From: an uncultured Bacteroidales bacterium
Lineage (GTDB): Bacteria; Bacteroidota; Bacteroidia; Bacteroidales; VadinHA17
Assembly: GCA_963725585.1 (NCBI GenBank)
Contig: CAVRYU010000009.1
Location: forward strand, 413,070 to 477,069
Length of the DNA stretch: 64,000 bases
Reading direction: 5' to 3'
In this document: positions 1 to 64,000 of the stretch, one piece after another
Numbering within the stretch: position 1 is the first letter of the stretch
Layout of the letters: every line of letters begins with the position of its first letter
The notes under the pieces: model-generated
The model's input: only the letters and a program-made list of their open reading frames with translations
The model's database searches: none
What the model was told of the DNA's origin: nothing
Translations under genes and position numbers: made by a program

Positions 1-2
1 GT

Positions 3-962
3 GCAACGCCTCCTAAAGGTAACTATGCAGACCTTAAGACTACAGGATGGGAAGCTACTTTATCCTGGAGAGACAAATTTAACCTTGCTGCAAAACAGTT
101 CAACTTTGAAATAAGAGGTACTCTTGCTGATAATAAATCAGTTATTCAAAGGTACAACAACCCGGAAAAAGTCCTGACAGATTATTATGAAGGTCAGGTC
201 ATTGGTGAGATATGGGGTTATGACACCGAAGGCTTCTTTGTTGATGCGGCTGATATAGCTGCTCATGCAGATCAGAGCCTGTTTAAAAACACTTCATCTG
301 GTGCAAATTACCCAGGTGATCTGAAATTAGTAGACTCGGACGGGAGCAAAAAAATTGACTATGGTACCAACAGGATAGGAAATACCGGTGACAAGCACAT
401 AATAGGGAACAGCGCTGCTCATTATACATATACAATTAATGTGAATGCCGACTGGAGCAACTTCTTCATCTCTGCATTCTTTCAGGGTGTAGGTAAACAA
501 CAGTGGTGGCCGAGTTCTGAAGCCAGCCTTTTCTGGGGGCAATATAACAGACCTTACAACCCGATTCCTAAATGGCAGCTTGGTAATTACTGGACTCCGG
601 AAAATACTGATGCTTATTTACCAAGATATGTCTCACGACTTGCAAACAGATCCGGTTCAATGCTGGTGGAGGCACCTCAGACAAAGTATCTGCAGAACAT
701 TGCATATCTGAGGTTGAAAAATATTCAAATCGGATATAACCTGCCGGTCAGCCTGGTCTCAAAGATCGGAATGGCAGGTATGAGAGTCTATTTTTCAGGA
801 GAGAATCTCTGGACAATGTCGCCTCTTTATAAAATCACAAGAGATCTGGATGTTGAGAACACAGGGCCATCTGATCAGTTATTCACCTCAGGTAATTCCG
901 GAGACGGGTACAACTACCCGATGATGAAAAATGTGACCTTCGGCCTGTCAATAACATTTTAA
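3..962 (+). CDS. SusC-family TonB-dependent outer-membrane receptor, C-terminal part (5' end outside window)
   Basis: The frame is open from the window edge (ATPPKGNYADLKTTGWEATLSWRDKF...). It ends in the typical beta-barrel tail ...NVTFGLSITF and is followed 21 nt later by a SusD gene. The 441 start in the ORF track is an internal GTG. Confidence 0.85.
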   Translation, partial: ATPPKGNYADLKTTGWEATLSWRDKFNLAAKQFNFEIRGTLADNKSVIQRYNNPEKVLTDYYEGQVIGEIWGYDTEGFFVDAADIAAHADQSLFKNTSSGANYPGDLKLVDSDGSKKIDYGTNRIGNTGDKHIIGNSAAHYTYTINVNADWSNFFISAFFQGVGKQQWWPSSEASLFWGQYNRPYNPIPKWQLGNYWTPENTDAYLPRYVSRLANRSGSMLVEAPQTKYLQNIAYLRLKNIQIGYNLPVSLVSKIGMAGMRVYFSGENLWTMSPLYKITRDLDVENTGPSDQLFTSGNSGDGYNYPMMKNVTFGLSITF

Positions 963-983
963 TTCACATTTAATATTATAGTT

Positions 984-2804
984 ATGAAAAATATATTTTG
1001 GTCGCTTATTCTGATAATTGCTCTCTGTGTCAGTTGCGAGCTAGAGCAACTACCACAGGCAACTGTATCAAAAGAGGCTGTTTTCGGAAGTGAGAAAGGT
1101 TTGGAATTATATGCAAACTCCTTTTATAATTTGCTTCCATCAGCAAATGATATTCTTCGTGAGGATGGTATGTCTGACTTCACTGCCCGACGGGATGCCC
1201 CGGCTTTATTTGTAGCAGGCTCATATACTCCCACCACCAATGACAATACAAATGAATCAGCTTACACAAGAGTATCTCTTGGTGGCGATGCAAACTGGGG
1301 ATGGTCATCCTTAAGGAATATTAATTATTTCATAGTGAATTGCAATGATCCCAAAGTACCTGCTGATGTGAGAAATAATTACATCGGACTCGCAAAATTC
1401 TTCAGGGCATGGTTCTATTTTGAAAAGGTAAAAAGATATGGTGATGTCCCATGGATAAATAAACCTCTGGAAGTTGGTGATCCTGATCTTAATAAAGCCC
1501 GTGATCCAAGAACAATGGTAATGGATTCCATCCTTTCGGACCTTAACTATGCCTGTGCGAACATCAAAATTACAAGCGATGCATCACGCAGTTTGATTAC
1601 AAAATATGTAGCCTACGCCTTTAAAGCCAGGGTTTGTCTCTTTGAAGGCACATTCAGGAAATACCATACTGAACTGAACCTTGGAGCAAGTGCAAATACG
1701 TGGCTTAATGAGGCAGCAACAACAGCCAGGAAAGTAATGGATGAAGCTGGTTTCAAGGTTTATGAAGGTGCTGGTACCAGCGGATCATACAGGAAAATTT
1801 TCATTAATGCAGCTCCTGTTCCTGAAGAAATAATGTTTACCAATGTTATGGACCTGACTCTGAGTGTTCTTAATACAGCAAACTGGATATTTACAAGTTC
1901 AACCACAGGAATCAGGTTTAATTTTGTCCGTACATTCATTAATACGTATCTGAAAATTGACGGGACTCCTTTTACGGATACTCCTGGGTATGAAACCATG
2001 CTTTTCAAGGATGAGGTCAAGAACAGGGATAAAAGACTGCAGCAAACCATAAGAATGGGCGATTACAAGAGACTTAACGCTGGCGTACTTGTAAACACAC
2101 CACCAAGTTTTGCATACTCTTATACCGGCTATCAGCCAATTAAATGGAGCCTTGATGATGTATATTATGATACCAGGGACCTTAATATTAATGCAGTATG
2201 CATGTTTCGTTATGGTGAGGTCCTGCTAAACTATGCTGAGGCAAAAGCCGAATTAGGTACACTTACAGATGCTGACTGGGCTCTGACTATTGGTAAGCTG
2301 CGTACAAGGGCAGGAATTACCGGCGGTCTTACCCTAAAGCCAACAGTTGTCGATACTTATCTGCAGACTAAGTACTTCCCCGGAATTACAGATCCTGTTA
2401 TCCTTGAGATAAGAAGGGATAGAGCAATTGAACTTGCTATGGAAGGATTCCGTTTTTATGATTTAATCCGGTGGAAACGCGGCGAACTTTTTGCAATGGA
2501 ATGGAACGGAATGTATGTACCTGCCCTTGTAACACCAATGGATATAAATGAAGACGGTGTTCTGGATGTGGCTTTTTATCAGGGAACTAAACCATCACCT
2601 GCTGTTTCAGGAGTTACTTATATAGATGTTTCAGCTACCAGCGGCGGAAAGCCTAATGCCATGAGACTAAAAAATGATACAAGTGGTGAGATGGTCTGGC
2701 TGAACACTGTTCCAAGGGTCTGGAATCAAAAGAATTACTATTATCCGATTCCGGAAGCTGACAGATTAATGAACACTAATCTGGTGCAGAATCCTGGTTG
2801 GTAG
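984..2804 (+). CDS. SusD/RagB-family nutrient-binding outer-membrane lipoprotein
   Basis: 606 aa with a lipoprotein signal (LIIALCVSC). SusD-like motifs are present (RAWFYFEKVKRYGDVPW, NYAEAK, ELAMEGFRFYDLIRW). It sits immediately downstream of SusC. Confidence 0.9.
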   Translation: MKNIFWSLILIIALCVSCELEQLPQATVSKEAVFGSEKGLELYANSFYNLLPSANDILREDGMSDFTARRDAPALFVAGSYTPTTNDNTNESAYTRVSLGGDANWGWSSLRNINYFIVNCNDPKVPADVRNNYIGLAKFFRAWFYFEKVKRYGDVPWINKPLEVGDPDLNKARDPRTMVMDSILSDLNYACANIKITSDASRSLITKYVAYAFKARVCLFEGTFRKYHTELNLGASANTWLNEAATTARKVMDEAGFKVYEGAGTSGSYRKIFINAAPVPEEIMFTNVMDLTLSVLNTANWIFTSSTTGIRFNFVRTFINTYLKIDGTPFTDTPGYETMLFKDEVKNRDKRLQQTIRMGDYKRLNAGVLVNTPPSFAYSYTGYQPIKWSLDDVYYDTRDLNINAVCMFRYGEVLLNYAEAKAELGTLTDADWALTIGKLRTRAGITGGLTLKPTVVDTYLQTKYFPGITDPVILEIRRDRAIELAMEGFRFYDLIRWKRGELFAMEWNGMYVPALVTPMDINEDGVLDVAFYQGTKPSPAVSGVTYIDVSATSGGKPNAMRLKNDTSGEMVWLNTVPRVWNQKNYYYPIPEADRLMNTNLVQNPGW

Positions 2805-2834
2805 AAACAACCCGCCTTTCTTAAAGATTTGAAA

Positions 2835-2867
2835 GAAGCTCCTTTTATCTTAAGGGTAAAAGGAGCT
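2835..2867. terminator. Bidirectional stem-loop between convergent genes
   Basis: aagctcctttt (2835-2845) is complementary to aaaaggagctt (2857-2867). It has A/T runs on both sides and overlaps the 3' end of the minus-strand gene. Confidence 0.5.
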
Positions 2868-3372
2868 TTTCAATTTCACCCCAGGAGCCGACTCTTGTGT
2901 GCGTTGTATTTGTTATAAGCATATTATGGGGCTGGGTGAATAATATTGTCCTGCCTTCGAAATGATTGAGGTTTTTAAAATGGTCATCAATCATTATATC
3001 TGCCTTAACAATACCCTTATCACCGCAAAAAACCAGTTGCTTCCAGGTGATAAAAGGAAAGTTTTCGTGCATCCATAGCTGTTTGTCTGTGAGGCAATAA
3101 GGAAATTCAGTAGCCAGGGAGACTACAACGATTTTATAATGATTATTTAGCTTCTTTAATGCTTCCCGACTGCCTGGCATAACAGGAAGATTCCTGAAAA
3201 ACCCTTGTGAGCTTACCCATTCACGCTGATTCATAAATGCCTCTTCCTCGAGAAGCCCGGCAATATCGTTTAAGTTCAGCTTCTGTCCTGTCTCCCGTTC
3301 ATGTAACTCAAAAAATGTGGTGTAAACATCGGCTAAAACACCATCCATATCTACCAGAATACTCTTTTTCAT
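2845..3372 (-). CDS. HAD-superfamily 5'(3')-deoxyribonucleotidase (NT5C-like)
   Basis: 175 aa. The N-terminal HAD motif I is ILVDMDGVLAD. Size and remaining motifs resemble the NT5C family. Confidence 0.65.
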   Translation of the reverse strand: MKKSILVDMDGVLADVYTTFFELHERETGQKLNLNDIAGLLEEEAFMNQREWVSSQGFFRNLPVMPGSREALKKLNNHYKIVVVSLATEFPYCLTDKQLWMHENFPFITWKQLVFCGDKGIVKADIMIDDHFKNLNHFEGRTILFTQPHNMLITNTTHTRVGSWGEIEKLLLPLR

Positions 3373-3390
3373 TATAGAATCATTTGATTG

Positions 3391-3489
3391 TCGTGCAGGT
3401 CATGCAAGTTGTGCAAGTCATGCAAGTCAAAAACCTGACCTGCAGAACCTGCAAGACCTGCAAGACCTGCAAGACCTGCAAGACCTGCA
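3391..3489. repeat. Simple-sequence hairpin element: tgcaagt/tgcaggt words, then about 4.8 tandem copies of the 9-mer acctgcaag
   Basis: The left arm is gtgcaggtcatgcaagttgtgcaagtcatgcaagtc. The right arm is gacctgcagaacctgcaag(acctgcaag)x3acctgca. The arms are imperfect reverse complements. Confidence 0.8.
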
Positions 3490-3502
3490 TAACCGCATGA
3501 CT

Positions 3503-5656
3503 TTAGTTAACTGTCATAAACCTCCATGTCACTTCGCCAATATTATCTGGTTTGCCCTTTTCAGCTTTTGAAACAGTTCCCTTCAGTTTTCCCTTTTTAT
3601 CAGTCATGACAATAATATCACGCCATGAATAGCGGCCTTTTTCGTAATCGAATGTCTCACCGTCATCATCGTACAACCTGTAAAATCCAGGAGCAGAACC
3701 ATAATATCTTATTTCGAGATCATATTTTTGTCCGGATGATGGAGCATGCAAAACGGGTTTCATCATCGGAATTATTGCCCCGTCTTTTACAAATACAGGA
3801 ATTTTTCCAAGTCCCGGAGTGACCTTTATGATCTCACCATCACCGGCATATTTTCCTGAATAAAAGTCGAACCATTTGCCTTCAGGCAGGATTACTTCCC
3901 GTGTTGTCTGACCTGTAAAAAGTGGTGCCACAAGAAGGTATTCACCTGTCATATACTGGTCCCTGATTTCTTTTACAACTGCCTCACCGTAAGGATCTTC
4001 TCCAGGATCTGAATTCTTACTTAACTGCTTCGGTCTGACGTTAAACCCGGGTTCCAGATTCATTCCCCTGAATGGAGGTGTCCCCTCAAAATGATATTTT
4101 GCAAATTCGGAATAGAGATAAGGGATCAGCTGCATACGGAGCAGGGCATACTCTTTTACTTCTTTCTCAACCTCCGGGAACGACCAGGGTCTGGTTCCGC
4201 TCGACCAGGCATTTATCATCGCCATCGGCGAAAAACAGACAGTCTGGAATCTTCGAAGCCATTCTTCTCCTGTTTTTGAGCTCCTTACTTCAGGGGTCCA
4301 TAATACTCCAGCGAATCCGCTGTTGATCAATGCAGTTATGAAATCTTCGTGACTGTAATAGTCATTGTAAATAACGTAAGGGAATGATGAACCGCCACCG
4401 TTTGAGGAGCGCGTCAATCCAAATGTCCTTTGATTTTTCCGGTGAAACAGGTCAGTGGTGATCTTTTGCAGAAGCAGCCCATATGTCTGACGGATCTGTT
4501 CAGCACTGTTCCCCGATGGAAATTGAGCCACATCCGGCCATAGCCATCTGTCATAGCCGTCTGATTCATCTATCTTATAACCGCTTATTCCGATGCTTAC
4601 CTGGCTCTTATCAATTTGATCTGTCAGTATTTCAACAGCACCTGGAATTGTCAGGTCTGGAACAACACCACCCCAAACTGTATGGGTTCCTGTGAACGGA
4701 AGTATCTCCTCATAAATGGAGGATTTGGATGATATATAAGGATTGGTCCATAAATTAAGGCGGATACCCATCTCTTTCATTGTTCTTACAAAAGCGGGAG
4801 GATTGGGAAATCTTGTACTGTCCCAGTCAAGAGTACACGGATATGACCTGCTTTGCCAACCTGGTTCAAGTCCGATAAAATCAAGGGGAAACCCATGTTC
4901 TTCGAACAAATTTGCTTCATTTATGACCTGTACGGAGGTATAAAGCCTTGGTACACGCTGGGTGAATCCAAGTCCCCACCGGGGGGGTAAGCAACCGCCT
5001 CCGGAGTAAAGATTGAACCTCCTGACAGCATTAAGCATTGTGGGACCGGCAAAGATGTATATTTCAACCCCGCCGGCCGGTACAAGAATCTCCACTGCAT
5101 CACTATAAGGTTGAGCGGTCCAGTTATCATCAGTGTTCCTGTCACGCTCTTCCGGTGCATCCCGGCTATCCTTTCTTACTCCGGTCCCGGCATATATGGT
5201 AAGATATCTTGAGCTGTTAATAAATACTCCGTATCCCCTGTCAGATACATAAAATGGAACCGGAGCATGAGTACGGCCATTATCGGTACCTCCGTAATGA
5301 TCAACATGAAGCTGAAGAATCCTTCCTCGTTGATAAACTGTCTTGAAATTTAAACCGAAGCCGAAAATTTTCTCTTCCTTTTCAAGCGGAAAGCTTAGGC
5401 TGGTGGTTCCATTGCCTGTTTGTGCTGTTATTCTATCAGGTGGAAGGGGAAAGGGAGCTGCTCCCAGCTTCGATAATGCATTTAATGCAGGTTTTATTTC
5501 GGCAGCCCTGAAGAGATCCAGTTTTTCGGGTGTACCCACAGACATTTTCCACACTCCGGGGGCAACTTCACTCCATGTTGAAGTCTGGCATTGGATTGAA
5601 GTTGTCAAATAAAAGAGAGTAAGAATTCCTGAAAGTTTTAATATTGTATTCTTCAT
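3503..5656 (-). CDS. Glycoside hydrolase family 31 (alpha-glucosidase/alpha-xylosidase type), secreted
   Basis: 717 aa with a signal peptide. The layout is GH31-like (..PRWGLGF.., ..WTNPYI.., ..GYKIDESDG.. catalytic region, ..GEYLLVAP..). Confidence 0.8.
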   Translation of the reverse strand: MKNTILKLSGILTLFYLTTSIQCQTSTWSEVAPGVWKMSVGTPEKLDLFRAAEIKPALNALSKLGAAPFPLPPDRITAQTGNGTTSLSFPLEKEEKIFGFGLNFKTVYQRGRILQLHVDHYGGTDNGRTHAPVPFYVSDRGYGVFINSSRYLTIYAGTGVRKDSRDAPEERDRNTDDNWTAQPYSDAVEILVPAGGVEIYIFAGPTMLNAVRRFNLYSGGGCLPPRWGLGFTQRVPRLYTSVQVINEANLFEEHGFPLDFIGLEPGWQSRSYPCTLDWDSTRFPNPPAFVRTMKEMGIRLNLWTNPYISSKSSIYEEILPFTGTHTVWGGVVPDLTIPGAVEILTDQIDKSQVSIGISGYKIDESDGYDRWLWPDVAQFPSGNSAEQIRQTYGLLLQKITTDLFHRKNQRTFGLTRSSNGGGSSFPYVIYNDYYSHEDFITALINSGFAGVLWTPEVRSSKTGEEWLRRFQTVCFSPMAMINAWSSGTRPWSFPEVEKEVKEYALLRMQLIPYLYSEFAKYHFEGTPPFRGMNLEPGFNVRPKQLSKNSDPGEDPYGEAVVKEIRDQYMTGEYLLVAPLFTGQTTREVILPEGKWFDFYSGKYAGDGEIIKVTPGLGKIPVFVKDGAIIPMMKPVLHAPSSGQKYDLEIRYYGSAPGFYRLYDDDGETFDYEKGRYSWRDIIVMTDKKGKLKGTVSKAEKGKPDNIGEVTWRFMTVN

Positions 5657-5724
5657 TCAGTATTTTGAATTTTAAGGATTTTCGGTTTTCAATGATAGTT
5701 AAATTTTATTTTTTTAGATTTAAA

Positions 5725-5801
5725 CCCCCTTCCCAACCTTCCCCCACGGGGGAAGGAGTAAGAAAAAATCCTTTCCCCCTTGGGGGAAATAAGAAAGGGG
5801 G
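5725..5801. repeat. C/G-run nested-hairpin intergenic repeat, type 1 (copy A)
   Basis: CCCCC-ttcccaa-CCTTCCCCC acg GGGGAAGG-(15 nt)-TTTCCCCC ttg GGGGAAA-taagaaa-GGGGG. Two internal hairpins are bracketed by a complementary C5/G5 pair. Confidence 0.85.
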
Positions 5802-6034
5802 TCAGCTAACCCTATTTTAACGGATTGATATACACTCATATTCAACCTTTTATTGGAGACAATATTCTCTATTGTAAATAAACAGTCTTTATTTTTGATT
5901 TTAAGAATTTTTAAGGTTTGAAAGTAAAAAAAAGCAGGATCATTATTGCTTATTAAGTCCGATTTAATTTACTTTTACCTGCTCATGTGCCGTCATGGCA
6001 GAATGAAAAGTAATTCAGTATTAATTAAAGGACA

Positions 6035-7120
6035 ATGAAGAGAATAAAAAGAATTTTAAAAAACCCTCAATTTCTCCTCTCGCTGGCTTCGGTCAAGGTG
6101 CTTATTCTTGCAACCGGACTGGTTATTAATGGGCAGTCAGTAAAGCATAAAGCAATCAGGCTTGAAAGGCTTGAGGAACAGCACAAGGTAAATGTTTATA
6201 TCGATGGGTCATTATTCACTACATATCAATATCCGTCTGATCTTGAGAAGCCTTTTCTTTTTCCTGTTTATGCACCTAACGGATCAGTTATTACAAGGGG
6301 ATACCCTCTAGCTCCACGCCCGGGAGAAAGAGTGGATCATCCTCACCAGTTGGGAATATGGTTTAACCATGGAAATATTAACGGGCTGGATTTCTGGAAT
6401 AATTCATCAGCCATTCCGGCGGATAAAAAGGAATCTTATGGACATATTGCAGTTCAGAAGATCATCAGGGCTGAAGGCGGGAAGAAGGGGATCCTGGAAG
6501 TTTCATCTGACTGGAAAGATAACAAAGGGACGACTTTGCTGACAGATAATACGGAATATGTATTTTCGGCCGGGAAGAATTCAAGAACGATCGATCATAT
6601 TGCAACGCTTACCGCTGTAAACGGTCCTGTAACAATTACCGACAACAAGGAAGGTCTCTTTGCGATAAGGGTTGACAGGGCTTTTGAGATGCCATCAAAT
6701 GAATCACTGATATTTACTGATGAAAAAGGTAATCCAACAACTGTGAAAGCCACGGATAATAAAGGGGTAACAGGTATGTTTACCTCAAGTCAGGGGTTAA
6801 AAGGAGATGCAGTATGGGGAACAAGGAACAACTGGGTATTGCTTACAGGGGTGAAAGATAATACAACGATCACCTTTGGTATTTTTGATCATCCGAAAAA
6901 TCCGGGTTACCCTGCATATGCACATGCAAGGGGTTACGGGCTCTTTTCAGTGAATAATCTCGGTCAGAATTCATACGATCCCAAACAGGAGAAGAGAATC
7001 TGGAATCTGGCAAAGGGAGAATCGATTACACTCCGCCACAGGTTTTATGTTCAGTCGGGAGCTGAGCTGACACCTGAAAATGCGGATAAGATATTTAAAC
7101 AATTTTCGAAAGAATATTAG
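6035..7120 (+). CDS. DUF6807 / PmoA-like family protein (function unknown), secreted
   Basis: 361 aa with an N-terminal hydrophobic signal. The motif is PFLFPVYAPNGSVITRGYPLAPRPGERVDHPHQLGIWFNHGNINGLDFWNN. There is a paralog at 48216-49283. Confidence 0.65.
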   Translation: MKRIKRILKNPQFLLSLASVKVLILATGLVINGQSVKHKAIRLERLEEQHKVNVYIDGSLFTTYQYPSDLEKPFLFPVYAPNGSVITRGYPLAPRPGERVDHPHQLGIWFNHGNINGLDFWNNSSAIPADKKESYGHIAVQKIIRAEGGKKGILEVSSDWKDNKGTTLLTDNTEYVFSAGKNSRTIDHIATLTAVNGPVTITDNKEGLFAIRVDRAFEMPSNESLIFTDEKGNPTTVKATDNKGVTGMFTSSQGLKGDAVWGTRNNWVLLTGVKDNTTITFGIFDHPKNPGYPAYAHARGYGLFSVNNLGQNSYDPKQEKRIWNLAKGESITLRHRFYVQSGAELTPENADKIFKQFSKEY

Positions 7121-7127
7121 ACAGGTA

Positions 7128-7156
7128 CCCACCCCCCAGCACCCCTCTCTGGTGAG
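7128..7156. repeat. Truncated/degenerate C-run repeat
   Basis: cccaccccccagcacccctctctggtgag resembles the 5' part of the element at 32720. Confidence 0.4.
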
Positions 7157-7188
7157 TACATGAATATTTACCTAAAACCAAATTAACT

Positions 7189-7989
7189 ATGAAGAAAATC
7201 AATTTGTTCAAAATCGGATTAGCCTCTGTGGCTGTTCTCCTATTCTTCTCATTTACAGCCGTCACAAATGCGGCTCCGCCTAAGCAAATGTATTATGAAC
7301 TAAAAATTTACCGGTTAAAAGATCCGGGTAAAGGTGCCGTTATTGACAAATATCTGAAAGAAGCTTTTATTCCGGCAATGCATAAAGCAGGAATACCTAC
7401 GATTGGAGTTTTCAAACCAATTGAGACAGATACGGCATATGGGAAAATGGTCTATGTATTTATCCCATATAAGACTATAGATCAATATCTTAATGCTATA
7501 ACAGTGCTTGAGAACGATCCAGTTCACCAGCAGGCAGGTAAGGATTTTCTTGACGCTCCATATAATGATGCTCCCTTTACCAGGTATGAGAGTGTATTCA
7601 TGAAGGCCTTTACGCTTATGCCGGAGTTCAGAGTACCTTCTTTTACCACTCCCCGGGGAGAAAGAATTTATGAATTAAGGAGTTATGCGAGTTGGACAGA
7701 GGCAAAAGCAACAAAGAAAATACATATGTTCAACGAAGGCGGTGAAATGGCTATTTTTGAAAAAATTGGAGCTAACGCTGTATTTTATGGTCAGGTATTA
7801 TTAGGCAGTCAGAAACCTAGGCTGATGTATATGACCACATATGCTGATATGAATTCGCAAAAGGAGCATTGGGCTGCTTTCTCGAATCATCCTGACTGGA
7901 AGACTCTCAGGGCAAAGGAGGAATATGCAAATACGGTTATAAAAGCGAACGCATACCTTCTTCATCCGACAGACTACTCAGATTTTTAA
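7189..7989 (+). CDS. NIPSNAP-domain protein (two NIPSNAP repeats), secreted
   Basis: 266 aa with a signal peptide. It has two copies of the Y-E-L-[KR]-x-Y start motif (YYELKIYRLK, IYELRSYAS) typical of NIPSNAP domains. Confidence 0.6.
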   Translation: MKKINLFKIGLASVAVLLFFSFTAVTNAAPPKQMYYELKIYRLKDPGKGAVIDKYLKEAFIPAMHKAGIPTIGVFKPIETDTAYGKMVYVFIPYKTIDQYLNAITVLENDPVHQQAGKDFLDAPYNDAPFTRYESVFMKAFTLMPEFRVPSFTTPRGERIYELRSYASWTEAKATKKIHMFNEGGEMAIFEKIGANAVFYGQVLLGSQKPRLMYMTTYADMNSQKEHWAAFSNHPDWKTLRAKEEYANTVIKANAYLLHPTDYSDF

Positions 7990-7996
7990 TAATTCT

Positions 7997-8077
7997 GCCC
8001 CCCAACCCCCCTAAAGGGGGGCCAGGAAAGCGAAATTTAGATCAAAATCCCCCGCTGATCTAGGGGGCGCAGGGGGC
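7997..8077. repeat. C/G-run nested-hairpin intergenic repeat, type 2 (copy E)
   Basis: GCCCCCC aa CCCCCC taaa GGGGGG ...(27 nt)... CCCCC gctgatcta GGGGG cgca GGGGGC. It abuts the trpB2 stop codon. Confidence 0.85.
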
Positions 8078-9438
8078 TAAGCTGGAAATTCTATTTTTGA
8101 AATAGCATGCTCGACTTCGGCATTTGTAAGCTCGTGATCGGGAAGGTTATTTTCAAAATACTTCTCATAAGCCGAAATGTCGAAATGTCCGTGTCCGCTA
8201 AGGTTAAAAAGTATCGTCCTTGAGACTCCCTCGATATCAGCCTTTCTTGCCTCATCAAGCGCACCGGCAATTGCATAGGTTGATTCGGGAGCTGGAAGAA
8301 TGCCTTCGTTTCTTGCAAAAAGGACACCTGCCTCAAAGCATTCCCTCTGCATTTTTGCCTTTGCTTCGACCAATCCGTCTTTCTTGAGCTGACTTACAAG
8401 TGTTCCGGCCCCGTGATAGCGTAAACCTCCTGCATGTATCTTCTCAGGCATAAAATTATGTCCAAGTGTGTACATGGGCAGGAGAGGGGTCATTCCGGCT
8501 GAGTCGCCAAAGTCGTACATGAATTTCCCCTTTGTAAGTTTAGGGCATGAGGATGGCTCAATTGTCAGCAGTCGCGTCTTTTTACCATTTACCAGGTTTT
8601 CGCGAAGGAAAGGAAATGCAATTCCGGAGAAATTTGATCCGCCACCGAAGCATCCTATTACAACATCAGGATAATCATCGGTTTTTGCCATTTGGAGCAC
8701 GGCTTCCTGTCCTATGATCGTCTGGTGAAGGATAACATGGTTAAGCACACTTCCGAGAGAGTATTTGGTGTAAGGGTCTTCAGCAGCTATTTCCATTGCT
8801 TCAGAAATTGCAATGCCAAGACTTCCCGGAGAATCCGGATCAATTTCAAGAACTCTCCTGCCTGAGACTGTCATAGTTGATGGCGAAGGAATTACCTTGG
8901 CATTATAGACATTCATCAGGAGCTTGCGTCCGGGTTTCTGACCATAGCTGACCTTTACCATAAAGACCAGAAGTTCAAGTCCGAAATGCGCACAGGCGTA
9001 ACTCATTGCGCATCCCCATTGGCCGGCTCCGGTTTCAGTTGTGATCCTTCTTACTCCTTCCTGCTTATTATAGTAAGCCTGTGCAATCGCTGTGTTGGCT
9101 TTATGAGAACCTGAATAATTGCCCCCTTCATATTTAAAATAGATTTTGCTTTTTGTACCCAGGGTTTTTTCAAGATTGACTGCCCTGAACAAAGGTGATG
9201 GACGATAAGTTTTATAGAGGTCAAGTACTTCATCAGGTATTTCAATATACCTTTCAGCTGATACCTCCTGTTTAATCAGCTCCATCGGGAATACGGCAGC
9301 CAGAGCCTCGGGTCCTATTGGCTGACGTGTTGCCGGGTTCAGCGGTGGAAGGGGCTTATTGGGCATATCCGCCATAACATTATACCAGTGGGTTGGCATT
9401 TCTTTTTCGCTCAGTAAAATTTTTGTAATCTTTTTCAT
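8077..9438 (-). CDS. trpB: TrpB2-type tryptophan synthase beta-like PLP enzyme
   Basis: 453 aa. The long TrpB2 N-terminus is present (PTHWYNVMADMPNKPLPPLNP...) along with the PLP-lysine region GGNYSGSHKANTA. No trpA or other trp gene is adjacent. Confidence 0.85.
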   Translation of the reverse strand: MKKITKILLSEKEMPTHWYNVMADMPNKPLPPLNPATRQPIGPEALAAVFPMELIKQEVSAERYIEIPDEVLDLYKTYRPSPLFRAVNLEKTLGTKSKIYFKYEGGNYSGSHKANTAIAQAYYNKQEGVRRITTETGAGQWGCAMSYACAHFGLELLVFMVKVSYGQKPGRKLLMNVYNAKVIPSPSTMTVSGRRVLEIDPDSPGSLGIAISEAMEIAAEDPYTKYSLGSVLNHVILHQTIIGQEAVLQMAKTDDYPDVVIGCFGGGSNFSGIAFPFLRENLVNGKKTRLLTIEPSSCPKLTKGKFMYDFGDSAGMTPLLPMYTLGHNFMPEKIHAGGLRYHGAGTLVSQLKKDGLVEAKAKMQRECFEAGVLFARNEGILPAPESTYAIAGALDEARKADIEGVSRTILFNLSGHGHFDISAYEKYFENNLPDHELTNAEVEHAISKIEFPA

Positions 9439-9471
9439 TGGTTTAATTATTAAATGGTTATAGAATTTTCA

Positions 9472-9505
9472 AATAAAAAAGGCATGCTGTGAACAGCATG
9501 CCTTT
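9472..9505 (-). terminator. Intrinsic terminator of the Trp attenuator, about 33 nt upstream of the trpB2 start
   Basis: The minus strand reads aaaGGCATGCTGttcaCAGCATGCCttttttattt: a 9-bp perfect stem plus a U-tract. Confidence 0.8.
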
Positions 9506-9549
9506 ATGGGTAAATATCTTGTAGATTATATAACGGCCTTATTCACAGC

Positions 9550-9600
9550 TTAAATTTTCGAGCTGCGCCAGGACCAGATATATAATGTTCCAAATTTCAT
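9550..9600 (-). CDS. Trp leader peptide MKFGTLYIWSWRSSKI
   Basis: 16-codon ORF with two Trp codons (W-S-W). Its stop is followed directly by gctgtgaa, which is complementary to ttcacagc in the terminator loop and 3' arm (candidate antiterminator). Confidence 0.7.
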   Translation of the reverse strand: MKFGTLYIWSWRSSKI

Positions 9601-9716
9601 GGCATCAAAAATAAGTAAAAATTTCAATTTGCAAGAAAAAAGCAGAAAATATTTAATTTCTTAAATATTATCGTTGGTTTTAGTGTTAATCTGTTAAAAT
9701 TGATATTATCTTTTTA

Positions 9717-9784
9717 CCCCCTTCCCAACCCTTCCCCCATGGGGGAAGGAGACTTTTCCCCCCTGGGGGAAATAAGAAAGGGGG
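9717..9784. repeat. C/G-run nested-hairpin intergenic repeat, type 1 (copy B)
   Basis: CCCCC-ttcccaac-CCTTCCCCC at GGGGGAAGG-agac-TTTTCCCCC ct GGGGGAAA-taagaaa-GGGGG. It is near-identical in design to copy A and lies just downstream of aroA. Confidence 0.85.
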
Positions 9785-9804
9785 TGTCTCACCTATTCAG
9801 ATGT

Positions 9805-11056
9805 TTATTCATGTACAACAGCTCCAACCTTCCTCAGGTCGTCAAAAAATCCCGGGTATGACTTAACAATACAATGTGAATCCTTGATGAATACAGTGTC
9901 TGATGCACCCAATGCTGCAACAGCTTCAGCCATCGCAATACGGTGGTCATCATGAGAATTTACTCTTGCTCCTTTTACCTTTCCTCCGGTAACGATCAGA
10001 TAATCATCACTCATTTCGACCTTTATATTCATTTTACCAAACTCTTCCGTAAGTGCAGATGCCCGGTCACTTTCTTTATGCCTGAGCCGTGAGGCACCTT
10101 TTAGTTTTGTAACACCTTTGCAGTAAGATGCAAGAGCAACGAGAGGAGGGAAGAGATCGGGCGATTCGGTGGCATCGAATTCAAAAGCTTTAAGATCAGA
10201 TTTTGATACCTCAATATTACTTTCAGTTATCTTCATATTTGCACCGGCTTTCTCAAGAGCTTTAAGTATTCCCATATCGCTCTGAAAGCTGTCTGTCCGC
10301 AAGCCGCTGACATTTATATCTCCGTTTATTGCACCCGCAACAAGAAGGAATGATCCGCCGCTCCAGTCACTTTCAATCCCGTAAGTCACCGGATTGTATT
10401 TCTGCTGCCCGGGTACCCTGAAAAGTTCATAATTCTCATTGGTTATCATAATGCCAAAATCCCTGAGGACTCCAAGTGTCATGTCAATATAGGGTTTGCT
10501 CTTCAGGTTGTTGACTTTTATAATCGATTTGTCATCAGCAAGCGGCAGTGCCATAAGCAAACCAGAAAGGAGCTGAGAGCTGACCGAACCATCAATTTCG
10601 CAATGGCCTCCCTTAAGGGGTCCTCTTATTGTAAGCGGGAGAAATCCGTCAGTAGCTGAACATTTTACTCCAAGCTGATTTAAAGCATCAGCGATCATAT
10701 TCATAGGTCTCTTTTTCAGCGAACCTGCACCTGTCATTGTTATTTCTTCATCAAAAAGTGCTGCTATTGGGGAAAACAGACGTATTGCCAGTCCCGATTC
10801 GCCGCAGTTCAGCTTCTTTTCTTTCAGCTCACCGACAGCCTGTGATCTTCATTTTATCAGGCTGAGGTTCGACCCTTGCACCCAGACTTACTGCAATGCT
10901 CATTGCAGCCAGTGAATCGTCGCAATACGATGGATTCACTAAAAGGCTCTGCCCGTCTGCAAGAATTGCAGCAGCGATCGCCCGTTGAGTCATACTTTTT
11001 GATGGTGGTGCTTTTATCTCACCCCTTACAGACGAAGGCTCTACAGATCTTTCCAT
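9805..11056 (-). pseudogene. aroA: 3-phosphoshikimate 1-carboxyvinyltransferase (EPSP synthase), one frameshift as assembled
   Basis: The N-terminal frame reads MERSVEPSSVRGEIKAPPSKSMTQRA...KMKITGCR*. The C-terminal frame, opened upstream, reads ..VGELKEKKLNCGESGLAIRLFSPIAAL..TGAGSLKKRPM... The frames join with one extra base near 10831-10848. The 11095 start in the track is a TTG extension. Confidence 0.85.
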
Positions 11057-11069
11057 AAAATCAGGTTTC

Positions 11070-12185
11070 TTATTTTTTCCCGCCGGTATTTTCAACGCCG
11101 CTGTTCATGATCCTCATCTGATGATTAATTGACTCCTGGTGTATTGCTTTAAAGATGGTATCTATCATCTCCCTGCTCAGTCCTTTTACCTGACCGTTTA
11201 TCATCACCTTTTTAATTATTTCATCCCAGCGTGTTGTCTGCAAGATAGTAATATTATTTTCCTTTTTATACTGGCCGATAGTTTCTGCAACTTTCATCCT
11301 TTTTTCAAGTATATCCAGAAGTGTGTCATCAAAAACATCTATCTGCTGCCTTAACTCGCCGAGGATATCGAGCAGTCTTGGATCAGATGCCACGGGGCTC
11401 CTGAGAACGAGCCTGCTCAGCAGTTCCCTGAGTTCATTGGGGGTGACCTGTTGGGCTGAATCGCTCAGGGCCTTATCGGGATCGATATGCGATTCAAGCA
11501 TAAGTCCGTCAAAGTTAAGGTCCATTGCCTTCTGTGAGATCTCGAAAAGATATTCCCTTGCCCCCGAAATATGACTGGGGTCACAGATTATCGGCAGGTC
11601 AGGTATACGACGGCGGAGCTCTATCGGCAATTGCCAGTTGGGTTGATTCCTGTATATTGTTTTCTCATAAGTTGAGAATCCCCGGTGAATAGCTCCCAGC
11701 CTTGTTATCCCTGCTTTGGCAATTCGCTCGATTGCCCCTATCCACAGCTCAAGATCGGGATTGATCGGATTTTTTACCAGGACCATCACATCAACACCTT
11801 TTAAGGCATCTGATATCTCCTGCACTGTGAAAGGATTAACAGATGTCCTTGCCCCAATCCACAGCATGTCGATGCCGTATTTCAGTGCCTCGTAAACATG
11901 TTTCTCATTGGCGACCTCAGTTCCAACCATGAGACCGGTTTCCTGCTTAACCGTTCTCAGCCATTTCAGACCATCAATTCCTACTCCTTCAAATGAATTT
12001 GGACGAGTTCTGGGCTTCCAGATACCGGCACGAAAAACGCTTACTTCTTTTATCTGAGCCAGCTCGGTTGCCGTAGCCATTACCTGTTCCTCAGTCTCAG
12101 CACTGCATGGGCCGGAAATAAGAAATGGCCTTGACTTATAGCCTCTCCACTCATTTGCCAGATATGTTTTCAATTCAAGTACCAT
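11070..12185 (-). CDS. Bifunctional 3-deoxy-7-phosphoheptulonate (DAHP) synthase / chorismate mutase (AroQ domain at C-terminus)
   Basis: 371 aa. The N-terminal part is a type I-beta DAHP synthase (FLISGPCSAETEEQV...). The C-terminal ~90 aa are chorismate-mutase-like (LRQQIDVFDDTLLDILEKRMKVAETIGQYK). Confidence 0.85.
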   Translation of the reverse strand: MVLELKTYLANEWRGYKSRPFLISGPCSAETEEQVMATATELAQIKEVSVFRAGIWKPRTRPNSFEGVGIDGLKWLRTVKQETGLMVGTEVANEKHVYEALKYGIDMLWIGARTSVNPFTVQEISDALKGVDVMVLVKNPINPDLELWIGAIERIAKAGITRLGAIHRGFSTYEKTIYRNQPNWQLPIELRRRIPDLPIICDPSHISGAREYLFEISQKAMDLNFDGLMLESHIDPDKALSDSAQQVTPNELRELLSRLVLRSPVASDPRLLDILGELRQQIDVFDDTLLDILEKRMKVAETIGQYKKENNITILQTTRWDEIIKKVMINGQVKGLSREMIDTIFKAIHQESINHQMRIMNSGVENTGGKK

Positions 12186-12198
12186 ATCATTTCATATT

Positions 12199-13044
12199 TT
12201 AATTTAAGATCTTCCTTATTTTGTTAGCCTCTTCCATCAGAGCTTTAAGGCCATCCTTATCCTTTTCTGAAATCATTTTTCTGAAAAGGTTCATCTTTTC
12301 AATGTAAGTGTCCATTACCTCAATAATAAACTCTGAATTTTCAAGAAAAATAGGAGCCCATGTATCTCCGTTACTCTTTGCAAGTCGTACCGTACTTTCA
12401 AAGCCTCCTCCGGCAAGCGTCATTATATTCTGTTCTTCACGCTCTTTGTCAAGAACGCTCAGAGCCAGCGAAAAAGATGTAATATGTGAAATATGTGATA
12501 CATAAGCAACATGAACATCATGATCGCTTGAATTCATATAGACTTTTCTCATATTCAGTATATCGAGCATTTTCTCAATCACACCAAGGGCATCCTTATC
12601 GCTGAGTTCCCGATCGCAGATTATTGCATTCTTATAATCGAAAAGTCTGCCAATCGCAGCAAGCGGACCTGAAAACTCGGTACCTGCCATTGGATGTAGC
12701 GCAACATAGCGTCCCCTGGCAGGATGATTCTTTGATATTTTTGCAATTTTCTCCTTCGTGGAGCCCATATCGGTCACTACTTTAGACGTTCCGGCTATCT
12801 GATCAAGTATTCCGGGAAGCATTTTACAATTTGTATCAACAGGTGTGCTGAGAATTATAAGGTCACTTCTGTCCACTGCATTTTCAAGTGAATCCGTTTC
12901 ATCAACCAATCCGCAAAGCTGTGCAATATTCCTGTGCTGAAGATTTGAATCGACACCTATTATTCTATCAGCGAATCCCCGTTTACGAAGGTCAATCATT
13001 AATGAACCTCCTATAAGTCCTATGCCTACTGTTGCTACTGTCAT
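12199..13044 (-). CDS. tyrA: Prephenate (or arogenate) dehydrogenase
   Basis: 281 aa with a Rossmann N-terminus (VGIGLIGGS) and the HPMAGTEFSG motif. Confidence 0.85.
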   Translation of the reverse strand: MTVATVGIGLIGGSLMIDLRKRGFADRIIGVDSNLQHRNIAQLCGLVDETDSLENAVDRSDLIILSTPVDTNCKMLPGILDQIAGTSKVVTDMGSTKEKIAKISKNHPARGRYVALHPMAGTEFSGPLAAIGRLFDYKNAIICDRELSDKDALGVIEKMLDILNMRKVYMNSSDHDVHVAYVSHISHITSFSLALSVLDKEREEQNIMTLAGGGFESTVRLAKSNGDTWAPIFLENSEFIIEVMDTYIEKMNLFRKMISEKDKDGLKALMEEANKIRKILN

Positions 13045-13075
13045 ATCTGTGATTGGTAATTAGTTATTGGTAATT

Positions 13076-13099
13076 CCCCCTTTGAAGGAGGCAAGGGGG
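13076..13099. repeat. Short C5/G5 hairpin (minimal member of the C/G-run repeat family)
   Basis: CCCCCTTtgaaggaggcAAGGGGG, preceded by the tandem attggtaatt..attggtaatt (13051-13075). Confidence 0.5.
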
Positions 13100-13115
13100 A
13101 TGTATTAATGTCATA

Positions 13116-14279
13116 CTATAAATTCAATTCTTTTATTCTTTCTTTTGCTTCCTTCAGCCTTTCATTCGACGCGCACAAAGATATTCGAATATACCGTTCT
13201 CCCATACTTCCGAAAATGAAGCCAGGGGTTATGAATACATGAGCTTTATTAAGTATCTCCTCTACAAAATCCTCACAGCTTCCGGTTTCATCGGGTATCC
13301 TTCCCCAAACGAAAAGACCGGTCTGTTCCCTGCTGAATTTACAGGACAGTAGTTCCATTATGGATTCAGCAGTTTCACGGCGTTCCGTATAAACTTTATT
13401 TACTGTGCCATACCACGATCGGGGATTACCAAGAGCTTCAGCTGCTGCCAGCTGAAGAGGCAGGAACATTCCTGAATCCATATTGCTTTTTACTTTAAGA
13501 ATATTCCTGATATAATCGCTGTTCCCGGCCACCATCCCAATCCTCCATCCTGCCATGTTATGGGATTTGCTTAATGAATTTAGCTCAAGTGAATTTTCCA
13601 TAGCACCCTCCACTGAAAGAAGACTCAGATAATCTTTATTAAGTATGAAGCTGTAAGGATTGTCGTTGCACAAAAGGATGTTGTGATCGCGGGAAAATGA
13701 GACCAGTTTCCGGAAGAGGCTTACAGATCCTTTTGTTCCGGTTGGCATATGAGGGTAATTAATCCACATAAGCTTTACATTGGCAAGGTTCTCTTTTTCA
13801 ATGGCATCGATATCCGGTAACCAGCCGCTTTTTTCATCAAGATCATAATATCTTACCTTTCCTCCGACAAGGTTTGTCACTGAAGAGTAGGTCGGATAGC
13901 CCGGATTTGGAACAAGCACTTCATCTCCGGGATTTACGAAAGCCATACTGATATGCATGATTCCCTCCTTGCTACCCATCAGTGGAAGTATTTCAGACCC
14001 AGGATCAAGCTTTACCTTGAAATACTCAAGATACCAGTCAGAGAAAGCTTTCCTTAATACAGGGCTTCCGTTATAGCTGGGATATCCATGAACATTTGGC
14101 TTGCCTGATTCCTCAGCAAGGCGCCTTATCGTATTTTCCGATGGAGGCTGGTCGGGACTTCCTATTCCAAGATTAATAATGTCAGCTCCTGCATTGCGCA
14201 TCTCTTCTATCTGCCTGAGCTTACGGGAAAAATAGTACTCCTGGACACTATTTGTACGATCAGCAGGTTTAACTTTCAT
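13116..14279 (-). CDS. Class I/II PLP aminotransferase (aromatic/prephenate aminotransferase candidate)
   Basis: About 387 aa from the ATG at 14279 (MKVKPADR...). Fold-type-I motifs are present (NPGYPTY, NYPHMPTG, SLSKSHNMAGWRIG). The 14309 start in the track is a TTG extension. Confidence 0.8.
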   Translation of the reverse strand: MKVKPADRTNSVQEYYFSRKLRQIEEMRNAGADIINLGIGSPDQPPSENTIRRLAEESGKPNVHGYPSYNGSPVLRKAFSDWYLEYFKVKLDPGSEILPLMGSKEGIMHISMAFVNPGDEVLVPNPGYPTYSSVTNLVGGKVRYYDLDEKSGWLPDIDAIEKENLANVKLMWINYPHMPTGTKGSVSLFRKLVSFSRDHNILLCNDNPYSFILNKDYLSLLSVEGAMENSLELNSLSKSHNMAGWRIGMVAGNSDYIRNILKVKSNMDSGMFLPLQLAAAEALGNPRSWYGTVNKVYTERRETAESIMELLSCKFSREQTGLFVWGRIPDETGSCEDFVEEILNKAHVFITPGFIFGSMGERYIRISLCASNERLKEAKERIKELNL

Positions 14280-15099
14280 AAAGTATGTCTCCTTTATTGT
14301 AAACACCAAGTACCTCTAAATTGCTTGTATATTCTTTTAGAATGGATTCAATAATCTTCATATCGGAATTGTCAGGCAGTTCAAGGTCGAGGTAGAACAT
14401 GTATTCCCAATCACCGTTCAACCTGGGTACTGACTGAATCTTGGAGAGATTGATGTTCATTTCAGCAAGCTTCACAAGAACGGCAGCGAGTGATCCTGGT
14501 TTGTGTCCTGTAGCAAAACAGATTGAGACTTTATTCCCTGTCTTATTTCCTTTTTCCTCACTGCCAATCACAAGGAACCTGGTGTAATTTTTCTTGTATG
14601 TCTCAATCCCTCCTGCGATGATTTCAAGACCATATATTTCAGCTGCATTGGAAGAAGCTATAGCTGCAATTTTTTTCAGCTTGTGTTCCGATATCAGTTT
14701 TGCGCTTCCGGCAGTATCGTCCGATTCGACAAGTGTTATTTCAGGGTACTGGTTCAGGAAAGTCATACACTGTTCCAGTGCAATCGGATGTGACCTGATC
14801 TGTTTTATCTCGTGAATAGTTTGACCGGGAAGAGCCATCAGGTTCTGCTTAACCCTGAGATTATGTTCCCCCAGCATTTTTAGTCCCGATTCCCTTATAA
14901 GACTGTAATTGTAAAGGATACTTCCCGACCGCGCATTTTCGATGGCCATCATTGCCAGATCGGCTTTCCCTTCCATGACGGAGTTCAGAGTCTGGTCAAA
15001 AGTCGCGCAGGGGACTATTTCTATATCTTTATTACTAAAAAACTGCCTGGCTGCAACTTCGTGAAAACATCCTTTTTCTCCCTGTACCGAAATTTTCAT
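14269..15099 (-). CDS. pheA: Prephenate dehydratase with C-terminal ACT domain
   Basis: 276 aa. The PDT domain starts ISVQGEKGCFHEVAA. An ACT-like tail follows (KPGSLAAVLVKLAEMNINLSKIQS). Confidence 0.85.
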   Translation of the reverse strand: MKISVQGEKGCFHEVAARQFFSNKDIEIVPCATFDQTLNSVMEGKADLAMMAIENARSGSILYNYSLIRESGLKMLGEHNLRVKQNLMALPGQTIHEIKQIRSHPIALEQCMTFLNQYPEITLVESDDTAGSAKLISEHKLKKIAAIASSNAAEIYGLEIIAGGIETYKKNYTRFLVIGSEEKGNKTGNKVSICFATGHKPGSLAAVLVKLAEMNINLSKIQSVPRLNGDWEYMFYLDLELPDNSDMKIIESILKEYTSNLEVLGVYNKGDILYES

Positions 15100-15113
15100 C
15101 TTCTGTATGTATT

Positions 15114-15145
15114 AAAAAAAGAAGGGTCCCTTTTTGGGGACCCTT
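15114..15145 (-). terminator. Intrinsic terminator of the Phe attenuator, 14 nt upstream of the pheA start
   Basis: The minus strand reads AAGGGTCCCcaaaaaGGGACCCTTcttttttt. Confidence 0.8.
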
Positions 15146-15183
15146 GCTTATATATGATTTCTTATCAGTATACAAAAATCCCC

Positions 15184-15249
15184 TTATTTCTTTTTGCAGT
15201 AAAAAAAGAAGAAGAAAAAAGAGAAAAAACTGTTGTATACAATATTCAT
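15184..15249 (-). CDS. Phe/Tyr leader peptide MNIVYNSFFSFFFFFFYCKKK
   Basis: 21-codon ORF with 8 Phe and 2 Tyr codons. It lies between a TAnnTTTG box and the terminator. Confidence 0.8.
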   Translation of the reverse strand: MNIVYNSFFSFFFFFFYCKKK

Positions 15250-15269
15250 TGATTAGGGTTATTGGCTTA

Positions 15270-15277
15270 CAAAAGTA
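15270..15277 (-). promoter_or_regulatory. Bacteroidota -7 promoter box (TACTTTTG) for the aromatic operon leader
   Basis: Matches the TAnnTTTG consensus, 20 nt upstream of the leader ATG. Confidence 0.55.
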
Positions 15278-15536
15278 ATTTATTTTTCATAAAACAAATA
15301 AAAAATTAATAAAATATTGAAAAACACTATTTTTTTTAACCCCAAAGCATGTAGAGATACTTTGCTCCGCTAGCGCGGATTTGTAATCCGTGCTGGTCGG
15401 TTCTGATCAATGTAGTTTTTGGCACCGATTGCAAATCGGCGCCAGCATTTCAAACAAGCAGCTTCGAGGGTTTCGGTTTTATTTGTGACGGTTCAAAAGG
15501 ACTTCTTCAACTTCAGAGAATGATACATTTTTTGTT

Positions 15537-16071
15537 TTAAGACAGAATCATCAGATGGTACAGCAGATCAGCAGCTTCGTTTTTGAACAGTTCCGGATTA
15601 TCATCTTTTGCTTCAATAATCAGTTCGACAGCCTCTTCACCGACTTTCTGGGTGATTTTGTTTAACCCTTTGAGGAACAGCTTGTTCGTATATGATTCCC
15701 TGATATTATTATCTATTCTTTGACTTATGATTTGTTCCAGCTCAAATATGAAACCTTTTGGTGTTTCTTCCCCGAAGCATGATTTTCTTCCAGTATGGCA
15801 AACCGGTCCTGCCGGATTTACTTTAATCAGCAGAGCAGTCATTATCACAATCTGTTGTTATTTCTTTAACAATAAGGAAATTACCTGAAGTTTCACCTTT
15901 TGTCCAGAGCCGGTTTTTGCTCCGGCTGAAAAATGTGACTTTCCCTTCCTCCTGAGTTTTTTTGAATGCTTCTTCATTCATATACCCGACCATAAGAACC
16001 TGAAGGGAATTATTGTCCTGAATTACAACCGGAACAAGACCATTACCTTTGTTAAAATCAATATTATTCAT
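15537..16071 (-). pseudogene. hisI: Bifunctional phosphoribosyl-AMP cyclohydrolase / phosphoribosyl-ATP pyrophosphatase, one frameshift as assembled
   Basis: The HisI part reads (..[30 protein letters not shown]) and then CSAD*. The next frame continues [22 protein letters not shown] plus the HisE part. The frames join near 15838-15850. Confidence 0.85.
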
Positions 16072-16085
16072 ATCTAATTTTTTTT

Positions 16086-16142
16086 GCCCCCCATCCCCCC
16101 TGAAGGGGGGTATTATAAGTCCCCTTTAGGGGATTTAGGGGC
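16086..16142. repeat. C/G-run nested-hairpin repeat, type 2 (copy G), inside the his operon (hisF-hisIE spacer)
   Basis: GCCCCCC at CCCCCC tgaa GGGGGG tattataagt CCCC ttta GGGG attta GGGGC. Confidence 0.85.
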
Positions 16143-16171
16143 TATAATTAAGCTGTGGCAAAGAGGACCTT

Positions 16172-16927
16172 TCAATGTCTTACATTTATGTTTCTTGTTG
16201 ATAAGTACTCTTTTAATTCCGGGATAGATATTTCCCCGTAATGAAAAATACTCGCCGCCAGGGCGGCGCTGCATGTGGTCTTTGTGAAGATCTCCCTGAA
16301 GTGTTCCATTGTTCCGGCACCGCCAGATGCTATTACCGGGATATTGACATTTTTGCTGACCTCCATTGTAATCCCGACTGAGAATCCTGATTTTGTTCCG
16401 TCTGCATTCATTGAAGTAAGCAGTATTTCACCTGCTCCCAGTTTTTCGGCCTTCAAAGCCCAGTCAACTGCTTTTGCCTGGGTGGGTGTGCGACCTGCAT
16501 CGACATATACAATCCATTCATTGTTAATGAAATGAGTGTCAATTGCAACCACCACACACTGGCAGCCGAAACGTTTTGCAACCTGTGTTATTAGTGCCGG
16601 GTTTCTGAAAGCAGAAGTGTTTATACTTATCTTGTCGGCCCCGGCGCTTATAAGCAGGGCCGCATCATCAATAGTATTTATTCCACCCCCGACTGTAAAC
16701 GGGATATTAATTTCAGCAGCAATTCTGCCAACCAGTTCAGCAAAGGTTTTCCGCTTTTCAATTGTTGCCGTAATATCCAGGAAGACCAGCTCATCAGCAC
16801 GTTGTTCAACATACTTTTTTGCAAGTTCCACAGGGTCTCCGGCATCGCGGATATCAATAAAATTGACTCCCTTGACAGTTCTTCCGTCTTTAATATCGAG
16901 ACAGGGAATGATTCTTTTTTTTAACAT
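16172..16927 (-). CDS. hisF: Imidazole glycerol phosphate synthase, cyclase subunit
   Basis: 251 aa. [20 protein letters not shown]... is the canonical HisF start. Confidence 0.95.
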
Positions 16928-17634
16928 AGCCGGCTAAGATCTTTTAAGTCAAGAATTCCTTCATATAATGCTTTTCCGATAATGGCTCCCTCACAGCCCA
17001 TCAAAGATAATTCCTCAATATCCTTTATTGTAGTGATACCACCGCTGGCAATTAATTTAAGTCCCGGTATCTCTAGTATTTCTTTGTACAGTCCTACCGA
17101 AGGTCCCTTTAACATGCCATCTTTATTAATATCAGTGCATATGGTGTATTTAATACCCTTTGCCCTGTAATCGGTAATAAATTTTATTATGTCAGAATCA
17201 GAGCTTTCAGCCCATCCTTCGGTTGCAATTTTACGGTTCACCGAATCTGCTCCCAGCATTATTTTCTCACGGCCCCATTTCGAAAGCCATTCAAGGACGA
17301 GATGCTGGCTGGTCACAGCAATACTTCCGCAGGTTACCTGTCTGGCACCGCTGTTGAAAACAATATAAAGATCATCGTCCGACCTAATGCCGCCACCGAA
17401 ATCGATTCTCAGCGATGTGCCTGCAGAGATCTTTTCAAGTATTTTGTAATTGACCACACGTTTTTTCAGAGCTCCGTCAAGATCGACCAGATGGATATAT
17501 TTAATACCGCTATCCTCAACCCGTCGGGCTACCTCAAGCGGATTCTCATTATAAATTTTTTTTGTGGAGAAATCCCCCTTTGTAAGCCTGACACATTTGC
17601 CATCAATAATATCTAGTGCAATAATGATCCTCAT
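16921..17634 (-). CDS. hisA: ProFAR isomerase
   Basis: 237 aa ([17 protein letters not shown]...). It overlaps hisF and hisH. Confidence 0.9.
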
Positions 17635-18209
17635 AATTCAAGGAAATTCTTAAGAATTTTCATACCAGTATCAGCCGACTTTTCCGGATGAAACTGCACG
17701 GCATAGAAATTTTCCCTGTGCATTGCAGCACTGAAAGGGAGGACATAGTCGCATATTGCCAGAGTAAAATCTGTTATTTCTGCATAGTAGCTGTGAACAT
17801 AATAGACATCCTCATCGGACCTGACGTTTCTGAAAAGTGTGCCCTTTAATGCGGAGAAATCGTTCCAGCCCATATGAGGTACTTTTTCGAAAGGAGGGAA
17901 TTTCTTTACTGCAGCATCAAAAACTCCAAGGCATTTTGTGCCTCCTTCATCCGAAAAACCGCATAAAAGGTGCAATCCCAGACAGATCCCGAGAACAGGC
18001 TGTTTCAGGGAAATTATTACCTGATCCAGCTTTTTCTCTTTAAGGTATTTCATCGCACTCCTGGCTTCCCCGACACCAGGTATTATGATTTTATCAGCAG
18101 CTGCTAATTCCTCCTCCATGTCAGTCACGATTGAATCGAACCCCAGCCGTCTGACAGCATTCTGAACTGATTGGATATTCCCTGCATTATATTTTAGAAT
18201 TGCTATCAT
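17631..18209 (-). CDS. hisH: Imidazole glycerol phosphate synthase, glutaminase subunit
   Basis: 192 aa class-I glutamine amidotransferase (GICLGLHLL catalytic Cys, HSYY). Confidence 0.9.
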
Positions 18210-19294
18210 AATGTGCCTTTTGTGGAAGGTAAATTAAAATTATCTGTCTTTTTTACAGCCATCTTCAGACTTTTCGCAAATGCTTTGAATATTGACTCAA
18301 TTTTATGATGGTCGTTATCTCCCTCAGCTTTAATATTAAGATTGCATTTTGCACTGTCGCTGAACGACTTGAAAAAATGGAAGAACATTTCTGACGGGAT
18401 TTCACCAATCATTTCACGGACAAATTTAACATTCCAGATAAGCCATGGCCTGCCTCCGAAATCAATCGCAATCCGGGCCAGGGAATCATCCATAGGCAGC
18501 AGGAAACCATACCTCTCTGTTCCCTTTTTGCTTCCAAGTGCTGAAAAGACTCCTTCACCAAAAGCGATAGCCACATCCTCCACAGTGTGATGCTGATCAA
18601 CATTCAGATCTCCTGAAGCCTTGATTGTCAGATCTATCCCTCCGTGTTTCTGGATCTGGTCAAGCATGTGATCAAAAAAGCCAAGACCAGTTGAATTTGA
18701 ACCTTTTCCGGATCCGTCCAGGTTTATTTCAAGTTCAATTGAAGTCTCTTTAGTTTTTCGAAATATCCGTGCTCTTCTTGGTATAGCCTTCAGATATTTA
18801 TAAATATCGTTCCAATCGGTAGAATTGAAAGATGAAAGAGGATGCGGTTCATCCTTTATGTAAATTGCATTACAGCCAAGATTCTCAGCAAGCTGTAGAT
18901 CAGTTATCCTGTCGCCAATAACATAGGATGATTTAAGATCTACTCCCTGTGAAAGATATCTTGTCAGCATTGCAGTTCCCGGTTTCCTTGTCGGAGCATT
19001 ATCTTCCGGAAAGGTCCGGTCGATAAAGATTTCTGCAAATTCAATTCCTTCACCTTTTAATATCTGGAGCATCTTATTATGAGAAGGCCAGAATGTCTCT
19101 TCAGGGAATGCTGTTGTTCCCAGTCCATCCTGGTTGGTAACCATCACAAGCTCATAATCGGTCTCTTTTGCAATCTTTGATAGCGCAGTGATGACACCCG
19201 GGAGAAACCGGAATTCTTCAACAGAGTCCACCTGTTCGTCGGCCGGTTCTTCTATTATTGTACCATCCCTGTCAATAAATAAAACCTTTCTCAT
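18206..19294 (-). CDS. hisB: Bifunctional histidinol-phosphatase / imidazoleglycerol-phosphate dehydratase
   Basis: 362 aa. An HAD N-terminus ([10 protein letters not shown]) is followed by the IGPD domain ([21 protein letters not shown]). Confidence 0.9.
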
Positions 19295-20322
19295 AGTTTA
19301 ATTCTTTGCAAAGCGGTTAAAAGTTTGTTGTTTTCTTTTTCCGTTCCAACCGTTATCCGTATGCATCCTGGAACCATTTTGTTCCTGTTTCTTACAATGA
19401 TTTTATTATCAATTAGTTCAGAGTATATCATGTCGGCATCCCTCGTCTTGACAAGGAGAAAATTCGAGTCGGACGGAAAGACCTTTTCAATTATACTCAT
19501 TTTTTCAAGAGCATTTATAAGTCTTTCCCTTTCCTTTCTGATCAGGCTGATATTGTTTTTCAACAGATCAATATGCTTAAGAGATTTCAGGGCTGCTTCC
19601 TGATTTAGGGTGCTGATATTATATGGTGGTTTCATCTTATTGAAATACAATACCAAGGAAGGATCCATGAATGCCATTCCGACTCTCGCTGCAGCAAGGC
19701 CCATAGCTTTGCTGAAGGTCTGCATTACGATAAGATTGCTGTATCGGTTGATCATAGTTTTAAATGATCTTTTATCAGAGAAATCAATATATGCTTCATC
19801 AATTACAACAATCCCGTTAAAACCTGAAATAATCGATTCAATTTCGAATCCTATCATTGAGTTTCCGGTAGGATTATTCGGTGAGCATACAAAGATAAGC
19901 TTCAGAGCTGGATCTTTAAGTTCCGGGAGGACACTTTTATATTCAATCTGGAAATCATCCGAGAGAGGGATCTTTACAAGCTGCACATCATTTATTGCTG
20001 CTGAAACTTCGTACATCCCGTAAGTTGGAGTAAAGGTGAGCGCTTTGTCAGTTCCCGGATTGCAGAATATCCTGAAACTCAGATCGATAATCTCGTCACT
20101 CCCATTTCCGAGGAATATATTTTCTTCAGGTACACCTTTTATTTTACTTATCGCTGTCTTGAGTTCCCTCTGGTACGGGTCGGGGTATCTGTTAAGATCT
20201 CCATAAGGATTTTCATTGGCATCGAGAAAGATTCCATCTTTACCCTTGAATTCATCCCGTGCGCAGGAGTAGGGGATAAGGGTCTTTACATTTTCTCTTA
20301 CGAGTTTATTAATATCAGCCAT
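19291..20322 (-). CDS. hisC: Histidinol-phosphate aminotransferase
   Basis: 343 aa ([23 protein letters not shown]). Confidence 0.9.
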
Positions 20323-21605
20323 TTCCGAGCGATTTTAAACGTATTGTAACTGCGTTCTTATGGCCATGCAAAAGTTCGGCCTCAGCCATCTTCTCGATGA
20401 CAGGTCCAAGGTTTCTTAGGCCTTCAGCAGAAATCTCCTGGAATGTTATTTTTTTCACAAAGCTATCCACTGAAACACCGCCGAAACTCTTTGCACTGCC
20501 AGCTGTTGGCAGTGTATGGTTTGTTCCTGAAGCATAGTCTCCGGCACTTTCGCAGCTGTATTTTCCAAGGAACACTGATCCCGGCATTTGTAACCTGTCC
20601 CGCAAGCAATGATGGATCGGATGTTGAGATTATAAGATGCTCCGGGGCATAAAGGTTGCTCAGTTCAATACAATCCTGGAGTGAGTTTAGGAGAATCAGG
20701 GAGCTGTTTTCAAGCGACTTAAGAGCTATCTCTTTTCTGGGTAAAAGATCTACCTGTTTATGGATTTCAGCTTCAATTGCATTTATCAGCTCCGAATTAT
20801 CTGTCAGCATGATTACCTGGCTGTCGGTTCCGTGTTCAGCCTGGGACAGGAGATCCGAAGCAACAAATGACGGGTCAGCATATCTATCAGCAATTACAAG
20901 GACCTCGCTTGGTCCGGCTGGCATATCAATCGCGATCCCGTCGAGCTGAACCATCTCCTTTGCTTTCGTAACATACTGGTTCCCCGGACCAAAAATCTTA
21001 TCAGCTTTTGGTACGGATTCTGTACCAAAAGCCATTGCTGCTATAGCCTGGGCACCACCGATCCTGAAGATATCCGTGACCCCTGCAATGTGTGCTGCAT
21101 ATAATATTAGCGGATTTACATCTCCGGTCTTGTCGGGAGGTGTACAGAGGATAATCTCCCGGCACCCGGCTATTTTTGCCGGCACAGCCAGCATGAGAAC
21201 AGTTGAAAACAGCGGAGCAGTGCCACCGGGGATATATAATCCGACACTTCTGATCGGTACATTCTTTCTCCAGCAATTTACTCCTTTTGTCGTCTCAACA
21301 ACCTGTTCATTATTTAGTTGTGGCCTGTGAAATTTTTCAATATTGGATTTCGCAACATCGATTGCATCTTTTAAAGCAGATGGTACTTTATCAGCTGATT
21401 CTGCAATTTCAGAACTTTGCACTCTCAGATTTTTAAGTGAGACGCCGTCAAATTTCTCTGATAATTCAAAAATCGCTCTGTCGCCCGAGCTTTTTACCTG
21501 GCGCAAAATAGCGGAAACAGTCTCCTCGAGTCCCGACCGGTCCAAAGAGGGACGTTTACAGAGGGAATCCCATTTATCCCTTTCCGGGTATTGAATGATT
21601 TTCAT
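20315..21605 (-). pseudogene. hisD: Histidinol dehydrogenase, one frameshift as assembled
   Basis: The 380-aa frame is HisD up to ..LLAGQVTNAG and then turns to nonsense. The other frame continues SVFLGKYSCESAGDYASGTNHTLPT... The frames join with one extra base in gccgggatcagtg (about 20575-20590). Confidence 0.9.
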
Positions 21606-22462
21606 TACAATATCATTTTCTCGATAGGTATTACAAGTATTCCTTCAGCTCCTGCATTTTTAAGCTGGTTGATCCTGTCCCAGAATTCGTCCTCCTTAAC
21701 TACAGAGTGTATACTGCACCAGCCTTTTTCCTCGAGCGGCAGGATTGTAGGACTTTTTACACCGGGAAGGATTTTACAGATATCGTGCAACGCTTCAAGC
21801 GGAGCATTAAGAAGTATGTATTTATTTTCCTTTGCGTTTTTTACAGCTCTGATCCTGAAGAGAAGCTTATCCAGAATACTCTGTTTCTTTGAATCAAGGT
21901 TTTTATTAGAGATAATAACTGCCTGACTTTTCAGAATGGTGCTGACTTCACATAATCCATTGGTCATCAAAGTACTGCCGGAGCTGACAATATCGCACAC
22001 AGCATCTGCCAGACCGATCCCGGGTGCTATTTCAACGCTTCCGCTGATCTCTTCTATTTCAGCATTGATATTGTTTTCTTTAAGATATTCAGTAAGAAGC
22101 CTGGGATAACTGGTTGCAATTTTTTTGTTCATAAAATATTCAGGACCAGTGAAGGTTGATTCTTTGGGAATTGCAAGGCTCAAACGGCAATGTGCGAAAC
22201 CCAGTTGTTCAAGTATTGATACATCCTTATTTTTTTCGAGAACCATGTTCTCACCAAGAATCCCTATATCGGCAACCTGTTGTTCGACATACTGGGGGAT
22301 ATCATCATCCCGTAAGAACAGAATTTCGACAGGGAAATTTACAGCGTTAGTCTTAAGGACGTCAGTGCCATTAGAAAATTTTATCCCGCACTCTTCCAAT
22401 AGTTTATGGGAGTTCTCGCTTAACCGGCCTTTTTTCTGGATCGCAATTTTAAGTTTGCTCAT
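21605..22462 (-). CDS. hisG: ATP phosphoribosyltransferase (long form)
   Basis: 285 aa (MSKLKIAIQKKGRLSE...). It is the first gene of the his operon. Its TAA overlaps the hisD ATG (TAATG). Confidence 0.9.
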   Translation of the reverse strand: MSKLKIAIQKKGRLSENSHKLLEECGIKFSNGTDVLKTNAVNFPVEILFLRDDDIPQYVEQQVADIGILGENMVLEKNKDVSILEQLGFAHCRLSLAIPKESTFTGPEYFMNKKIATSYPRLLTEYLKENNINAEIEEISGSVEIAPGIGLADAVCDIVSSGSTLMTNGLCEVSTILKSQAVIISNKNLDSKKQSILDKLLFRIRAVKNAKENKYILLNAPLEALHDICKILPGVKSPTILPLEEKGWCSIHSVVKEDEFWDRINQLKNAGAEGILVIPIEKMIL

Positions 22463-22500
22463 TTTTATTTTTGTTTAATCCGGGCAAACCATCGGGGAAT

Positions 22501-22530
22501 AAAAAACCCGTCAGATCTGCTCAGACGGGT
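22501..22530 (-). terminator. Intrinsic terminator of the His attenuator, about 38 nt upstream of hisG
   Basis: The minus strand reads ACCCGTCTGAgcagaTCAGACGGGTtttttt: a 10-bp perfect stem plus a U-tract. Confidence 0.85.
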
Positions 22531-22561
22531 TATGATATTTTGATACAACTACATATCACTT

Positions 22562-22618
22562 TCATTTCGCCTGAGAGCAAGGATGAAAATGGTGATGATG
22601 TAATTGAAATTGATACAT
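22562..22618 (-). CDS. His leader peptide MYQFQLHHHHFHPCSQAK
   Basis: 18-codon ORF with 5 His codons (HHHHFH). It lies between a TAnnTTTG box and the terminator. Confidence 0.85.
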   Translation of the reverse strand: MYQFQLHHHHFHPCSQAK

Positions 22619-22638
22619 ATATATTATGATTCTAAATG

Positions 22639-22646
22639 CAAAGATA
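22639..22646 (-). promoter_or_regulatory. Bacteroidota -7 promoter box (TATCTTTG) for the his leader
   Basis: Matches TAnnTTTG, 20 nt upstream of the leader ATG. Confidence 0.55.
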
Positions 22647-22712
22647 TTAAAATATTACTAATTGTCAATTTAATACGTTAAAAAGTTGTAGCGACGCGCA
22701 ATTGTAAAAGTT

Positions 22713-22741
22713 GTAGAGACGCGCAATTTGCACGTCTCTAC
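22713..22741 (-). terminator. Stem-loop downstream of leuB (candidate terminator of the ilv-leu operon)
   Basis: GTAGAGACGcgcaatttgcaCGTCTCTAC is a 9-bp stem. On the minus strand it is followed by aactttta. A related half-copy sits at 22686-22705. Confidence 0.45.
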
Positions 22742-22810
22742 TATTATACCCATTTATAGCTTCTTTACTTCGAAACCATTTCTGCTTGTTTGAAACTATT
22801 TCTGCTTGTT

Positions 22811-23872
22811 TCAAACCCGCTCTGCTACCAGATCACCAACCTCAGTGGTTGAAAATCCCATCTTCCCGGCACCGAGGTCCTTTAACTTATTGGCAGTCAC
22901 ATCCATGATGGCATTCTCAATAGCCTGCGCTGCTTTTGCTTCTCCAAGATGCTCAAGCATCATTGCTCCGCATGCAATGGCTGCCAGAGGATTGATAACA
23001 TTCATTCCGGTGTATTTCGGGGCCGATCCGCCAATAGGCTCAAACATCGAAACTCCCTCAGGATTAATGTTTCCTCCTGCAGCGATCCCCATCCCTCCCT
23101 GGGTTATTGCCCCGAGATCAGTGATGATATCCCCGAACATATTTGTTGTAACTATTACATCAAACCATTCAGGATTTTTGACCATCCACATACATGTTGC
23201 ATCAACATGATAATATTCCCTCTTAATATCCGGAAAATCGGTTTGTCCCATTTCATGAAATGCCCTTTCCCAGAGATCAAAAACATATGTCAGGACATTG
23301 GTCTTACCGCAAAGTGCCAAAGTCTTTTTCCTGTTTCTTTTCCTTGTGAATTCAAAAGCATATCTTAAACACCGGTCAACCTGAAAACGGTTATATACCA
23401 TATTCTGAATCGCAACTTCATGTGCGGTACCCTTCATGGTAACTCCTCCGCTTCCTGTATATACATCTCCTGTATTTTCCCTGACAACCACATAATCAAT
23501 ATGTTCCGGACCCTTGTCCCTGAGAGGCGTGGCAACACCAGGGTATAGTTTAATCGGACGAAGATTAATATACTGATCGAGCTCAAAACGAAGCTTTAGA
23601 AGAATTCCCTTTTCAAGAATTCCCGGTTTCACATCAGGATGCCCGATTGCACCAAGGAAAATTGAATCAAATTTTCTGAGTTGTTCCGGTGCCGATTCTG
23701 GTAAAACTTCCCCGGTCCTGAGATAACGATCTCCTCCGAAATCAAATTCCTCGAAATTGAGCTTAAAACCGTATTTTGAAGCAGCGGCACTCAGTACTTT
23801 TCTTCCCTCTCTTACCACCTCCGGGCCCGTTCCGTCACCAGGGATGGCTGCAATATTGTAAGTTTTGTTCAT
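22811..23872 (-). CDS. leuB: 3-isopropylmalate dehydrogenase
   Basis: 353 aa (IAAIPGDGTGPEV..., NMFGDIITDLGA, GSAPKY). Confidence 0.9.
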   Translation of the reverse strand: MNKTYNIAAIPGDGTGPEVVREGRKVLSAAASKYGFKLNFEEFDFGGDRYLRTGEVLPESAPEQLRKFDSIFLGAIGHPDVKPGILEKGILLKLRFELDQYINLRPIKLYPGVATPLRDKGPEHIDYVVVRENTGDVYTGSGGVTMKGTAHEVAIQNMVYNRFQVDRCLRYAFEFTRKRNRKKTLALCGKTNVLTYVFDLWERAFHEMGQTDFPDIKREYYHVDATCMWMVKNPEWFDVIVTTNMFGDIITDLGAITQGGMGIAAGGNINPEGVSMFEPIGGSAPKYTGMNVINPLAAIACGAMMLEHLGEAKAAQAIENAIMDVTANKLKDLGAGKMGFSTTEVGDLVAERV

Positions 23873-23892
23873 GCGGTTATTTTTTCAGATTA

Positions 23893-25476
23893 TTATTCAT
23901 TATGATTTTTAGCAATTATTGTATCGCCAATTCTGATCTCGCTGTTCTCAACTATATTCAGCATTTTTTCGGTAGCCTTTATTGCCGATTCAGTCTGATC
24001 CGCATCAAGCCCCTTCGTCCTGAATTCCCTGTTTTTGAAATTCCAGGTAATTACAGTCTCAACCAGGGCATCAGTCTTGCCTCCCGGAGGAATTGAAACT
24101 TCATAATCTGTAAGTGTGGGAAGCTCTTTTCCAAGCCTGTCATAAATGACCCTGATGGCTTTCATAAAAGCATCATACTGACCGTCACCTGAAGAAGTCT
24201 CCTGGTAAATGCTGCCGTCTATTTCGATCTGAACGCTTGCGAAGGGTTTCAAACCAAATGACAGGGAAAGCGAATAGTTCTTTATAAAAATTTTGTAATC
24301 AGCTCTGTCGTTTCCAAGCACATCAGATATTATAAATGGCAGATCCTCGGGTGTGACATTTTCCTTTTTATCCCCAAGTTCAATTACCCGCTGAGTGACC
24401 TTTGCCAGGGATTCAGGATTCAGATCGAGTCCGAATTCTTCAAGATTTTTTTTGATGGTGGCTTTTCCCGATTGCTTGCCAAGTGCATATTTCCTTTTTC
24501 TTCCAAATCTTTCGGGAAGGAGGTTATTATAATAAAGGTTGTCCTTGGAATCTCCGTCAGCATGCACTCCGGACGTCTGTGTGAAAACATTTTCACCTAT
24601 TACCGGCTTGTTTACCGGGATCCTAATACCACTGAATGTTTCTACAATTTTACTGGCTTTTGTTATTTCAAATTCATTAACCCCGGTTTCAACTTTAAGC
24701 TGATCGTGCAGAACACCTATAACACTTGAAAGAGGGGCATTCCCTGCTCTTTCTCCCAAACCATTGATGGTTGTATGAACTCCTTTAATGCCTGTTCTCA
24801 CTGCCGAATATATGTTGGCAACTGCCAGATCATAGTCATTATGAGGATGGAAATCAAAATGCTGTGAAGGATATTTGTCAACCATTTTTTTGCAGAAAGA
24901 GTATGTTTGATCCGGATTCAGAATTCCAAGTGTATCCGGAAGCATAAATCTGACGATTCTTTCATCTCTGAGACTATCGAGCATATAGAATACATAATCT
25001 TCTGAACTGATCATGCCGTTCGACCAGTCTTCGAGGTATATATTTACCTGCATATCAAGTCCTTCAGCCCTTTTGATGATGCCCTTTATGTCATTTACAT
25101 GCTGCTCAGGGGTTTTGCGCAGTTGTTTTTCGAGATGCCTTAATGATCCTTTGCAGAGCAGGTTGATAACTTTTCCTCCGGCGTCATGGATCCAGTTGAT
25201 TGAAATATCCCCATCTATAAATCCAAGAACTTCAACTTTTTCCTGGAAATTATTACGCCGGGCCCACCTTGTGATCATTTTAAGAGCTTCAATTTCCCCG
25301 ATGGAAACCCGCGCCGAGGCAACCTCGATGCGGTCGACTTTCACTTCTTTTAATAAAAATGCTGCTATGTGAAGTTTTTCAACCGGAGAATAAGAAATAC
25401 CCTGCATTTGTTCGCCATCCCTGAGGGTGGTATCCATTATTTCAATTCTCATTTTATTCCTTTTTTCCTGTTTCAA
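23893..25476 (-). CDS. 2-isopropylmalate synthase paralog, (R)-citramalate synthase-like
   Basis: 527 aa. It has the DRE-TIM core ([23 protein letters not shown]) and a LeuA-dimer regulatory C-terminus. It is a second LeuA-family gene in the same operon as the 497-aa leuA. Confidence 0.7.
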   Translation of the reverse strand: MKQEKRNKMRIEIMDTTLRDGEQMQGISYSPVEKLHIAAFLLKEVKVDRIEVASARVSIGEIEALKMITRWARRNNFQEKVEVLGFIDGDISINWIHDAGGKVINLLCKGSLRHLEKQLRKTPEQHVNDIKGIIKRAEGLDMQVNIYLEDWSNGMISSEDYVFYMLDSLRDERIVRFMLPDTLGILNPDQTYSFCKKMVDKYPSQHFDFHPHNDYDLAVANIYSAVRTGIKGVHTTINGLGERAGNAPLSSVIGVLHDQLKVETGVNEFEITKASKIVETFSGIRIPVNKPVIGENVFTQTSGVHADGDSKDNLYYNNLLPERFGRKRKYALGKQSGKATIKKNLEEFGLDLNPESLAKVTQRVIELGDKKENVTPEDLPFIISDVLGNDRADYKIFIKNYSLSLSFGLKPFASVQIEIDGSIYQETSSGDGQYDAFMKAIRVIYDRLGKELPTLTDYEVSIPPGGKTDALVETVITWNFKNREFRTKGLDADQTESAIKATEKMLNIVENSEIRIGDTIIAKNHNE

Positions 25477-26050
25477 ATGAAGTTATCAGATCTTTTTTAC
25501 TGAGAAGATAGTCTATGTCGTCGAGACCTTTTAACATGCACTCTTTTTTATATGGATTTATTTCAAATATGACCGATTCACCGTCCGGAAGAATGGTAAT
25601 AGATTGTTTTTCAAGATTTATCCTTATCAGAGATCCGGGTTCCTTTTGAATAATAAAGAGAAGGTTATTAAGGAATTTTTCAGGAACTACAACAGGAAGC
25701 AATCCGTTGTTAAGGGCATTATTTTTGAAAATATCAGCAAAAAAGCTTGAGATCACAGCCCTGAACCCATAATCATATATTGCCCACACAGCATGCTCAC
25801 GGCTTGATCCGCTGCCGAAATTCTTACCTGCCACAAGTATTTTACCGTTGTATCTTTTATCGTTAAGGACAAATTCCATATTTCTGTTTCCGGTCTTTTC
25901 GTATCGCCAGTCGCGGAAAAGATTTTCACCAAACCCTTCCCTTGAAGTTGCACTGAGGAACCGTGCCGGAATTATCTGATCGGTATCCACATTTTCAAGA
26001 GGCAACGGGACACATGTTGATTCAAGTATATTGAATTTTTCTTTTGGCAT
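25454..26050 (-). CDS. leuD: 3-isopropylmalate dehydratase small subunit
   Basis: 198 aa (DTDQIIPARFL, GKNFGSGSSREHA). Confidence 0.9.
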   Translation of the reverse strand: MPKEKFNILESTCVPLPLENVDTDQIIPARFLSATSREGFGENLFRDWRYEKTGNRNMEFVLNDKRYNGKILVAGKNFGSGSSREHAVWAIYDYGFRAVISSFFADIFKNNALNNGLLPVVVPEKFLNNLLFIIQKEPGSLIRINLEKQSITILPDGESVIFEINPYKKECMLKGLDDIDYLLSKKDLITSFETGKKE

Positions 26051-26076
26051 TTCGTTTTTCTATTATTCAGTTTATA

Positions 26077-27483
26077 TTAATCAATGAATTCGCGGGGATC
26101 TGTTATTCTTCCTGTTATCGCAGCAGCAGCAGCTGTCAACGGACTTGCAAGAAGGGTTCTTGCCCCGGGTCCCTGGCGCCCTTCAAAATTTCTGTTTGTC
26201 GTTGAAACAGCATATTTGCCTGAAGGGATTTTATCTTCGTTCATCGCAAGACAGGAGGAACATCCGGGTTGTCTTAACTCAAAACCCGCCTTATTCAGGA
26301 TTCTGTCGAGGCCCTCATCGATTGCCTGCTTTTCAACTGCCTTTGATCCTGGAACAATAAGAGCAGTAATGTTTGCAGCTTTCTTTTTACCCTTAACCAG
26401 GTTTGTAAAGGCTCTTAAATCTTCAATCCTGCCGTTTGTGCAGCTGCCAAGAAAAACATAATCAACAGGGTGCCCAAGAAGTTTCATCCCCGGGACAAAT
26501 CCCATATAGTCGAGAGATTTAAGGAATGAAACAGAATCCTCAGAGCTTATATCATCCGTTGTAGGGATTGAATCATCTATTGCTATTCCCATTCCAGGAT
26601 TTGTACCAAATGTTATCATTGGTCTGATATGGTTCCCGTTAAACTCCAGTTCGCGGTCAAACAGGGCTTCAGGATCGCTCTTTAATTCTTTCCGACTAAG
26701 AAGAAGTGAATTCCAGTCGAAACCTTCGGGAAATGATGGCAACTCTTTAAGATATCTGAAAGTTGTTTCATCAGGAGCGATTAGACCACCCCGGGCTCCC
26801 ATTTCGATACTCATATTGCAGATCGTCATCCTTCCCTCCATTGTCAGGTCGCTGATAACAGATCCCGTATATTCAACAAAATAACCTGTAGCTCCTCCGG
26901 TTGATATCTGAGATATGACATACATGATAATATCTTTTGAAGTCACACCCTTTTGAAGTATTCCGTTGATGGTAATCTTCATTTTTTTGGGCTTGGGCTG
27001 AAGGATACACTGGGTAGCAAGAACCATTTCAACTTCGCTTGTACCGATTCCGAATGCGATGGCTCCAAAAGCACCATGTGTTGAAGTGTGACTGTCGCCG
27101 CAGACAATAGTCATACCCGGCCTCGTATATCCAAGTTCCGGACCTATTACATGCACTATTCCGTTTTTGGGATGATTCAGACCAAATAATTCTATTCCGT
27201 AATTCCTGCAGTTTTCGGCAAGCCTGTCGACCTGGTTCCTTGAAAGTTCTTCCCTGATAGGCTTATCCTGATTTTCAGTTGGAATATTATGATCCGCTGT
27301 AGCCAGTGTCTTCCCCGGTCTGAATACGGGTATTCCTCTTTCCTTCAAGCCATTGAATGCCTGAGGGCTTGTCACTTCATGAATGTAGTGCTGATCGATG
27401 TAAAGGACATCAGGTCCATTTTCTATCGACTGAACTACATGTGAATCCCAGATCTTATCAAAAAGTGTTTTCGGTTCCATCAT
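26077..27483 (-). CDS. leuC: 3-isopropylmalate dehydratase large subunit
   Basis: 468 aa aconitase-family protein ([47 protein letters not shown]). Confidence 0.9.
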
Positions 27484-27496
27484 TTCTTTTTCTTAT

Positions 27497-27594
27497 CTCA
27501 GTGGAACTCTGTGTCTCCTCAGTGGAACTCTGTGTAATGTTTTTATAAGAATTTACACAGAGAAACACAGAGAAGTCACAGAGGAACACAGAGG
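27497..27594. repeat. Simple-sequence hairpin element inside the operon (leuA-leuC spacer)
   Basis: The left arm is a tandem tc(t/c)tcagtggaactctgtgt x2. The right arm is four roughly 10-nt units containing cacagag (tacacagagaaacacagagaagtcacagaggaacacagagg), the reverse complement of ctctgtg. Confidence 0.8.
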
Positions 27595-27602
27595 TTTTCC
27601 GT

Positions 27603-29096
27603 TTATTTGATCTTGGATATTGCATCTATAAATGCTTCTACTGAAGCGGTTACTATATCAACATTTGCAGAGAAGCCGTAATAAATCTTTCCCTCGTGTT
27701 CTATCTGGATATGGACCTTCCCGATATCATCGCTTCCTTTTGTTATTGCCTGTATAAGGAACTCCTCGAGATGAACTGTTTTACTGATAAGGTGCTTTAC
27801 TGCCGCAAAGGCAGCATCGATTGGTCCGTTTCCTGAAGCTGTTGAGGTATGTACCTCCCCGTTTATTCTTATTCCCACTGTTGCAACAGGTATGGCTGAT
27901 TTTCCGCATGTAACCTGGAGAAGCTCAAGCTTAAGAGACTTTTCTCCTGAAAAGACTTCTCCGGAGAGAATTCTGAGGTCCTCGTCATTGATCTCCTTTT
28001 TCTTGTCGGCAAGTGTAAGAAAACGGTGATAAATATCATCAAGTTCCTCCTTACCGAAATTATAACCCAGTGTTTCAAGCCTGTGATTGAGAGCCGCCCT
28101 TCCGCTTCTCGCAGTCAGGATAATTGATGATTCCTTTATTCCAACCTCATGAGGATCAATTATCTCGTAATTTTCCCTGTACTTAAGGACTCCATCCTGG
28201 TGAATTCCTGAAGAGTGAGAAAAGGCATTCCTGCCAACAATCGCTTTGTTAGGCTGGACGGGCATGCTCATAAGTGTTGATACGAGTCTGCTTGTGCTGA
28301 AAATTAGCTTTGAATTAATGTCCGTTTTAAGGTTCATTGAGTGATGGCTTTTGAGGATCATTGCCACCTCTTCGAGCGATGTGTTTCCAGCCCTTTCACC
28401 AATACCGTTCATAGTCACTTCAACCTGCCGTGCTCCGTTCAATACTCCCATTATAGTGTTTGCGGTTGCCATACCAAGGTCGTTATGACAATGCGTCGAG
28501 ATGGTTGCTTTATTAATATTTGAGACATTTTCCTTAAGAAACCTGATCTTTTCCCCATACTCTTCCGGAAGGCAGTATCCTGTTGTATCAGGTATATTCA
28601 CCACTGTTGCACCTGCCTTTATGACTGCCTCGATGACCTTTGCAAGATATTCGTTTTCACTTCTTCCCGCGTCTTCAGCATAAAACTCAACATCTTCCAC
28701 AAATTTACGGGCATATTTTACAGCATCGACAGCTCTTTTAAGTATCTCCTCAGGTGTTGTCCTGATTTTATACTTTATGTGATAGGGAGATGTACCGATA
28801 CCGGTGTGTATCCTCTTCTTTTTTGCATACTGGAGCGCTTCGGCAGCCACTTCAATATCTTTCTTCACAGCTCTTGTAAGAGCGCATATTACCGGATTTG
28901 AGATAGCTTTTGATATTTCAACGACGGATTTGAAATCACCCGGACTGGAAATCGGGAATCCGGCTTCAATTACATCGACACCGAGAGCTTCAAGTGCCTG
29001 CGCTACCTGGATTTTTTCAACGGTGTTCAGCTGGCAGCCTGGCACCTGCTCCCCGTCCCTCAGGGTAGTATCGAAAATGATTACTTTGTCTTCCAT
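27603..29096 (-). CDS. leuA: 2-isopropylmalate synthase
   Basis: 497 aa ([24 protein letters not shown]-terminal regulatory domain). Confidence 0.9.
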
Positions 29097-29115
29097 AATT
29101 GCTTGATTATGATTA

Positions 29116-30162
29116 TTATTTAACCGGTCTCAGTTTTCTGACTGCAGACCCTGTTCTCCATAATTCAGAGTTTCCTAGTTCCTTTAATTCAGCATCGAGT
29201 ACCTCTTTATAATTTGGAGCACCCGTTGAATTTAAGACTCTGACGCACTCTTCGCCTGACTTCACTTTATTATAAAGATCTTTAAAAACCGGGAGAACGG
29301 CATCCCTGAACTTTGGTCTCCAGTCGAGTGCCCCGCGCTGTGCAGTGGCGCTGCAGTTGGAGTACATCCAGTCCATTCCTTTTTCGTCAACAAGCCGGAT
29401 AAGGCTCTGGGTCAGCTCTTCGACAGTCTCATTAAAGGCTTCTGACGGAGAGTGTCCGTTATCGCGCAATACCTTATACTGGGCATCCATGATTCCTGCA
29501 AGAGCTCCCATTAGCACACCTCTTTCTCCAGTAAGATCCGAGAATACCTCTTTTTCAAAAGTTGTCGGGAAGAGATATCCTGACCCGATTGCTATGCCAA
29601 GAGCAATTATACGGTCAGTAGCCCTTCCGGTGAAATCCTGAAAGACGGAAAAGCTTGAATTTATTCCGGCACCTGCAATAAAATTACGTCTGACACTTGT
29701 CCCGGAACCTTTAGGTGCACAAAGAATCACATCTATATCTTCAGGAGGGATTACGCCTGTATGCTCTTTGTATGTAATTGAGAAACCATGTGAAAAATAG
29801 AGTGCATCTCCTTTTTTAAGGCATGGTTTCAGCCTGGGCCAGAGAATTCTCTGGGCAGCATCTGAAACCAGATATTGAATGATGGTCCCTTTTGTGGCAG
29901 CTTCCTCAACTGTGAAAAGCGTTTTTCCGGGAACAAACCCGTCAGCAACAGCTTTGTCCCAGTCGGCTTTGAATTCGGGTGCCTGACCGATAATTACATT
30001 TATGCCATTATCTTTCATGTTAAGGGCCTGCGCGGGTCCCTGCACTCCATAACCTATTACTGCAACAAGTTCGTTTTTAAGCACTTCACGTGCTTTTGAC
30101 AGTGGAAACTCATCGCGTGTTACAACTTCTTCAAGAACTCCGCCGAAATCAATTTTTGCCAT
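29116..30162 (-). CDS. ilvC: Ketol-acid reductoisomerase (class I)
   Basis: 348 aa ([21 protein letters not shown]...). Confidence 0.9.
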
Positions 30163-30222
30163 GGTTAATAATTTTATGTTTGTAAATGCTTTAAATATTT
30201 TTTTCGTTTCATTTGGTTTTTC

Positions 30223-30285
30223 GCCCCCCTTCCCCCCTGAAGGGGGGTTGAAAGCTTTTTAAGCCCCCTTTAGGGGGTTGGGGGC
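30223..30285. repeat. C/G-run nested-hairpin repeat, type 2 (copy H), ilvN-ilvC spacer, overlapping the ilvN 3' end
   Basis: GCCCCCC tt CCCCCC tgaa GGGGGG ttgaaagctttttaag CCCCC ttta GGGGG tt GGGGGC. The last ilvN codons (..LPPTP*) are read from the repeat. Confidence 0.85.
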
Positions 30286-30839
30286 AAAATAAACTCATCC
30301 GGTTTATACTGATTTGCTTCATCCATCTCCTCCAGATATGCATTAAGCTCCTTAACCTGTCTTGTAATAGCAACCCGTCCTGACCTTACGAACTGTAATA
30401 CACCGCTTGGCTGAAGCACATGAAGCAGATCATTTATCTGTGATTTATGTCCGGTTTTTTCAATTACAATATATTCAGGAGAGACTTCAAGAATCCTGGC
30501 ATTATGGTCGCGGACTATAAGGTCGATCATATTGCCCGACATCAGCCCTGTTGTTTTTACCTTGTAAAGTGCAAGTTCCTGATATACTATCTCATCGGAA
30601 GTATGGACGAACACTTTCAGAACATCAACAAGCTTCTGCATCTGACGGGCAACTTTCTGAACCATTTCAGCGGTTGCCTTTACAACAAGGGTAAGCATCT
30701 GAACGCCTTTGACTGCAGATTCGGAGGCTGTGATGCTCTCGATGTTAATCTGTCTTCTTGTCAGAATAATGGTTATCTGGCTCAGGATGCCTATGTGATC
30801 CTCCGTAAAAAGAGATATTGTAAATTCCTGTTTATTCAT
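30270..30839 (-). CDS. ilvN: Acetolactate synthase small (regulatory) subunit
   Basis: The ACT domain starts MNKQEFTISLFTEDHIGILSQITIILTRRQINIESI. The ATG is at 30839. The 30875 start in the track is a TTG lying inside repeat copy I. Confidence 0.85.
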   Translation of the reverse strand: MNKQEFTISLFTEDHIGILSQITIILTRRQINIESITASESAVKGVQMLTLVVKATAEMVQKVARQMQKLVDVLKVFVHTSDEIVYQELALYKVKTTGLMSGNMIDLIVRDHNARILEVSPEYIVIEKTGHKSQINDLLHVLQPSGVLQFVRSGRVAITRQVKELNAYLEEMDEANQYKPDEFILPPTP

Positions 30840-30867
30840 AATTATATTTTCTTTTCTCTTGTTAACA

Positions 30868-30934
30868 CCCCCCAACCCCCCCGGAGGGGGGCAAAATTCT
30901 GTTGGGAATTAACTCCCCTTCAGGGGATGAGGGG
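30868..30934. repeat. C/G-run nested-hairpin repeat, type 2 (copy I), ilvB-ilvN spacer
   Basis: CCCCCC aa CCCCCCC gga GGGGGG ...(23 nt)... CCCC ttca GGGG atga GGGG. Confidence 0.8.
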
Positions 30935-30942
30935 TATTTGCT

Positions 30943-32712
30943 TTATTTGTATGTTAAAGTCACCTCCGATACTGAAGCTCCAGGTTCAATCATTGGCAGC
31001 ACATTTGCCTCCTTGTCGATTTTTATATCGAGCAGGTATGGTCCGTCTGCCTCAAGCATTTCAACCAGTGATTTTTTCAGTTCCTCTCTTTCCGACACAA
31101 TTTTTGCAGGTATGCCATACCCTTTTGCAATAGTTATAAAATCGGGATTGACAAGTTCGGTTGATGCATACCTTTTCGAGTAGAACATATCCTGCCATTG
31201 TCTTACCATTCCAAGGAAATTATTATTCAGGATAATGATCTTAACCGGGATCCTGTACTGCATTATTGTTCCGAGTTCCTGTATCGTCATCTGGAATCCA
31301 CCGTCACCAATAAATGCAACTACCTGTTTGTCGGGCTTTCCGATTTTTGAACCAATCGATGCAGGAAGTCCGAAGCCCATAGTTCCCATACCACCTGATG
31401 TTACAAGACTGTTAGGGTTTGAAAAGCCGTAATAACGTGCGACCGACATCTGATTCTGTCCGACATCAGTCACAATTATTGCATCACCCTTCGTCAGTTC
31501 AGAAACCAGCCTGACAACTTCTCCCATCTTAAGCTTCCCTTTTTCAGGTCTTGTTTCGGACTTAATAACTTTTTCATATTCAGTCTTGTCGCAGATCCTG
31601 AATTCCCTTATCCATTTTTCATAACTTTTTTTCTGAACTATGGGAATCAGATAATTAAGGACCTCTTTTGCATCATTGTTTATTTCCAGATCGACTATTA
31701 CATTTTTATTGATCTCTGCTTCATCGATTTCGATATGAATTATCCTTGCATTTTTTGCATATTTTTTAAGGTTCCCTGTTACCCTGTCATCGAAACGCAT
31801 TCCGATGGCAATAATTAGATCAGCCTCATTTGTAAGCAGGTTTGGACCATAGTTCCCATGCATCCCGAGATATCCCGTATAGAGACGATGCCCTGATGGA
31901 AACGAAGAGAGACCGAGCAGGGTTACTGCAACAGGGATTCCGGTTTTTTCGGCAAATTTCAGAAGCTCGTCTTCAGCTCCAGATAAAAGCACTCCGTGTC
32001 CTGCAAGGATAAGCGGCTTTTCAGCATGATTGATCATAATTGCAGCTGATTCGATTGCCCTTGTATGCAGTTTAATGTGGGGATTATAACTCCTTATATA
32101 ATTACACTTTTTATATTTAAAGTCGAGCTTTTCGTACTGGGCATCCTTTGTAATATCAATGACAACTGGTCCGGGCCGCCCGGTTTTCGCAATGTAAAAT
32201 GCCCGTGCGATTGTTTCAGGGATATCAACCGATTTCTTTATCTGGGCATTCCATTTAACAACAGGCATCGAAACCCCAAGTATGTCAGTCTCCTGGAAGG
32301 CATCCGTCCCGATCAGGTTTGAAACCACCTGTGCCGTTATGAATACTACAGGAATAGAATCGAGATAAGCATTTGCTATCCCGGTAATCAGATTGGTTGC
32401 CCCCGGACCGGATGTCGCAAAGCACACACCAGTCTTGCCTGTAACCATAGCATAAGCCTGGGCAGCATGAGCCGCACCCTGTTCATGCCTTGTAAGTATA
32501 TGGTTCAGTCTGCCTTCATAATCGAGAAGACGGTCGTAAACCGGCATTATGGCACCTCCCGGATAACCGAAAATAGTATCCACACCTTCCTCAACCAGGC
32601 ACCTGAGAAGTGCCTCAGCACCGGTAACTGTCTCAAACCCGTTTGTCTGTTCCTTAACCTGTATCGTTTCCTTTTCAGTCTTCATAAAATAACTTTTATC
32701 TTTATCGATCAT
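30943..32712 (-). CDS. ilvB: Acetolactate synthase large subunit (ThDP-dependent)
   Basis: 589 aa (GAEALLRCLVEEGVDTIFGYPGGA, GGMGTMGFGLPASIG, GDGGFQM). The start could also be the internal ATG at 32685. Confidence 0.9.
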   Translation of the reverse strand: MIDKDKSYFMKTEKETIQVKEQTNGFETVTGAEALLRCLVEEGVDTIFGYPGGAIMPVYDRLLDYEGRLNHILTRHEQGAAHAAQAYAMVTGKTGVCFATSGPGATNLITGIANAYLDSIPVVFITAQVVSNLIGTDAFQETDILGVSMPVVKWNAQIKKSVDIPETIARAFYIAKTGRPGPVVIDITKDAQYEKLDFKYKKCNYIRSYNPHIKLHTRAIESAAIMINHAEKPLILAGHGVLLSGAEDELLKFAEKTGIPVAVTLLGLSSFPSGHRLYTGYLGMHGNYGPNLLTNEADLIIAIGMRFDDRVTGNLKKYAKNARIIHIEIDEAEINKNVIVDLEINNDAKEVLNYLIPIVQKKSYEKWIREFRICDKTEYEKVIKSETRPEKGKLKMGEVVRLVSELTKGDAIIVTDVGQNQMSVARYYGFSNPNSLVTSGGMGTMGFGLPASIGSKIGKPDKQVVAFIGDGGFQMTIQELGTIMQYRIPVKIIILNNNFLGMVRQWQDMFYSKRYASTELVNPDFITIAKGYGIPAKIVSEREELKKSLVEMLEADGPYLLDIKIDKEANVLPMIEPGASVSEVTLTYK

Positions 32713-32719
32713 TTCTTAA

Positions 32720-32813
32720 CCCACCCCCCGCCCCTCCCAGGAGGGGAGCCTAATGTGTAAGCCCTCACCTCGCACCCCGTACCTCGTACCCGTCGTACCC
32801 CGTACCCCGTACC
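32720..32813. repeat. Degenerate C-run hairpin followed by a cgtacc microsatellite (ilvD-ilvB spacer)
   Basis: ccaCCCCCCgCCCCTCCcaggaGGGGAG is followed by ccccgtacctcgtacccgtcgtaccccgtaccccgtacc, which carries 5 copies of cgtacc. Confidence 0.7.
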
Positions 32814-34646
32814 TTATATAATCCGAACTGCTCCCTTATCTGCTGAGCTTACCAGTTTTGCATATGCTTTAAGTGAAGGCGGAATTGCCCTGTTTCTTTT
32901 TGAAGGTTTAAAGGCATTATCCCCTTTAAGTTGTTCTTCATGAATTCTTTCGACAAACTCATTTTCTGAAATAAGGGCATTTATTTTACGGCCGGGAACA
33001 TCTATTTCAATCTGATCACCTTTCCTGAGAACAGCAATTTCCCCACTTGCTGCTGCCTCTGGCGATAAATGTCCTATCGATAACCCTGATGTACCTCCTG
33101 AAAACCTTCCGTCAGTTATTAGAGCGCATTTCTTATCGAGAAGTTTTGATTTCAGATAGGAAGTAGGGTAAAGCATTTCCTGCATACCTGGTCCTCCTTT
33201 TGGCCCTTCATACCTTATAACCACAGCATCACCCTGGGTTACAATTCCTTTTAGAATTCCGTCCACAGCCTCTTCCTGCGATTCGAAAATAATTGCCGGG
33301 CCCTTAAATTTTAAAAGAGAAGGATCGATGCCCGCAGTTTTAACAATACATCCGTTCTTTGCGATGTTTCCATAAAGCACAGCGAGACCTCCGTCTTTAT
33401 TATAGGCGTTTTGCATGCTTCTTATACATCCGTTCTTCCTGTCGGTATCAGGATCGTCATAAAAAGTGCTCTGGGAACCCATCTCAAGATTCTTTTTCAT
33501 TGATGGAGCACTCATCCAAAGATCTTTTGCCTCAGGCAGGATTTCACTGCTCATAATGTCCCAATCGGCAATTGCCTTGTGCAGGCTGTTATAATCGATA
33601 CGTTTCACAGAACTATCTATCAGTTTATTGCGTTCAAGTTCTCCCATTATTGAAAGAATTCCTCCGGCTCTGTTAACATCCTGTATGTGGTACCTGGAAC
33701 TCGGCGAAACTTTACAGATGTTAGGTATCCGTCGCGATAGTTCATCAATATCTTTCATTGTAAAATCAACACCGGCTTCATGAGCAATTGCAAGAAGATG
33801 GAGAACAGTATTAGTCGATCCGCCCATGGCTATATCAAGCGACATTGCATTCATAAACGCCTGTTTTGTTGCAATTGATCGCGGCAAAATGTCTGAATCA
33901 CCGTCGACATAATATCTGTTTGCGAGACTGACTATTAATTTTGCGGCCTTTTCGAAAAGTTTCAGTCTGTTGGAATGAGTGGCAAGTACTGTACCGTTAC
34001 CGGGCAATGCCAGACCAAGGGCTTCAACAAGGCAGTTCATGGAGTTTGCTGTAAACATCCCTGAGCATGATCCGCATGTAGGGCAAGCCGACATCTCCAT
34101 TTCATAAAGGTCCTTATCACTTACAGAGTCATCGGCTGCAGATACCATCGCGTCGATCAGATCGATATTTCTGTTCCGGTAGTTGCCGGCCTCCATGGGC
34201 CCGCCTGAAACAAATACTGCTGGTATATTCAATCTCATCGATGCCATAAGCATACCAGGAGTTATTTTATCGCAATTGCTTATACATATCATTGCATCAG
34301 CCAGATGGGCATTACATACATATTCTACGCTGTCTGCTATAAGTTCCCTTGACGGGAGGGAATAAAGCATTCCTTCATGCCCCATTGCTATGCCGTCGTC
34401 TATTGCTATAGTATTGAATTCAGCTGCAAACAGACCCTGCTTTTCAATCTCTTTTTTTATGGACTGTCCTATGCTATGAAGATGAACATGTCCGGGAACG
34501 AATTGCGAGAAGGAGTTGACGATTGCTATCACGGGTTTTCCGAACTGATCCTCTTTCATTCCGTTTGCCCGCCAGAGACTTCTTGCACCGGCCATGTTCC
34601 TTCCTGTTGTTGTTCTTGAACTTCTGAGCTGATTTTTCATCGCCAT
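32814..34646 (-). CDS. ilvD: Dihydroxy-acid dehydratase
   Basis: 610 aa ([43 protein letters not shown]). Confidence 0.9.
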
Positions 34647-34657
34647 AAAGATCTTTT

Positions 34658-34690
34658 AAAAAAAAAGCTTCCCGGTGATCCGGAAAGCCT
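34658..34690 (-). terminator. Intrinsic terminator of the Ile/Leu attenuator, 11 nt upstream of the ilvD start
   Basis: The minus strand reads GCTTTCCGGatcaCCGGGAAGCttttttttt. Confidence 0.8.
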
Positions 34691-34724
34691 CTGTATGTTT
34701 ATATTAATACATATTATTCCCGGA

Positions 34725-34784
34725 TCATTTGCCTGTGGCAAGAATGAGGATGAGGGCGATAATATGGATTAAAGTTTTCTTCAC
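34725..34784 (-). CDS. Ile/Leu-rich leader peptide (V/M)KKTLIHIIALILILATGK
   Basis: 19-codon ORF with 5 Ile and 4 Leu codons. It is GTG-initiated, with no in-frame ATG. The stop region tgatccgg is complementary to ccggatca in the terminator 5' arm and loop. Confidence 0.65.
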   Translation of the reverse strand: MKKTLIHIIALILILATGK

Positions 34785-34806
34785 TGTTTTCTTTAAAATT
34801 GAATGA

Positions 34807-34814
34807 CAAAAGTA
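34807..34814 (-). promoter_or_regulatory. Bacteroidota -7 promoter box (TACTTTTG) for the ilv-leu leader
   Basis: Matches TAnnTTTG, 22 nt upstream of the leader GTG. Confidence 0.5.
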
Positions 34815-34855
34815 TTTAATTTTTTAATATATCAAATAAAAACAGCATTTTTTAT

Positions 34856-36272
34856 TCATTTTTTATTTTTTTGTTCAGCGGTAAGCTGATCCGGAACTTT
34901 GCCCCTGACTTCCAATTTGATTACAGTTGCAACCTGATCGGGTGCTGAAGCAGGCAATGAAATGGTTAGTGCACCATCTTTTGAGTTCATTGTCTTGACT
35001 TTTGTTCCGTCAGACAGGATCCTTGCAGAAACCACACTGTTCTTCAAACCGGGGATAATCAGCTTTCCATTTGACGGCCATTCAAAAACTGAAAAATAAA
35101 GAATGGTTCCATTTTTTGTCTCTTTTTTTGTGCATCGTCCCCATTGGAAAAGACCCCATGGACTTGCTTTGGTCCCATATACTGCTTCTCCGTTAACCTT
35201 CATCCATTTACCAATTTCGGTAAGTATGTTCACACTTTCAGGCGGAAATTCTCCTTCTGCCGTCGGTCCAACATTCAGCAGGAAATTGCCACCTTTTGAC
35301 GCAATATCAAGAAGGTTCTGAATAAGTGTCTTTGGTGTTTTATAGTTATGATCATAGCTTTTATAACCCCATGTCCCGTTCATTGTCATGCATGTCTCCC
35401 AGTCGGTTCCGTCGAGATCAGCCAGATTTGGGATCCTCTGTTCCGGGGTTTTATGATCTCCCGGGAAATTCGGTCGTTTCAGCCTGTCGTTTGTAATAAT
35501 TGCAGGTTGAAGTGATAGCAGTGACTGAAGCTTCGTGGCGGCATCGTCCGTCATATTTGTTGGTGTATCCCACCACAAAACAGCCAGTTCACCATAATTT
35601 GTAAGAAGCTCCTTTACCTGAGGCACCGATACTGCATCGATATATTCAGCGAAAGTTCTTTTTTCCTGTGCGGGATCCCAGTGACCGTTATGCTCTTTTG
35701 TATAAGCATCAATAATTACTGAATCCGGATTTGCCCATCCCTCTTTCATCGGCCTTCTGGCAGCAGATCCGCCCGGATTATTCCAGTCCTGAGCTTGTGA
35801 ATAATAAAATCCGAGTTTTATACCGTATTTTTTGCATGCTTCAGCAAGCGGTTTTAAAAGATCTTTCCCATAAGGTGTCGCATCAACCACGTTCCATTTA
35901 CTTGCTTTGGTTTCAAAAAGTGCAAAACCGTCGTGATGCTTGGATGTGATCACTATATACTTCATTCCTGCATCTTTTGCCATTCTTACCCATGCATCAG
36001 GATCATATTTTACTGGATTGAAATCTTTGGCAATTCTCTGATAATCAGCTACCGGTATCTTTCCCCGGTTCATAATCCATTCCCCGATCCCTCCGATCTG
36101 CCTTCCGTCCCAGGTTCCCGCAGGTACCGCGTAGACGCCCCAGTGAATGAACATACCGAAACGGGCTTCGCGCCACCATTGCATTCTTTCGTCTTTTGTA
36201 AGAGCTTTCTGGGCTGTTTCCCTGAACCATCAGGAAAATTAAATACACATGTTGTCGATTAACCTTTTTCAT
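34856..36272 (-). pseudogene. GH29 alpha-L-fucosidase; catalytic ORF intact from 36184, N-terminal signal region apparently out of frame
   Basis: The 442-aa ORF starts MQWWREARFGMFIHWGVYAVPAG (GH29 core). That frame stays open upstream (..ETAQKALTKDER). The only plausible signal peptide (MKKVNRQHVYLIFLMV, ATG 36272) is one base out of frame, with the join near 36210-36229. Confidence 0.7.
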
Positions 36273-36293
36273 TTTTGTATCTATTTGTTACAA

Positions 36294-37466
36294 TTATTCC
36301 ATCCATATCACCGGATTTCTTACCGGCAGATTTCTTATAACCTCTTCATTTGAAGGAAAATGATCAAGCATTTTCCATGTATTGAGCCATGATTTTTCAC
36401 CAAACTTGTATGCTCCGAACACCAGGAAGGGATGTGCAACCGGCCAGTTATCCCAGTACATTACATCCCTGGGGTAGGTCCATTTGGTTTTATCAGCTAC
36501 AAAAGGATAAAGAAATTCGATTCCTTTCCGAAGTGATTTCCCATCAGGGGTCTGATAATTAAACAGGTCATTGCTTGCGTCAGAAAGTATCAGGCAGACC
36601 ATTGTCATTGCATCAAGGTTGAACAATGAATAGCCGTATGGCTTTGTCCGTCTCAGTTCCTGCGGGAAACTTCCGTCAGGAGCCATCTGTTCCGGAAGCA
36701 GGATCTCCCTGTACCTCTGCCTGCAGAAATCAAGAATCTTTTCATTACCTGTCAGCCTTGCAAACGACGCAACCTGCATGACCCAGCACGTTGCATGATT
36801 ATTCTTTGCATTCATTTCATCAATGCTGTACTGGTGGGTCATCAGCCATTCGATATACTCCGAGAACCATGATTTTATAGTCTCAAGGAGTTTTTTATCA
36901 ACCCATCCTGCTTTTTCGATTGCCAGTATCGACTGGGCAACTTCCATCAGATGAATAGTATCTATTATTCCGGTACCTCTGCCGGTAAACCTTCCCTTTA
37001 TAGCCTGGGCATAAAGAAGCGAGGGATTCATTCTGGTAGCTGTGTCGGCAAACCATGCAGACAGGTGGAGAAAAGCCTGCCTTACATATTTTTCATCACC
37101 GGTGATTTTATATGCCGATGCCAGCAAACCGGTGATCTGGCTCAAGCGGATCATTGCCTTCCGATGCTCAGTAAAATTACCTGGATTTGTCATTCCGTCC
37201 CGCTGAATATATGGACCATCAGGATTTTCAGGATCAGGCCACCAATAGTCCCCTTCCGAATAAAAATCATGGATCCCTCCGGCACTCCGGTCACAGGAGA
37301 ATGATGTTACTGTAACTGGTTTTTCATAAAGAACTTTGTCAGCACGGGCAATTATTTCAGTTCTGAGTAATCTAATTGTCTGACGTTTGATTCCTCTTTC
37401 AGAACAAACTCCTAGGACAGGAATAAGAATAATTGAAAAAAATAATGATGAGAATTTAAATGACAT
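36294..37466 (-). CDS. Alginate-lyase-family (PF05426-like) polysaccharide lyase, secreted
   Basis: 390 aa with a signal peptide. The DFYSEGDYWWPDPENPDGPYIQRDG motif and alpha/alpha-toroid-like composition recall this family. The assignment is from memory only. Confidence 0.45.
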   Translation of the reverse strand: MSFKFSSLFFSIILIPVLGVCSERGIKRQTIRLLRTEIIARADKVLYEKPVTVTSFSCDRSAGGIHDFYSEGDYWWPDPENPDGPYIQRDGMTNPGNFTEHRKAMIRLSQITGLLASAYKITGDEKYVRQAFLHLSAWFADTATRMNPSLLYAQAIKGRFTGRGTGIIDTIHLMEVAQSILAIEKAGWVDKKLLETIKSWFSEYIEWLMTHQYSIDEMNAKNNHATCWVMQVASFARLTGNEKILDFCRQRYREILLPEQMAPDGSFPQELRRTKPYGYSLFNLDAMTMVCLILSDASNDLFNYQTPDGKSLRKGIEFLYPFVADKTKWTYPRDVMYWDNWPVAHPFLVFGAYKFGEKSWLNTWKMLDHFPSNEEVIRNLPVRNPVIWME

Positions 37467-37535
37467 ATAATATTTCCCGTTATCGCCTTTACGCCGTTAT
37501 GTCGTTATGTTTCAATTTCTAACCGCACCTCTAAT

Positions 37536-38528
37536 CTATCTGAACTGTTTTACGTATTCGAGAAAAGTCTTTGCGGCTTTGTCGAGGTTTTGAACAGAGC
37601 CTCCACCTTCCAGTACTTCGCACATTTCATATGTGATATATCCCTGGTATCCTATTTCCTTGAGTGTGTTTATAAAGGTTTTGTAATCGAGAAATCCCTC
37701 ACCGATTGGTACTGCTCTCATCTGTGATTCCCTTCTTACATAATTCGTGTGGTTGAGTTCATATGTATATCTTGGAAGCTCCTTATAGTCAGCGGTTGTG
37801 GTATGGACAATGTAAGGCTTCATCGTATAAATAGCCTCCTTAATCTCTTCAGGGGTCAATCCTTCAAGAGTCGGTGACCAGCAGTCGAAGGCCGCTTTCA
37901 CATTTGGCAGATTTACTTCATCAAGAAGCCATTTCATGGCATCATGATGAAGAGCAATGTCGTGATGGTTTTGAATTGCAAGCGTCACACCATATTTTGC
38001 AGCCAGTTTACCGGCCATCTGCAGTCCTTCCACAACCATTGAATACTGTTTATCGTAAGGAACATCAGGCCGCTCATAACCGGTATAGATACGAACCATG
38101 CTGGTTCCGATATCCCTTGCAAGCCGTGCAAGCTCACCGATATAAGTTGCCTGGATCTCAACATTTGGTATTCCGGCCTTATCTACACCAGCTGTAAAAT
38201 CGCAATATCCTGCGAGACAAACCAGCTCAAGACCAAGTTCTTTAATTCTTGCTTTAAGCTTTTGCCTGGCAGCATCATCATAATCGAGAATTGAAACATG
38301 AGGCCGTTTCGCAGCCAGCATTACTCCGTCAAAGCCGAGTTCCTTTGCCTTTAACAGGAATTCATCTACGGTGAGTGTTGCCTGACCGCGCCAGATTCCC
38401 ATATAGCTTACCGAATGAAGGCATGTTTTAACTTTAAAATCAGCCGGGTTCCCTGTTGGAATCTTTTGACTGAAAATATTGAATACAATTAAAAACAAGG
38501 AAGAAATTGTAATTACCAGCTTTTTCAT
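37536..38528 (-). CDS. Xylose-isomerase-like TIM-barrel protein (sugar phosphate isomerase/epimerase family), secreted
   Basis: 330 aa with a Sec signal peptide. Family-typical segments are present (LELVCLAGY, VRIYTGYE, LAIQNHHD, YITYEMC). Confidence 0.7.
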   Translation of the reverse strand: MKKLVITISSLFLIVFNIFSQKIPTGNPADFKVKTCLHSVSYMGIWRGQATLTVDEFLLKAKELGFDGVMLAAKRPHVSILDYDDAARQKLKARIKELGLELVCLAGYCDFTAGVDKAGIPNVEIQATYIGELARLARDIGTSMVRIYTGYERPDVPYDKQYSMVVEGLQMAGKLAAKYGVTLAIQNHHDIALHHDAMKWLLDEVNLPNVKAAFDCWSPTLEGLTPEEIKEAIYTMKPYIVHTTTADYKELPRYTYELNHTNYVRRESQMRAVPIGEGFLDYKTFINTLKEIGYQGYITYEMCEVLEGGGSVQNLDKAAKTFLEYVKQFR

Positions 38529-38611
38529 CGTAAGGTTATTAATTTGTGATTGAGTCGAATAAAAGTATAAAAAATCTTCCTATATTCAGCGATCATTTCA
38601 ACATTACTGTC

Positions 38612-40019
38612 ATGCGAAAAAATCTTCTTTTCCTGTTTTTTGTTGTGCTTTCAATTCTGCATTCAAATGCACAGGTACCTCAGGATGTTTACAGAAAGCC
38701 GCTTAAGGAGGTTCTGTCGGAAATAGAAAAACGTCATGATATAAAGATTCAGTACAGCGAAAGCCTTGTCAAAGGAGTAGATGTCCTTTATCCTTCATGG
38801 AGATACAGGATTGATACTGAGGAAACTCTGACAAATATCCTCTTCCCTCTTGATATGATTTTTACTAAAACAGGTGATAAGATTTACCAGGTAATCAAAT
38901 ATGCATATCATGTCCGGCCGGTGGAGGAAGGGAAAAAAGATCTGGACCAGCTTCTGTCTCTTTATAAAGATCTTCCGGCCTGGGAATCGCGGAAGGCTGA
39001 ACTGAGGAAATGCTTCCTTTCACAGATGAATCTTTCGCCATTACCAAAGAGGACTCCGCTAAATCCAATCTATACTCCAAAAAGGAAAATGGATGGTTAT
39101 ACTGTTGAAAATGTAGCAATTGAGACCATTCCTGGAGTATACCTCTGCGGTTCACTTTACAGGCCCGCCAAAGGGAAAGGACCGTTTCCTGCAATACTAT
39201 GCACCCATGGACATGCAAGCAGTACAGACCTCAATCAATATGGTCGCTACAGACCTGATCACCAGTACCGTTGCGCCATGCTTGCAAAAATGGGTGCGGT
39301 TGTTTTCAGCTATGAAATGTTTGCGTGGGGGGAATCACAATTGCAGGTCAGACAATGAGGTACACCGCACAGGACTGGCAATGACAATGCAGACATTGAA
39401 CTCGATGCGTGTAATTGATTTCCTTACATCTTTGCCTTATGTCGATCCGAAACGGATTGGAGTCACCGGCGAATCAGGCGGAGGAACCCAGGCATTTCTT
39501 CTTACAGCTCTTGATGACCGGGTAACTGTAAGCGTTCCCGTTGTAATGGTCTCATCATATTTCTACGGAGGTTGTCCGTGCGAAAGCGGGCTGCCAATAC
39601 ATTCATGTTCAGATGCAGGAACCAACAATGCCGAAATAGCCGCTATGGCTTCTCCACGGCCGATGCTGGTAATTTCAGATGGAGACGACTGGACACAGCA
39701 TGTTCCTGAAATTGAGTTCCCTTATCTTCAAAAAGTTTATGATCTTTATGGTAAAAAGGAAAATGTTGAGAATGTTCATCTTGCAACTGAGGGACATGAC
39801 TATGGAGTTTCAAAGAGAATGGCAATGTACGATTTTATGGCTCGTCATATGGGGTTGAATATCAATGCAGTGAAAGATAAGACAGGTAAGATTGACGAAT
39901 CGAAGGTAACTATCGAAAATTATGAATCACTTCTGGTATTTGGAAAGGATGGGAAATTACCACCATCAGCAGTCAAAGGGCCTGAAGCGATAAGGGCAGT
40001 GTTAAAATCTTTGCAGTAA
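38612..40019 (+). pseudogene. Secreted alpha/beta-hydrolase esterase (acetyl-xylan-esterase/dienelactone-hydrolase-like), one frameshift as assembled
   Basis: The signal peptide is MRKNLLFLFFVVLSILHSNAQ. The first frame ends ..[17 protein letters not shown]. The second frame continues ..[32 protein letters not shown] (GxSxG). The frames join with one extra base near 39345-39352. Confidence 0.7.
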
Positions 40020-40068
40020 TTCATTAAAAAAATTTCTATTTTTACAAATAATAACCTTAATCCGACAT

Positions 40069-40091
40069 CCCCCTTCCCCCATCAAAGGGGG
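40069..40091. repeat. Truncated C/G-run repeat (type 1-like)
   Basis: CCCCCttCCCCCatcaaaGGGGG. Confidence 0.5.
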
Positions 40092-40142
40092 ACTATAAAT
40101 CTTGAATCTTATAAATTAATAATAAACTTTAAAGACAAAAAA

Positions 40143-41015
40143 ATGAAAAAAAGAAGATTAATTTCAATCATCCTGTTAATAGCAGTATCAGGCTTTATCT
40201 TTTCAACTTTTTATTCCTGTAAACCGGCAAAGAAAAATATCGGCTTGCAGTTGTATTCAATACGCGACTCAATAATGAGAGACGTGCCTGGCGCTATTTC
40301 AAAGGTGGCCAAAATGGGATATACGTTTGTTGAACCGGCAGGATATGACAACGGAAAATTCTATAATATGGCGCCGGCTGATTTCAAGGCTCTTTGCGAA
40401 AAGAATGGCCTTCTGGTGCTGAGTTCACATACCGGCCAGGCTCTTCCCGATTCAGCCAGCTGGGATAAAACAATGGCCTGGTGGGATGAATGTATAGCAG
40501 CTCATGCCGCCGTTGGAGTAAAATTCATCGTTCAGCCCTTCATGGGGGAGGAAGCCTACAGGAGTCTTGATACCCTTAAAAGATATTGCGATTACTTTAA
40601 TCTGATAGGTGAAAAATGCAATTCAAAAGGTATTCGTTTCGGATATCATAATCATGATAAAGAGTTCTCAACCCAGCTCGAAGGACAGACAATTTATGAC
40701 TTCATGCTGACAAATACCGATCCTGCAAAAGTTATGTTCGAAATGGATCTTTACTGGACCGTTGTTGGCGGTGCAAATCCCGTCAGTTATTTCGATAAAT
40801 ATCCCGGAAGATTCGAATTATGGCATATCAAGGATAAAAAAGAGATTGGAGGTAGCGAGATGATGGACTTTCCAGCAATTTGGGCTGCTGCTGCTCAATC
40901 AGGAATGAAATACGGTATTGTTGAAGTGGAAGAATACAGCTTCGACCAGTTTACAAGCTGCAAGGTAAGCTGCGACTTCCTGAATGAAGCAGATTATGTT
41001 GTAATGCCGATGTAA
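40143..41015 (+). CDS. Xylose-isomerase-like TIM-barrel protein, lipoprotein
   Basis: 290 aa with a lipobox (FSTFYSC). Family-typical segments are present (GLQLYSIRD, FGYHNHDKEF, MDLYW, ELWHIKD). Confidence 0.7.
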   Translation: MKKRRLISIILLIAVSGFIFSTFYSCKPAKKNIGLQLYSIRDSIMRDVPGAISKVAKMGYTFVEPAGYDNGKFYNMAPADFKALCEKNGLLVLSSHTGQALPDSASWDKTMAWWDECIAAHAAVGVKFIVQPFMGEEAYRSLDTLKRYCDYFNLIGEKCNSKGIRFGYHNHDKEFSTQLEGQTIYDFMLTNTDPAKVMFEMDLYWTVVGGANPVSYFDKYPGRFELWHIKDKKEIGGSEMMDFPAIWAAAAQSGMKYGIVEVEEYSFDQFTSCKVSCDFLNEADYVVMPM

Positions 41016-41042
41016 ACAGCCTTTTATACGAAATTTATTTTC

Positions 41043-42131
41043 ATGCATAAGATTTTATTTTTTCTGACAGGATCATTATTGATCCTGTCAGCTTCAGGTT
41101 GCGGTGATAAATATTATTCCGAAGGTGATTTTTCTTCTGTTTTAAAGATTGATTCTCATGTCCATATAAACAGCAATAAAGGATATTTTGAAGAACAGGC
41201 CATTAAGGATAATTTTATACTTATTACCCTTGGAGTGGATCACGGGGATTCGGCTAATATCCAGCGTCAGCAGGAAAATGCAACTTTTTCGGCCGGGAAA
41301 TATCCCGGTAAAGTATTCTATGGACCAACATTTCTATTCGATACTGCAGGCTGGGGAACAGACTCCTGGAGTAAAAAAGTAATTAACACAGCTGGATAAA
41401 GATATTGCAGGTGGTGCAATTACGGTGAAAATATGGAAAAACATAGGGATGACGGTACGCGACAGATCCGGGAAATTCATAATGACAGATGATCCCGGCT
41501 TGGATCAGGTGTGTTGAATTCATGAAAAGCAAAGGACTCCCTGTTACGGGCATCTTGGTGAGCCACGAAACTGCTGGCTCCCCCTTGATCAGATGACTGT
41601 TAGCAGCGATAGTAGTTATTTTGCCAGCAATCCTCAGTATCATATGTTTCTTCATCCTGAATACCCTTCATATGAGGATCAGATAAATGGCCCGCGATAA
41701 CCTGCTCGTAAAACATCCCGATCTGATATTTCATCGGCTGTCACCTTGGCAGTCTTGAATGGAATGTTGATTCACTTGCAAAAAGGCTTGACAGGTTTCC
41801 CAACATGGCAGTGGATATGTCGGCCAGAATTTGTCATTTGCAGTATCAGTCGGCACAGGACAGAAAGAGGGTAAGGGATTTTTGCATCAAATATCAGGAC
41901 AGGCTACTTTATGGAACCGACACAGGCGACAGCGGGAATTCTGATCCTGAAAGATTCAAAAATAATATGCATGAAACATGGCTTGATGACTGGATATATT
42001 TTACCACAGATGATGAGATGACTTCGGATAAGTTCAGGGGGAAATTCACCGGACTAAAGCTTCCGGAAGAGGTGGTAGATAAGATTTACAGCGGGAATGC
42101 CATTAAATGGTATAAATTGAAATTAAATTAA
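41043..42131 (+). pseudogene. Metal-dependent amidohydrolase (Amidohydro_2-like), interrupted by about 5 single-base indels
   Basis: Homology-like sequence can be followed across frames. The pieces are: lipoprotein signal..IDSHVHI..KKVIN | QLDKDIAGGAITVKIWKNIGM..DDPGLDQV | EFMKSKGLPVTG | HLGEPRNCWLPLDQM..HPEYPSYEDQIN | ARDNLLVKHPDLIF | IGCHLGSLEWNVDSLAKRLDRFPNMAVD... Confidence 0.7.
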
Positions 42132-42141
42132 TCAAGAATCA

Positions 42142-42199
42142 GCCCCCCAACCCCCCTAAAGGGGGGCTAAAATACTACCCCCTTTAGGGGGCAGGGGGC
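42142..42199. repeat. C/G-run nested-hairpin repeat, type 2 (copy F)
   Basis: GCCCCCC aa CCCCCC taaa GGGGGG ctaaaatacta CCCCC ttta GGGGG ca GGGGGC. This is the most compact and regular copy. Confidence 0.9.
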
Positions 42200-42212
42200 A
42201 AAACCAAATATT

Positions 42213-43731
42213 ATGAAGCCATATTTTACCAAACTTAGTGTTTTAATTCTGTCCCTTATTTTTGTAACAAATGTTACAATTTTCGGACAGAAGGGAAATC
42301 TTCCGGTTGCCTCTGGGCCCTTTAAGCCTACTGATGAATCACTTCAGCAGAACAAGTATCCTGAATGGTTCAGGGATGCTAAATTCGGAATCTGGTCGCA
42401 CTGGGGCCCTCAGGCAGTACCAAGGCAGGGCGACTGGTATGCAAGAAGAATGTACCAGGAGAAGGATCCTGCCTATAAGTACCATGTTGAACATTATGGT
42501 CATCCATCGGAATTTGGCTTCAAGGATATTATTCCACTCTGGAAAGCTGAAAAATGGGATCCTGAAAAACTTATGGCTCTGTACAAAAAAGCCGGTGCCA
42601 GAGTATTTTGTCAGCATGGGAACACATCACGACAATTTCTTTCTGTGGAATTCAAATATTCACAAATGGAATGCCGTAAAAATGGGTCCGCAAAAGGATG
42701 TTGTAGGAATCTGGCAGAAAGCAGCAAAGGCACAGGGCTTGAAATTTGGGGTATCTGAACATCTTGGTGCAAGTTTCACCTGGTTCCAGGATGCTCACAG
42801 GTCGGACAGCCAGGGACCTAAAGCCGGCGTACCATATGACGGAGCAAATCCTGAATTCAGTGACCTGTACCATGCTGCCACTACTCCTGACGATAAAGGA
42901 TGGCTTACAAACAATCTTGTTTTTCAGATTGAATGGTTCAGCTCCATAAAAGAACTGATTGATAATTATCATCCTGATCTTCTTTATTCCGACAGCGGGA
43001 TGCCTTTTGAAGATGTCGGTAGAAGTCTGATTTCTCATTATTACAATCAGGATATAACCAGGAACAACGGTATCCTTAATGTGGTATATACATGTAAACA
43101 GGCTTCCGGAGGCAAATGGGTGGAAGACGTGGAAAGGGGAGTAAAAGATACTGCAAGCCTGTATCCATGGCAGACCGATACATCAATCGGAGACTGGTAC
43201 TACAGGACAGGCCAGAAATATAAAAGCGCCACAGAGGTAGTTCAGATGCTGGTCGATATCGTAAGCAAAAATGGCAACCTTCTCTTAAATGTCGTTCAGA
43301 CTCCGGAAGGCGACCTGGAACCAGATATGCTGAAAATACTTGACGAAATAGGAGTCTGGACTTCAGCCAACGGGGAAGGGATATATGGCACCCGACCATG
43401 GAAAACCTTCGGTGAGGTGTCGGCAGAATCAAAAGCTTTTAAACCTGGGCGCTTCAATGAAAACTATAAATTCAACTCGAAGGATATCCGTTTTACGGCA
43501 AAAGATGGTATATTGTATGCTTTCTGTCTGGGAATTCCGACAGAGGATATTCTGATAAGGTCGCTGGGTAAAAACTCCGGTCTTACTGAAAAACCTGTTG
43601 CCTCCGTGAAGATGCTCGGGAGTGATATTAAGATCAGGTGGACCCAGACTGCGAACGGATTGATAATAAAAAAACCATCAAAATTCCCCATATGGCAGGT
43701 GCCGGGATTTAAGATCGAATTCAGTAAATAG
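42213..43731 (+). pseudogene. GH29 alpha-L-fucosidase, secreted, one frameshift as assembled
   Basis: The first frame carries the signal peptide and ..EWFRDAKFGIWSHWGPQAVP..ALYKKAGAR. The second frame continues YFVSMGTHHDNFFLWNS... to 43731. There is one extra base near 42600-42612. Confidence 0.8.
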
Positions 43732-43755
43732 CTTTAACCTAAACCCAAATCTATA

Positions 43756-44517
43756 ATGGACTCAATTTTTAACTCGCGAAGAAGCTTTATAAAGAAAGCT
43801 GCTTTAGGAACCATGGCTGCGATAAGCATCCCGGAAATCCTTTCAGCAGCAATGCCTAAGGAAAAAATTAAAGGTTTAAAGCTTTTAAAGGAACAGGTGA
43901 TCCTGTTTCAGGGTGATTCAATAACGGATTCAGGCAGAAATAAGGAAGATACAGGATTCAATACAGCCAGGAATCTGGGTTCTGGTTACCCGATGCTGGC
44001 AGGAGCTGCCATACTGAACAAATATGAAGCGCTGAATCTTAAAATTTATAACAAAGGCATTTCAGGAAATAAAGTCTTCCAGCTTGCCGAACGATGGGAC
44101 AAAGATTGCCTCGAACTTAAACCCGATGTACTGAGTATCCTTATCGGCGTAAATGATATATGGCATAAGCTCAACGGAACTTACAACGGCACAGCTGAAA
44201 TTTACAGGAATGACTACATAGCCCTGCTTGAAAGAACCATAAAAGCTCTTCCAAACGTGAAACTCATTATATGTGAGCCTTTTGCTGTTAAGGGAGTAAA
44301 AGCTGTTGATGATAAATGGTATCCTGAATTCTTCGATTACCAGAAGGCAGCAAAAGATATTGCCCGGCAGTTCAAAGCAACTTTCATTCCGTTCCAGAGC
44401 GTTTTTGATGAAGCCCAGAAAAGAGCTCCGGGATCATACTGGACAGGTGACGGTGTCCATCCGTCACTTGCCGGCGCCCAGCTAATGGCAAAAGCCTGGA
44501 TGAAAGCCCTTTTATAA
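43756..44517 (+). CDS. SGNH/GDSL hydrolase (esterase) with TAT-like signal
   Basis: 253 aa. It has an SRRSFIKKAALG twin-arginine motif. SGNH blocks are FQGDSITD, GISGN, GVND and DGVHPS. Confidence 0.75.
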   Translation: MDSIFNSRRSFIKKAALGTMAAISIPEILSAAMPKEKIKGLKLLKEQVILFQGDSITDSGRNKEDTGFNTARNLGSGYPMLAGAAILNKYEALNLKIYNKGISGNKVFQLAERWDKDCLELKPDVLSILIGVNDIWHKLNGTYNGTAEIYRNDYIALLERTIKALPNVKLIICEPFAVKGVKAVDDKWYPEFFDYQKAAKDIARQFKATFIPFQSVFDEAQKRAPGSYWTGDGVHPSLAGAQLMAKAWMKALL

Positions 44518-44536
44518 TTCTAATCCTGTAAAAAAA

Positions 44537-45395
44537 ATGAAAAACATAACACGACGCGGATTCATTCAGCATAGTCTTTCTGCCGGCATCGGGATGGCTG
44601 CCCTGAGCCCGTCTTCCTGACCTGCCTGCTATGGCAAAGGGAAAAATGAAATTTGGCCTTGTAACTTATCAATGGGGAAGAGACTGGGATCTGCCGACAC
44701 TTATTGCCAACTGTGAAAAGACAGGATTACTGGGCGTTGAACTGAGAACTGAACATGCACACAAGGTTGAGATAAACCTTACTGCTGCTCAGCGTGCTGA
44801 GGTAAAAAAACGCTTTGCCGACAGTCCGGTTGAATGCATTGGCTATGGAGCCAATTTTGAGTATCACAGCCCTGATCCTGCACAGCTCCGGACCAATATT
44901 GAGCAGACAAAAGAGTATATTAAACTTTGTAAAGATATCGGAGCAACCGGAATCAAGGTAAAACCAAATGATCTTCCTGCGGGTGTTCCAAAGGAGAAGA
45001 CAATAGCACAGATCGCGGCTTCGCTGAATGAAATCGGAAAGTTTGGCCGCGATTATGACCAGCTTGTAAGGGTTGAGGTCCATGGCAACCTTACACAGGA
45101 AATTCCAAATATGAAAGCAATTTTCGAACTTGTAACCGAACCGAATGTCAAAATGTGCTGGAACTGCAATGACCAGGATCTGCTTCCGCCCGGACTTGAA
45201 GCTAACTTCAATTCTGTTAAGAAATGGTTTGGCGATACGGTTCATGTCCGTGAACTGAATGTAGGTGATTATCCGTATCAGCAGCTTTTTAATTTATTTA
45301 ACGGCATCAGATATAAAGGCTGGATCCTTCTTGAAGCACGTACAGAACCTGCTGACAGAATCGCAGCATATGAAAGAACAATTGACAATTTTTAA
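44537..45395 (+). pseudogene. Xylose-isomerase-like TIM-barrel protein with TAT signal, one frameshift as assembled
   Basis: The TAT signal ORF is MKNITRRGFIQHSLSAGIGMAALSPSS*. The mature part follows in the next frame (..LPDLPAMAKGKMKFGLVTYQWG...). The frames join near 44605-44618. Confidence 0.7.
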
Positions 45396-45411
45396 ACAAA
45401 TGACGAAATAA

Positions 45412-45485
45412 CCCCCTTTCCCGTTTCCCCCAGGGGGGAAAGGCTGAATAATTCCTTCCCCCTTGGGGGAAGGCTAGGAAGGGGG
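45412..45485. repeat. C/G-run nested-hairpin repeat, type 1 (copy C), inverted relative to copies A and B
   Basis: CCCCC-tttcccg-TTTCCCCC ag GGGGGAAA-ggctgaataatt-CCTTCCCCC ttg GGGGAAGG-ctaggaa-GGGGG. This matches the reverse complement of copy A. Confidence 0.85.
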
Positions 45486-45522
45486 TAAGAAAATAATAAG
45501 GATGACTAAAAACTATCTAAAA

Positions 45523-46896
45523 ATGACAAACAGAAGAGATTTTATAAAGATCAACAGCTATTGGTGCTGCAGGGATCACAATAGGTGGATCTGGGCCTCA
45601 GTCCAAAAAGCTATTCCCAGGTGGTGGGATCCAACGATCGTATCAATCTCGCCGTAGTTGGCATCCGCAGCAGGGGCAGGGATCATATTAACAGCTGGTG
45701 CGCGCTTAAGGACAACCGCAACGTAAGGATAAAGACGATATGTGATGTTGATGAACAATTTTATCGCTCAGGCCGCAAAGCTCATCCTCGACAAATCAGG
45801 GGAAAAGGCAGTCACTGAATGGGATATGCGCAAGGTGTTCGATGATAAGGATATTGATGCTGTCTCATTCGGGGTTCCCAACCACTGGCATGCCTTAAGT
45901 GCAATATGGGCCAGCCAGGCAGGGAAACATGTGTATGCTGAAAAACCAGCCTGCCATAACATTTATGAAGGAAGAAAAATGGTCGAAGCTGCAGCGAAAT
46001 ATAATGTACGTATGCAGACCGGATGCCAGAACCGGTCAATTCCAAACGTCATAGAAGCTATGAAGTTCCTGCACAGCGGAGGTATCGGCGATGTCTTTAT
46101 GGCAAAAGGTCTCTGCTATAAACCCCGCGATTCCTTTGGAATTGCACCTGACGGAACTGCACCGGCATCACTTCATTACGATATGTGGCTCGGCCCTGCT
46201 CCTTTACGTCCATATAATGAAAAGAGAGTGCATTACAACTGGCACTGGTTCTGGGATACAGGAAATGGTGACACAGGCAACCAGGGACCTCATCAGTTCG
46301 ATATTGCTCGCTGGGGTCTGAACAAAAATGAACATCCTGTTTCGATATACTCAATGGGAGGTCTTTTCGGAATTAATCCTGCTGAATGTGCTCAGGAAAC
46401 CCCGAATACCCAGACCTCAATGTTCAAATATAAGGACGGCAAAATACTGGAATTCGAGACAAGGGGAAGGTACACGAATGATGAATCAAGTCTGGGAATC
46501 CGGATAGGCAATACATTTTACGGGACCGAAGGGTATCTTGAACTGAATGAAGAAACATGGAAAGCATTCCGTAAGCGCGAAAGGGAGCCATTTGCCGGAT
46601 CAAAAACCGGTGAAAAAAGTGTCGGCGATCCGACATTCCTTGCTGCTCCGGGAGGAACTGAACATTTTGCTAATTTTCTCGATGCAATCCGTTCAGGCAA
46701 GGATGAAACCCTTAATTGCCAGATAAAAGAAGGTTTTATTTCATCAGCACTTCCGCTTCTTGCAAATATTTCCTACCGGCTTGGAAGGGAACTTACATTT
46801 GATGGAGCAAAGGAAAAGTTCGTAAAAGACAAGGCAGCTGATGCAATGCTAACAAGGAACTACAGGAAACCATACGTTGTTCCGGAAGTTGTTTGA
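45523..46896 (+). pseudogene. Gfo/Idh/MocA-family oxidoreductase with TAT signal, three frameshifts in the first ~240 nt as assembled
   Basis: The pieces across frames are MTNRRDFIKI | TAIGAAGITIGGSG | ..SPKSYSQVVGSNDRINLAVVGIRSRGRDHINSW..ICDVDEQF | IAQAAKLILDKSGEK... The remaining 384 aa are intact (..VPNHWHA..YAEKP..). Confidence 0.75.
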
Positions 46897-46915
46897 AAGT
46901 ATAGAAGAATTTTAC

Positions 46916-47040
46916 CACGGGTTTCACGGAGTTTCACGGAATTTCATTCCCAGATCCAACAAAAAAATGTAATTACATTGTAATTACGTATTTTCTATGT
47001 TAAAGATCATAAAACCCGTGTAAATCCGTGAAATCCGTGG
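46916..47040. repeat. Simple-sequence inverted-repeat element (MITE-like architecture)
   Basis: The left arm is ccacgggtttcacggagtttcacgg. The right arm is cccgtgtaaatccgtgaaatccgtgg, its imperfect reverse complement. The core holds a tandem tgtaattac x2. Confidence 0.75.
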
Positions 47041-47062
47041 TTAATGGATTTAATTATAGATA

Positions 47063-47133
47063 CCCCCAAACCCCCCAAGGGGGGCTTAAGAAAGAGTAGA
47101 GTTTATTGAAGTCCCCCCTGGGGGATTTAGGGG
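47063..47133. repeat. C/G-run nested-hairpin repeat, type 2 (copy J)
   Basis: CCCCC aaa CCCCCC aa GGGGGG ...(28 nt)... CCCCC ct GGGGG attta GGGG. Confidence 0.8.
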
Positions 47134-47152
47134 TTGATTAAATAATATTAAG

Positions 47153-48202
47153 ATGAAATTAATTAAACGCCGAAATTTCATTAAAACCTCAGCCGCCGGT
47201 GCTGCAGGTTTTGGATTACTGGGTAAAGCATCAGTTTTTGCTCAAAATCAGGATACAGCCAAACGAAGGGTAGGTATTATCGGGCTTGATACTTCGCATG
47301 CCACTGCTTTTACAGGCGCATTGAATAATCCCTCAGCCGGTCCGGAATTTGGCGGATACAAAGTTACAGCTGCCTATCCAAGGGGAAGCAACGACATAAA
47401 ATCGAGTGTTGACAGGATTGCCGGGTATACTGAGGAGGTTAAGAAGCTTGGTGTTGAGATAGTTGATTCAATTGGGGACCTGCTCAATAAAACAGATGTT
47501 ATACTCCTTGAAACGAACGACGGACGGCTTCACCTTGAGCAAGCCCTGCAGGTTATGAAAGCCGGAAAGAGGTTATTTATCGATAAGCCGATAGCCGCAT
47601 CCTTAACTGATGCAATAGCGATCTTTAATGCCGGACGGAAGTACAATGTTCCGGTATTCTCTTCATCATCTCTCCGATATATTGCCGGAGCAGATGAAAT
47701 TGCAAAAGGTTCCATAGGGAAAGTGCTCGGAGCTGATACTTACAGCCCGGCAACAATTGAGAAAACGCACCCCGACCTTTTCTGGTACGGAGTACATGGT
47801 GTTGAAACTCTTTTCACTGTTATGGGTACAGGATGCAAAAGCGTTACAGGGACATTTACTGAAGAAACTGATCTGGTTACAGGCCTATGGGCAGAAAACA
47901 GGATAGGTACATTCCGTGGAATACGCAAGGGGAAATCCGATTACGGAGGGATTGTATTTGGTGAAAAGGGGGTTGTTGCACTTGGCAAGTACAGTGGTTA
48001 TAACCCTCTCCTTGTTGAGATCATAAAGTTTTTTCAGACCGGAATTGCACCGGTCAGTCAGGCAGAGACAATTGAAATATTTGCTTTCATGGCAGCTGCC
48101 TCAGAGAGTAAGAAGCTTATCGGTGCACCGGTGTTTATAGAAAGTGTAATAAGGGAAGCTAAAAGGGAAGCTGCTGAAAAAATTGGTATTGAAAACAAAT
48201 AA
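47153..48202 (+). CDS. Gfo/Idh/MocA-like oxidoreductase with TAT signal
   Basis: 349 aa with a KRRNFIKTSAAGAAG twin-arginine signal and a Rossmann start VGIIGLDTSHA. Confidence 0.7.
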   Translation: MKLIKRRNFIKTSAAGAAGFGLLGKASVFAQNQDTAKRRVGIIGLDTSHATAFTGALNNPSAGPEFGGYKVTAAYPRGSNDIKSSVDRIAGYTEEVKKLGVEIVDSIGDLLNKTDVILLETNDGRLHLEQALQVMKAGKRLFIDKPIAASLTDAIAIFNAGRKYNVPVFSSSSLRYIAGADEIAKGSIGKVLGADTYSPATIEKTHPDLFWYGVHGVETLFTVMGTGCKSVTGTFTEETDLVTGLWAENRIGTFRGIRKGKSDYGGIVFGEKGVVALGKYSGYNPLLVEIIKFFQTGIAPVSQAETIEIFAFMAAASESKKLIGAPVFIESVIREAKREAAEKIGIENK

Positions 48203-48215
48203 AGATCTCTGAATT

Positions 48216-49283
48216 ATGAAAACATCCCGATTGTCAGTTCTTTTTTCTGTTATTATCTTTCCTCTGGTGTTAACATCATACCAGGGAATAAAAGCCCAGG
48301 GTGAAAAAAGCAAAAAGGTTGAATTCTCAGTCAGGGAATCGGAACAAAAAGTTGATGTAATGATAGGAGGGAAGCTGGTGACCTCGTATTGCTGGCCTGA
48401 AAATGTTTACAAGCCTGTTCTCTGGCCGGTCAGGACACTTACAGGCACCGAAATTACAAGAGGGTTCCCCCTGAAACCCAGGGAAGGGGAACGGAATGAT
48501 CACATTCACCAGGTGGGGTTGTGGCTAAATTATGGGAATGTCAACGGATTCGATTTCTGGGGAAATGGCTCGACAGGGAAAAAAAGTGAGAATGGCGGTG
48601 TAATTAAGCATCTGGCTATTGAAAGTGCAACCGGCGGCAACGGTGAAGGGGTGCTTTCTGTAAAGGCGGTCTGGCAGGATCCTTCAGGAAAAGAGCTGCT
48701 TGAAGAAAAAACAGAATTTCATTTTCTGGCTGACGACCAATATTATTGTATTGACAGAATTACAACACTTACTGCTGGTAATCAGGATATTTCAATGAAG
48801 GATACAAAGGAGGGAATGTTCGCAATCCGCGTTGCCCGGCAGTTGGAACTTCCTTCAAAAGAAGATGTCCCTCTTCTTGACTCCCGGGGAAAACCGGGAA
48901 CTGAGAAAGCAATGGAGAACAAGGGTGTAACCGGCAATTACAGGAGTAGTGAGGGTATAACAGGAGAAGCGGTATGGGGTACGCGGGCGAAATGGATGGA
49001 CCTTTACGGGATTATCGGAAATGAGAAGGTCTCGGTTGTAGTCTGCGACCATCCTGAAAATCCATCTTATCCGACATACTGGCATGCAAGAGGGTATGGA
49101 TTATTCTCAGCAAATCCACTTGGAGGCAATGATTTTACGGGTGGCAAAGAGATTGTTAATTTTTCGATACAGGCTGGTAAATCAATCACTTTCAGATACA
49201 GGACAATAATCACTTCAGGAATCCATTTAAATGATGAGGAGATTAACAGATTGGCAGACGATTTCGCCGGAAAATACAAATAG
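48216..49283 (+). CDS. DUF6807 / PmoA-like family protein, secreted
   Basis: 355 aa, a paralog of 6035-7120. The shared motifs are ..PVLWPVRTLTGTEITRGFPLKPREGERNDHIHQVGLWLNYGNVNGFDFWGN.. and ..ARGYGLFSANPLG... Confidence 0.65.
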   Translation: MKTSRLSVLFSVIIFPLVLTSYQGIKAQGEKSKKVEFSVRESEQKVDVMIGGKLVTSYCWPENVYKPVLWPVRTLTGTEITRGFPLKPREGERNDHIHQVGLWLNYGNVNGFDFWGNGSTGKKSENGGVIKHLAIESATGGNGEGVLSVKAVWQDPSGKELLEEKTEFHFLADDQYYCIDRITTLTAGNQDISMKDTKEGMFAIRVARQLELPSKEDVPLLDSRGKPGTEKAMENKGVTGNYRSSEGITGEAVWGTRAKWMDLYGIIGNEKVSVVVCDHPENPSYPTYWHARGYGLFSANPLGGNDFTGGKEIVNFSIQAGKSITFRYRTIITSGIHLNDEEINRLADDFAGKYK

Positions 49284-49309
49284 TTATTAATTCTAAAATA
49301 GTAAATATC

Positions 49310-50788
49310 ATGGCAAACAAAGTATCAAGGTTGAATTTTCTAAAAACCGCAGGATTGGCAGCTTCGGGTGCTATGCTCGGAAGGAGTGCTTATGGAAAAG
49401 TTGCAGGACCGGAAATAATTCCGAATAGTAAAGTAAGTCCTGCAAGAAAGGTGAACCTGGCATTAATCGGAATTGCGAATCAGGGAGCCGGCGATGCCAG
49501 GCAATTTATAAATTCGGGTCTGGCAAATATAGTTGCTGTTTGTGATGTGGATCTGGATTCTCAGGGTTGTCAGGAAATAATTAAACTGGTCCCGAAAGCC
49601 AAACAATTCAGGGATTTCAGGGTGATGTTCGACAAGATGGCCGGAGATATTGATGCCGTACAGGTGGCTATTCCCGATTTTGCTCACTTCCCGGTATGTA
49701 TGGCCGCGATGCAGCTGGGGAAAAGCGTTTATGTCGAAAAACCTATGTGCCGGACTTTCCTGGAAGCGGAACTTATGGCACAGATGGCTGCAAAGAATCC
49801 AAAACTGGTTACCCAGGTTGGAAACCAGGGACATTCGGGTGAGAATTATTTCCAGTTCAAAGCATGGAAAGAAGCAGGTATTATAAAGGATGTTACAGCT
49901 GTTACTGCATTCATGAATGGTAACCGGCGGTGGCATCCGTATGATCCGAATATTACAAAATTCCCTGAAGCACAACCGCTTCCGAAAGGGATGACAGATA
50001 AAGACTGGGATACATGGCTTACAACAGCTGCATTTCACGACTTTAATGAAAAATATCACCCTGGCAACTGGCGCGGCTGGTATGATTTTGGTCTTGGAGC
50101 CCTTGGTGACTGGGGTGCTCACATCCTTGACACTATTCATGAATTTCTCGATCTCGGGTTACCATATGAGATCGAAGCTGTTCATGTCAAAAACCTTAAT
50201 GATTATTTCTTCCCTCTTGAAACTACGCTTCTGTTCCGTTTCCCAAGTCGCGGGGATATGCCTCCGGTTGATATCACCTGGTATGACGGGGTACAGAACT
50301 TGCCTCCGGTACCTGATGGATACTTTTCAGTTCAGGCCGCCACCGACAACACAATACCTCCTCCCGGCGGTGTAACCCAGAAGCCTTCTGCACCTCAGGG
50401 TAAACAGCAGAAAATACCTCAGGCAGGTAAGATCATTTTTAGCAAAGAGTTGATGTTTAAGGGGGGAACACATTCTGCCCCTCTCTCGATCATTCCCGAG
50501 GCAAAAGCAAAGGAGATGGCTTCAAAATTACCGGTCGTGCCCAAAAGCCCCTCGGATCACTATATAAACTTCCTGAAAGCGTGCATGGGAGAGGAGAAGA
50601 CCCGTTCGCCGTTCCAGACGTTTGCACCTCTTGCCCAGATATTCTCTTTAGGGATTATTGCGATGCGTCGTAACAGAAAACTAATCTTCAACCGTGATAC
50701 AAAGGAAATAACAAACGATAAGTTCGCAAATTCACTTCTGACCGACAGGCCTCCGAGAAAAGGCTGGGAAAGCTATTACAGTATATAA
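49310..50788 (+). CDS. Gfo/Idh/MocA-family oxidoreductase with TAT-like signal
   Basis: 492 aa. The signal is SRLNFLKTAGLAASGAML. The Rossmann region is VNLALIGIANQGAGD..VCDVD and the EKP motif is YVEKP. Confidence 0.75.
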   Translation: MANKVSRLNFLKTAGLAASGAMLGRSAYGKVAGPEIIPNSKVSPARKVNLALIGIANQGAGDARQFINSGLANIVAVCDVDLDSQGCQEIIKLVPKAKQFRDFRVMFDKMAGDIDAVQVAIPDFAHFPVCMAAMQLGKSVYVEKPMCRTFLEAELMAQMAAKNPKLVTQVGNQGHSGENYFQFKAWKEAGIIKDVTAVTAFMNGNRRWHPYDPNITKFPEAQPLPKGMTDKDWDTWLTTAAFHDFNEKYHPGNWRGWYDFGLGALGDWGAHILDTIHEFLDLGLPYEIEAVHVKNLNDYFFPLETTLLFRFPSRGDMPPVDITWYDGVQNLPPVPDGYFSVQAATDNTIPPPGGVTQKPSAPQGKQQKIPQAGKIIFSKELMFKGGTHSAPLSIIPEAKAKEMASKLPVVPKSPSDHYINFLKACMGEEKTRSPFQTFAPLAQIFSLGIIAMRRNRKLIFNRDTKEITNDKFANSLLTDRPPRKGWESYYSI

Positions 50789-50873
50789 AATTAAGGTTGC
50801 CGGGTACTGGGTGCTGGGTGCTTTGCCCTGCACCCTTTGCTCTGAGCTCTGAGCTCTGAGTTCTGAACCTTTA
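50789..50873. repeat. Simple-sequence element between convergent genes
   Basis: ctgggtgctgggtgc is a tandem. gggtgctttgccctgcaccc forms a hairpin. ctgagct is repeated about 3.5 times in tandem. Confidence 0.7.
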
Positions 50874-51488
50874 TCAGGCGCCTCTGAGTTTTTTCAGCTC
50901 ATTGAAGTGGGTCATCGACATTTTCTCCCTGGCTTCCCTTGAGGCTTTTCGGTAGGCTTCAAATTCTTTTTTCAGTTCTTCGCACTCTTTCCTTGTATGG
51001 ACCGTAACATTGTGATTTCTCTGATATGCCATAAATCCGGCTGTAAGAAGTCCTGCAAGAACGACAATTATTGTCCATAGAAATGCATTATAGGCCTTTT
51101 TGTTTATATCTATACCCATCAGCGAGATGCTGTTCTTGGTTTTTGTCATTTGTTCAAGATCCGCCCTTATTGTTCCAACGGAGGCATTCAATGAATCTAT
51201 TGTAAGATTAAGGCTTCTAGTGTCATTCTTTAAACCTTTTATCTCCGATTTTGCTGCTTTGAGCGAATCAAGAGAGTTACCTTTCATCTTCTGAAACATA
51301 TCCTCTCTGATAGCCCTGAAATCTTCATAGATCCTGGTTTTCTCCTGAACAAAATCCATCTGCTGCTTCAGCGTTCCGTTCTGCAGCATATCTGGCAGAG
51401 CTGTCTGAGCATACCCGGCGAAAGGAAACATTGTCATCAGCCCAAATGCAAATATTATTCTGATACCGGCAAAATTCATCTTCCCCAT
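50874..51488 (-). CDS. Hypothetical membrane-anchored coiled-coil protein
   Basis: 204 aa with a signal peptide, a coiled-coil-like region and one TM helix (FLWTIIVVLAGLLTAGFMAY). No family was recognised. Confidence 0.5.
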   Translation of the reverse strand: MGKMNFAGIRIIFAFGLMTMFPFAGYAQTALPDMLQNGTLKQQMDFVQEKTRIYEDFRAIREDMFQKMKGNSLDSLKAAKSEIKGLKNDTRSLNLTIDSLNASVGTIRADLEQMTKTKNSISLMGIDINKKAYNAFLWTIIVVLAGLLTAGFMAYQRNHNVTVHTRKECEELKKEFEAYRKASREAREKMSMTHFNELKKLRGA

Positions 51489-51743
51489 TACTAGTCAGAT
51501 TTAAGTTCTATAACTCCCGTGTTCTAATAAACGCCGGTAACAGGAAATTATTATGAAAAGCTTTGTTAGGATAATTAAAAGAAAATAGTAAATTTACTGT
51601 ACTACTAACTGACTACTTATTAACCTAATTGAATCTGCCTATGTAAAATTCCTGCTATTGCATGTGGGATAAAAGATCCCAAAATGCCCAACTTACAACA
51701 TCATATTCTAAATTATCTTATTTCCTAACTAATCAACTTTATT

Positions 51744-54700
51744 ATGAAAGAAAATCCTAATCATGGGGTGCCGTATTTCCGGTACCTTAAAAAGCTTATT
51801 TTGGATCTTAGAGTTCTGATCCTGGTATTGCTGCTTGGGGCTTCAAATACCCTTTCAGGCTTTGAGCTTCAGCAGATAACTGTATCAGGAACAGTAACCG
51901 ATGCTACAACAGGCGACCCTATGCCTGGAGTGAATGTTATCATTAAAGGTAGTGTTACTGGGGCGCTTACGGGCCCTGACGGAAAATATTCACTGCCCGT
52001 CACCGATCGGAATGCTGTTTTGTTATTCTCATTTATTGGTTATAATACATTAGAGCAGCCTTTGTCGGGCCGGACAACGGTTAATGTAGCCCTTGAAGCT
52101 TCGACGACGGCACTTCAGGAGGTAATTGTTACCGGGTATGGTACTCAGAAGAAAAGTGACCTTACCGGTTCAGTTGTCAGAGTAACAATGGATGAAAAAG
52201 CAACTCTTGCAAACATGAACCTATCCCAGGCTATTTCGGGAACTACTCCTGGAGTGAATGTTCAGGGATCAGGTTTGGCCGGTAGCGATCCGTCCCTTTC
52301 AATCAGGGGACAGACCTCATTGTCTGCGAACGATGCGCCTCTGGTGGTTCTTGATGGTATAATCTATAATGGATCTATATCAAATATCAATATCAGCGAT
52401 ATTGAGTCAGTAGATATACTTAAGGATGCCAGTGCTGCTGCTGTTTATGGATCAAGATCGGCGAACGGAGTAATGCTTATCACCACCAAAAAAGGAAAAA
52501 CTGAAAAACCTGTTATATCATTTAATATGTATTATGGTTATCAGGATATGACCAATAATCCGATGAGGGTCATGAATGCCGAAGAATATGCTGTAAGGCT
52601 AACTGATTATTATTATCAGCAGAATCTGTATACATGGTATAAAACAAAACCTACAAGTGCTACAGGAAAACCCGTCAGACCCGATATCACTAACAAAGAA
52701 ATTGTAGCTGCCCGTCTCAGAACACAGGAAGAGAGAGATAATTACATAGCCGGCAATGAGATTAACTGGGTGGATGAAGTTCTACGGATTGCCCCAATAC
52801 AGAATTATAATTTAAGCATGTCAGGGAAAAGCGACAGGTCAAACTACTATGTTTCTGCTTCATATACTAATGAGCAGGGTATTCAGCTGAATGATGAATT
52901 CAAAAGGATCACCCTACATTCCAATGTTGAGAGCAAAGTTACAGACTGGCTCACTGTCGGACTGAATTCTTCATATTCATTCCGTGATTATTCGGGCCTT
53001 GAAGCCAGCCTTGGCGATGCAAGAGCCTGCAGCCCTCTGGCCAACAATCTGATTGGCTCCCCAAATTATAAAATGTATCTTACAGGGGAGGCATATATGC
53101 CCTATCCTCTTAATAATCTGTATGTTGATCATAAAGATAACCGAAATGATCTGTTACTGGTAGGAAATGCAAGAATAACAGTTCCATGGATAAAAGGATT
53201 AACGTATGATTTTAACTATTCCAACAATTTATACTCCAGGAAATACAACAGATTTTATCCTGTTACTGTCCCGGATGGTTCCGGTAACAAAGGTCAGGCA
53301 ATTAAGAATCCATCGGAAGAAAGAAACTGGATATATAACAATATTCTAACATATCTAAGGACATTTGGCAACCATCAGGTTAATGCAACCTTGCTTTATA
53401 GTCAGGAAGGCCGAAATGCGGAAAGTTCAACCCTCAATGCCCAGGGATTTGACAATCCTGTTCTCGGGTATAATAATATGGGTCTTGGAACTACTGTAAC
53501 TGTGGGTTCATCGGCATGGAAAGAAAACAGTATTTCCTACATGGCACGCGTTAACTATTCATTTATGAACCGCTATTTGCTGACAGCAACAATCCGCCGT
53601 GACGGCTTCTCGGGGTTTGGACCGGAAAAGAAATTTGCCAATTTCCCTTCAGTGTCACTTGGATGGGTAATCTCTGATGAGTCATTCATGGAGAGTCTTC
53701 CAGGGCTCTATCTGAAGCTGAGAACATCCTATGGAGAAAACGGAAACCAGGGGATCGGACGTTATTCAAGTTTTTCAAGAATGACAGCTGATTCCTATGT
53801 CTTTGGACCGACAACAGCAATTGCTGTTTACCCGAGTTCTCTTGGGAATGCCAGTCTTGCCTGGGAAAAAACGGCTTCACTCAACGTCGGAGTCGATTTT
53901 GGCTTCTTTGACCGGAGAATTTCGGGTTCTCTGGATTTATATAAAGCTAAAACTACTGATGTACTTGTCAGCAGAGCCCTTCCTCCGACAACCGGATATC
54001 CGAGTGTCTGGACAAACATCGGGGCGATTGACAATAAAGGTATTGAACTTGAGCTGAATAGCATAAACCTTACCGGCAAGCTTGGCTGGGAAACCAATTT
54101 TGTGTTTTCGCTCAACCGCGATAAGATCTCGAAACTCTATGGTGACGAAAATGATAAAGATGTGGGTAACTCATGGTTTGTCGGAGAACCAATCAGCGCT
54201 ATTTATGATTTTGAGATGATGGGAGGCCTCTGGACCGAAGCCGAACTTTATGCCGGACAAACATACCTTGCCTGGTATCCCGGTCAGTACAAATATGTCG
54301 ATCAGAACGGAGATGGTGTCATTGAACCAAATCTTGACAGAAAAGTTATAGGATACCGTACCCCAAGCTACAGATTCAGCATAAACAACACTCTTACGTT
54401 CCGGAATTTTACTTTCTCCTTCTTTATTAACTCAATCCAGGGAGGTAAAAAGTATTATATGGAGAATAATGCTTCTGTTGTTAATGTCGATTTCCGGTCA
54501 GATAACGTATTAAGGATAAACGCTTCGGCAGTACGTCCTTATTGGACTCCCGACAATGGTGTAAATAATGCAACAGGTGTGTACAACTCGCCTGCGCAAC
54601 CGAGCGGGATTTATGAAAGCAGAAGTTTTGTAAGACTCCAGGATGTTTCACTGTCATACCGGCTTGGTCCCCAGGTGCTCGACAAATTAAATCTGAATGC

Positions 54701-54830
54701 ATGTCAGATCTTTATTTCCAGTAAAAATCCCTATGTATGGACAGCCTGGTCAGGCTGGGATCCTGAGACAGGAACCAGTAATTCACCGCTGATGAGAAAT
54801 GTAACCGCAGGTTTCAGGGTTACATTCTAG
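51744..54830 (+). CDS. SusC-family TonB-dependent outer-membrane receptor
   Basis: 1028 aa. It has a carboxypeptidase-regulatory-like N-terminal domain (VSGTVTDATTGDPMPGVNVIIKG), a plug (ILKDASAAAVYGSRSANGVMLITTKKG) and the barrel end NVTAGFRVTF. Confidence 0.9.
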   Translation: MKENPNHGVPYFRYLKKLILDLRVLILVLLLGASNTLSGFELQQITVSGTVTDATTGDPMPGVNVIIKGSVTGALTGPDGKYSLPVTDRNAVLLFSFIGYNTLEQPLSGRTTVNVALEASTTALQEVIVTGYGTQKKSDLTGSVVRVTMDEKATLANMNLSQAISGTTPGVNVQGSGLAGSDPSLSIRGQTSLSANDAPLVVLDGIIYNGSISNINISDIESVDILKDASAAAVYGSRSANGVMLITTKKGKTEKPVISFNMYYGYQDMTNNPMRVMNAEEYAVRLTDYYYQQNLYTWYKTKPTSATGKPVRPDITNKEIVAARLRTQEERDNYIAGNEINWVDEVLRIAPIQNYNLSMSGKSDRSNYYVSASYTNEQGIQLNDEFKRITLHSNVESKVTDWLTVGLNSSYSFRDYSGLEASLGDARACSPLANNLIGSPNYKMYLTGEAYMPYPLNNLYVDHKDNRNDLLLVGNARITVPWIKGLTYDFNYSNNLYSRKYNRFYPVTVPDGSGNKGQAIKNPSEERNWIYNNILTYLRTFGNHQVNATLLYSQEGRNAESSTLNAQGFDNPVLGYNNMGLGTTVTVGSSAWKENSISYMARVNYSFMNRYLLTATIRRDGFSGFGPEKKFANFPSVSLGWVISDESFMESLPGLYLKLRTSYGENGNQGIGRYSSFSRMTADSYVFGPTTAIAVYPSSLGNASLAWEKTASLNVGVDFGFFDRRISGSLDLYKAKTTDVLVSRALPPTTGYPSVWTNIGAIDNKGIELELNSINLTGKLGWETNFVFSLNRDKISKLYGDENDKDVGNSWFVGEPISAIYDFEMMGGLWTEAELYAGQTYLAWYPGQYKYVDQNGDGVIEPNLDRKVIGYRTPSYRFSINNTLTFRNFTFSFFINSIQGGKKYYMENNASVVNVDFRSDNVLRINASAVRPYWTPDNGVNNATGVYNSPAQPSGIYESRSFVRLQDVSLSYRLGPQVLDKLNLNACQIFISSKNPYVWTAWSGWDPETGTSNSPLMRNVTAGFRVTF

Positions 54831-54861
54831 ATTATTTATAATGATATACAGATGTAAAATT

Positions 54862-56625
54862 ATGAAACCGAAAAAATATAAGATGATGAAAAAATACTTA
54901 AATCTGATTAATAAGAAGTTCTTGTTATACGCAGGAATTCTGCTGTTGGTCTTCCCTTCCTGCAGTGAAGATGTACTAAATGAAACCCCTCTTGATTTTC
55001 TTGCTCCCGAGAATGCCTATATGACTCTCCCGGGAATAAAGCAGGGAATAACAGGACTGCATTTTTCAGTGCGCCAGAGGTGGTACTATGGAACCAACCA
55101 GCCTGTCTGTGCTGTAATGAGAGGTCTTGGTACTGATATAGCTTATCATGGTGAAGATCCGAATAGTAACATGTTTTTATGCAATTATGTAACTAATATT
55201 ACTTCATCAAATACAGATTACTGGAATATCTGGACATGGAATTACGAACTTATTCAACGAGCGAATGTCCTTATTGAGGGTATAAATAATGCTGATATCA
55301 CTATCTGGACGAATGAAGCCCAGAAAAATGCATATCTTGCTGAAGCGATGTTCTTCAGGGCTTATGCATACCGGACTCTGGTTTCGTTTTATGGCGATGT
55401 TCCTTTGGTAACTGAAGTAATCAAGGGTGCAAAAACTGACTTTGTGAGAACACCAAAAGCTCAGGTCTACAAGCAAATGGAAGACGATCTTATTTTCGGA
55501 ACTACCAACTTGCCTGAACCAGGTAAGGAAGAAGCTCCGGGAAGGATCACACAGGGAGCTGCCTGGCATATGCTAAGCGAGTGCTATCTTGCCCAGGGCA
55601 AAAACCAGCCCGCTGTTGATGCAGCAACGAAAGTTATAACCGGATATACATATGCACTTATGACCACGCGGTTTGGTGACAGGCAGAATGTTGTTTTCGG
55701 AGCCGGAGATCCCTATTATGATCTTTTTGCATATGGGAATCAGACCCTGGGGATTAATAAAGAAGCCATATGGGTAATACAGGTGGAGCCGCCACCAACT
55801 ACCGGAGGAGGATCAGTGGAAGGTAACAGGGCATTTGGACCTGCTTATTTCAGAATAGGAAACACTCCTGATGGAAAAGTAGCGTTCAGAGGTCAATTAT
55901 ACAATGGTTCATACACTGGGTATTCTGATACCCTGGGACGTCCTGTTTCCTGGATACATCCAACAAATTATTCGGCCTATGATATCTGGAGAAGTGACTG
56001 GAACAACGATATCAGAAATGCCAAATATAATATCAAAAGGAATTTTTATTACGACAATCCGGCTTCAACATTTAATAAGAAAAAAATCAATCTTAAAGTT
56101 GACTATGCTGCTCAATATGCTGCCGGAACAAGAGATGCAATGAGGGATTCCACACAATATATATATCCCTACTGGATGAAGTTTGCAGATCCGTGTCACT
56201 ATTTCACCGATCCGGCCAGATCGGGCGGAGGGAACGATCATAAGGACCGTTATTCAATACGCCTTGCTGAAACAATTCTACTGCGAGCTGAAGCATATAT
56301 CAACTTAGGGTCGAAGGATCTGGCTGCTGCTGATATCAATATGATAAGGAATCGTGCAAACGCTACACCGGTCGCTCCTGCAGATGTTACAATAGATTAT
56401 TTGCTTGATGAACGTGCCAGGGAACTTTACGGTGAAGAGAATAGATTTATTACCTTACGCAGGGTGGGAAAACTTGTCGAAAGAGTCCGGGCATTAAACA
56501 ATAACCCTAAAAACCCTGGCTTAAATATTCAGGATTATCATGTTTTATTTCCAATACCTCAAAATCAGATCGATCTGAATATTAATGCTCCTTTCCCTCA
56601 GAATCCGGGATATCCGTCGAATTAG
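54862..56625 (+). CDS. SusD/RagB-family lipoprotein
   Basis: It has a lipobox (LLLVFPSC) and SusD motifs (FFRAYAYRTLVSFYGDVPL, RLAETILLRAEAYI, ERARELYGEENRF). The start is ambiguous (in-frame ATGs at 54841, 54862, 54883 and 54886). Confidence 0.85.
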   Translation: MKPKKYKMMKKYLNLINKKFLLYAGILLLVFPSCSEDVLNETPLDFLAPENAYMTLPGIKQGITGLHFSVRQRWYYGTNQPVCAVMRGLGTDIAYHGEDPNSNMFLCNYVTNITSSNTDYWNIWTWNYELIQRANVLIEGINNADITIWTNEAQKNAYLAEAMFFRAYAYRTLVSFYGDVPLVTEVIKGAKTDFVRTPKAQVYKQMEDDLIFGTTNLPEPGKEEAPGRITQGAAWHMLSECYLAQGKNQPAVDAATKVITGYTYALMTTRFGDRQNVVFGAGDPYYDLFAYGNQTLGINKEAIWVIQVEPPPTTGGGSVEGNRAFGPAYFRIGNTPDGKVAFRGQLYNGSYTGYSDTLGRPVSWIHPTNYSAYDIWRSDWNNDIRNAKYNIKRNFYYDNPASTFNKKKINLKVDYAAQYAAGTRDAMRDSTQYIYPYWMKFADPCHYFTDPARSGGGNDHKDRYSIRLAETILLRAEAYINLGSKDLAAADINMIRNRANATPVAPADVTIDYLLDERARELYGEENRFITLRRVGKLVERVRALNNNPKNPGLNIQDYHVLFPIPQNQIDLNINAPFPQNPGYPSN

Positions 56626-56664
56626 AACCAGGTCAGAAGAAATTTGAAATTGAATTTATTATTG

Positions 56665-56699
56665 AAAATCAGCGGGTGAAAAGAATACCCGCTGATTTT
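56665..56699. terminator. Bidirectional intrinsic terminator between convergent genes
   Basis: AAAATCAGCGGGTgaaaagaatACCCGCTGATTTT is a 13-bp perfect stem with A/T runs on both sides. Confidence 0.8.
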
Positions 56700-57840
56700 A
56701 TTTTAACTCTTCGCACATCGCCATAATGTTCTCCGGCGGTACCTCAGACTGGATATTATGAACTGCAGCAAACACAAATCCGCCACCCGGTGCCAGAGCA
56801 TCGATATTCTTTCTTACATCGTCAATAACTTCCTTTACTGTTCCTGCTGAAAGTATTTTTTGGGTATCGACACCCCCGCCCCAGAATACTATGTCCCTTC
56901 CAAAATCCTTCTTTAACTTATACGGTTCCATACCCGCAGCGTTAATATGTACCGGATTTATTATATCTATCCCCATATCAATGAAATCAGGTATCATGGG
57001 ACGAACATTTCCGCAGGAATGGAACATTACTTTGGCTCCGGGAGCTGATTTTTTAATTGCCGTTATTATCCTTACAATATGTGGTTTATAATATTCCCTG
57101 AAGTGATCAGGACTAACCAGCTGGGATTCCTGAGTACCATAATCATCAGCTTCAGCTATGACATCAACGACATCAGAAAGTTCTTCCAGCGCCATCTTCC
57201 AGAACTCAATTTTCAGGTCAGCCAGCTTTCCTATAAGACGATCCGAAAACTCAGGGTATATAAAGGCATCAACAAGGGCGTTGCTCATACCCCTGAACCT
57301 CTGCTGCATTTCAAAAATCCCGGCACAAAGTCCTTTTATCATTACAAGTTTTCCCTGTTCCCTGAATCTGAGAGCCTTTTCTCTTAATCCTTTTATTCTT
57401 TCTTTTTCTGACGGATCAGGCCAGGGATATGATTCAATTTCACACATCCCGGGGGTGATGTATTCCATCGGATGTTTTACAAGTGAAAACCAATACCCGT
57501 TCTTTTTAGGAAAATTGTGAGTAAAACCCCATTCATCATTGTATTCCCAGTGGTCCCCCGAATCGGAAAGCTTGCTGTAAACCTCCCGGTTATGGCTGGT
57601 CAACGGAAATAATCCACGTGTATCAACTTTAAGAGTCTCCAGTACCTCTTCTGAGGGTATAACAATTTGTTGAATTACATCCGACCATTCAGGATCTTCT
57701 TGTTGTTTGCCCAGAAAGACCCTCAGATTCTGATATGCTCCGTTTGTGATCCCGGTCCATGTTGAGCCAGCCAGATCGAATGGCACTTTATCGGGCTCCT
57801 GGTGATTAAGTGCTGTAAGTATCCTTTCTCTGCTGTTCAT
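56698..57840 (-). CDS. Uroporphyrinogen-decarboxylase (URO-D) family protein, MtaA/CmuA-like, no signal peptide
   Basis: 380 aa. It has a URO-D-like N-terminus (MNSRERILTALNHQEPDKVPFDL) and a TIM-barrel-like remainder. It overlaps the upstream TIM-barrel gene by 4 nt. Confidence 0.6.
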   Translation of the reverse strand: MNSRERILTALNHQEPDKVPFDLAGSTWTGITNGAYQNLRVFLGKQQEDPEWSDVIQQIVIPSEEVLETLKVDTRGLFPLTSHNREVYSKLSDSGDHWEYNDEWGFTHNFPKKNGYWFSLVKHPMEYITPGMCEIESYPWPDPSEKERIKGLREKALRFREQGKLVMIKGLCAGIFEMQQRFRGMSNALVDAFIYPEFSDRLIGKLADLKIEFWKMALEELSDVVDVIAEADDYGTQESQLVSPDHFREYYKPHIVRIITAIKKSAPGAKVMFHSCGNVRPMIPDFIDMGIDIINPVHINAAGMEPYKLKKDFGRDIVFWGGGVDTQKILSAGTVKEVIDDVRKNIDALAPGGGFVFAAVHNIQSEVPPENIMAMCEELK

Positions 57841-58676
57841 TTGAGGCCTGCAAGAACACCTCTGAAGTATCCGATCGATTCTGCGATACCTGGCAAAGGA
57901 TCACTCATATCCTTTCCGTACTCCAGACTGCAGGTACCGGCATATTTATATTTGCGCAGGGTTTTAAAGAACTTAGGGAAATCGATAATCCCTCTTCCTG
58001 CTTCTACGCACCAGCCTGCTTTCTCAGGCTTATCACAATCCCAGATATGGAAATCAAAGATCCGATCTTTATATTTCAGGTAAGCCTGAATAGGATCGAG
58101 ACCAAGACGGGTTTCATGGGCAATATCGAAACAGAAGCCAATTCTGTTATCAAGGCTATTTATCTCTTTCCAGACATCGGCAGCACTTGAATAGAGAGGA
58201 AGATCAGGTCCGTGATTATGAATTGCCAGACGGAAATCATATTCCCTGACTTTTTTCTCAACATATGGAAGTAACTGAATATCAGGCACGCCGACAACAA
58301 GGTTTACACCAACAAGTTTTGCATAAACAAAAGCCTGATCCACTGCTGCTTCTGATTTCATATATATAGGTCCGACCCCATAGGGTTCAACACCGAATGA
58401 TTTCATTTTTGCAAGTGTCTGATCAATGACCTCCTTAGTGCTGTTAAGAGGCAGATGGAAATCTTTGACTCCAAGCAGATTCACACCGACTCTCTTCATC
58501 ATTGCCAGAGAATCATCAAGATTTATTTTTGCAAAGGTATAACCGGCAATTGCAAGCCTGAAAAGATCCTTTACGGCAGGAGGATTTACAACTGCGGTAC
58601 CGGATACTATCGGCATTCCTGCAGCAACCGCACCTGCTCCAGCCGTTTTGATAAAGTTACGTCTTGTGAATTTCAT
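57837..58676 (-). CDS. Xylose-isomerase-like TIM-barrel protein with TAT signal
   Basis: 279 aa with a TRRNFIKTAGAGAVAAG signal and family segments (LAIHNHGPD, FCFDIAHE, FHIWD). Confidence 0.75.
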   Translation of the reverse strand: MKFTRRNFIKTAGAGAVAAGMPIVSGTAVVNPPAVKDLFRLAIAGYTFAKINLDDSLAMMKRVGVNLLGVKDFHLPLNSTKEVIDQTLAKMKSFGVEPYGVGPIYMKSEAAVDQAFVYAKLVGVNLVVGVPDIQLLPYVEKKVREYDFRLAIHNHGPDLPLYSSAADVWKEINSLDNRIGFCFDIAHETRLGLDPIQAYLKYKDRIFDFHIWDCDKPEKAGWCVEAGRGIIDFPKFFKTLRKYKYAGTCSLEYGKDMSDPLPGIAESIGYFRGVLAGLK

Positions 58677-58681
58677 GCTTT

Positions 58682-60001
58682 TCAGAATTTAAAATACTTT
58701 TCACGAATTGGGATATTCAATAATGCTGAGGCTGCGTTGTCGTTAAGAATTTCTTCGGTTTCCGGCCTCCATGAAAGGGCAGAACCGGTTTTAATCGCAA
58801 TTAATCCTAGCTGACACATTGATATGGTTCGATGGGCAGTTTCAAGCGGTTCAGCTGTCTGCTTCCCGTTCTTTATTGCATATAAGAAATCCTCCTTGTC
58901 TGAAAGAAGGCCTGTTAAAGTGACTTCTCCCGGACCGATAGCTGAGTCGAGAATTGACTGTGAACTTGCAGTTAGTTTATCGGAATACTCTATTTCAACC
59001 CATCCGTCGGTTCCTTCAAAACGAACATAAGGACGTTCAATTTTAAATATTACTTCAACACCGCTGGCATACTGGTATTTAATATCAAACTTATTCAGGG
59101 TGTTCCATAGACCTCTGTCAAATTCACCTGTTCCTTCAATTTTTACAGGGCCTGAATATTCAGTATTGTTCCCCCACTGGACAATCCCCATCAGATGGGC
59201 ACCCCAGTTTGATATCATGCCATTACAATAGCTATCTACTCTCATCCATCCTGGCCGATTGGTGTTGATTTTGATATCATGAACTCTCTTTTCGGTGTAT
59301 GGAACTTCCCAGGCAGGCCCAAGCCAGAAATCATAATTAAGCTCAGGAGGGACAGGCATAGTAGGTTGAACAGGCAATGGAGGTCCATCGGAAGGGACAG
59401 CAACAAAAATACGCTGAAGCTTTCCGATACGGCCATTTCTGACTAGTTCGACACCTCTGGCAAATTTTGGTAATGTCCTGAATTCACTATCGTTTCGGGT
59501 TATTACTCCGTATTTCTTAATGGCTTTAACAAGCTGACGACCATGTTCGATACAGGTAGATATCGGTTTTTCGAGCGAAATGTGCTTACCTGCCCTGGCA
59601 GCCTCAATTGCCATTGGAACATGCCAGTGATCAGGGGTTGCTATCATCACAGCATCAACATCTTTGCGGAGAAGAACCTCACGGAAATCATCTATTGCAT
59701 CACATCCTTTGTAAGTAAATCCCTTTTGCTGTGAATAATAGTCATTAACCTGCTTTTGACCGTTTGCCAGTCGCCATTTATCGACATCACATACTGCAAC
59801 TATCTGGGCATTTTCTGACTTTAAGAATTGCGGGATATTCGGGTTCACGGTCTGTCGGCCGATGCCAATTACTGCTACATTGATCCTGTTGGCGGGAGAC
59901 TTTTTCCCAAGCAAGTATGAAGGAAGGATTGTCGGTACAACAAATATACCTGCCGTTCCAATTGTTGCACTTTTAATGAAATCTCTTCTTTTTGAACTCA
60001 T
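58682..60001 (-). CDS. Gfo/Idh/MocA-family oxidoreductase with TAT signal
   Basis: 439 aa. The signal is SKRRDFIKSATIGTAG. The Rossmann region is INVAVIGIGRQ..VCDVD, followed by TPDHWH..SLEKP. Confidence 0.8.
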   Translation of the reverse strand: MSSKRRDFIKSATIGTAGIFVVPTILPSYLLGKKSPANRINVAVIGIGRQTVNPNIPQFLKSENAQIVAVCDVDKWRLANGQKQVNDYYSQQKGFTYKGCDAIDDFREVLLRKDVDAVMIATPDHWHVPMAIEAARAGKHISLEKPISTCIEHGRQLVKAIKKYGVITRNDSEFRTLPKFARGVELVRNGRIGKLQRIFVAVPSDGPPLPVQPTMPVPPELNYDFWLGPAWEVPYTEKRVHDIKINTNRPGWMRVDSYCNGMISNWGAHLMGIVQWGNNTEYSGPVKIEGTGEFDRGLWNTLNKFDIKYQYASGVEVIFKIERPYVRFEGTDGWVEIEYSDKLTASSQSILDSAIGPGEVTLTGLLSDKEDFLYAIKNGKQTAEPLETAHRTISMCQLGLIAIKTGSALSWRPETEEILNDNAASALLNIPIREKYFKF

Positions 60002-60140
60002 AGATGCAAATTTAAAGTTTCAGTGATATATGTTCATTGGTCAATAAAGATAATAAATCAGTTTGATTTTACCGGTAGATGTTATTATCTTTAGAAATTA
60101 ATGTATCCACTTCCAGTATTAATTTTTCAAAAACATAGAT

Positions 60141-61124
60141 ATGAATAGAAAAACTTTTACCAGACGCAGTTTTATAGGCACTGCAGCTGCTGCAACTGTG
60201 TTGAGCAGTATACCTTTCAACATTTCCCAGGCATCAAATCCTCAGGGCAAAAAGCCTGATTCAAAGGTCGGAGGAGTTCAGCTGGGTGTGACGACATACA
60301 GCTACGGGAGTATGCCTCACAAGGTAGATGATTGCATTCAATATCTCCTTTATGCAGGGGTCAATTCCATCGAGCTCAGGAATGTTGCAGAAGAAGATCT
60401 TGGTATTCCTCAGGTACAAAGGCCAGCGCGCGGAGTAGAATTAACTGAAAAGGAAAGAGCTGAGCTGGCGAAAGCCGCTGGAGGGATAAAGGAAGCTCAG
60501 CGTAAGTGGAGGTTGTCGCTTCCAATGGAGAGATATGCCGAAATGCGTAAAAAATTCAATAGTGCGGGGATTGAGGTATACATTGCAAAATTTGCTCCAT
60601 CGGGCTGGTCGGATGAGGAGATCGATTATGCTTACAGGGCTGCAAAAGTTCTGGGATCGATTGGTATAACTGATGAGCTATCCGATGCAAACTGCCAGCG
60701 ACTTGGGAAATTTGCCGAAAAGCATAATAGCCTGGCAATGTACCATACTCACGGTCAGGTAGCCGATCCGGGTTTTTCCTTCGATAAATATCTTGGATAT
60801 TCACCTGCAAACATGCTTAACCTCGATGCCGGACATTATTTCGGAGCTACCGGGCTGCATCCAAATGATGTGATCATAAAATACCATGACAGGATGCGGA
60901 GCATTCATATCAAGGATAAAACCGGTCCAAAAAATGCAACCCCAAATACAAACAAGCCTTTTGGTGAGGGCGAAACCCCTATCGCAGATGTTCTTCTTCT
61001 GCTGAAAAAAGAAAAATGGCCGATCAGGGTTGATGTCGAGCTTGAGTACCCTATCCCTCAGGGCTCTGATGCAGCAAAAGAAACTAAAAAATGTATTGAC
61101 TACATGAGAAACATTCTTGGATAA
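60141..61124 (+). CDS. Xylose-isomerase-like TIM-barrel protein with TAT signal
   Basis: 327 aa with a FTRRSFIGTAAAATV signal and family segments (LAMYHTHG, LNLDAGHYF, IHIKDK, VELEY). Confidence 0.7.
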   Translation: MNRKTFTRRSFIGTAAAATVLSSIPFNISQASNPQGKKPDSKVGGVQLGVTTYSYGSMPHKVDDCIQYLLYAGVNSIELRNVAEEDLGIPQVQRPARGVELTEKERAELAKAAGGIKEAQRKWRLSLPMERYAEMRKKFNSAGIEVYIAKFAPSGWSDEEIDYAYRAAKVLGSIGITDELSDANCQRLGKFAEKHNSLAMYHTHGQVADPGFSFDKYLGYSPANMLNLDAGHYFGATGLHPNDVIIKYHDRMRSIHIKDKTGPKNATPNTNKPFGEGETPIADVLLLLKKEKWPIRVDVELEYPIPQGSDAAKETKKCIDYMRNILG

Positions 61125-61132
61125 ATTCAGAG

Positions 61133-61579
61133 ATGGACTCTTTAAGATCGATATTTTTAGTTACTCTATTCCTGATATCCTGTTCCTCAGTAAAGCCTGG
61201 CATATCCGGAAAAGAAGAAAAGACCGGAGAAGAAAATAAGGCAGATTCACGCAGAAATATCCCGGAGAAACCGGGTGTTATAGATATAAAGGACTCTTCA
61301 GTTCCTGCGTACCAGGATATTTACGATATGATCCGGGGCAGGGTTGCCGGGGTTGAAGTATCAGGAAAGTCAATTAAGATCAGGGGTACCAATTCACTGA
61401 ATGTAAGCACAGAACCTCTTTTTGTTGTTGATGGTGTTATGGTAAGGGAGATTGATGATATTGCCCCTGAAACCGTAAAATCTATTGAGATTCTCAAAGG
61501 TCCCGATGCTTCAGCATACGGAATAAGAGGATCTAACGGGGTAATAGTGATAACCCGGAAAACTGGGAAAGACCGGTAA
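61133..61579 (+). CDS. Small lipoprotein consisting of a TonB-dependent-receptor plug-like domain only
   Basis: 148 aa with a lipobox (LFLISCSS). The C-terminal ~85 aa resemble the SusC/TBDR plug (GRVAGVEV..IRG..PLFVVDGV..I..IEILKGPDASAYGIRGSNGVIVITRK). No barrel follows. Confidence 0.6.
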   Translation: MDSLRSIFLVTLFLISCSSVKPGISGKEEKTGEENKADSRRNIPEKPGVIDIKDSSVPAYQDIYDMIRGRVAGVEVSGKSIKIRGTNSLNVSTEPLFVVDGVMVREIDDIAPETVKSIEILKGPDASAYGIRGSNGVIVITRKTGKDR

Positions 61580-61990
61580 TGATCTGCTGAATAGGGAGAG
61601 GATTTGTTTTTACCCCGTACTAATCATCAAATGAAATAAAGCAAACAGTAACCTTTACTGTCGGCAGCGATATTATTAAAAACAGAATAATGTAAAACCA
61701 TCTGTTCACGGATGATTACCTTCATTTGGTCAAATTTAATACAAGTTGTCTGTAATTATTTCTAATTTAGTGCTCTAAGCTATAATGCCATACCAGGCTC
61801 ACTGGGAAACAGTTTACTGATCATATCTCTTTTCTGGCACTATTTTAATAAATGTTATTTGATCAGGAAGCCTGAGTTTTCTGTACGATTTTTGAGGTGA
61901 CTTAATTAGTATGAATGAATGAAAAGGTATAAATTAGATTGTATTTTCAGAAAATCACCTAAAACAACCTATTTCTTAAAGTAATTTCTG

Positions 61991-64000
61991 ATGAGATTTA
62001 TAAAGATTTTATTGCTTTTTGCAGTCCTTCTGTTGACATCAACTCAGGTTAAGGCTCAGGCTGCATGTCTTACACTTTCTTCAGGAGCCGGAACCGATAA
62101 TCAGAAAGTATGTGTTAACAACCCGATTACAAATATTATTTATACTCTTGGATTAGGTGTTTCATCCGCAACTGTAACTGGTTTGCCAACTGGTGTAATT
62201 GGTGTTTACAGTCCGGGCTTTTTTGTTATCAGCGGTATACCCTCAGTTGCCGGGGTTTATAGCTATACAGTAACTACAGTTGGATTTTGTACCGGATCAA
62301 ATAAAGATTCAGGTTCAATCACAGTCACTGCCTTGCCCTCGGCCACAATATCATATACCGGATCTCCCTGGTGTACGTCAGCAGGTGTCCAGAATGTAAC
62401 CTTAACAGGTACGACCGGAGGTACATTCAGTGCACCTGCCGGTCTGAGCATAAATGCTTTAACAGGAGCAATAACTCCGGGTGCAAGTACAGCAGGGACC
62501 TATACAGTAACCTATACAATTCCCGCGACAGGAGGTTGCGGAATATTCACAACAACCACCTCAGTTACTGTTACAGCCTTGCCAACGGCTCTGATTTCTT
62601 ATGCCGGTAATCCGTATTGCATTACACTTGCGACACCTCAACCAGTGACCTTTACAGGTACACTGGGCGGGACTTTTAGTTCGGCACCAGCCGGATTGAG
62701 CATTAATTCTGCCACTGGGGCAATTACACCGGCGTCGAGTACGGCAGGAACTTATACAGTGACCTACACAATACCTGCAGCAGGAGGTTGCGCAATTGTT
62801 ACAGCCACCACGACAGTTAATATAGTCACCTCTCCGACAGCTATAATTACCTATTCAGGAAATCCATTCTGCAGAACGCTTTTAACCGAACAGCCTGTTA
62901 CCCTGACAGGAACACCAGGAGGGATATATAGTGCCCTGCCTGCAGGACTGAGTATTAATACAACAACAGGAGCTGTCACTCCTGCTTTAAGTGCGGCAGG
63001 GACATATACAGTTATCTATTCTGTGACGGTTGCAGGGTGCGGAGTCGCTACTGCAACTGCATTGGTAACAATAACAGCATTACCTGCAGCAACTTTCAGT
63101 TATTCTGGCACACCGTATTGCAGCAATGGAGCGGACCCGTTACCAGCCTTTAACGGGGGTGGAGTTGCAGGGATATTTTCATCAACACCGGGTTTGGTTT
63201 TCATAAATTCAGCAACTGGACAGATAGACCTGTCTGCAAGTATTGCCGGATCGTACACTGTGACAAATACCATTGCAGCATCTGGAGGATGCGGAGCCGT
63301 AACCGCTACAGCACCGATAACCGTTACCGCATTACCTGTAGCAGCTTTCAGTTATTCAGGCACACCATATTGCAGCAATGGATCAGATCCCTTACCGACA
63401 TTTAGCCCTGGAGGAGCTGCCGGCGAATTTTCCTCATCTGCAGGTTTAACATTTATAAGTACACTAACGGGACAGGTTGACCTTTCTGCCAGTACTCCCG
63501 GGACCTATACTGTAACAAATACCAGAGCAGCTGCAGGGGGATGCATTGCCGTAATTGCATCGTCAAATATTACAATTACTCAATTCCCTGCGGCCGCGAT
63601 CTCCTATACAGGAAATCCATACTGCAATACACTTGCAGGCATAATGCCGGTGACACTGACAGGAACACCTGGTGGCATTTATAGCGCAGCACCTGCCGGC
63701 CTGACTATTAATTCTTCAACCGGAGCTTTAACCCCTGGTACAAGTAGTGCAGGCACCTATACAGTGACTTACACAATAGCAGCAGCAGGAGGTTGCGGAG
63801 TTGTGACTGCAACAACCATCGTCACAATAAATGCCACTCCATCAGTTATTATAACCAACCCTCCAGCAGCATGTTCCCCGGCAACGGTAGATTTAACTGC
63901 CCCCGCTGTAACGGCAGGATCCACCCCTGGTCTTACTTTTACATATTGGACGGATGCTGCTGCGACTATAGTTTTTACTACTCCATTAACAGCCGGAACT
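61991..64000 (+). CDS. Large secreted repeat protein (adhesin-like), 3' end outside window
   Basis: The frame is open from the ATG at 61991 to the window edge (670 codons). It is absent from the ORF track because it has no stop. The signal peptide is [24 protein letters not shown]. Six tandem ~82-aa repeats follow (..P.A.ISY.G.PYC....[32 protein letters not shown]....GGC...T....V). Confidence 0.8.

Follow-up and report, generated by a model that had tools for sequence, protein, structure and literature searches.

The GC-rich repeats scattered through the analysed DNA are probably ORF-less miniatures of a family of small selfish elements encoding a DUF559 nuclease in uncultured Bacteroidales, an explanation that we hold with moderate confidence. 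No DUF559 gene or remnant was found in the window (the whole 64-kb stretch of DNA analysed), and the link to the nuclease therefore rests, for this genome, on its relatives. No description of hairpin ends paired with a DUF559 gene was found in the literature.

C-run/G-run structures were confirmed at all 13 coordinates that a sequence-only reading of the window had reported, and copy number exceeded the expectation from composition. The pattern C5-NN-C5-N4-G5 with at most one mismatch had 14 matches in the window versus 0.00 in 100 dinucleotide shuffles. Hairpins with a C-run of at least four, a loop, and a G-run of at least four numbered 20, whereas shuffles averaged 4.1 and reached at most 10, and 19 of these 20 fell inside the reported elements; the reverse arrangement (G-run...C-run hairpins) was absent from the window. 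A repeat search of the window recovered the families independently (D4, D5, D7, D8, D10, and D13). The host sequence, described as AT-rich, is so only moderately (42.6% GC). The 13 copies in the window were as follows (a point in place of the strand marks a copy listed with neither strand).

5725–5801 (.): Type-1 doublet between divergent genes (C5 foot, hairpin CCTTCCCCC/GGGGGAAGG, spacer, hairpin TTTCCCCC/GGGGGAAA, and G5 foot).
7128–7162 (+): collapsed remnant of the second end type (ACTCA-C5...C5TCTCTGC) between two + strand genes, reading ..ACCCA-C6 / CCCCTCTCTG / GTGAGTACATG and typed by comparison with the lineage-2 DUF559 flanks CATGTACTCA-C5..C5TCTCTGC / ..G6TGAGTACATG.
7997–8077 (.): Type-2 left module (GCCCCCC-AA-CCCCCC-TAAA-GGGGGG) and degenerate right module, occupying an entire convergent-gene spacer.
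9717–9784 (.): Type-1 doublet, 20 nt past the stop of the EPSP synthase gene (- strand).
13076–13104 (+): single third-type module (CCCCC-TTTGAAGG..GGGGG-ATGTA) between tyrA-like and aminotransferase genes, matching the TTCCCCCTTTGAAGG...GGGGGATGTA type found at ilv-leu junctions of the relatives L119 and L124.
16086–16142 (.): doublet of a Type-2 left and a ..GGGGATTTAGGGG-type right module, 30 nt past the hisF stop; its right module corresponds to the modules that border the DUF559 gene in L001.
30223–30285 (.): Type-2 doublet between ilvN and ilvC.
30868–30934 (.): Type-2 doublet between ilvB and ilvN.
32720–32750 (+): single left module between ilvD and ilvB (CCCA-C6 foot, hairpin CCCCTCC-CA-GGAGGGG); short tandem repeats then continue to about 32812.
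40069–40091 (+): single Type-2 left module (C5-TT-C5-ATCAAA-G5); a + strand gene begins 50 nt downstream.
42142–42199 (.): Type-2 doublet with an 11-nt spacer, 11 nt past a stop codon.
45412–45485 (.): Type-1 doublet, 17 nt past a stop codon, in the orientation opposite to 5725 and 9717.
47063–47133 (.): doublet lying 20 nt ahead of the following start codon, with a Type-2-like left module; its right module (CCCCCC-T-GGGGG-ATTTA-GGGG) is almost the same as L001 7340–7360, which adjoins a DUF559 gene.

The architecture proposed for the nine full copies was found in eight, and hairpin 2 of the 7997 copy has a 9-nt loop. More than two module types were present where two subfamilies had been claimed, and the supposedly truncated copies (7128, 13076, 32720, and 40069) were members of other module types and not truncations. 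All copies are intergenic, as had been stated, with the nuance that the 30223 copy supplies the end of ilvN, encoding its final five codons (..ILPPTP*) and its TAA stop, the stop lying in a hairpin loop. The repeats do form an interspersed family of extragenic palindromes that resemble REPs in position and form, and the description of this family as unrecognised was borne out: the Rfam scan gave no gathering hits and sub-threshold matches only to a long-hairpin miRNA model, the exact motif strings were absent from the literature searched, and no published Bacteroidetes REP resembles the modules.

The real unit is a doublet-forming module (foot plus hairpin) rather than a fixed three-stem RNA. 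A C-run foot (C4-8) is followed by 1–3 nt (AA, TG, AT, and others) and then by a hairpin (C-run, loop, and G-run). A census of 118 genome loci and the window yielded 200 modules, arranged singly, as head-to-head doublets, or as nested or tandem composites; among adjacent pairs, 52 were (+,-), none (-,+), and 11 on the same strand. The modules were strongly conserved and the doublet spacers variable. The two ends of one doublet were often of different subtype, and their foot–hairpin dinucleotides were unrelated (9 of 64 identical versus an estimated 12 or so by chance), which a simple copy-the-whole-unit model fails to predict. The three-way junction envisaged in the earlier reading was the predicted minimum free energy (MFE) fold of one of the nine full copies (7997); the other eight fold as a single extended hairpin (-42.9 kcal/mol for the 42142 doublet) because their halves are inverted copies of one module. 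Arm lengths were the only feature to co-vary (r = 0.64); covariation cannot test the stems because these are homopolymer runs.

The module family is widespread in uncultured Bacteroidales MAGs, and the approximately 75-nt architecture of the 5725 copy also occurs in L008, L036, L042, and L167. The copies did not occur equally in coding regions, as only 14 of 126 elements lay inside ORFs versus 83% coding sequence. They were located mostly just past stop codons, including inside the ilv-leu operon of the window. Convergent spacers held 28% of the 112 extragenic elements versus 12.6% of background spacers, and divergent spacers held 11.6% of them versus 28.6% of spacer length.

The repeats are mobile, with rapid gain and loss at orthologous sites. 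The ilvB|ilvN, ilvN|ilvC, ilvD|ilvB, and ilvC|leuA spacers of relatives with 84–86% DNA identity were empty, filled, or occupied by another repeat family. The ilvN|ilvC site was empty in L126, carried a doublet common to L119 and L121, and had a single module at a different position in L120, L123, and L124. The ilvB|ilvN site was empty in L124 and L126 (stop–start gap of 1–3 nt) and filled in L119, L120, and L123, and the ilvD|ilvB site was empty in L126 and held a 32720-type module in L123 and L120. L097 carried three doublets with related spacers. No target-site duplication was detected, the best direct repeat averaging 2.58 nt versus 2.43 ± 0.16 nt in permutations. A second repeat family, (CTCTGTG)n..(CACAGAG)n, was observed in module-bearing genomes.

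All 14 independent loci, each a different gene context, had a DUF559 gene (approximately 130 aa) with a left module on one side and a right module on the other. The full-length element (approximately 520–700 bp) comprises a left end (C-run foot, about 2 nt, and a C-run/loop/G-run hairpin), a leader of 65–220 nt, the DUF559 gene, and an inverted right end. An exact TAnnTTTG, which we take to be the Bacteroidetes -7 promoter box, was present in 5 of the 14 leaders. Within 1.56 Mb of loci, all three DUF559 genes were bracketed by modules and one remnant was inside a doublet; the seven homologues picked by protein sequence alone were likewise all bracketed. The right module often encodes the last codons and the stop of the gene: the stop TAG is inside the right hairpin loop in L215 and L217, and the ORF reads through the right module in L222 and L223. 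Among the best 120 homologues, the C-terminus was ..PL* in 43 and ..PPLGG.. in 33. Each of two nuclease lineages has its cognate end type; the ends specific to the second (41% identical) were present in five of five loci. The 150-nt doublet spacer of L008 aligned with positions 486–364 (86% over 123 nt) and 58–31 (96% over 28 nt) of the L215 element, and this doublet is an internal-deletion derivative of such a coding element. A coding partner was not demonstrated for Type 1 or for the conserved spacer class of approximately 145 nt (L014 type).

The coding-element proteins matched PF04480 (DUF559) in Pfam with E values of the order of 1e-31 to 1e-37 (7e-37 and 4e-31 included), and two of them showed a weak match to the MTES_1575 nuclease domain. 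NCBIfam returned 'DUF559 domain-containing protein' below the cut-off and PADLOC only weak nuclease-domain matches; no recognised transposase was encoded by the coding element according to these three resources. D63, E74, D76, and H80 were invariant in sets of 15 and 22 sequences and are putative active-site residues, their catalytic roles being assigned by analogy only. PDB entry 3HRL matched the protein with an E value of 3e-15, and Foldseek matched its AF2 model (pLDDT 78.7) to 3hrl, 3r3p, and 1cw0. The best characterised structural match was the homing endonuclease I-Bth0305I (3r3p, E 2e-4, target-normalised TM 0.82), followed by Vsr; DUF559, Vsr, and I-Bth0305I form one clade (PMC3424549). 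By sequence and predicted fold, the protein belongs to the Vsr/EDxHD-fold (DUF559) nucleases. To our knowledge, it falls outside all known transposase classes (DDE, DEDD, HUH, serine, and tyrosine), and we know of no PD-(D/E)XK/Vsr-fold enzyme shown to act alone as a transposase.

We infer that the nuclease drives mobility; it could be a passenger. It would nick or cut the hairpin or cruciform ends, or target sites, and copies of the element would then arise through break-induced copying or recombination, in a way that resembles homing rather than DDE-type cut-and-paste. The ORF-less doublets would be moved in trans and may double as landing pads for the DUF559 gene. Host transcripts spanning a copy would bear a very stable GC hairpin (-35 to -50 kcal/mol), which may act REP-like on mRNA 3' ends within operons; we treat this as a side effect and not as the reason for the elements' existence.

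It is unlikely that another enzyme moves the elements, the DUF559 gene being cargo or having invaded secondarily, for instance as a free-standing homing endonuclease gene that enters existing doublets and uses the modules as homology arms. Such a history would fit the structural proximity to a homing endonuclease, the large excess of ORF-less doublets over coding copies in the loci examined, the mixed subtypes of doublet ends, and spacers mostly unrelated to DUF559 elements. However, nuclease lineage and end type have diversified together, and the right module has incorporated the stop codon across a large protein family; both indicate that gene and ends have long formed one unit. No other transposase was seen near the elements. 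EDxHD/Vsr-fold homing endonucleases (I-Bth0305I, PMC3239194) share the nuclease fold, and free-standing homing endonuclease genes are likewise small selfish ORFs with a promoter-like leader that insert without duplication. The DUF559 element differs in lying outside introns, inteins, and phages, in being bounded by hairpin terminal repeats, and in its many non-homologous intergenic sites and abundant ORF-less derivatives, the latter two not being products of classical single-cognate-site homing.

We consider it quite improbable that the modules are REPs and the doublets REPINs, moved as single-stranded hairpins by a RAYT (Y1 HUH transposase) with one gene copy elsewhere in the genome, and that the DUF559 gene is unrelated and flanked by the repeats only by chance. 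The modules nevertheless resemble the REP/BIME/REPIN-RAYT systems of Proteobacteria and Bacteroidetes (Quentin et al. 2018, PMC6006769) in several respects. Both consist of GC-rich extragenic hairpins that are short and carry a 5' foot, occur also as inverted doublets, 'double-foot' single hairpins, and mosaic arrays, show no target-site duplication, sit past stop codons and within operons, and flank one protein-coding partner; the modules are, as REPs are, high-copy extragenic imperfect palindromes of 20–40 nt, often in inverted doublets. RAYT subclasses 2.4 and 2.6, with 'atypical' structures, occur in Bacteroidetes (PMC6006769), and the (CTCTGTG)n..(CACAGAG)n family resembles the RAYT-linked REP GGTCTGTGGCACACAGAAC of Cytophaga hutchinsonii. 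However, the foot is a C-run instead of GT[AG]G or CGTC, the modules are unlike every published Bacteroidetes REP, and the partner is a DUF559 PD-(D/E)XK/Vsr-fold nuclease instead of a Y1 HUH transposase, its gene lying inside one doublet with the stop in the right hairpin. Doublet spacers within one genome are, unlike those of REPINs, mostly unrelated. No Y1 transposase was detected in the 1.56 Mb of module-rich loci using motifs and phmmer with E. coli RAYT as the query (verified against 4ER8), which is a weak test. A RAYT-based origin also leaves unexplained the bracketing of 14 of 14 DUF559 genes, the C-termini encoded by right modules, and the two lineage-cognate end types.

Host-selected, non-mobile structural RNA or DNA signals (3'-end stabilisers, attenuators, terminators, a protein-binding site, or a three-way-junction RNA) would suit the copies right after stops, between convergent genes, and inside the ilv-leu operon, the very stable predicted hairpins, and the conserved modules with variable spacers, but are very unlikely. 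Close relatives have nothing, or a member of another family, at the orthologous sites; divergent promoter regions contain some of the copies (5725); the MFE fold is a three-way junction in just one full copy of nine; Rfam gave no match; and coding versions exist. Intrinsic terminators were rejected as candidates: on both strands the upstream flank is rich in T and the downstream flank in A, whereas a terminator has the opposite arrangement (at positions +2 to +5, A in 31–39 and T in 9–15 of 64 copies), and a terminator scan was at background (21 sites versus 18.1 ± 4.9).

As miniatures of a DUF559-coding element, the repeats also recall MITEs and their parent IS. In both, a longer coding element shares its terminal inverted repeats with short versions that lack the ORF; at least one miniature here is a plain internal deletion of a coding element, and the numerous copies are dispersed and differ in size. 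Unlike MITEs, the modules lack target-site duplications, the protein is no recognised transposase, and each terminal repeat consists of a foot and a hairpin. The double-hairpin elements of Allomyces mtDNA are likewise short, GC-rich, and scattered but are organellar and unrelated in sequence, and we know of no dedicated nuclease gene between the ends of these or of yeast mtDNA GC clusters. Although organellar and unrelated in sequence, the yeast mitochondrial GC clusters (PMC4478555) are similarly short GC-rich palindromic or two-hairpin elements in AT-richer intergenic DNA, differ in presence between close relatives, and sometimes alter the 3' ends of genes.

The window, a segment of a bacterial chromosome (GC 42.6%), carries genes for aromatic amino-acid, histidine, and ilv-leu biosynthesis and for glycoside hydrolases, and the nearest relatives of its proteins were those of uncultured Bacteroidales (at most 92% identity for ilvC). 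The C-run/G-run structure described by the sequence-only reading was found at every reported copy. The pattern C5-NN-C5-N4-G5 with one mismatch gave 14 matches in the window and 0 in shuffles, which confirmed a repeat family beyond chance. C-run/loop/G-run hairpins numbered 20 versus 4.1 expected, and 19 of the 20 were inside the reported elements; hairpins of the opposite G...C arrangement numbered 0 in the window. All copies were extragenic, as had been claimed, with the nuance that the copy at 30223 supplies the stop of ilvN and the five codons before it. Some ORF ends are thus element-encoded, which affects annotation.

The family had not been recognised as a described one, and likewise no description was found in the literature searched, for which coverage was incomplete, or in Rfam. 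The Rfam search of the window gave 0 matches at the gathering threshold, and an E-value search with eight long copies retrieved only a sub-threshold plant miRNA hairpin model, reflecting the long foldback only. Readings as integron attC sites (no core sites), CRISPR (no regular spacing), and G-quadruplex/i-motif (a pair of inverted modules has only three runs on each strand) were dropped on sequence grounds.

A scan with the pattern C6-NN-C6-TRAA-G6, in which each species was represented by one genome, gave more than 118 stretches, and almost all of these belonged to uncultured Bacteroidales and 'Rikenellaceae' MAGs of fens, soils, and sediments. The scan loci and the window contained 200 modules, each composed of a C-run foot, 1–4 nt, a C-run, a loop, and a G-run, and statistics on these modules are biased because the loci were chosen by the Type-2 pattern (Type 2 being one of the sequence subfamilies). 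Neighbouring modules were oriented (+,−) in 52 pairs, never (−,+), and on the same strand in 11 pairs; therefore, the element consists of two head-to-head copies of one module (a doublet). Doublet spacers ranged from 11 to 150 nt with clusters near 22, 47, and 145 nt. An inward extension of the inverted repeat (G6-yTAA...TTAr-C6) was common, and the flank consensus was TTTR|C6...G6|YAAAA. Of 275 modules, 222 had a TAAA or TGAA loop. The two arms of a hairpin co-varied in length (r = 0.64); homopolymer stems themselves cannot covary. Single modules, 'double-foot' single hairpins, half-module tandem arrays, and nested composites (L035, L097, and L075, loci from other genomes) were also seen.

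The three-way junction proposed for the element was retained in the predicted fold of the copy at 7997 only, whereas eight of the nine full window copies folded as one extended hairpin, because the halves of a doublet are inverted copies. The extended-hairpin folds were predicted at −35 to −51 kcal/mol.

The search for a coding partner, in which small ORFs with hairpins on either side were collected, identified two ORFs encoding DUF559 proteins (PF04480, E 7e-37 and 4e-31). The 1.56 Mb of loci contained three intact DUF559 genes (L001, L051, and L061), each flanked by a left module and a right one, and the right modules of window copies 16086 and 47063 matched those adjoining the L001 gene. 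The fourth instance was a C-terminal remnant in L008, where it lay within the 150-nt spacer of a doublet. Positions 1–123 of this spacer aligned to positions 486–364 of the L215 coding element (86% identity), and positions 123–150 to positions 58–31 (96% identity). Because of this two-piece alignment, the L008 spacer is explained by an internal deletion that removed most of the leader and gene, and at least one miniature copy was evidently derived in this way.

As a motif-independent check, the L051 protein served as the query of a protein search, which retrieved 3415 homologues, seven of which were taken with their flanks. All seven, although chosen by protein sequence, were bracketed by modules, the left one 65–219 nt upstream of the ATG and the right one −10 to +41 nt from the stop. 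The TAG stop was within the right-hairpin loop in L215 and L217, and the ORF continued through the right module in L222 and L223 (..EPPLGGRG*). Among the best 120 of the 3415 homologues, 43 ended in ..PL* and 33 more read ..PPLGG..; as these C-termini recur, the right end has long been part of the gene. A second lineage (L061 type, 41% identical) was represented by L061 and four further loci, all bracketed by a different, architecturally identical end. Its left end consists of CATGTACTCA-C5, about 6 nt, and a hairpin C5TCTCTGC/GCAAAGAG5, with the inverse as the right end; each hairpin has one conserved mismatch, and left-right complementarity is perfect. Window copy 7128 belongs to this end type, as a collapsed element. 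These results show that nuclease lineage and end type co-diversified. The 14 coding elements occupied 14 different gene neighbourhoods. TAnnTTTG, which we take to be the Bacteroidetes −7 promoter box, was exact in 5 of the 14 leaders, 35–61 nt before the ATG (versus 3% of random 100-nt windows).

Two complete DUF559 elements were in tandem in L227 (801–1836), and a C-terminal DUF559 fragment was found downstream of a right module in L223 (1411–1638), which suggests insertion of one element into another. Type-2 doublets with a conserved spacer of about 145 nt (L003, L014, L029, L046, L050, L075, and L112) had outer inverted arms of about 60 nt, further outer modules around them, and different gene contexts between MAGs. 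This spacer class showed no similarity to the DUF559 elements, and no coding partner was found for it or for Type 1.

D63, E74, D76, and H80 were invariant among the aligned DUF559 proteins. The protein matched 3HRL, an uncharacterised DUF559 structure (E 3e-15), and its AF2 model (pLDDT 78.7) had as structural neighbours 3HRL, then the catalytic domain of the homing endonuclease I-Bth0305I, whose fold it resembles, and more weakly PvuRts1I/AbaSI and Vsr. Vsr, DUF559, and I-Bth0305I were placed in one clade of a PD-(D/E)XK survey (PMC3424549). Searches of NCBIfam and PADLOC gave nothing specific for the protein, and a role as a defence system was rejected, as the PADLOC matches were only weak ones to the nuclease domain. 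Many second-lineage proteins (P0242, P0262, P0283, P0286, and others) were named 'leucyl-tRNA synthetase' by JGI, almost certainly a propagated mis-annotation. We know of no function assigned to DUF559, a large Vsr-fold nuclease family with thousands of members. The nuclease may also be a passenger or a secondary homing invader of the repeats rather than the enzyme that moves them.

Movement of the modules by a RAYT/REPIN system, with its Y1 HUH transposase, agrees with the form of the elements, but the defining foot is absent from the modules and the bracketing of DUF559 genes is left unexplained. A regular-expression and phmmer search of the module-rich loci with the E. coli RAYT, a weak test, revealed no RAYT, only one spurious 90-aa match (E 0.01–0.02), and none of the published Bacteroidetes REPs in the supplementary table of Quentin 2018 (PMC6006769) resembled the modules.

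A metagenome scan with ilvN provided 80 orthologous loci. Many relatives had empty ilvB|ilvN and ilvN|ilvC spacers (−8 to about 35 nt), others had a C/G-run element there, and still others had palindromes, either of a second family, (CTCTGTG)n...(CACAGAG)n, or of other kinds. Alignment with five relatives (84–86% DNA identity) showed clean presence/absence at five ilv-leu operon junctions and, at ilvN|ilvC, independent insertions at slightly different positions. Purely host-selected, immobile signals are contradicted by these empty orthologous sites. No target-site duplication (TSD) was detectable at the C/G-run elements. In L097, the spacers of three doublets were related to one another, which points to amplification within a single genome.

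ORFs contained just 14 of the 126 elements that could be classified, versus 83% coding sequence. Convergent spacers were over-represented (28% of 112 extragenic elements versus 12.6% of background spacers) and divergent spacers under-represented (11.6% of elements versus 28.6% of spacer length). Many copies started 0–30 nt from a stop codon, and three were located between genes of the ilvD, ilvB, ilvN, ilvC operon of the window. On either strand, the upstream flank was rich in T and the downstream flank rich in A. The elements may plausibly affect mRNA; intrinsic termination was rejected, as this T/A order is the reverse of that at an intrinsic terminator and the terminator scan was at background.

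Taken together, the C/G-run elements form a repeat superfamily, mobile and extragenic, and their modules make up the ends of small elements that encode DUF559 proteins. Movement would start with a cut by the nuclease, either at hairpin or cruciform ends or at target sites, and copying would be recombination-dependent. The latter would fit the absence of TSDs, the tandem partial ends beside elements, and the nesting of elements in the hairpins of others (the L008 element within an L061-type hairpin). We tentatively consider, at somewhat short of an even chance, that small DUF559 proteins are mobility enzymes of an unrecognised class of bacterial transposable elements, compact and TSD-free with inverted foot-plus-hairpin ends, spawning REP-like miniatures that colonise post-stop and intra-operon spacers. 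If true, REP-like repeats would have a third route of origin, beside RAYTs and DDE-derived MITEs, and DUF559 would gain a function; a nuclease driving mobility would mean a new kind of mobile element and a candidate hairpin- or structure-specific nuclease. The repeats are a new family of the REP/MITE kind, which the coding partner sets apart, possibly as a new element class. A repeat family abundant in environmental Bacteroidales is thereby tied to a specific, unexpected gene for a Vsr-like nuclease, and literature searches of incomplete coverage (DUF559, PF04480, YcjD; Bacteroidales MITEs; homing endonuclease plus MITE; motif strings) retrieved no such association.

Interspersed palindromic repeats influence how operons are expressed, how genomes rearrange, and how well they assemble, and to our knowledge, their origin is unknown in most bacterial phyla. 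The contigs that carry DUF559 genes were often short, as would be expected if assemblies break at such repeats.

Other repeats in the window were as follows.

27487–27609: second palindromic family, unrelated; four direct CTCTGTG-like units, a spacer, and four inverted CACAGAG-like units
3390–3490: 9-nt tandem repeat (GACCTGCAA)n between two − strand ORFs
62390–63856: diverged 252-nt tandem repeats (60–74% identity), probably a repeated protein domain

The repeat at 27487–27609 is inserted precisely in the gap between the leuA stop codon and the start codon that follows, and the site was empty in 5 of 5 close relatives. Its family was present in 48 of 225 loci, and many relatives had it at ilvB|ilvN. 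It is similar to the RAYT-linked REP of Cytophaga hutchinsonii; no ORF-bearing version was found in the loci examined. A third hairpin family (GGATTGCTTC.CC...GCAATGAC), not seen in the window, occupied the ilvC|leuA and ilvD|ilvB spacers of L119, L120, and L124, orthologous to window positions ~29101–29114 and ~32702–32814, and was sometimes fused to C/G-run modules.

Tandem arrays (period ~19–66 nt) of partial ends with adjoining flank, such as TTTTTACCCCCCACCCCCTAAAGG x3, were found beside complete elements (L097 5180–5400, L035 6000–6400, and the flanks of L212, L217, and L223) and look like repeated abortive end-processing or slippage. Imperfect short tandem repeats (..CCCCGTACCTCGTACCCGTCGTACCCCGTACCCCGTACC..) at 32751–32812 of the window adjoined the 32720 module and differed in length among relatives. 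Thirteen IMG/VR viral contigs (L199–L211) contained an exact Type-2 module, and in L204, Type-2 copies adjoined a phage head-tail connector gene. Near position 38500 of the window, the genes switch from the − strand (8–38 kb) to the + strand (38.5–50.8 kb) at the minimum of the cumulative GC skew, which may mark a replication-related strand switch.

Follow-up and report, generated by a model that had tools for sequence, protein, structure and literature searches.

A conserved tryptophan-codon leader in Bacteroidales is very probably a transcription attenuator of a stand-alone trpB2 gene

Results

A trpB2 gene among other amino acid operons

The window, by which we mean the whole 64-kb stretch of Bacteroidales DNA analysed here, contains on its minus strand a gene for a TrpB-like PLP enzyme of 453 aa (9438-8077). 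The gene product scored 698.9 bits against the TrpB-like equivalog model NF009057 (cut-off 366) and 615.5 bits against TIGR01415, above the cut-off of 518.85, whereas the canonical trpB model TIGR00263 gave 144.8 bits and remained below its cut-off of 392.45. With these scores, a length of ~450 aa and an N-terminal extension, the protein is a TrpB2 of the COG1350 type. In a search against solved structures, the top three chains reached 430 (6hul_B), 375 and 374 bits, compared with only ~135 bits for the canonical TrpB1 chains. The table of this search labels 6hul_B as 'beta chain 1', and the organism is absent from it; we take all three chains to be of the Sulfolobus TrpB2 type. At 98% identity, the nearest relative of this TrpB2 comes from the Bacteroidales MAG UBA10805 (L071). 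The downstream neighbour (7189-7989) is encoded on the opposite strand and converges on trpB2, which is therefore monocistronic. Both the TrpB2 type and the monocistronic organization had been predicted originally from the DNA alone.

Upstream of trpB2, the same strand carries pheA, an aminotransferase gene, tyrA, a gene for a DAHP synthase/chorismate mutase and aroA. Beyond this phe/tyr/aro group follows hisGDCBHAF, and beyond the his group ilvD, ilvB, ilvC, leuA, leuC, leuD, cimA and leuB; the remaining window holds SusC/SusD pairs, oxidoreductases and sugar-related genes. No other trp gene was found within the 64 kb, and in the relatives whose flanks were examined none of the genes adjoining trpB2 looked trp-like, as judged by BLAST against the window's own non-trp proteins and, in nine other loci, by ORF sizes only. 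The his, ilv/leu and phe operons of the window are each preceded by an attenuator-like leader rich in the cognate amino acid. Based on these three further leaders, the organism appears to use leader attenuation generally.

Elements of the trpB2 leader

All elements of the leader lie on the minus strand between aroA and trpB2. A mini-ORF of 16 codons (9600-9550, ATG to TAA) encodes MKFGTLYIWSWRSSKI followed by the stop codon, and its two Trp codons (UGG) occupy 9576-9574 and 9570-9568. Directly 3' of the stop codon lies the octamer GCTGTGAA (9549-9542), whose exact reverse complement TTCACAGC (9493-9486) makes up the loop and the first 4 nt of the 3' arm of an intrinsic terminator. This terminator, AAAGGCATGCTG-TTCA-CAGCATGCCTTT followed by T6 ATTT (9505-9471), has 12 pairs and a 4-nt loop. 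The mini-ORF with its Trp codons and the octamer complementarity are thus present just as first described; the distance from the terminator to the trpB2 ATG, given then as about 33 nt, needs a small correction, as the ATG at 9438 lies 36 nt past the T6 run and 32 nt past the last T.

Two further elements emerged from the analysis of secondary structure: a hairpin 1:2, the anti-antiterminator (9586-9525), which forms in the minimum-energy fold and is backed by covariation, and an inner helix in which GCCGTTAT (9537-9530) can pair with ATAAAGGC (9507-9500), inside the outer antiterminator helix of which the octamer is the 5' strand. The 171-nt leader folds with a z-score of -4.08 relative to dinucleotide shuffles. 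Together with its recurrence among relatives, described below, this z-score marks the arrangement as more than a product of chance.

Conservation of the mini-ORF and its linkage to trpB2

Is the leader a common feature of trpB2 loci? A genome scan with the TrpB2 protein yielded 80 loci. The mini-ORF was found at a fixed distance from trpB2 in 56 of the 56 Bacteroidales-type loci with upstream sequence and the W-x-W motif; exactly 8 codons precede the first Trp, the core reads W-x-W-(R/C/H)-S, and the start codon is GTG in 2 of the 56. One locus (L007), whose sequence is too short, was left out of this count, and in another (L018) the leader is lost and the hairpin is kept directly after the aroA stop codon. 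Counts of structures and reading frames refer to an alignment of 55 sequences (A1). Over 13 codons, 55/55 sequences keep the leader frame open, as against 3/55 and 39/55 for the other two frames. All 55 have Trp at both W9 and W11, whereas codons 3-5 take 15-21 different codons, and the middle residue of W-x-W can be S, R, W, L, C, P or F. The conserved mini-ORF and its frame support the view that the leader would be translated. A WxW mini-ORF that varied among relatives had been named in advance as grounds for giving up the original prediction; its invariance across the 55 leaders speaks for that prediction instead.

The length of the peptide ranges from 14 to 24 residues among the relatives as the stop codon shifts. 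The nucleotides that read DAVKQAII in the long peptides are equally conserved in the short versions, where they are untranslated. Because this stretch is conserved even where a stop codon precedes it, it is evidently conserved as RNA.

Outside this group, 25 distant trpB2 loci (65-68% identity; Cytophagales, Saprospiraceae, Chitinophagaceae, Ignavibacteria and others) contained no W-containing mini-ORF within 330 nt upstream of the gene, and the leader is thus confined to the Bacteroidales clade. A metagenome scan for a pattern running from the UGG codons through the octamer returned at least 120 stretches. Among the matches listed, 60 have trpB2 directly downstream, 8 are too short to judge and 52 are chance matches in coding DNA of GC-rich organisms; every true copy among them that could be judged has trpB2 downstream. 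At least 54 of the metagenome copies show the full set of leader features in the same architecture. Hence mini-ORF, octamer and terminator are kept in 55 loci and at least 54 metagenome copies; a comparison of trpB2 leaders across relatives had been proposed originally as a check.

Does the leader belong to trpB2 or to the operon upstream? In most loci it lies behind aroA, in three (L014, L015 and L033) behind the DAHP synthase/chorismate mutase gene, and leader and trpB2 are kept together in loci with other upstream gene contexts too. A pattern search over all collected loci and the window found one leader copy per locus, always at trpB2. As the leader follows trpB2 across differing neighbourhoods, we assign it to this gene and not to the upstream operon.

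Covariation supports three alternative helices

The 5' half of hairpin 1:2 consists of codons 5-13 of the mini-ORF, including both UGG codons and CGCAGC (9567-9562), and its 3' half of the octamer region and GGCCGUUAUAUAAU. Across the 55 leaders, both sides have changed in 9 of its 20 pairs. The terminator helix is 97.1% paired, with changes on both sides in 7 of 12 pairs. Taken jointly, hairpin 1:2 and terminator are 91.6% paired and 16 pairs are double-changed, which none of 500 shuffles matched; slid controls reached 25-55%. The covariation extends into the otherwise variable middle codon of W-x-W, which changes together with its partner in the 3' half: a UCC codon is matched by AGG, a CGC or UGG codon by CACGCC.

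The octamer helix, in which GCUGUGAA pairs with UUCACAGC, is paired in 97.3% of cells in the same alignment, with 4 of its 8 pairs and 13 cells double-changed. Again none of 500 shuffles matched this, and slid controls were 23-50% paired. Compensatory octamer pairs are seen in two loci (L037 and L042) as GCUGUGUA with UACACAGC, in one (L050) as GCUGUAAA with UUUACAGC and in six as GCUGUGAU with AUCACAGC. Thus, covariation supports three helices: the Trp-codon hairpin, the terminator and the octamer helix. The three structures are mutually exclusive, since the octamer is common to hairpin 1:2 and the antiterminator, and UUCACAGC to the antiterminator and the terminator.

A classical 2:3 antiterminator formed solely by GCC.UUAU with AUAA.GGC was considered and dropped, and the helix was kept as the inner, nested part of a larger antiterminator. 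In the 55 leaders, 83% of the cells of this inner helix, GCC(G)UUAU:AUAA(A)GGC, are paired, and its covariation is no greater than that of shuffles. Its pairing potential is therefore conserved, which falls short of proof of the helix itself. The originally predicted Trp-codon leader with a terminator/antiterminator pair withstood the comparative tests applied, including that of the covarying octamer helix; the antiterminator is probably larger than proposed, by the inner helix, and the upstream hairpin 1:2 had been overlooked.

Predicted folds depend on the position of the ribosome

Folding of the free leaders gave hairpin 1:2 together with the terminator in 54-55 of the 55 sequences. A ribosome stalled on the second UGG was modelled by masking nt 1-45 and ending the transcript at the top of the 3' arm. 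Under these conditions, the antiterminator was the minimum-energy fold in 55/55 sequences, with at least 6 of the 8 octamer pairs, and the inner GCC:GGC helix was also present in 48/55. The mean energy of the stalled-state antiterminator was -16.6 kcal/mol versus -22.6 kcal/mol for the later terminator state, so that the antiterminator is less stable by ~6 kcal/mol on average and by 4.2 kcal/mol in the window. The position of the stop codon relative to the first base of the octamer varied among the relatives only within a range of 9 nt upstream to 21 nt downstream. A ribosome that terminates within this range would sit over the octamer and allow the terminator to form.

A probable promoter element close to the start codon

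The consensus promoter of Bacteroidetes consists of TTTG at -33 and TAnnTTTG at -7 (PMC6847099). In the window, TATTTTTG (9613-9606), the sigma-A -7 box, ends 5 nt upstream of the leader ATG, and a TTG (9634-9632) located 18 nt upstream of the box is a candidate for the -33 element; TTG is common at this site in the alignment of relatives. The TAnnTTTG box is present in 53 of the 55 related leaders; 5 nt separate it from the start codon in 48 loci and 4 nt in 2, so that this tight spacing is kept in 50/55. The other three leaders in the window have ~20-22 nt between box and start codon, and the tight spacing is thus specific to the Trp leader. In F. johnsoniae, transcription starts 4-5 nt past the TAnnTTTG element (PMC6847099). 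Given this distance and the 4-5 nt between box and AUG, the start is predicted at the A of the AUG or at the base before it, and the mRNA of the leader peptide would probably be leaderless or carry a 1-nt untranslated region. The promoter position, which the original prediction had left unresolved, can thus be predicted: TATTTTTG fits the -7 element, and its conserved spacing would set the start.

Discussion

A model for Trp-dependent control of trpB2

We propose that a ribosome-mediated, Trp-sensing transcription attenuator very probably controls the stand-alone trpB2. Transcription would begin at the sigma-A promoter, with its -7 box 5 nt before the leader AUG, and the leader peptide would be translated in a leaderless mode. 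When charged tRNA-Trp is plentiful, the ribosome is expected to pass W9 and W11, to halt at the stop codon and to cover the octamer GCUGUGAA; with the octamer covered, the downstream terminator would form and transcription would stop 36 nt before trpB2. A leader that is not translated would likewise lead to termination, with the octamer locked by CGCAGC in hairpin 1:2. When tRNA-Trp is scarce, a ribosome stalled on a UGG codon would cover CGCAGC and thereby free the octamer region. GCC(G)UUAU could then capture the base of the terminator 5' arm (AUAA(A)GGC) as soon as this arm is made, and GCUGUGAA would zip onto the terminator loop and upper 3' arm (UUCACAGC), so that no terminator forms and trpB2 is transcribed. 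We infer the start of transcription, the stalling of the ribosome and the actual termination and read-through from the conserved parts and the predicted folds.

Several observations count against the model. Rather than the 5' arm of the terminator, the best-supported antiterminator helix targets the loop and 3' arm, and it must therefore win a kinetic race against the local hairpin; the inner GCC:GGC helix, if formed, would solve this kinetic problem. The Trp codons are only two in number and non-adjacent, the RF01692 model of known Bacteroidetes Trp leaders stays below its gathering score here and in 16 relatives, and one relative (L018) lacks the leader and yet retains the hairpin. Translation of the peptide would, moreover, need leaderless initiation, a minority mode in the Bacteroidetes studied: leaderless mRNAs make up 5.5% in F. 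psychrophilum (PMC9723704), and in F. johnsoniae 87% of predicted transcripts have leaders of >10 nt (PMC6847099).

Could the hairpin be a plain terminator of the upstream phe/tyr/aro operon, with the mini-ORF and the octamer complement being coincidental? In favour of such a reading, it lies ~300 nt downstream of aroA, and in locus L018 it follows straight after the aroA stop codon with nothing of the leader between. We give it next to no credence, as it is contradicted by the comparative data: in 53 of 55 loci a promoter box separates aroA from the mini-ORF, the whole unit accompanies trpB2 in loci that lack aroA or have other genes upstream, and a plain terminator would have no use for the covariation seen in the octamer helix and hairpin 1:2. 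It is also very improbable that the switch is set by a protein acting in trans, or by a small ligand, through binding to the conserved segments UGGCGCAGC, GCUGUGAA and GCUGUUCACAGC in a TRAP-, T-box- or riboswitch-like manner, with the mini-ORF being incidental. Such a binder would account for segments that are more conserved at the nucleotide level than pairing alone demands, and for the DAVKQAII-coding part conserved as RNA beyond earlier stop codons. However, the most strongly conserved segments are those that sit in two alternative helices, which explains their conservation, and the start codon, the fixed 8-codon distance, the frame open in 55/55 and the UGG-nnn-UGG with its free middle codon point to translation. 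TRAP-type regulation relies on 9-11 (G/U)AG repeats, and no run of three or more was found in any of the 55 leaders; neither a T-box leader nor a riboswitch family matched at E up to 10.

A different objection accepts the sensing of tRNA-Trp by the attenuator and concerns the enzyme, which might serve as the organism's only beta subunit, together with a TrpA encoded at a distance, or might use PLP to act on another substrate and merely be expressed in step with Trp status. This would be in line with the best structure match 6hul_B, which we take to be a Sulfolobus TrpB2 that was crystallised together with TrpA. We consider it unlikely, since no trp-like gene lies beside trpB2 in the flanks examined by BLAST and ORF size, and since Thermotoga TrpB2 is said to make Trp from indole with a sub-micromolar Km. 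In addition, an E. coli trpA deletion was rescued by TrpB2 of B. thetaiotaomicron (BT_RS23500), which made use of cross-fed indole (PMC11535334). Our preferred reading thus remains an attenuator that senses tRNA-Trp and controls an enzyme whose output would serve Trp supply, most plausibly by conversion of indole to Trp.

Implications for the role of TrpB2

TrpB2 paralogues have been regarded as indole-salvage enzymes since 2002, and little is known about when they are expressed. TrpB2 enzymes are also reported to favour O-phospho-L-serine, a preference attributed to Busch et al. 2014. A dedicated Trp-codon attenuator implies that these Bacteroidales turn trpB2 on when charged tRNA-Trp drops, which fits a role in Trp supply. 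The original prediction would have taken the attenuator as direct evidence for this role; as the attenuator is regulatory, the evidence it provides is indirect. Going one step further, we entertain, without favouring it, the possibility that the leader is translated from a truly leaderless mRNA and that TrpB2 is a Trp-starvation-induced indole scavenger regulated independently of the trp operon, possibly in lineages relying on indole from outside. If this were true, the leader would offer a clean regulatory read-out for the long-debated role of bacterial TrpB2.

The mechanism is of interest for two features, the apparently leaderless mRNA of the leader peptide, in a phylum that lacks Shine-Dalgarno sequences, and the antiterminator, whose best-supported helix engages the terminator at its loop and 3' arm. 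The overall view of attenuation is left unchanged. In summary, the attenuator arrangement is real, its proposed mechanism is ordinary and its target gene is new.

Comparison with known systems

The classical case is the attenuator trpL of the enterobacterial trp operon (Yanofsky 1981; Rfam Trp_leader). The trpB2 leader resembles it in its combination of a predicted Trp-codon leader peptide with an intrinsic terminator, and in its three exclusive helices in the roles of 1:2, antiterminator and 3:4, where stalling would free segment 2 and a ribosome at the stop codon would block it. Indeed, as in a classical attenuator, terminator and antiterminator exclude each other, the regulatory codons are part of an anti-antiterminator, and the predicted fold switches upon masking. 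In contrast to trpL, the Trp codons are non-tandem, the main antiterminator helix is formed with the terminator loop and 3' arm instead of the 5' arm only, the mRNA is probably leaderless, and the target is the single trpB2 instead of an operon. The two are unrelated in sequence, and Rfam Trp_leader gave no match at E up to 10.

For actinobacteria, trp attenuators have been predicted whose leader peptides contain two or three UGG codons (Seliverstov et al. 2005; PMC1262725). These share with the present leader conserved triple-complementary segments common to antiterminator and terminator; they differ in phylum and sequences, and their 'trpB2' is the second trpB copy in a trpB2A operon, not a stand-alone gene of the COG1350 type. 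In the literature searched for 'trpB2' and attenuation, matches were off the subject or applied the name 'trpB2' to a second copy of trpB. The trpB ncRNA motif (RF04312; Narunsky et al. 2024; PMC11109978), a riboswitch candidate of Firmicutes and Fusobacteria located mostly before ABC transporter genes, likewise has a hairpin followed by an intrinsic terminator and sometimes lies upstream of trpB. We rejected identity with this motif: it scored 19.5 bits versus a required 59, comes from the wrong phylum, and matched merely a generic hairpin plus terminator.

At the gathering level, Rfam identified no RNA family at trpB2 in the window, in 16 leader-bearing loci and in 20 distant loci, the sole match being one tRNA. 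Among the sub-threshold matches to Rfam, the best one at the correct position is the Bacteroid-trp motif (RF01692), described by Weinberg et al. 2010 as apparently controlling trpB and trpE in Bacteroidetes and containing at least two UGG codons (PMC2864571). On the trpB2 leader it scored 23.9 bits versus a gathering score of 49 (E = 1.1-5.4), and the covariance search places the hairpin of the model on 9586-9525, the position of hairpin 1:2. A profile built from the trpB2 leaders aligned collinearly with the Cytophaga hutchinsonii seed of RF01692 at 26.6 bits, in a search of six sequences.

The likeness extends to many details. Both occur in Bacteroidetes upstream of a Trp biosynthesis gene, here in Bacteroidales, in a window with SusC/SusD pairs and before a TrpB-like gene. 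Both have a short ORF that starts from AUGAA(A) and contains two or more UGGs at about codons 8-11, next a hairpin of loose conservation that overlaps or follows these UGGs, and then a terminator beginning with AAAGGC. Many of the non-Bacteroides seeds contain TAnnTTTG 4-7 nt before the AUG, and several seeds from Cytophaga, flavobacteria and Pedobacter share the tight spacing of box and AUG. The seed NZ_ABCM01000008 carries the same W-x-W-R-S motif, UGGCAAUGGCGCAGU, with W-Q-W-R-S and UGGCGCAG. In the C. hutchinsonii seed, CGUGAACA and the terminator loop UGUUCACG share an exact 8-nt complementarity, comparable to that of the octamer and its partner in the terminator loop and 3' arm, and the terminator top is near-identical (GCUGUUCACGGC).

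The differences concern the codons and the target. One codon always separates the UGGs of the trpB2 leader, whereas UGGUGG(UGG) is usual in the seeds. The seeds checked precede trpE (Pedobacter, Cytophaga and flavobacteria) or, in Parabacteroides, an operon-leading TrpB1-type gene (MKTYQVDENGYYGEFGGAYVPE...); none of them has a stand-alone trpB2 downstream. The trpB2 leader is thus likely a diverged relative of Bacteroid-trp without being a formal Rfam member, and it is probably homologous to RF01692 and outside the reach of the current model. The finding is less new than had been implied originally. The attenuation mechanism was already known, and Trp leader peptides of Bacteroidetes were described, and the family predicted, in 2010; new are the stand-alone trpB2 as target, which holds up from the original prediction, the ~110 copies, the covariation-backed model of three helices and the probable leaderless start. 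This leader is widespread in environmental Bacteroidales and missed by the current Rfam model, and an alignment of the ~110 copies might serve to extend RF01692 or to found a sister family.

Additional candidate leaders and repeats around the trpB2 unit

Four attenuator-like leaders (Trp, Phe, His and branched-chain) were observed inside 27 kb of the window. The candidate phenylalanine leader (15249-15114, minus strand) precedes the group of pheA, aminotransferase, tyrA, DAHP synthase-chorismate mutase and aroA genes, and is composed of a mini-ORF with 10 Phe codons, MNIVYNSFFSFFFFFFYCKKK (15249-15184, minus), and, 3' of it, AAGGGTCCCCAAAAAGGGACCCTTCTTTTTTT (15145-15114, minus). A candidate histidine leader attenuator is located before hisG (22646-22501, minus strand), where a box, TATCTTTG, lies within the same interval, a mini-ORF, MYQFQLHHHHFHPCSQAK (22618-22562, minus), contains 5 His codons, and AACCCGTCTGAGCAGATCTGACGGGTTTTTT (22531-22501, minus) comprises a hairpin and its T-run. 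No Rfam family matched this candidate at gathering level. Before ilvD, we found a candidate branched-chain amino acid leader (34784-34658, minus strand), whose mini-ORF, MKKTLIHIIALILILATGK (34784-34725, minus), starts with GTG and has GAGGCTTTCCGGATCACCGGGAAGCTTTTTTTTT on its 3' side (34691-34658, minus).

Two genes in this region are interrupted. The window aroA (11095-9805) is split, with one ORF at 11095-10829 and a second, in another frame, at 10737-9805, unlike the single-frame aroA of relatives such as L001, a locus from the TrpB2 genome scan. The stretch from hisF to the Phe leader holds a hisIE-like gene (approximately 16070-15480) that is broken as well. Both interruptions probably reflect indel errors of long-read assembly or, alternatively, pseudogenes.

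A recurrent GC-rich element of about 70-80 nt, built of nested C5-6...G5-6 palindromes, was observed between genes (genome GC content, 42.6%), with copies near 5741, 8006-8075, 9716-9790, 16095, 30232, 30876, 40076, 42151, 45427 and 47071. Two of these copies bracket the trpB2 unit. In this it is similar to REP-like elements or to a family of miniature repeats. The weak miRNA and snoRNA matches that it gave in Rfam are spurious.

Comparison with relatives and with a known trp leader

Among the relatives from the TrpB2 genome scan, L018 carries no leader ORF at all, and a conserved hairpin, GGGCACGCTGTTCATAGCGTGCTTTTTTT, is placed directly 3' of the aroA stop codon and 5' of trpB2 (L018 3940-4001); either the sensing part was deleted or the absence is an assembly artefact. 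L027 (CAVTMS010000010.1), on a contig labelled 'Candidatus Bathyarchaeota archaeon', shows the Bacteroidales-type order of tyrA, DAHP synthase, aroA, leader and trpB2 with a TrpB2 identity of 88%, and this contig was probably mis-binned into that MAG.

The original description of the Bacteroid-trp leader family RF01692 (PMC2864571) does not include a pairing between segment 2 and the loop of the terminator. In the trpE leader of Cytophaga hutchinsonii, a seed sequence of this family (NC_008255.1, supplement of PMC2864571), eight nucleotides are likewise exactly complementary, CGUGAACA with UGUUCACG, and join the post-UGG segment to the terminator loop and 3' arm. Thus, the pairing seems to be a design common to the whole RF01692-type family.

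Follow-up and report, generated by a model that had tools for sequence, protein, structure and literature searches.

Directly upstream of pheA, an uncultured Bacteroidales bacterium carries a very short open reading frame (ORF) crowded with phenylalanine codons and, behind it, an intrinsic terminator. Do these elements make up a switch, which amino acids would such a switch read, and which genes would it govern? A preliminary description took them for a leader peptide and its terminator. The analysis reported here points to a ribosome-mediated (leader-peptide) transcription attenuator of the classic four-segment type, which very probably switches on the pheA-tyrA operon when charged Phe-tRNA or Tyr-tRNA falls short. 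The elements and their alternative pairings are observed directly, as are conservation, covariation and the ORF's coding signature; they are described first.

The leader and the operon behind it

The locus was analysed within a stretch of 64 kb (the window). All features of the operon leader lie on the minus strand and are as follows:

15295..15298, minus strand: possible -33 promoter element TTTG, 16 nt upstream of the -7 box
15270..15277, minus strand: Bacteroidota-type -7 promoter box TACTTTTG (TAnnTTTG), putative in its promoter role
15184..15249, minus strand: leader ORF MNIVYNSFFSFFFFFFYCKKK including its TAA stop (ATG at 15249, TAA at 15186-15184)
15199..15228, minus strand: regulatory codon tract, codons 8-17 (FFSFFFFFFY), which is also the U/C-rich strand of segment 1
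15233..15240, minus strand: core of segment 1, GUAUACAA, codons 4-6, whose partner is UUGUAUAC of segment 2
15168..15183, minus strand: segment 2, GGGGAUUUUUGUAUAC, the 5′ arm of the antiterminator, its first base directly after the stop codon
15136..15147, minus strand: segment 3, GCAAGGGUCCCC, the 3′ arm of the antiterminator and the 5′ arm of the terminator
15122..15130, minus strand: segment 4, GGGACCCUU, the 3′ arm of the terminator (terminator scan)
15114..15120, minus strand: T7 run of the intrinsic terminator (sequence read and terminator scan)

The box TACTTTTG precedes the leader ATG by exactly 20 nt. By the usual layout of Bacteroides promoters, TTTG would be a -33 element and TAnnTTTG a promoter box of the Bacteroidota type. 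As far as the sequence goes, the box fits such a promoter followed by a 5′ UTR of about 13 nt. Transcription would then start a few bases past TACTTTTG, placing the 21-codon ORF some 13 nt from the 5′ end. Within segment 2, GATTTTTG was weighed as a second promoter and dismissed: the TA of TAnnTTTG is missing there, and a transcript begun at this point would still meet the terminator.

Eight of the 21 sense codons of the leader ORF specify Phe and two specify Tyr. With a single-residue run of eight in nine, it is the most extreme of the 1051 ATG-started ORFs of 8-40 codons in the window. No ORF with at least six Phe in nine residues arose in 2000 shuffles of the intergenic region, and the fold of the 181-nt leader has a z-score of -3.0 against dinucleotide shuffles. 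The leader ORF is therefore not a chance feature. The terminator is the hairpin AAGGGTCCC(C)-AAAAA-GGGACCCTT, which can also be written AAGGGUCCCC-AAAAA-GGGACCCUU (15145-15122); the terminator scan gives it nine pairs, six of them G-C, and a C and the T7 run follow. A 14-nt gap, AATACATACAGAAG, separates the T run from the pheA ATG at 15099. All of this upholds the preliminary description, which had placed the box, the 20-nt spacing and the Phe-rich 21-codon ORF where the sequence has them, and the terminator with its T7 run 14 nt before the pheA ATG, where both the sequence and the terminator scan put it.

The genes behind the leader were assigned with Pfam and NCBIfam:

9805..15099, minus strand: whole operon of pheA, aminotransferase, tyrA, DAHP synthase/chorismate mutase (DAHPS/CM) and aroA
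14269-15099, minus strand: prephenate dehydratase (pheA)
13116-14309, minus strand: class I/II aminotransferase
12199-13044, minus strand: prephenate dehydrogenase (tyrA)
11070-12185, minus strand: DAHP synthase fused to chorismate mutase
10829-11095 and 9805-10737, minus strand: aroA, split by a frameshift

Neighbouring genes overlap or are separated by gaps of 13-71 nt. The two protein-family collections thus agree with the gene content first proposed, namely the committed steps to Phe and to Tyr, the DAHPS/CM fusion and aroA. The further suggestion that the whole aromatic branch is tuned by the leader stands in so far as the entry enzyme, aroA and the Phe/Tyr branch enzymes are in the operon; it was overstated, since no remaining shikimate-pathway genes are seen in the pheA operon. 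Of 80 related loci, 69-79 have pheA, aminotransferase, tyrA and DAHPS/CM in this order and on the same strand, with hisIE upstream. A TrpB-like neighbour 366 nt downstream of aroA is a separate unit.

Two side observations concern other operons of the same window. The his operon has a His-rich leader, MYQFQLHHHHFHPCSQAK (HHHHFH), with the same 20-nt spacing from box to ATG and its own terminator before hisG. A weaker candidate for a Trp-codon leader lies before the TrpB-like gene. The PheA and His leaders in the window suggest that ribosome-mediated attenuation serves several amino-acid operons, which bears on transcription-translation coupling in Bacteroidota.

Competing hairpins and the proposed switch

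A terminator alone is not a switch, and the preliminary description had found no convincing antiterminator. One is present, and its 5′ arm starts at the base after the leader stop. Beginning right behind that stop, GGGGAUUUUUGU forms a helix with GCAAGGGUCCCC, which is also the 5′ arm of the terminator; a small AU-rich stem-loop lies between the two antiterminator strands. The antiterminator hairpin (-17.8 kcal/mol) and the terminator (-15.9 kcal/mol) are comparable in stability. The leader ORF in turn ties up the antiterminator 5′ arm: in the free RNA, GUAUACAA and the U/C-rich codon tract pair with AAAAAGAAAUAAGGGGAUUUUUGUAUAC, the second part being the terminator, and the partner of the codon tract is AAAAAGAAAUAAGGGG. 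The minimum-free-energy fold of the full-length free RNA accordingly combines the 1:2 and 3:4 pairings.

Which hairpin forms depends on how much of the leader has been made. Every partial transcript that stops short of segment 4 has the antiterminator as its minimum-free-energy fold, whether or not a ribosome mask is applied. When the full-length leader is folded at equilibrium, the terminator survives every ribosome-sized mask, whether placed over codons 8-17 or over the stop. The antiterminator must therefore win kinetically, during transcription, as is usual for textbook attenuators. Partial-transcript (co-transcriptional) folding was used for the antiterminator, equilibrium folding of the full leader being uninformative on this point. 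With the ribosome placed at codons 14-17 in silico, the GUAUACAA:UUGUAUAC helix is still able to form behind it. The structure prediction first suggested as a check has thus yielded an alternative pairing that disrupts the terminator, seen in partial-transcript folds, in the pairing across the alignment and with RNAalifold.

From these elements we infer the transcription start, translation of the ORF, stalling of the ribosome, termination and the regulatory outcome, all on the basis of sequence. Segment 1 would consist of GUAUACAA and the U/C-rich tract of Phe/Tyr codons, both inside the ORF. Segment 2, made up of AAAAAGAAAUAA and GGGGAUUUUUGUAUAC, could take either segment 1 or segment 3 (GCAAGGGUCCCC) as its partner, and segment 3 could pair either with segment 2, as antiterminator, or with segment 4, GGGACCCUU, which with its U run would form the terminator. 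An abundance of Phe-tRNA and Tyr-tRNA would let the ribosome proceed to the UAA. This codon abuts GGGG, so that a ribosome at the stop would cover segment 2; the 3:4 hairpin would then form and transcription would end 14 nt before pheA. If no ribosome is on the leader, segments 1 and 2 would pair and the terminator would form as well. When charged tRNA is scarce, the ribosome would stall within codons 8-17, covering segment 1 and stopping at least 12 nt short of GGGG. Segments 2 and 3 would then pair before segment 4 is made, and the polymerase would read into pheA, aminotransferase, tyrA, DAHPS/CM and aroA. The attenuator would need transcription-translation coupling, which is assumed here for Bacteroidota, a phylum that to our knowledge lacks strong Shine-Dalgarno-led initiation.

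Conservation, covariation and coding signature

Conservation of the mini-ORF in relatives had been proposed as a check. A PheA scan using one genome per species gave 80 loci from uncultured Bacteroidales, with PheA 71-94% identical; 79 of these have upstream DNA and are the relatives compared. The F/Y-rich mini-ORF upstream of pheA, the terminator and the antiterminator are kept in all 79. A PheA protein search aimed at distant Bacteroidota gave, among the matches listed, only proteins at least 83% identical, and the family described here is one of close relatives. The consensus of its peptide is MNIVY(N/K)YF(I)SF(F/Y)YF(F/Y)FYFK(K/N)R. After the ORF the order is (G)GGGAUUUUUGUAUAC, an AU-rich spacer, GCAAGGGUCCC(C), the 3′ arm and a U-rich tail. 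Both hairpins fold in every sequence, with mean energies of -19.4 kcal/mol for the terminator and -16.2 kcal/mol for the antiterminator. Upstream of the leader ATG, TAnnTTTG is found in 79 of 80 sequences and in 70 of the 80 at exactly 20 nt; the count was made on the real sequences. On inspection, TTTG or CTTG appears at a position similar to that of the possible -33 element in most relatives shown.

The mini-ORF bears the marks of selection on codons. In 868 of the 878 tract codons of the family the third position is a pyrimidine; a purine there would give a Leu or stop codon. The base A occurs in the tract 301 times at position 2, 51 times at position 1 and 9 times at position 3, and this near-confinement to position 2 corresponds, by the sequence, to the difference between a Phe and a Tyr codon. 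ORFs of 19-21 codons make up 76 of the 77 distinct ones, so that differences in length are whole codons with one exception, L070, in which a 1-nt deletion removes the stop and adds seven codons. Stops interrupt the other two reading frames in 76 and 59 of the 77. In 73 of the 77 distinct leaders the gap between stop codon and segment 2 is 0-1 nt, and in 62 of the 77 three sense codons for basic residues follow the last F/Y codon. In a model of this geometry a terminating ribosome would cover GGGGAUUUUU, and one stalled in the tract would leave GGGGAUUUUU free. Taken together, this is a strong comparative signature of a mini-ORF that appears to evolve like translated sequence. The third-position pyrimidines, the whole-codon lengths and the closed alternative frames all favour the translated leader first envisaged.

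These properties weigh on the possibility that the element is an untranslated structured RNA switch, in which a protein, uncharged tRNA or small ligand chooses the hairpin, as in TRAP, T-box or riboswitch systems, and the F/Y ORF is incidental to a U-rich strand. Alternative hairpins alone would suffice for such a switch, the U-rich tract does pair with an A/G-rich strand, and peptide conservation is in part (MNIVY, KKR) explicable by RNA pairing. It leaves unexplained the strict three-base periodicity just described, with its third-position pyrimidines and its A at position 2. Nor does it account for the fixed distance from box to ATG, the whole-codon lengths or the stop fixed against segment 2. 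T-box and amino-acid riboswitch families gave no match at E values up to 10 around the leader and none at the gathering score in the window, the only Rfam match to the leader being a weak one to Phe_leader. An untranslated switch is accordingly quite improbable.

For the attenuator, the terminator and the antiterminator have to be maintained on a shared strand, and this is what the relatives show. The terminator stem is present in 78 of 78 distinct sequences, with GC/GU/AU and UA/UG/CG exchanges, and a U-rich tail follows it in relatives too. Segment 2 is nearly invariant among the 80 sequences. The 12 bp of helix 2:3 are paired in 94.9% of cells across 78 sequences, compared with 35-72% when the partner is slid. 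Its outermost pair covaries (GC in 32 sequences, AU in 11 and GU in 10). The core of the helix is invariant and shows almost no covariation, so that the support for the antiterminator is conservation plus one covarying pair. About ten sequences have a G, an A or another mismatch at one U:G position. Run unguided, RNAalifold returned exactly the helix 2:3 pairs. Applied to the whole alignment, it missed both the terminator and the 1:2 helix, since variable loop lengths had led MAFFT to misplace the 3′ arm; terminator pairs were counted sequence by sequence and not from the alignment.

The same hairpin might have another output. The position of the ribosome would still be sensed, but the response could be occluded translation of pheA or Rho-dependent termination, and the hairpin would serve only for pausing or stability. 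The hairpin ends just 14 nt before the pheA ATG and could affect initiation there, and termination is predicted from sequence. Yet nothing that marks an intrinsic terminator is missing from the hairpin (9 bp, six G-C pairs and T7), and the U-rich tail is kept in relatives. Insertions in L016 and L067 move pheA 120 and 86 nt further off and leave the element unchanged, so that close contact with the pheA start seems unnecessary. A different output is given the same low probability as the untranslated switch.

The attenuator also calls for a segment inside the ORF that pairs with the antiterminator 5′ arm, and helix 1:2 (GUAUACAA:UUGUAUAC) shows compensatory changes. It is paired in 93.8% of cells, with slid controls at 16-82%, and three of its eight pairs show changes in both partners (9 cells), among them a UA pair replaced by CG in five sequences and a GC pair replaced by AU or CG in three. 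Its covariation score was reached by none of 500 shuffles. Residues of the peptide are exchanged in the process (Tyr5 to His, Val4 to Leu), and the RNA pairing is kept. This disfavours a reading at the level of DNA, in which the two TGTATAC palindromes (15240-15233 and 15173-15168) are operators of a dimeric repressor and the hairpin ends a short constitutive transcript. GTATAC is indeed a perfect palindrome, and the two copies, about 66 bp apart, are both highly conserved. The copies nevertheless change as reverse complements of each other, for example GUACAC/GUGUAC and CUGCAC/GUGUAG, which preserves the RNA pairing and breaks the palindromes; operators would also leave the coding periodicity, the GGGGAUUUUU:AAGGGUCCCC pairing and the placement of the stop unexplained. 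This explanation is less probable still than the two before it. The least probable of all is that the mini-ORF encodes a functional small hydrophobic peptide with the hairpin as its own terminator: the peptide sequence is well conserved, but F and Y swap freely at most tract positions, suggesting selection on codon class and not on a folded or membrane peptide, the terminator 5′ arm is tied to a competing hairpin, and the element always stands immediately before pheA in the family loci. Each of the four explanations fails on codon periodicity, compensatory RNA changes or stop placement. The leader-peptide attenuator, supported from the start by the Phe codons and terminator, is strengthened by the antiterminator, by conservation in 79 of 79 relatives and by the coding signature.

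What the attenuator reads is a separate matter. The leader had been described as one of Phe codons, which holds for the window with its eight Phe and two Tyr; the family as a whole has a mixture. The mean per leader is 5.8 Phe and 4.7 Tyr, and most relatives alternate Phe and Tyr codons (FYFYFYF). The Phe-heavy 8:2 leader is confined to the window and its closest relatives (L001-L003, L005 and L008). By its sequence, the F/Y mixture fits an operon that contains both pheA and tyrA. The broader interpretation, to which we give an even chance, is an uncatalogued family of Bacteroidales attenuators that sense two amino acids through alternating Phe/Tyr codons, with the consensus ..SF(F/Y)YF(F/Y)FYF... 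A single switch would thereby keep PheA, TyrA and the entry enzyme in balance, and the Phe:Tyr ratio would have been retuned between lineages. If this is true, the ratio of 8:2 in the window and its nearest relatives, as against about 5:5 in most others, would shift the governing amino acid. A further consequence would be that transcription and translation are functionally coupled in a phylum in which initiation is unlike that of model bacteria.

Relation to known attenuators

The only Rfam family that matches the leader and its relatives, and this weakly, is Phe_leader (RF01859). The window leader scores 28.1 bits (E = 0.036), below the curated gathering score of 55; of ten relatives tested, six score 29.7-40.3 bits and the other four have no match. 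The leader is not a member of RF01859, and a scan of the 64-kb window with Rfam found no family at its gathering score.

The nearest model is pheL-pheA of E. coli, in which ribosome pausing at Phe codons frees segment 2; pheL genes are listed from the gamma subdivision only (PMC3082878). The leader described here shares with it a short Phe-codon ORF, an intrinsic terminator close in front of pheA, and 1:2, 2:3 and 3:4 pairings that exclude one another. In contrast to the E. coli leader, it belongs to another phylum, has a mixture of Phe and Tyr codons instead of Phe alone, and lies behind a putative promoter of the Bacteroidota type and a short, A-rich 5′ UTR in which no Shine-Dalgarno sequence is obvious. 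Its operon includes tyrA, DAHPS/CM and aroA as well; E. coli places tyrA and its DAHP synthases under separate control. In the E. coli trp attenuator a ribosome at the stop codon masks segment 2, lack of translation leads to the 1:2 and 3:4 pairings and to termination, and the 1:2 hairpin may be a pause site. The Bacteroidales leader is like it in logic and unlike it in regulatory codons and sequence. Mixed codons are known from the enterobacterial ilvGMEDA (Ile/Val/Leu) and thr (Thr/Ile) leaders, which combine codons of several end products such that shortage of any one derepresses. The present leader resembles these as a multivalent leader of a branched pathway, but it concerns other amino acids, has no sequence relation to them and alternates its codons (FYFYFYF) where theirs come in blocks.

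Within the phylum, attenuators were reportedly predicted in Bacteroidetes/Chlorobi by the comparative genomics of Vitreschak and colleagues in 2004. A counterpart comes from Flavobacterium psychrophilum, where a pheA-aspC3 leader peptide element, MNTNNTFYSNNSFYFYWNIGRDCYMVI, was annotated in 2021 from transcriptome data in a supplementary table of structured 5′ regions (PMC9723704). According to that annotation the element has no Rfam hit, its transcription start is mapped, transcripts read through it under some conditions, and expression is highest in minimal medium (PMC9723704). It is like the present leader in its phylum, its tandem aromatic codons (..FYSNNSFYFYW..) and its place before a pheA-aminotransferase operon (PMC9723704). 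It differs in coming from the class Flavobacteriia and not from Bacteroidales, and its peptide of 27 codons, one of them Trp, has no evident similarity to MNIVY..FYFYFYFKKR when the annotated peptide is compared by eye (PMC9723704). The annotation, as given there, presents the element without dissecting its pairings (PMC9723704). Leader-peptide attenuation in the Bacteroidetes literature amounts, as far as these sources extend, to this annotation (PMC9723704) and a passing remark on B. thetaiotaomicron.

The mechanism is thus a textbook one, and an element of this kind has already been seen in the phylum in F. psychrophilum; specialists will not be surprised by it. What is added here is the full four-segment anatomy, its covariation and a Bacteroidales family of 80 sequences, which stand for 80 loci of species representatives from a large group of uncultured Bacteroidales. 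No Rfam family covers the leader, and for attenuation in the phylum annotation has so far been the only basis. From the alignment a new RNA family could be built, and operons in metagenome-assembled genomes could be better annotated. Compared with the known multivalent leaders, the alternating F/Y codons offer a clear test case for bivalent (two-amino-acid) attenuation.

Variation in the Phe/Tyr leader

The Phe:Tyr codon ratio of the leader, the short minus-strand ORF ahead of pheA, varies by lineage among the related Bacteroidales loci. The closest relatives of the window (L001-L003, L005 and L008) carry 7-8 Phe and 2-3 Tyr codons per leader, whereas most other loci encode an alternating FYFYFYF leader with about 5 Phe and about 5 Tyr codons. 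Three further loci depart from the common arrangement. L070 (2350-2436) has lost the stop codon of its leader through deletion of 1 nt, and the ORF consequently runs seven codons into segment 2, the 5′ arm of the antiterminator. L016 (2296-2500) and L067 (2330-2500) carry insertions of about 120 nt and about 86 nt, respectively, between the terminator and pheA. As natural variants of the element, these three loci could be used to test the attenuation model.

Frameshifts and hairpins near the operon ends

On the minus strand, aroA and hisIE each carry a 1-nt frameshift that breaks the gene into two ORFs (window 10737-10829 and 15823-15848, respectively). The sequence context suggests that the hisIE frameshift is an extra T in GAT AAT GAC TGCT. 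Each break is due to an assembly error or marks a pseudogene; should the frameshifts be real, the operon would end in a defective gene and the his pathway would be defective too.

Hairpins also lie close to these two genes:
15366-15450, minus strand: two similar hairpins, GGCGCCGATTTGCAATCGGTGCC and GCACGGATTACAAATCCGCGC, downstream of hisIE and ahead of the Phe/Tyr promoter
about 9715-9785, minus strand: a pair of C5/G5-6 hairpins, CCCCCAGGGGGG and CCCCCATGGGGG, along with G-rich sequence, immediately 3′ of aroA

Neither hairpin at 15366-15450 is accompanied by a U run, and the pair may represent an end signal of the his operon or a small repeat element. The microRNA-family matches in this stretch are fortuitous and caused by the two hairpins. 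The elements following aroA may be the terminator region of the operon or, again, a repeat element.

A possible Trp leader and a His leader in the window

A possible Trp leader (9478-9613, minus strand) lies ahead of a TrpB-like gene:
9600-9550, minus strand: mini-ORF MKFGTLYIWSWRSSKI with two Trp codons
9505-9478, minus strand: hairpin AAAGGCAUGCUG..CAGCAUGCCUUU followed by T6, 3′ of the mini-ORF
8077-9438, minus strand: TrpB-like gene (NF009057, 699 bits)

The start of this candidate mini-ORF is doubtful because the closest TAnnTTTG box, the Bacteroidota-type -7 promoter element, is only 5 nt upstream of the ATG.

The his operon has its own His leader (22501-22646, minus strand):
22646-22639, minus strand: box TATCTTTG, 20 nt before the mini-ORF
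22618-22562, minus strand: mini-ORF MYQFQLHHHHFHPCSQAK
22529-22507, minus strand: hairpin CCCGTC..GACGGG followed by T6, between the mini-ORF and hisG
22462, minus strand: hisG ATG, downstream of the hairpin and T6

The distance from box to ATG in the His leader is identical to that in the Phe/Tyr leader.

Follow-up and report, generated by a model that had tools for sequence, protein, structure and literature searches.

In E. coli the leader peptide gene of the his operon, hisL, contains seven His codons in a row. Candidate attenuators in Bacteroidetes/Chlorobi were reportedly described by Vitreschak and colleagues. The closest described system to the one reported here is the leader upstream of hisG in F. 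psychrophilum, THC0290_N_0824 (Guerin et al., 2021, ISME Commun; PMC9723704, Table S7). In the excerpts of that paper and its supplement, this leader is a 129-nt 5′ transcript that runs from a mapped TSS, just 3′ of a TAnnTTTG box, to a terminator homologous to ours. It was labelled a leader peptide attenuation element from the TSS map, the 5′ transcript and condition-dependent read-through, and the hisG operon was induced and read through in minimal medium. Its authors state that the leader is conserved in Flavobacteriaceae and has no Rfam match. The same excerpts do not describe an antiterminator pairing, a post-terminator element or the complementarity of such an element to the hisG start. 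Other leader peptide attenuators of Bacteroidota (the Bacteroid-trp Rfam motif and, in the excerpted supplement, the ilvE, pheA and trpE leaders of F. psychrophilum) are built in the same way and use the same promoter type, but differ from the his leader of this study in their regulatory codons and sequences. Our literature searches found no papers on a Bacteroides his leader, and his in Bacteroidetes falls outside the survey of Naville & Gautheret (2010).

We analysed a 64,000-nt stretch of DNA from an uncultured Bacteroidales bacterium, referred to below as the window. Its minus strand carries a his operon whose order, from Pfam matches, is hisG-D-C-B-H-A-F-IE, reaching down to about position 15537. 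HisG homologs with 83–96% identity are found in uncultured Bacteroidales MAGs. The hisD and hisIE genes are each split by a frameshift, that of hisD being a +1 G at about 20582; this may reflect either decay of the operon or indel errors in the assembly. Upstream of the leader lie leuB, which is on the same strand and ends at 22811, and the remainder of an ilv-leu cluster; a hairpin-like repeat region (22738–22700) is situated nearer leuB. The features of the leader itself are collected in Table 1.

Table 1. Features of the hisG leader and their positions in the window.
Feature	Positions	Strand	Basis
TTG(ACA), 16–19 nt 5′ of the −7 box	22668–22663	minus	sequence
−7 box TATCTTTG (TAnnTTTG, Bacteroidota-type)	22646–22639	minus	read from sequence
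Leader peptide ORF MYQFQLHHHHFHPCSQAK followed by stop, hisL-like, 18 codons	22618–22562	minus	translation, homologous mini-ORFs
Hairpin A:B	22606–22546	minus	MFE and centroid folds, alignment pair counts
Region 2 CUCAGGCG, antiterminator 5′ strand, codons for SQA	22575–22568	minus	pair counts, folds
Intrinsic terminator	22531–22501	minus	folds (−13.8 kcal/mol), pair counts, RNAalifold consensus
Terminator 5′ arm D	22531–22521	minus	
Terminator loop	22520–22516	minus	
Terminator 3′ arm E	22515–22505	minus	
U-run of terminator (U6/T6)	22506–22501	minus	
Post-terminator element E′–F	22496–22478	minus	pair counts, spacer energy test, window folds
E′ CCCG, pairs with E	22496–22493	minus	
F GGUUUGCCCGGAU, pairs with D and loop (22526–22514) or with the hisG start	22490–22478	minus	
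hisG start region AUGAGCAAACUU, complementary to F	22462–22451	minus	pair counts, folds
hisG, ATP phosphoribosyltransferase, 285 aa, first gene of the operon	22462–21605	minus	Pfam HisG and HisG_C, E=2.7e-51

The initial annotation had described a −7 box followed after 20 nt by an ORF with five His codons, and both are present as read. The ATG of the mini-ORF (22618–22616) begins exactly 20 nt after TATCTTTG, the stop is TGA (22564–22562), and the His codons are clustered as HHHHFH at 22600–22589 and 22585–22583. A sigma-70-type scan matches the leader promoter at 10 of 12 positions (TTGACA-16-TATCTT). Among 74 related leaders, 53 have TAnnTTTG 8–50 nt upstream (background 2.1%), and the commonest spacing to the leader start is 18–19 nt.

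Between the leader ORF and hisG there is a G+C-rich hairpin, AACCCGUCuGA-GCAGA-UCuGACGGGUU (22531–22505), with a U-run, and the hisG ATG (22462) follows 38 nt past the T-run. Folding of the 188-nt leader (22650–22463, z-score −3.08) gave both this terminator and hairpin A:B in the MFE and the centroid structures. The terminator is 92.8% paired in an alignment of 42 leaders, with compensatory changes at four pairs. It had been annotated as perfect over 10 bp; the hairpin, the gcaga loop, the T6 and the 38-nt spacing were confirmed, the perfect pairing was not. The 3′ arm had been given as TCAGACGGGT, whereas the actual letters are TCTGACGGGT, and the stem therefore contains a U·U mismatch: AACCCGUC and GACGGGUU form 8 bp, U22523 then faces U22513, and GA/UC closes the loop. 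The perfect stem is the consensus of the relatives and not what this genome encodes. A simple promoter/terminator scan of the window did not call the terminator before hisG, as the mismatch enlarges the loop beyond what the rule of the scan allows.

We collected 80 hisG loci across Bacteroidota, one genome per species, of which 76 had enough upstream sequence. Of these 76, 63 have, within 250 nt upstream of hisG, a mini-ORF that is no longer than 45 aa and contains four or more His in six residues, compared with 2 of 2932 control 250-nt segments from the same loci. The leaders fall into two classes. Class I comprises Bacteroidales, Flavobacteriales and some Saprospiraceae and Ferruginibacter, and about 50 loci of this class share the peptide motif ..LHHHHFH.C.QA[RS]. 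The window belongs here: it has L-H-H-H-H-F-H-x-C-x-Q-A upstream of hisG behind a TAnnTTTG box, and the motif stretch reads QLHHHHFHPCSQAK in the window and QLHHHHFHICSQAKC in the published F. psychrophilum leader. A covariance model (R1) built from 38 class I leaders, with the window and its closest relative excluded, matched the window over its full length at 22606–22499 with 104.4 bits (E=3e-23). The training members score 82–115 bits, and 51 of the 80 loci exceed 45 bits. Class II comprises Chitinophagaceae, Sphingobacteriales and Cytophagales. Its peptide is M..THIHHHHTY.., its segments follow the classic four-segment order ACUUACC / GGUAAGC / GCUUACC / GGUAAGC, and its terminator is GGCUUACC..GGUAAGCC. 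A single leader class for all Bacteroidota was rejected, as class II leaders reach only 26–42 bits with the class I model.

The attenuator of the window is thus a member, from another order of the phylum (Bacteroidales rather than Flavobacteriales), of a known family that was annotated in 2021. As far as the excerpts of PMC9723704 go, the peptide of F. psychrophilum is MSLNQLHHHHFHICSQAKC against MYQFQLHHHHFHPCSQAK in the window, and both leaders contain the ...UUGCUCUCAGGCGA... strand and hairpin A:B, the latter in the authors' own fold. The terminator there is CCCGUUUGAGUACAUCAAACGGG; that of the window differs from it in having the U·U mismatch and the GCAGA loop.

The relation to the enterobacterial leaders is looser. 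They share the logic of a short ORF with a His run, hairpins that form in alternation and an intrinsic terminator ahead of hisG. The window has five His codons (four plus one), fewer than the uninterrupted run of E. coli hisL. Unlike in enterobacterial hisL, the antiterminator takes its 5′ strand from within the ORF, a few codons ahead of the stop, and a ribosome at the stop codon would therefore block the strand directly. Rfam His_leader (RF00514) is the only family that matches 21500–23500 (up to E=10), and in this 2-kb search it scored 31.4 bits (E=0.011), below its gathering score of 49; across the whole window no Rfam family reached its gathering score. The original description of the locus as an Enterobacteria-type his attenuator in Bacteroidota is therefore sound as far as the logic is concerned, but the element is neither the first for the phylum nor a member of Rfam His_leader. 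The resemblance is one of logic, and common ancestry is not demonstrated.

Pairs were counted for explicitly named helices in the 42-leader alignment (A2). In hairpin A:B, the His-codon strand (22606–22583) pairs with 22565–22546 and region 2 sits in the apical part. The hairpin is 70–75% paired, with 17 pairs changed on both sides, and its score is reached by 0 of 500 shuffles, in controls that retain phylogenetic relatedness. We suggest that A:B would be the anti-antiterminator structure of the ribosome-free leader, and possibly a pause hairpin. In the antiterminator, CUCAGGCG (22575–22568) pairs with CGUCUGAG (22527–22520) through eight contiguous pairs, one of them G·U. This helix is 91% paired in the 42 leaders, and at its pair 54:126 there are 33 leaders with G-C and six with A-U, a change that is mirrored in the 3′ arm of the terminator. 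The initial annotation had recognized a complementarity between tgctctcagg in the leader and tctgagca in the terminator 5′ arm. The complementarity is real; the register is not the best one, since on the alignment it is outdone by the contiguous 8-bp pairing of CUCAGGCG with CGUCUGAG. A further helix, B:C (GUGAUAU/AUAUCAU, 22559–22553 with 22538–22532), was considered as an inner antiterminator and set aside, being 59–82% paired with register shifts between clades.

We then folded nascent RNAs ending just past the terminator 5′ arm, with a ribosome represented as a mask from P-site −12 to +15. When the A site held His codon 1 or 3, the terminator 5′ arm was paired with a probability of 0.94 on average (n=37 leaders) and of 0.98 for the window. 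With the ribosome at the stop codon the probability was 0.38 (n=37) and 0.25, and with no ribosome 0.45 (37 leaders) and 0.27; by this mean, leaders without a ribosome are only incompletely 'off' in silico. Whenever the ribosome masked the His codons, the arm paired with the CUCAGGCG-type strand. The antiterminator uses the terminator 5′ arm and thus excludes the terminator, and in silico its formation depends on the position of the ribosome. A purely thermodynamic switch was rejected: once the terminator is complete it is favoured under every ribosome mask. Since equilibrium always favours the terminator, the switch can only be kinetic, as in classic attenuators, and it is the folds of the nascent transcript alone that tell the ribosome states apart.

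These data are consistent with a model in which transcription would start a few nucleotides past TATCTTTG and a ribosome would translate the 18-codon leader. When His-tRNA is scarce, the ribosome would stall on the HHHH codons (22600–22589), melting A:B and exposing CUCAGGCG, which would pair with CGUCUGAG as soon as the latter is made; the terminator hairpin would not form, and RNA polymerase would enter hisG. When His-tRNA is ample, the ribosome would reach the UGA (22564–22562) and cover CUCAGGCG, so that the terminator could form. If no ribosome is loaded, A:B would hold the CUCAGGCG strand, again with formation of the terminator. Once formed, the terminator (22531–22505 and U6) would end transcription 38 nt before hisG. 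The elements themselves are read directly from the window, and the promoter motif, the His-run ORF, the His-codon hairpin, the antiterminator strand and the terminator are all conserved across Bacteroidota, in agreement with the his attenuator architecture proposed originally; stalling, its timing and the termination event are inferred, with indirect experimental support from the homologous leader of F. psychrophilum. We put the probability at about 85% that the leader is a histidine-sensing, ribosome-mediated transcription attenuator of hisGDCBHAF(IE), belonging to a family of leaders that occurs widely in Bacteroidota.

Past the terminator, the leader contains a bistable element that is the only part which might be new. 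E′–F is nearly the reverse complement of the whole terminator hairpin. F is located about 10–45 nt past the U-run and 13–19 nt 5′ of the hisG AUG. Its consensus in most class I leaders is UUU[A/G]CUCAGAC (UUUGCCCGGAU in the window, 22488–22478), and it is missing from five short class I leaders. Two pairings are open to it. The first (D:F) is with the terminator 5′ arm and loop, GUCUGAG[U/C]AAA, and is 91–92% paired; seven of 11 pairs change on both sides, one of them being U-A in 23 and C-G in 15. G·U pairs are frequent in D:F, which places the pairing at the RNA level; their frequency on the sense strand rules out a DNA inverted repeat (a protein binding site) as the origin of the complementarity. 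The second (F:start) is with the beginning of hisG, AUGAG[U/C]AAA(CU), and is 81% paired over 11 pairs, compared with 22–38% when the strands are slid against each other. The remainder of the element, the spacer before F, tends to pair with the terminator 3′ arm (E:E′): the duplex of matched partners has an energy of −6.4, compared with −5.1 when the spacers are shuffled (0/200) and −5.8 when they are permuted among the loci (15/500).

Folding of the read-through RNA predicts two structures. One retains the terminator hairpin and adds F:start, with the AUG buried; the other is one long hairpin of the terminator with E′–F, which leaves the AUG free. In the window the two are 0.6 kcal/mol apart, the long hairpin being the MFE structure (−21.2) and the terminator with F:start the centroid (−20.6). 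They are equally balanced in another leader (L003), several Bacteroidales prefer the long hairpin, and flavobacterial leaders prefer the terminator with F:start by 3–6 kcal/mol. We suggest, tentatively, that the class I leader of Bacteroidota could be a two-level device in which the termination decision is passed on to translation through RNA structure; the idea is possible, and we hold it with well below even confidence. In an antiterminated transcript, E would pair with E′ and F would take the terminator 5′ arm, which would erase the terminator and open the hisG start. As E′:E and then F:D would form before the start is transcribed, hisG would be translatable. In a transcript that has leaked through, the terminator hairpin would already have formed; F would consequently be left for the hisG start and hide it, and the RNA would be translationally silent. 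In this scheme the terminator 5′ arm would serve as a decoy for the region around the start codon.

A competitor of this two-level model is that the long hairpin (22526–22507 with 22496–22478) is a processing or stability element of the RNase III type for the read-through mRNA, and that F matches the hisG start only incidentally. The extended helix measures 16–19 bp in several relatives, and this is the size of helix that double-strand-specific RNases recognize. RNAalifold, applied to the terminator-to-hisG alignment of the relatives, returned the terminator only and predicted neither D:F nor F:start, both of which rest on the explicit pair counts given above. Covariation of F:start outside its shared core is modest, pair 67:116 being unpaired in 17 of 41. 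Against incidental complementarity stands a core of eight contiguous complementary bases, which includes the UG of the AUG and is paired in 85–100% of loci. The codon for Ser 2 of hisG is AGC only where F has a G (8/8), and at four loci a change from AGU to AAU is matched by one from C to U in F. F:start is also the predicted equilibrium structure in most flavobacterial leaders. On this evidence we regard a pure processing element as rather unlikely.

Translation initiation in Bacteroidota proceeds largely without Shine–Dalgarno pairing. The nearest precedent for the logic of the proposed second layer, termination combined with long-distance sequestering of the initiation region of the first gene, is the trp leader of B. 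subtilis, where TRAP controls attenuation and also a trpE SD-sequestering hairpin in the read-through RNA (PMC11602163; Du & Babitzke, 1998). In the TRAP system the sensor is a protein and the target is the SD sequence, whereas in the his leader a stalled ribosome would do the sensing and the AUG with codons 2–4 would be the target.

The attenuator reading itself has been weighed against control that does not involve a translating ribosome but a tRNA sensor resembling a T-box, a riboswitch for histidine or an RNA-binding protein with A:B as its target. In other phyla, his operons are controlled through T-boxes or the HisR repressor (PMC9413887), and A:B is a long and conserved hairpin. In 21500–23500, however, no Rfam T-box matched up to E=10, and the one family that did match, His_leader, is a leader peptide family. 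The conserved feature is moreover a His-codon run that shares its frame with a start and a stop codon, and a ribosome mask is enough to flip the pairing in silico. Such a sensor is very improbable here.

A functional small His-rich peptide, for instance one that binds metal, would make the peptide itself matter rather than the act of translating it, and LHHHHFH.C.QA, with its His and Cys residues, is indeed well conserved as a peptide. The conservation is, however, uneven: the N-terminal residues of the mini-ORF are free to vary, and the conserved C-terminal codons coincide with RNA strands whose pairing partners are the terminator arm and the His codons. Substitutions in these codons are offset by compensating ones in the RNA, also through G·U pairs. 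In the closest relative of the window (L001) the peptide ends after HHHHFDS but the downstream RNA sequence is retained, and the ORF is always coupled to a terminator before hisG. We therefore give very little credence to a function of the peptide as such. Equally implausible is that the hairpin and U-run simply terminate the ilv-leu operon, or terminate constitutively, next to a chance His mini-ORF: leuB does lie directly upstream on the same strand, short ORFs are abundant and the simple scan left the terminator uncalled, but the mini-ORF recurs far above the control frequency across orders with a different upstream gene, a promoter box separates it from leuB, the repeat at 22738–22700 is closer to leuB, and the pairing of the ORF 3′ end with the terminator arm is conserved with covariation.

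In the window, pheA is also preceded by a leader rich in Phe and ilvD by one rich in Ile/Leu, and these correspond to the pheA and ilvE leaders of F. psychrophilum in the excerpted supplement (PMC9723704); the ilv leader scores 44 bits with the his model. With these leaders in the same window, ribosome-mediated attenuation appears general for the amino acid operons of this lineage. That the his operon in Bacteroidales is controlled by leader peptide attenuation is a well-supported annotation. As the class I family is absent from Rfam, thousands of Bacteroidota genomes and MAGs lack an annotation for it, and the leader alignment together with the covariance model could seed an Rfam-type family. 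If the two-level model is true, the post-terminator element would couple termination to exposure of the hisG start, a compact and protein-free combination of transcriptional and translational attenuation, and it would offer a handle on how mRNA structure controls translation initiation in Bacteroidota.

The his leader is accompanied in the window by two further leader peptide attenuators, both on the minus strand (see table). One precedes pheA and an aminotransferase gene, and is the counterpart of the pheA leader named for F. psychrophilum (Guerin et al., 2021; PMC9723704). The other precedes ilvD and the ilvBNC–leuACDB cluster, and it too carries the TACTTTTG box. It was detected by the his-leader covariance model (44.4 bits, E = 2.6e-8), and since its UUCUUGCCACAGGCAAAUGA stretch is similar to the his leader, the sequences suggest that the two leaders are related to each other. 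A search of positions 1–64000 returned no Rfam family at gathering score. With at least three leader peptide attenuators in the same 64 kb and no such match to any of them, this shows that Rfam 15 does not cover these Bacteroidota leaders.

Features of the attenuators and the his region (window positions unless stated)
Feature	Position	Strand	Details
Phe leader	15114-15277	minus	second leader peptide attenuator, upstream of pheA
TACTTTTG box	15277-15270	minus	Phe leader
Mini-ORF	15249-15184	minus	MNIVYNSFFSFFFFFFYCKKK, 9 Phe
Terminator	15145-15114	minus	AAGGGUCCC-CAAAAA-GGGACCCUU + U7
pheA	14269-15099	minus	prephenate dehydratase, directly downstream of Phe leader
Aminotransferase gene	13116-14309	minus	downstream of Phe leader
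Ile/Leu leader	34658-34812	minus	third leader, upstream of ilvD
Mini-ORF	34784-34725	minus	MKKTLIHIIALILILATGK, GTG start, Ile- and Leu-rich
Terminator	34688-34658	minus	GCUUUCCGG-AUCA-CCGGGAAGC + U9
ilvD	32814-34646	minus	shortly downstream of Ile/Leu terminator
Two pairs of tandem direct repeats	22680-22811	minus	between leuB stop and his promoter
hisD	20315-21605	minus	two overlapping ORFs, break about 20582
hisIE	15537-16071	minus	two overlapping ORFs, break about 15823-15848
his leader of L001	2339-2503 (locus L001)		closest relative, HisG 96% identity

The first repeat pair between leuB and the his promoter is aaacaagcagaaatagtttca/aacaagcagaaatggtttcg and the second caaattgcgcgtctctacaactttt/acaattgcgcgtcgctacaactttt. 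Within the latter pair, a T-run comes after a GAGACG...CGTCTC hairpin, and the ilv-leu operon may terminate here. Within the his operon, the hisD halves match Pfam Histidinol_dh positions 2–330 and 324–411, and those of hisIE match PRA-CH positions 1–53, then 53–73 plus PRA-PH. Compared with the intact hisD of the closest MAG (L001), the hisD split results from a single additional G in a GGG run. These splits are either homopolymer assembly errors or true frameshifts in a leader-controlled operon.

In the L001 leader the ORF ends early (..KLHHHHFDS*), with a UGA immediately before CUCAGGCG. Because the RNA sequence downstream of this premature stop is retained, the C-terminus of the leader peptide seems dispensable and the RNA strand does not. 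A separate, class-II leader lies upstream of hisG in Chitinophagaceae, Sphingobacteriales and Cytophagales (L036, L043, L048, L051, L062, L064, L071 and L074–L079), and reaches only 26–42 bits with the class-I model, built from 38 related Bacteroidota hisG leaders. It encodes the peptide M..THIHHHHTY(L/P)..G, and its RNA segments, ACUUACC/GGUAAGC/GGCUUACC/GGUAAGCC-U6, give the 1:2, 2:3 and 3:4 pairings of a textbook attenuator.

Follow-up and report, generated by a model that had tools for sequence, protein, structure and literature searches.

The question raised by this locus is how, and by what signal, transcription of a long branched-chain amino acid operon is controlled, where a very short open reading frame (ORF) rich in Ile and Leu codons and a strong hairpin lie between a promoter-like box and the first gene. 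In the window, by which we mean the whole stretch of 64,000 nucleotides that was analysed, the genes concerned are the following:

32814..34646, minus strand: ilvD, dihydroxy-acid dehydratase (NCBIfam NF009103, 1025 bits)
22811..32712, minus strand: ilvB, ilvN, ilvC, leuA, leuC, leuD, cimA and leuB (an NCBIfam match for each gene)

The nine genes follow one another head to tail over 12 kb of the minus strand (34646 to 22811), and their NCBIfam matches confirm the operon content ilvDBNC-leuA-leuCD-cimA-leuB that had been proposed from the letters alone (hereafter, the sequence-only reading), cimA encoding a CimA-type citramalate synthase. A terminator scan found no strong minus-strand terminator inside the operon, and spacing and synteny suggest a single transcription unit for all nine. 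This gene set covers the common steps of Ile, Val and Leu synthesis, the steps specific to Leu, and the citramalate pathway that supplies 2-oxobutyrate for Ile. Since the products of the operon include Leu, as well as Ile made via the cimA/leuCD/leuB route, a leader with Ile and Leu codons fits the genes that it precedes. A supra-operon arrangement, in which the his attenuator of the same window (see below) would double as the ilv-leu terminator, was rejected as the main reading, since leuB is closely followed by a hairpin of its own with a short T-run.

The interval upstream of ilvD contains, in the direction of transcription:

34833..34836, minus strand: TTTG (-33 element), 18 nt ahead of the -7 box in a promoter of Bacteroidetes type (direct reading)
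34807..34814, minus strand: -7 box TACTTTTG (consensus TAnnTTTG; direct reading)
34725..34784, minus strand: leader ORF VKKTLIHIIALILILATGK, with a GTG start, 19 codons and a TGA stop (direct reading)
34658..34692, minus strand: intrinsic terminator with a 13-bp stem, an AUCA loop and U9 (13 pairs, 6 of them G-C; dG -17.9 kcal/mol)

This succession of promoter, ORF, terminator and ilvD on the minus strand is the one that the sequence-only reading described, and every element was found again in its place. The leader GTG (34784) lies 22 nt past the -7 box, and the TGA stop occupies 34727-34725. Nine of the 19 leader codons specify Ile (five) or Leu (four), as had been counted before; these regulatory codons (5 Ile and 4 Leu among the 18 that follow the start) all fall within codons 5-15 (34772-34740). 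Such a composition is rare: of the 632 ORFs with 15-30 codons in the six frames of the window, just 0.5% consist of Ile plus Leu to at least 50%, and the leader alone has at least nine Ile or Leu within 11 residues. It contains no Val codon, although the operon also makes Val, a point that we count against attenuation, and no Trp codon. The leader peptide is hydrophobic and its length is near that of a transmembrane helix. Regarding the promoter, the T/TTTG positions of the -7 box are invariant or nearly so in an alignment of the 26 close relatives introduced below. The complete pattern TTTG-N17-21-TAnnTTTG has two matches in the window, both preceding a leader ORF, with a chance expectation that is also two; a sigma-70 promoter scan was set aside as uninformative for a promoter of Bacteroidetes type.

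At the other end of the interval, the terminator hairpin AGAGGCUUUCCGG-AUCA-CCGGGAAGCUUUU occupies 34692-34663, with nine T at 34666-34658, and its 13-pair stem is the longest of those at terminator-like sites on the minus strand from 21000 to 35000. The earlier statement that the T-run ends 11 nt before the ilvD ATG is correct for the first ATG of the ilvD ORF (34646), but the conserved start is probably the second ATG (34640), because the first ATG is missing from close relatives and the homologues (a set of relatives with 78-91% identical IlvD) are 608 aa long. The T-run would therefore end 17 nt before the real start.

A scan with IlvD, limited to one genome per species, yielded 51 loci, 26 of them from uncultured Bacteroidales with essentially the same leader. 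These close relatives bear on an alternative in which the element is an RNA-only or factor-dependent switch, responding to a metabolite, to uncharged tRNA in a T-box-like manner or to an RNA-binding protein, with the mini-ORF incidental and untranslated. The alternative RNA structures presented below exist regardless of translation, and the leader begins with GTG, a codon with which leader peptides seldom start, and direct reading reveals no Shine-Dalgarno sequence there; in Bacteroidota, however, a missing Shine-Dalgarno sequence is normal. Moreover, conservation in the leader ORF has a 3-nt periodicity, with entropies of 0.55, 0.22 and 0.81 at codon positions 1, 2 and 3, respectively (codons 5-15, 19 aligned leaders). 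Within the ORF, four loci are longer by 6 nt, having additional Val/Leu-Leu codons, and one is shorter by 3 nt, whereas the distance from the -7 box to the start codon varies by 1-2 nt. Most close relatives have a GTG start codon, five have ATG and a single one has TTG (all the distant families described below have ATG); TAA can replace the TGA stop without a shift in position. The ORF is intact in 25 of the 26 close relatives, the sole exception (L011) having a 1-nt deletion, perhaps an assembly error, after which leader and stop are no longer in the same frame. Judged by this pattern of change, the mini-ORF evolves like coding sequence. The doubt that the sequence-only reading attached to the GTG start is removed by the same data, as GTG is kept in most close relatives and swapped only for ATG or TTG, and indels that are not multiples of three upstream of the GTG give way to multiples of three inside the ORF. 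The RNA-only switch is further contradicted by the persistence of Ile/Leu/Val enrichment across families of differing nucleotide sequence and by the his and phe operons of the window, whose His-rich and Phe-rich ORFs only translation-based sensing explains. In addition, a search of the element region against Rfam 15 matched no riboswitch or T-box model at E<=10, and no Rfam family reached its gathering score anywhere in the window. We therefore consider this alternative very improbable.

A ribosome-mediated attenuator involves mutually exclusive RNA structures, and folding of the leader RNA delimits four segments:

34754..34772, minus strand: region 1, leader codons 5-11 (UUAAUCCAUAUUAUCGCCC), 5' strand of the anti-antiterminator (MFE and centroid structures, RNAalifold)
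34717..34727, minus strand: region 2a (UGAUCCGGGAA), 5' strand of the antiterminator, opening with the leader stop codon (folding)
34704..34721, minus strand: region 2b (GGGAAUAAUAUGUAUUAA), 3' strand of the anti-antiterminator, overlapping the antiterminator strand (folding, pair counts, RNAalifold)
34676..34686, minus strand: region 3 (UUUCCGGAUCA), terminator 5' arm and loop, common to antiterminator and terminator (folding)

The antiterminator unites 34727-34717 with 34686-34676 in 11 bp, including one G-U pair. The tgatccgg/ccggatca pairing put forward earlier is thus present, and can be masked by a ribosome at the stop codon, but it extends over 11 bp rather than 8. The antiterminator hairpin has the same predicted stability as the terminator (dG -17.9 kcal/mol for both). 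Its duplex has z = -3.0, an equally good pairing with the terminator 5' arm arising just once when the stop-codon region was shuffled 300 times, and the folding of the leader RNA has z = -4.4 (0 of 200 shuffles as good). When no ribosome is present, both the MFE and the centroid structures show codons 5-11 and the stop region paired with the post-stop segment, together with the terminator. For the comparison among the 26 relatives, plain MAFFT alignments mis-registered the terminator arm in 7 rows, and the sequences were re-aligned with a covariance model. RNAalifold applied to this model-based alignment again returned the anti-antiterminator and the terminator, 10 of the 30 pairs showing compensatory changes. 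Within the anti-antiterminator, 94% of cells are paired, as compared with 41-56% when the partners are slid by 1-3 columns, and double-sided changes occur in 7 pairs, as many being found in only 1 of 500 shuffles. The terminator is conserved to a similar degree (97% of cells paired in the 26 relatives), and the 8-bp core of the antiterminator is at least 92% paired within the close family. Covariation of the antiterminator within this close family gave no significant signal because the helix is almost invariant, for which reason we turned to comparison between families (see below).

Constraint folding codon by codon, with an assumed ribosome footprint of ~12 nt, relates these structures to ribosome position. 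The antiterminator is preserved for every A-site position from codon 1 to codon 15 (-17.6 to -22.7) and then disappears in steps, to -12.6 at codon 16, -6.1 at codon 17 and -0.8 from codon 18 on. The last Ile/Leu codon is codon 15, that is, the last A-site position at which the antiterminator is intact. Furthermore, the antiterminator strand begins with the stop codon itself, so that a ribosome terminating there would cover this strand whatever the exact size of its footprint. Folding hence bears out the mutually exclusive terminator and antiterminator that had been anticipated for this region, equal in stability and used according to where the ribosome stands.

Considering all these elements, the locus is very likely a classical ribosome-mediated (leader-peptide) transcription attenuator that gates the ilvDBNC-leuA-leuCD-cimA-leuB operon according to the charged tRNA-Ile and tRNA-Leu available. 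From the arrangement of its parts, we infer the start of transcription, the translation of the leader and the response in vivo as follows. Transcription would start a few nt past the -7 box and a ribosome would initiate at the GTG of the 19-codon leader. When Ile and Leu are plentiful, this ribosome would reach the UGA and cover the 11-nt antiterminator strand, so that the terminator hairpin with its U9 could form and RNA polymerase would halt before ilvD. When Ile-tRNA or Leu-tRNA is scarce, the ribosome would stall within codons 5-15 and disrupt the hairpin joining the leader codons to the post-stop segment; the freed UGAUCCGGGAA would pair with UUUCCGGAUCA (terminator 5' arm and loop), and the antiterminator formed in this way would block the terminator and let the operon be transcribed. 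In the case of an RNA without any ribosome, the leader codons would sequester the antiterminator strand, making termination the default. This provides a precise and testable regulatory model for branched-chain amino acid synthesis in an uncultured Bacteroidales lineage.

The anatomy is that of well-known systems. In Escherichia coli and Salmonella, the ilvGMEDA (ilvL), ilvBN (ivbL) and leu (leuL) operons have leader ORFs enriched in the cognate branched-chain codons, followed by a four-segment RNA (pairings 1:2, 2:3 and 3:4) that ends with an intrinsic terminator; there, the antiterminator is blocked when the ribosome terminates and becomes free when it stalls. The enterobacterial his and trp leaders work by this mechanism as well. 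The folding of the leader in the window matches this anatomy, and six features of the mechanism were found by computation: an ORF with its own start and stop, cognate codons, an intrinsic terminator, an exclusive antiterminator, the appropriate geometry, and the 1:2 pairing. By contrast, sequence and covariance-model similarity to the enterobacterial attenuators is absent (Rfam leader families without match), and the leader of the window starts with GTG, lacks a Shine-Dalgarno sequence, follows a Bacteroidetes-type promoter, and combines Ile and Leu codons, without Val, in a single peptide. In addition, whereas enterobacteria have separate ilv and leu operons, the window has one fused ilv-leu-cimA operon. 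The attenuator is an ordinary and well-supported example of a textbook mechanism, and it does not upset present understanding.

Fourteen more Bacteroidota loci have leaders that are unrelated in nucleotide sequence and share the same build. These distant carriers, among them Anaerophaga, Marinilabilia, Prolixibacteraceae and Salinivirgaceae, have an ATG start, 18-26 codons of which 7-13 specify Ile, Leu or Val, a stop, a spacer of 19-46 nt, and a hairpin rich in GC that is followed by a U-tract. In all 40 of the Bacteroidota loci in which ilvD heads the operon, a mini-ORF rich in Ile, Leu and Val and a terminator consequently lie upstream of it; this is the conservation among relatives on which the sequence-only reading had made its proposal depend. 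Outside these 40 are a locus cut inside the element (L022) and one of Muribaculaceae with ilvD inside a leu-ilv operon (L039); no comparable element occurs at the nine loci that carry the label of another phylum. The gene upstream of the element differs between loci, being absent or replaced in most relatives, and the downstream order ilvB-ilvC-leuA is constant; since the element stays with ilvD while its upstream neighbour varies, it is to be assigned to ilvD rather than to that neighbour.

The leaders sort into approximately seven sequence families, between which richness in Ile, Leu and Val is kept and peptide sequence is not. In all 26 leaders analysed from these ~7 families, a strand complementary to the 5' arm of the terminator is present, its first nucleotide lying at -21 to +5 nt relative to the stop codon. 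The duplex energy in these 26 leaders averages -15.2 kcal/mol for cognate pairs against -9.0 for cross-family ones, just 3% of non-cognate pairs match the cognate median, and the family-by-family matrix is block-diagonal. As judged from these pairing energies, the antiterminator strand clearly co-varies with the terminator between families. Several of the distant families have the motif GAGAAUGG/CCAUUCUC in common and are probably related, so that the support they lend to covariation is not fully independent.

A scan of the window for hairpin plus U-tract sites preceded by biased mini-ORFs found two more such elements on the same strand. A His-rich leader (MYQFQLHHHHFHPCSQAK) followed by a terminator lies ahead of hisG-hisD-hisC-hisB-hisH, and a Phe-rich one (MNIVYNSFFSFFFFFFYCKKK), likewise followed by a terminator, lies ahead of pheA, an aminotransferase, a prephenate dehydrogenase, a DAHP synthase and aroA. 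A covariance model built from ilv leaders only matched both over its full length (45.7 bits, E = 4e-6 for his; 28.1 bits, E = 0.017 for phe). Three consecutive operons, each with a mini-ORF rich in the amino acid that it produces, are hard to explain except by translation-based sensing. Ribosome-mediated attenuation is apparently used in a systematic way in Bacteroidota, which implies a tight coupling of transcription and translation in a phylum without Shine-Dalgarno initiation.

Leader translation might also act on ilvD mainly through Rho-dependent termination or through translational coupling or re-initiation, instead of through the intrinsic terminator, a possibility to which we give little credence. 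Leader ORFs near structural genes have been proposed to boost translation, Bacteroidetes included (PMC4833913), but the leader stop lies ~85 nt from the ilvD start, whereas the window proposed for that effect is 10-14 nt (PMC4833913), and the canonical 13-bp hairpin with U9 and an antiterminator of equal energy are both present and conserved. Even less credible is that the hairpin is the terminator of the upstream gene (34856-36184) or an insulator and the mini-ORF an independent small hydrophobic membrane peptide or noise, since, despite the hydrophobicity and roughly transmembrane-helix length of the peptide and the position of the hairpin downstream of a convergently oriented gene end, a conserved promoter separates that gene from the ORF, leader and terminator stay with ilvD in the many relatives where the gene is absent or replaced, Ile/Leu/Val richness alone, and not the peptide sequence, is conserved between families, and the strand that complements the terminator arm includes the stop codon in every family.

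The element was also compared with catalogued RNA families. The best Rfam match is RF01692 (Bacteroid-trp), with 25.8 bits over the full model (E = 2.2) against a gathering threshold of 49; Phe_leader (RF01859) has 19.2 bits against a threshold of 55, and no other leader family matched at E<=10. Weak matches to the PyrR and L10_leader families were rejected, as they correspond merely to the terminator hairpin. Judging from these searches, the family is absent from Rfam and hence uncatalogued, although the kind of regulator is already known in Bacteroidota, where the Rfam family Bacteroid-trp and the ilvE, hisG and pheA leaders of Flavobacterium psychrophilum are known precedents. The 26 close and 14 distant members, together with the His and Phe counterparts, provide a curated seed for this missing RNA family. 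Attenuators in Bacteroidetes/Chlorobi have reportedly been predicted by Vitreschak et al. in 2004 and by Lopatovskaya et al. in 2010. Bacteroid-trp (Bacteroidete tryptophan peptide leader RNA) was defined by Weinberg et al. 2010 (PMC2864571). It resembles the element of the window in occurring in the same phylum and in having a leader peptide and a terminator ahead of an amino acid operon, and differs from it in that the codons of the window are Ile/Leu, not Trp, the downstream operon is another one, and the score is below threshold. In more distant settings, leader-ORF control of branched-chain amino acid operons is described for a Leu-rich attenuator peptide of Staphylococcus aureus (PMC5794164) and for a Corynebacterium ilvB uORF (PMC10272879), which come from unrelated phyla, have unrelated sequences, and are likened to the leader of the window by description only. 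For Bacteroides thetaiotaomicron, Ryan et al. 2020 (PMC7366714) refer to leader-like sORFs in general terms only.

The closest precedents are those of F. psychrophilum, for which Guerin et al. 2021 (PMC9723704, SI D9, Table S7) reported leader peptides upstream of ilvE-ilvD-ilvB, hisG, pheA and trpE, with condition-dependent read-through in the transcriptome for the hisG, pheA and trpE leaders. As in the window, an Ile-rich mini-ORF (MRKFNIIPSIIIAIVIITTAKGML) and then a terminator lie ahead of ilvE-ilvD-ilvB (PMC9723704), and the hisG leader MSLNQLHHHHFHICSQAKC encodes nearly the same peptide as the MYQFQLHHHHFHPCSQAK of the window. F. psychrophilum differs in belonging to Flavobacteriia and in having an operon that starts with ilvE. 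The element of the window could tentatively be viewed as the single-unit form of an ancient, phylum-wide family of Ile/Leu/Val leader attenuators (Bacteroidia and Flavobacteriia) that evolves by tandem duplication and that, with homologous His and Phe leaders, might constitute the main amino-acid-specific control of biosynthetic operons, its tandem units acting as AND gates for different branched-chain amino acids; we regard this wider scenario as possible, yet rather doubtful. The number of units is one in the window, two in Prolixibacteraceae, and three in F. psychrophilum, where our own reading of the published 437-nt ilvE 5' region distinguishes three leader-terminator units in tandem. The terminator of units 2-3 of that region (GCCTTTCTC...GAGAAAGGC) matches those of three loci of our set (L023, L024, and L027), and the mini-ORF plus terminator architecture of the region agrees with that of the window.

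On the minus strand of the window, the sequence predicts a His leader attenuator before hisG (22501-22646) and a Phe leader attenuator before pheA (15114-15298), composed as follows.

22646-22639, minus: -7 box of the His leader, TATCTTTG
ATG 22618 to TGA 22562, minus: His leader ORF, peptide MYQFQLHHHHFHPCSQAK
Minus: predicted His leader antiterminator, CUCAGGCG (codons 15-17) against CGUCUGAG
22530-22501, minus: His leader terminator and U6
From 22462, minus: downstream genes hisG-hisD-hisC-hisB-hisH
15298-15270, minus: Phe leader promoter, TTTG-N-TACTTTTG
ATG 15249 to TAA 15184, minus: Phe leader ORF, peptide MNIVYNSFFSFFFFFFYCKKK
~15145-15114, minus: Phe leader terminator, GGGUCCCC-AAAAA-GGGACCC, and U-tract
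15099, minus: downstream gene pheA
Minus, after pheA, in order: aminotransferase, prephenate dehydrogenase, DAHP synthase/chorismate mutase and aroA

The peptides contain five His and eight Phe residues, respectively, and both leaders are matched by R1, a covariance model built only from ilv leaders (45.7 bits for the His leader and 28.1 bits for the Phe leader). The His leader peptide is, moreover, nearly identical to the hisG leader of Flavobacterium psychrophilum, MSLNQLHHHHFHICSQAKC (Guerin et al. 2021, PMC9723704).

In other Bacteroidota, leader units can occur in tandem. Three Prolixibacteraceae loci (L027, L028 and L031 of our IlvD scan) carry, ~300 nt upstream of ilvD, two successive Ile/Leu/Val leader and terminator units (leaders MKNLAIIINVVLLVVVVNPAK and MEHFSTYILVVVIVVLLRFC), each with a separate antiterminator in which its stop codon is embedded, an arrangement that may work as a two-step or AND-type gate. 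Within the 5' region of F. psychrophilum ilvE, printed at 437 nt (PMC9723704, Table S7), our own reading suggests three leader and terminator units. Unit 1 corresponds to the 25-aa leader already reported, the only one named in that paper's comment on this region, and units 2 and 3 have near-identical leaders of the MTTNTIII(I)ISIIIRSFE type, with terminators GCCTTTCTC...GAGAAAGGC.

Among the 26 close relatives, a single leader is broken: at L011:3852-3983, a one-base deletion (GCCA-AGGCAC) shifts the ORF relative to its TGA, and the open frame would then continue across the terminator. The deletion may be an indel introduced in assembly, or L011 may carry a constitutive variant.

No leader was found upstream of ilvD in L020 and L025, two loci from MAGs labelled Leptospirales/Spirochaetota. 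Immediately 5' of a TTGACA-like promoter, both have two direct copies of GGGTCAGAGTAAA (~30-110 in L020, ~3760-3850 in L025), possibly a binding site for a repressor or an activator.

At the other end of the ilv-leu operon, three features directly follow the leuB stop (22811) and probably constitute the operon terminator (22705-22810, minus).

Minus: 20-nt tandem direct repeat, AACAAGCAGAAAT(A/G)GTTTC(A/G), two copies
~22741-22705, minus: 9-bp hairpin, GTAGAGACG...CGTCTCTAC, then AACTTTT
Minus: second, partial copy of this hairpin

The ilvD ORF has a choice of in-frame start codons, the ATG at 34646 and the ATG at 34640 (34638-34646, minus). Since relatives keep only the second and homologues measure 608 aa, the 610-aa call is probably two codons too long.
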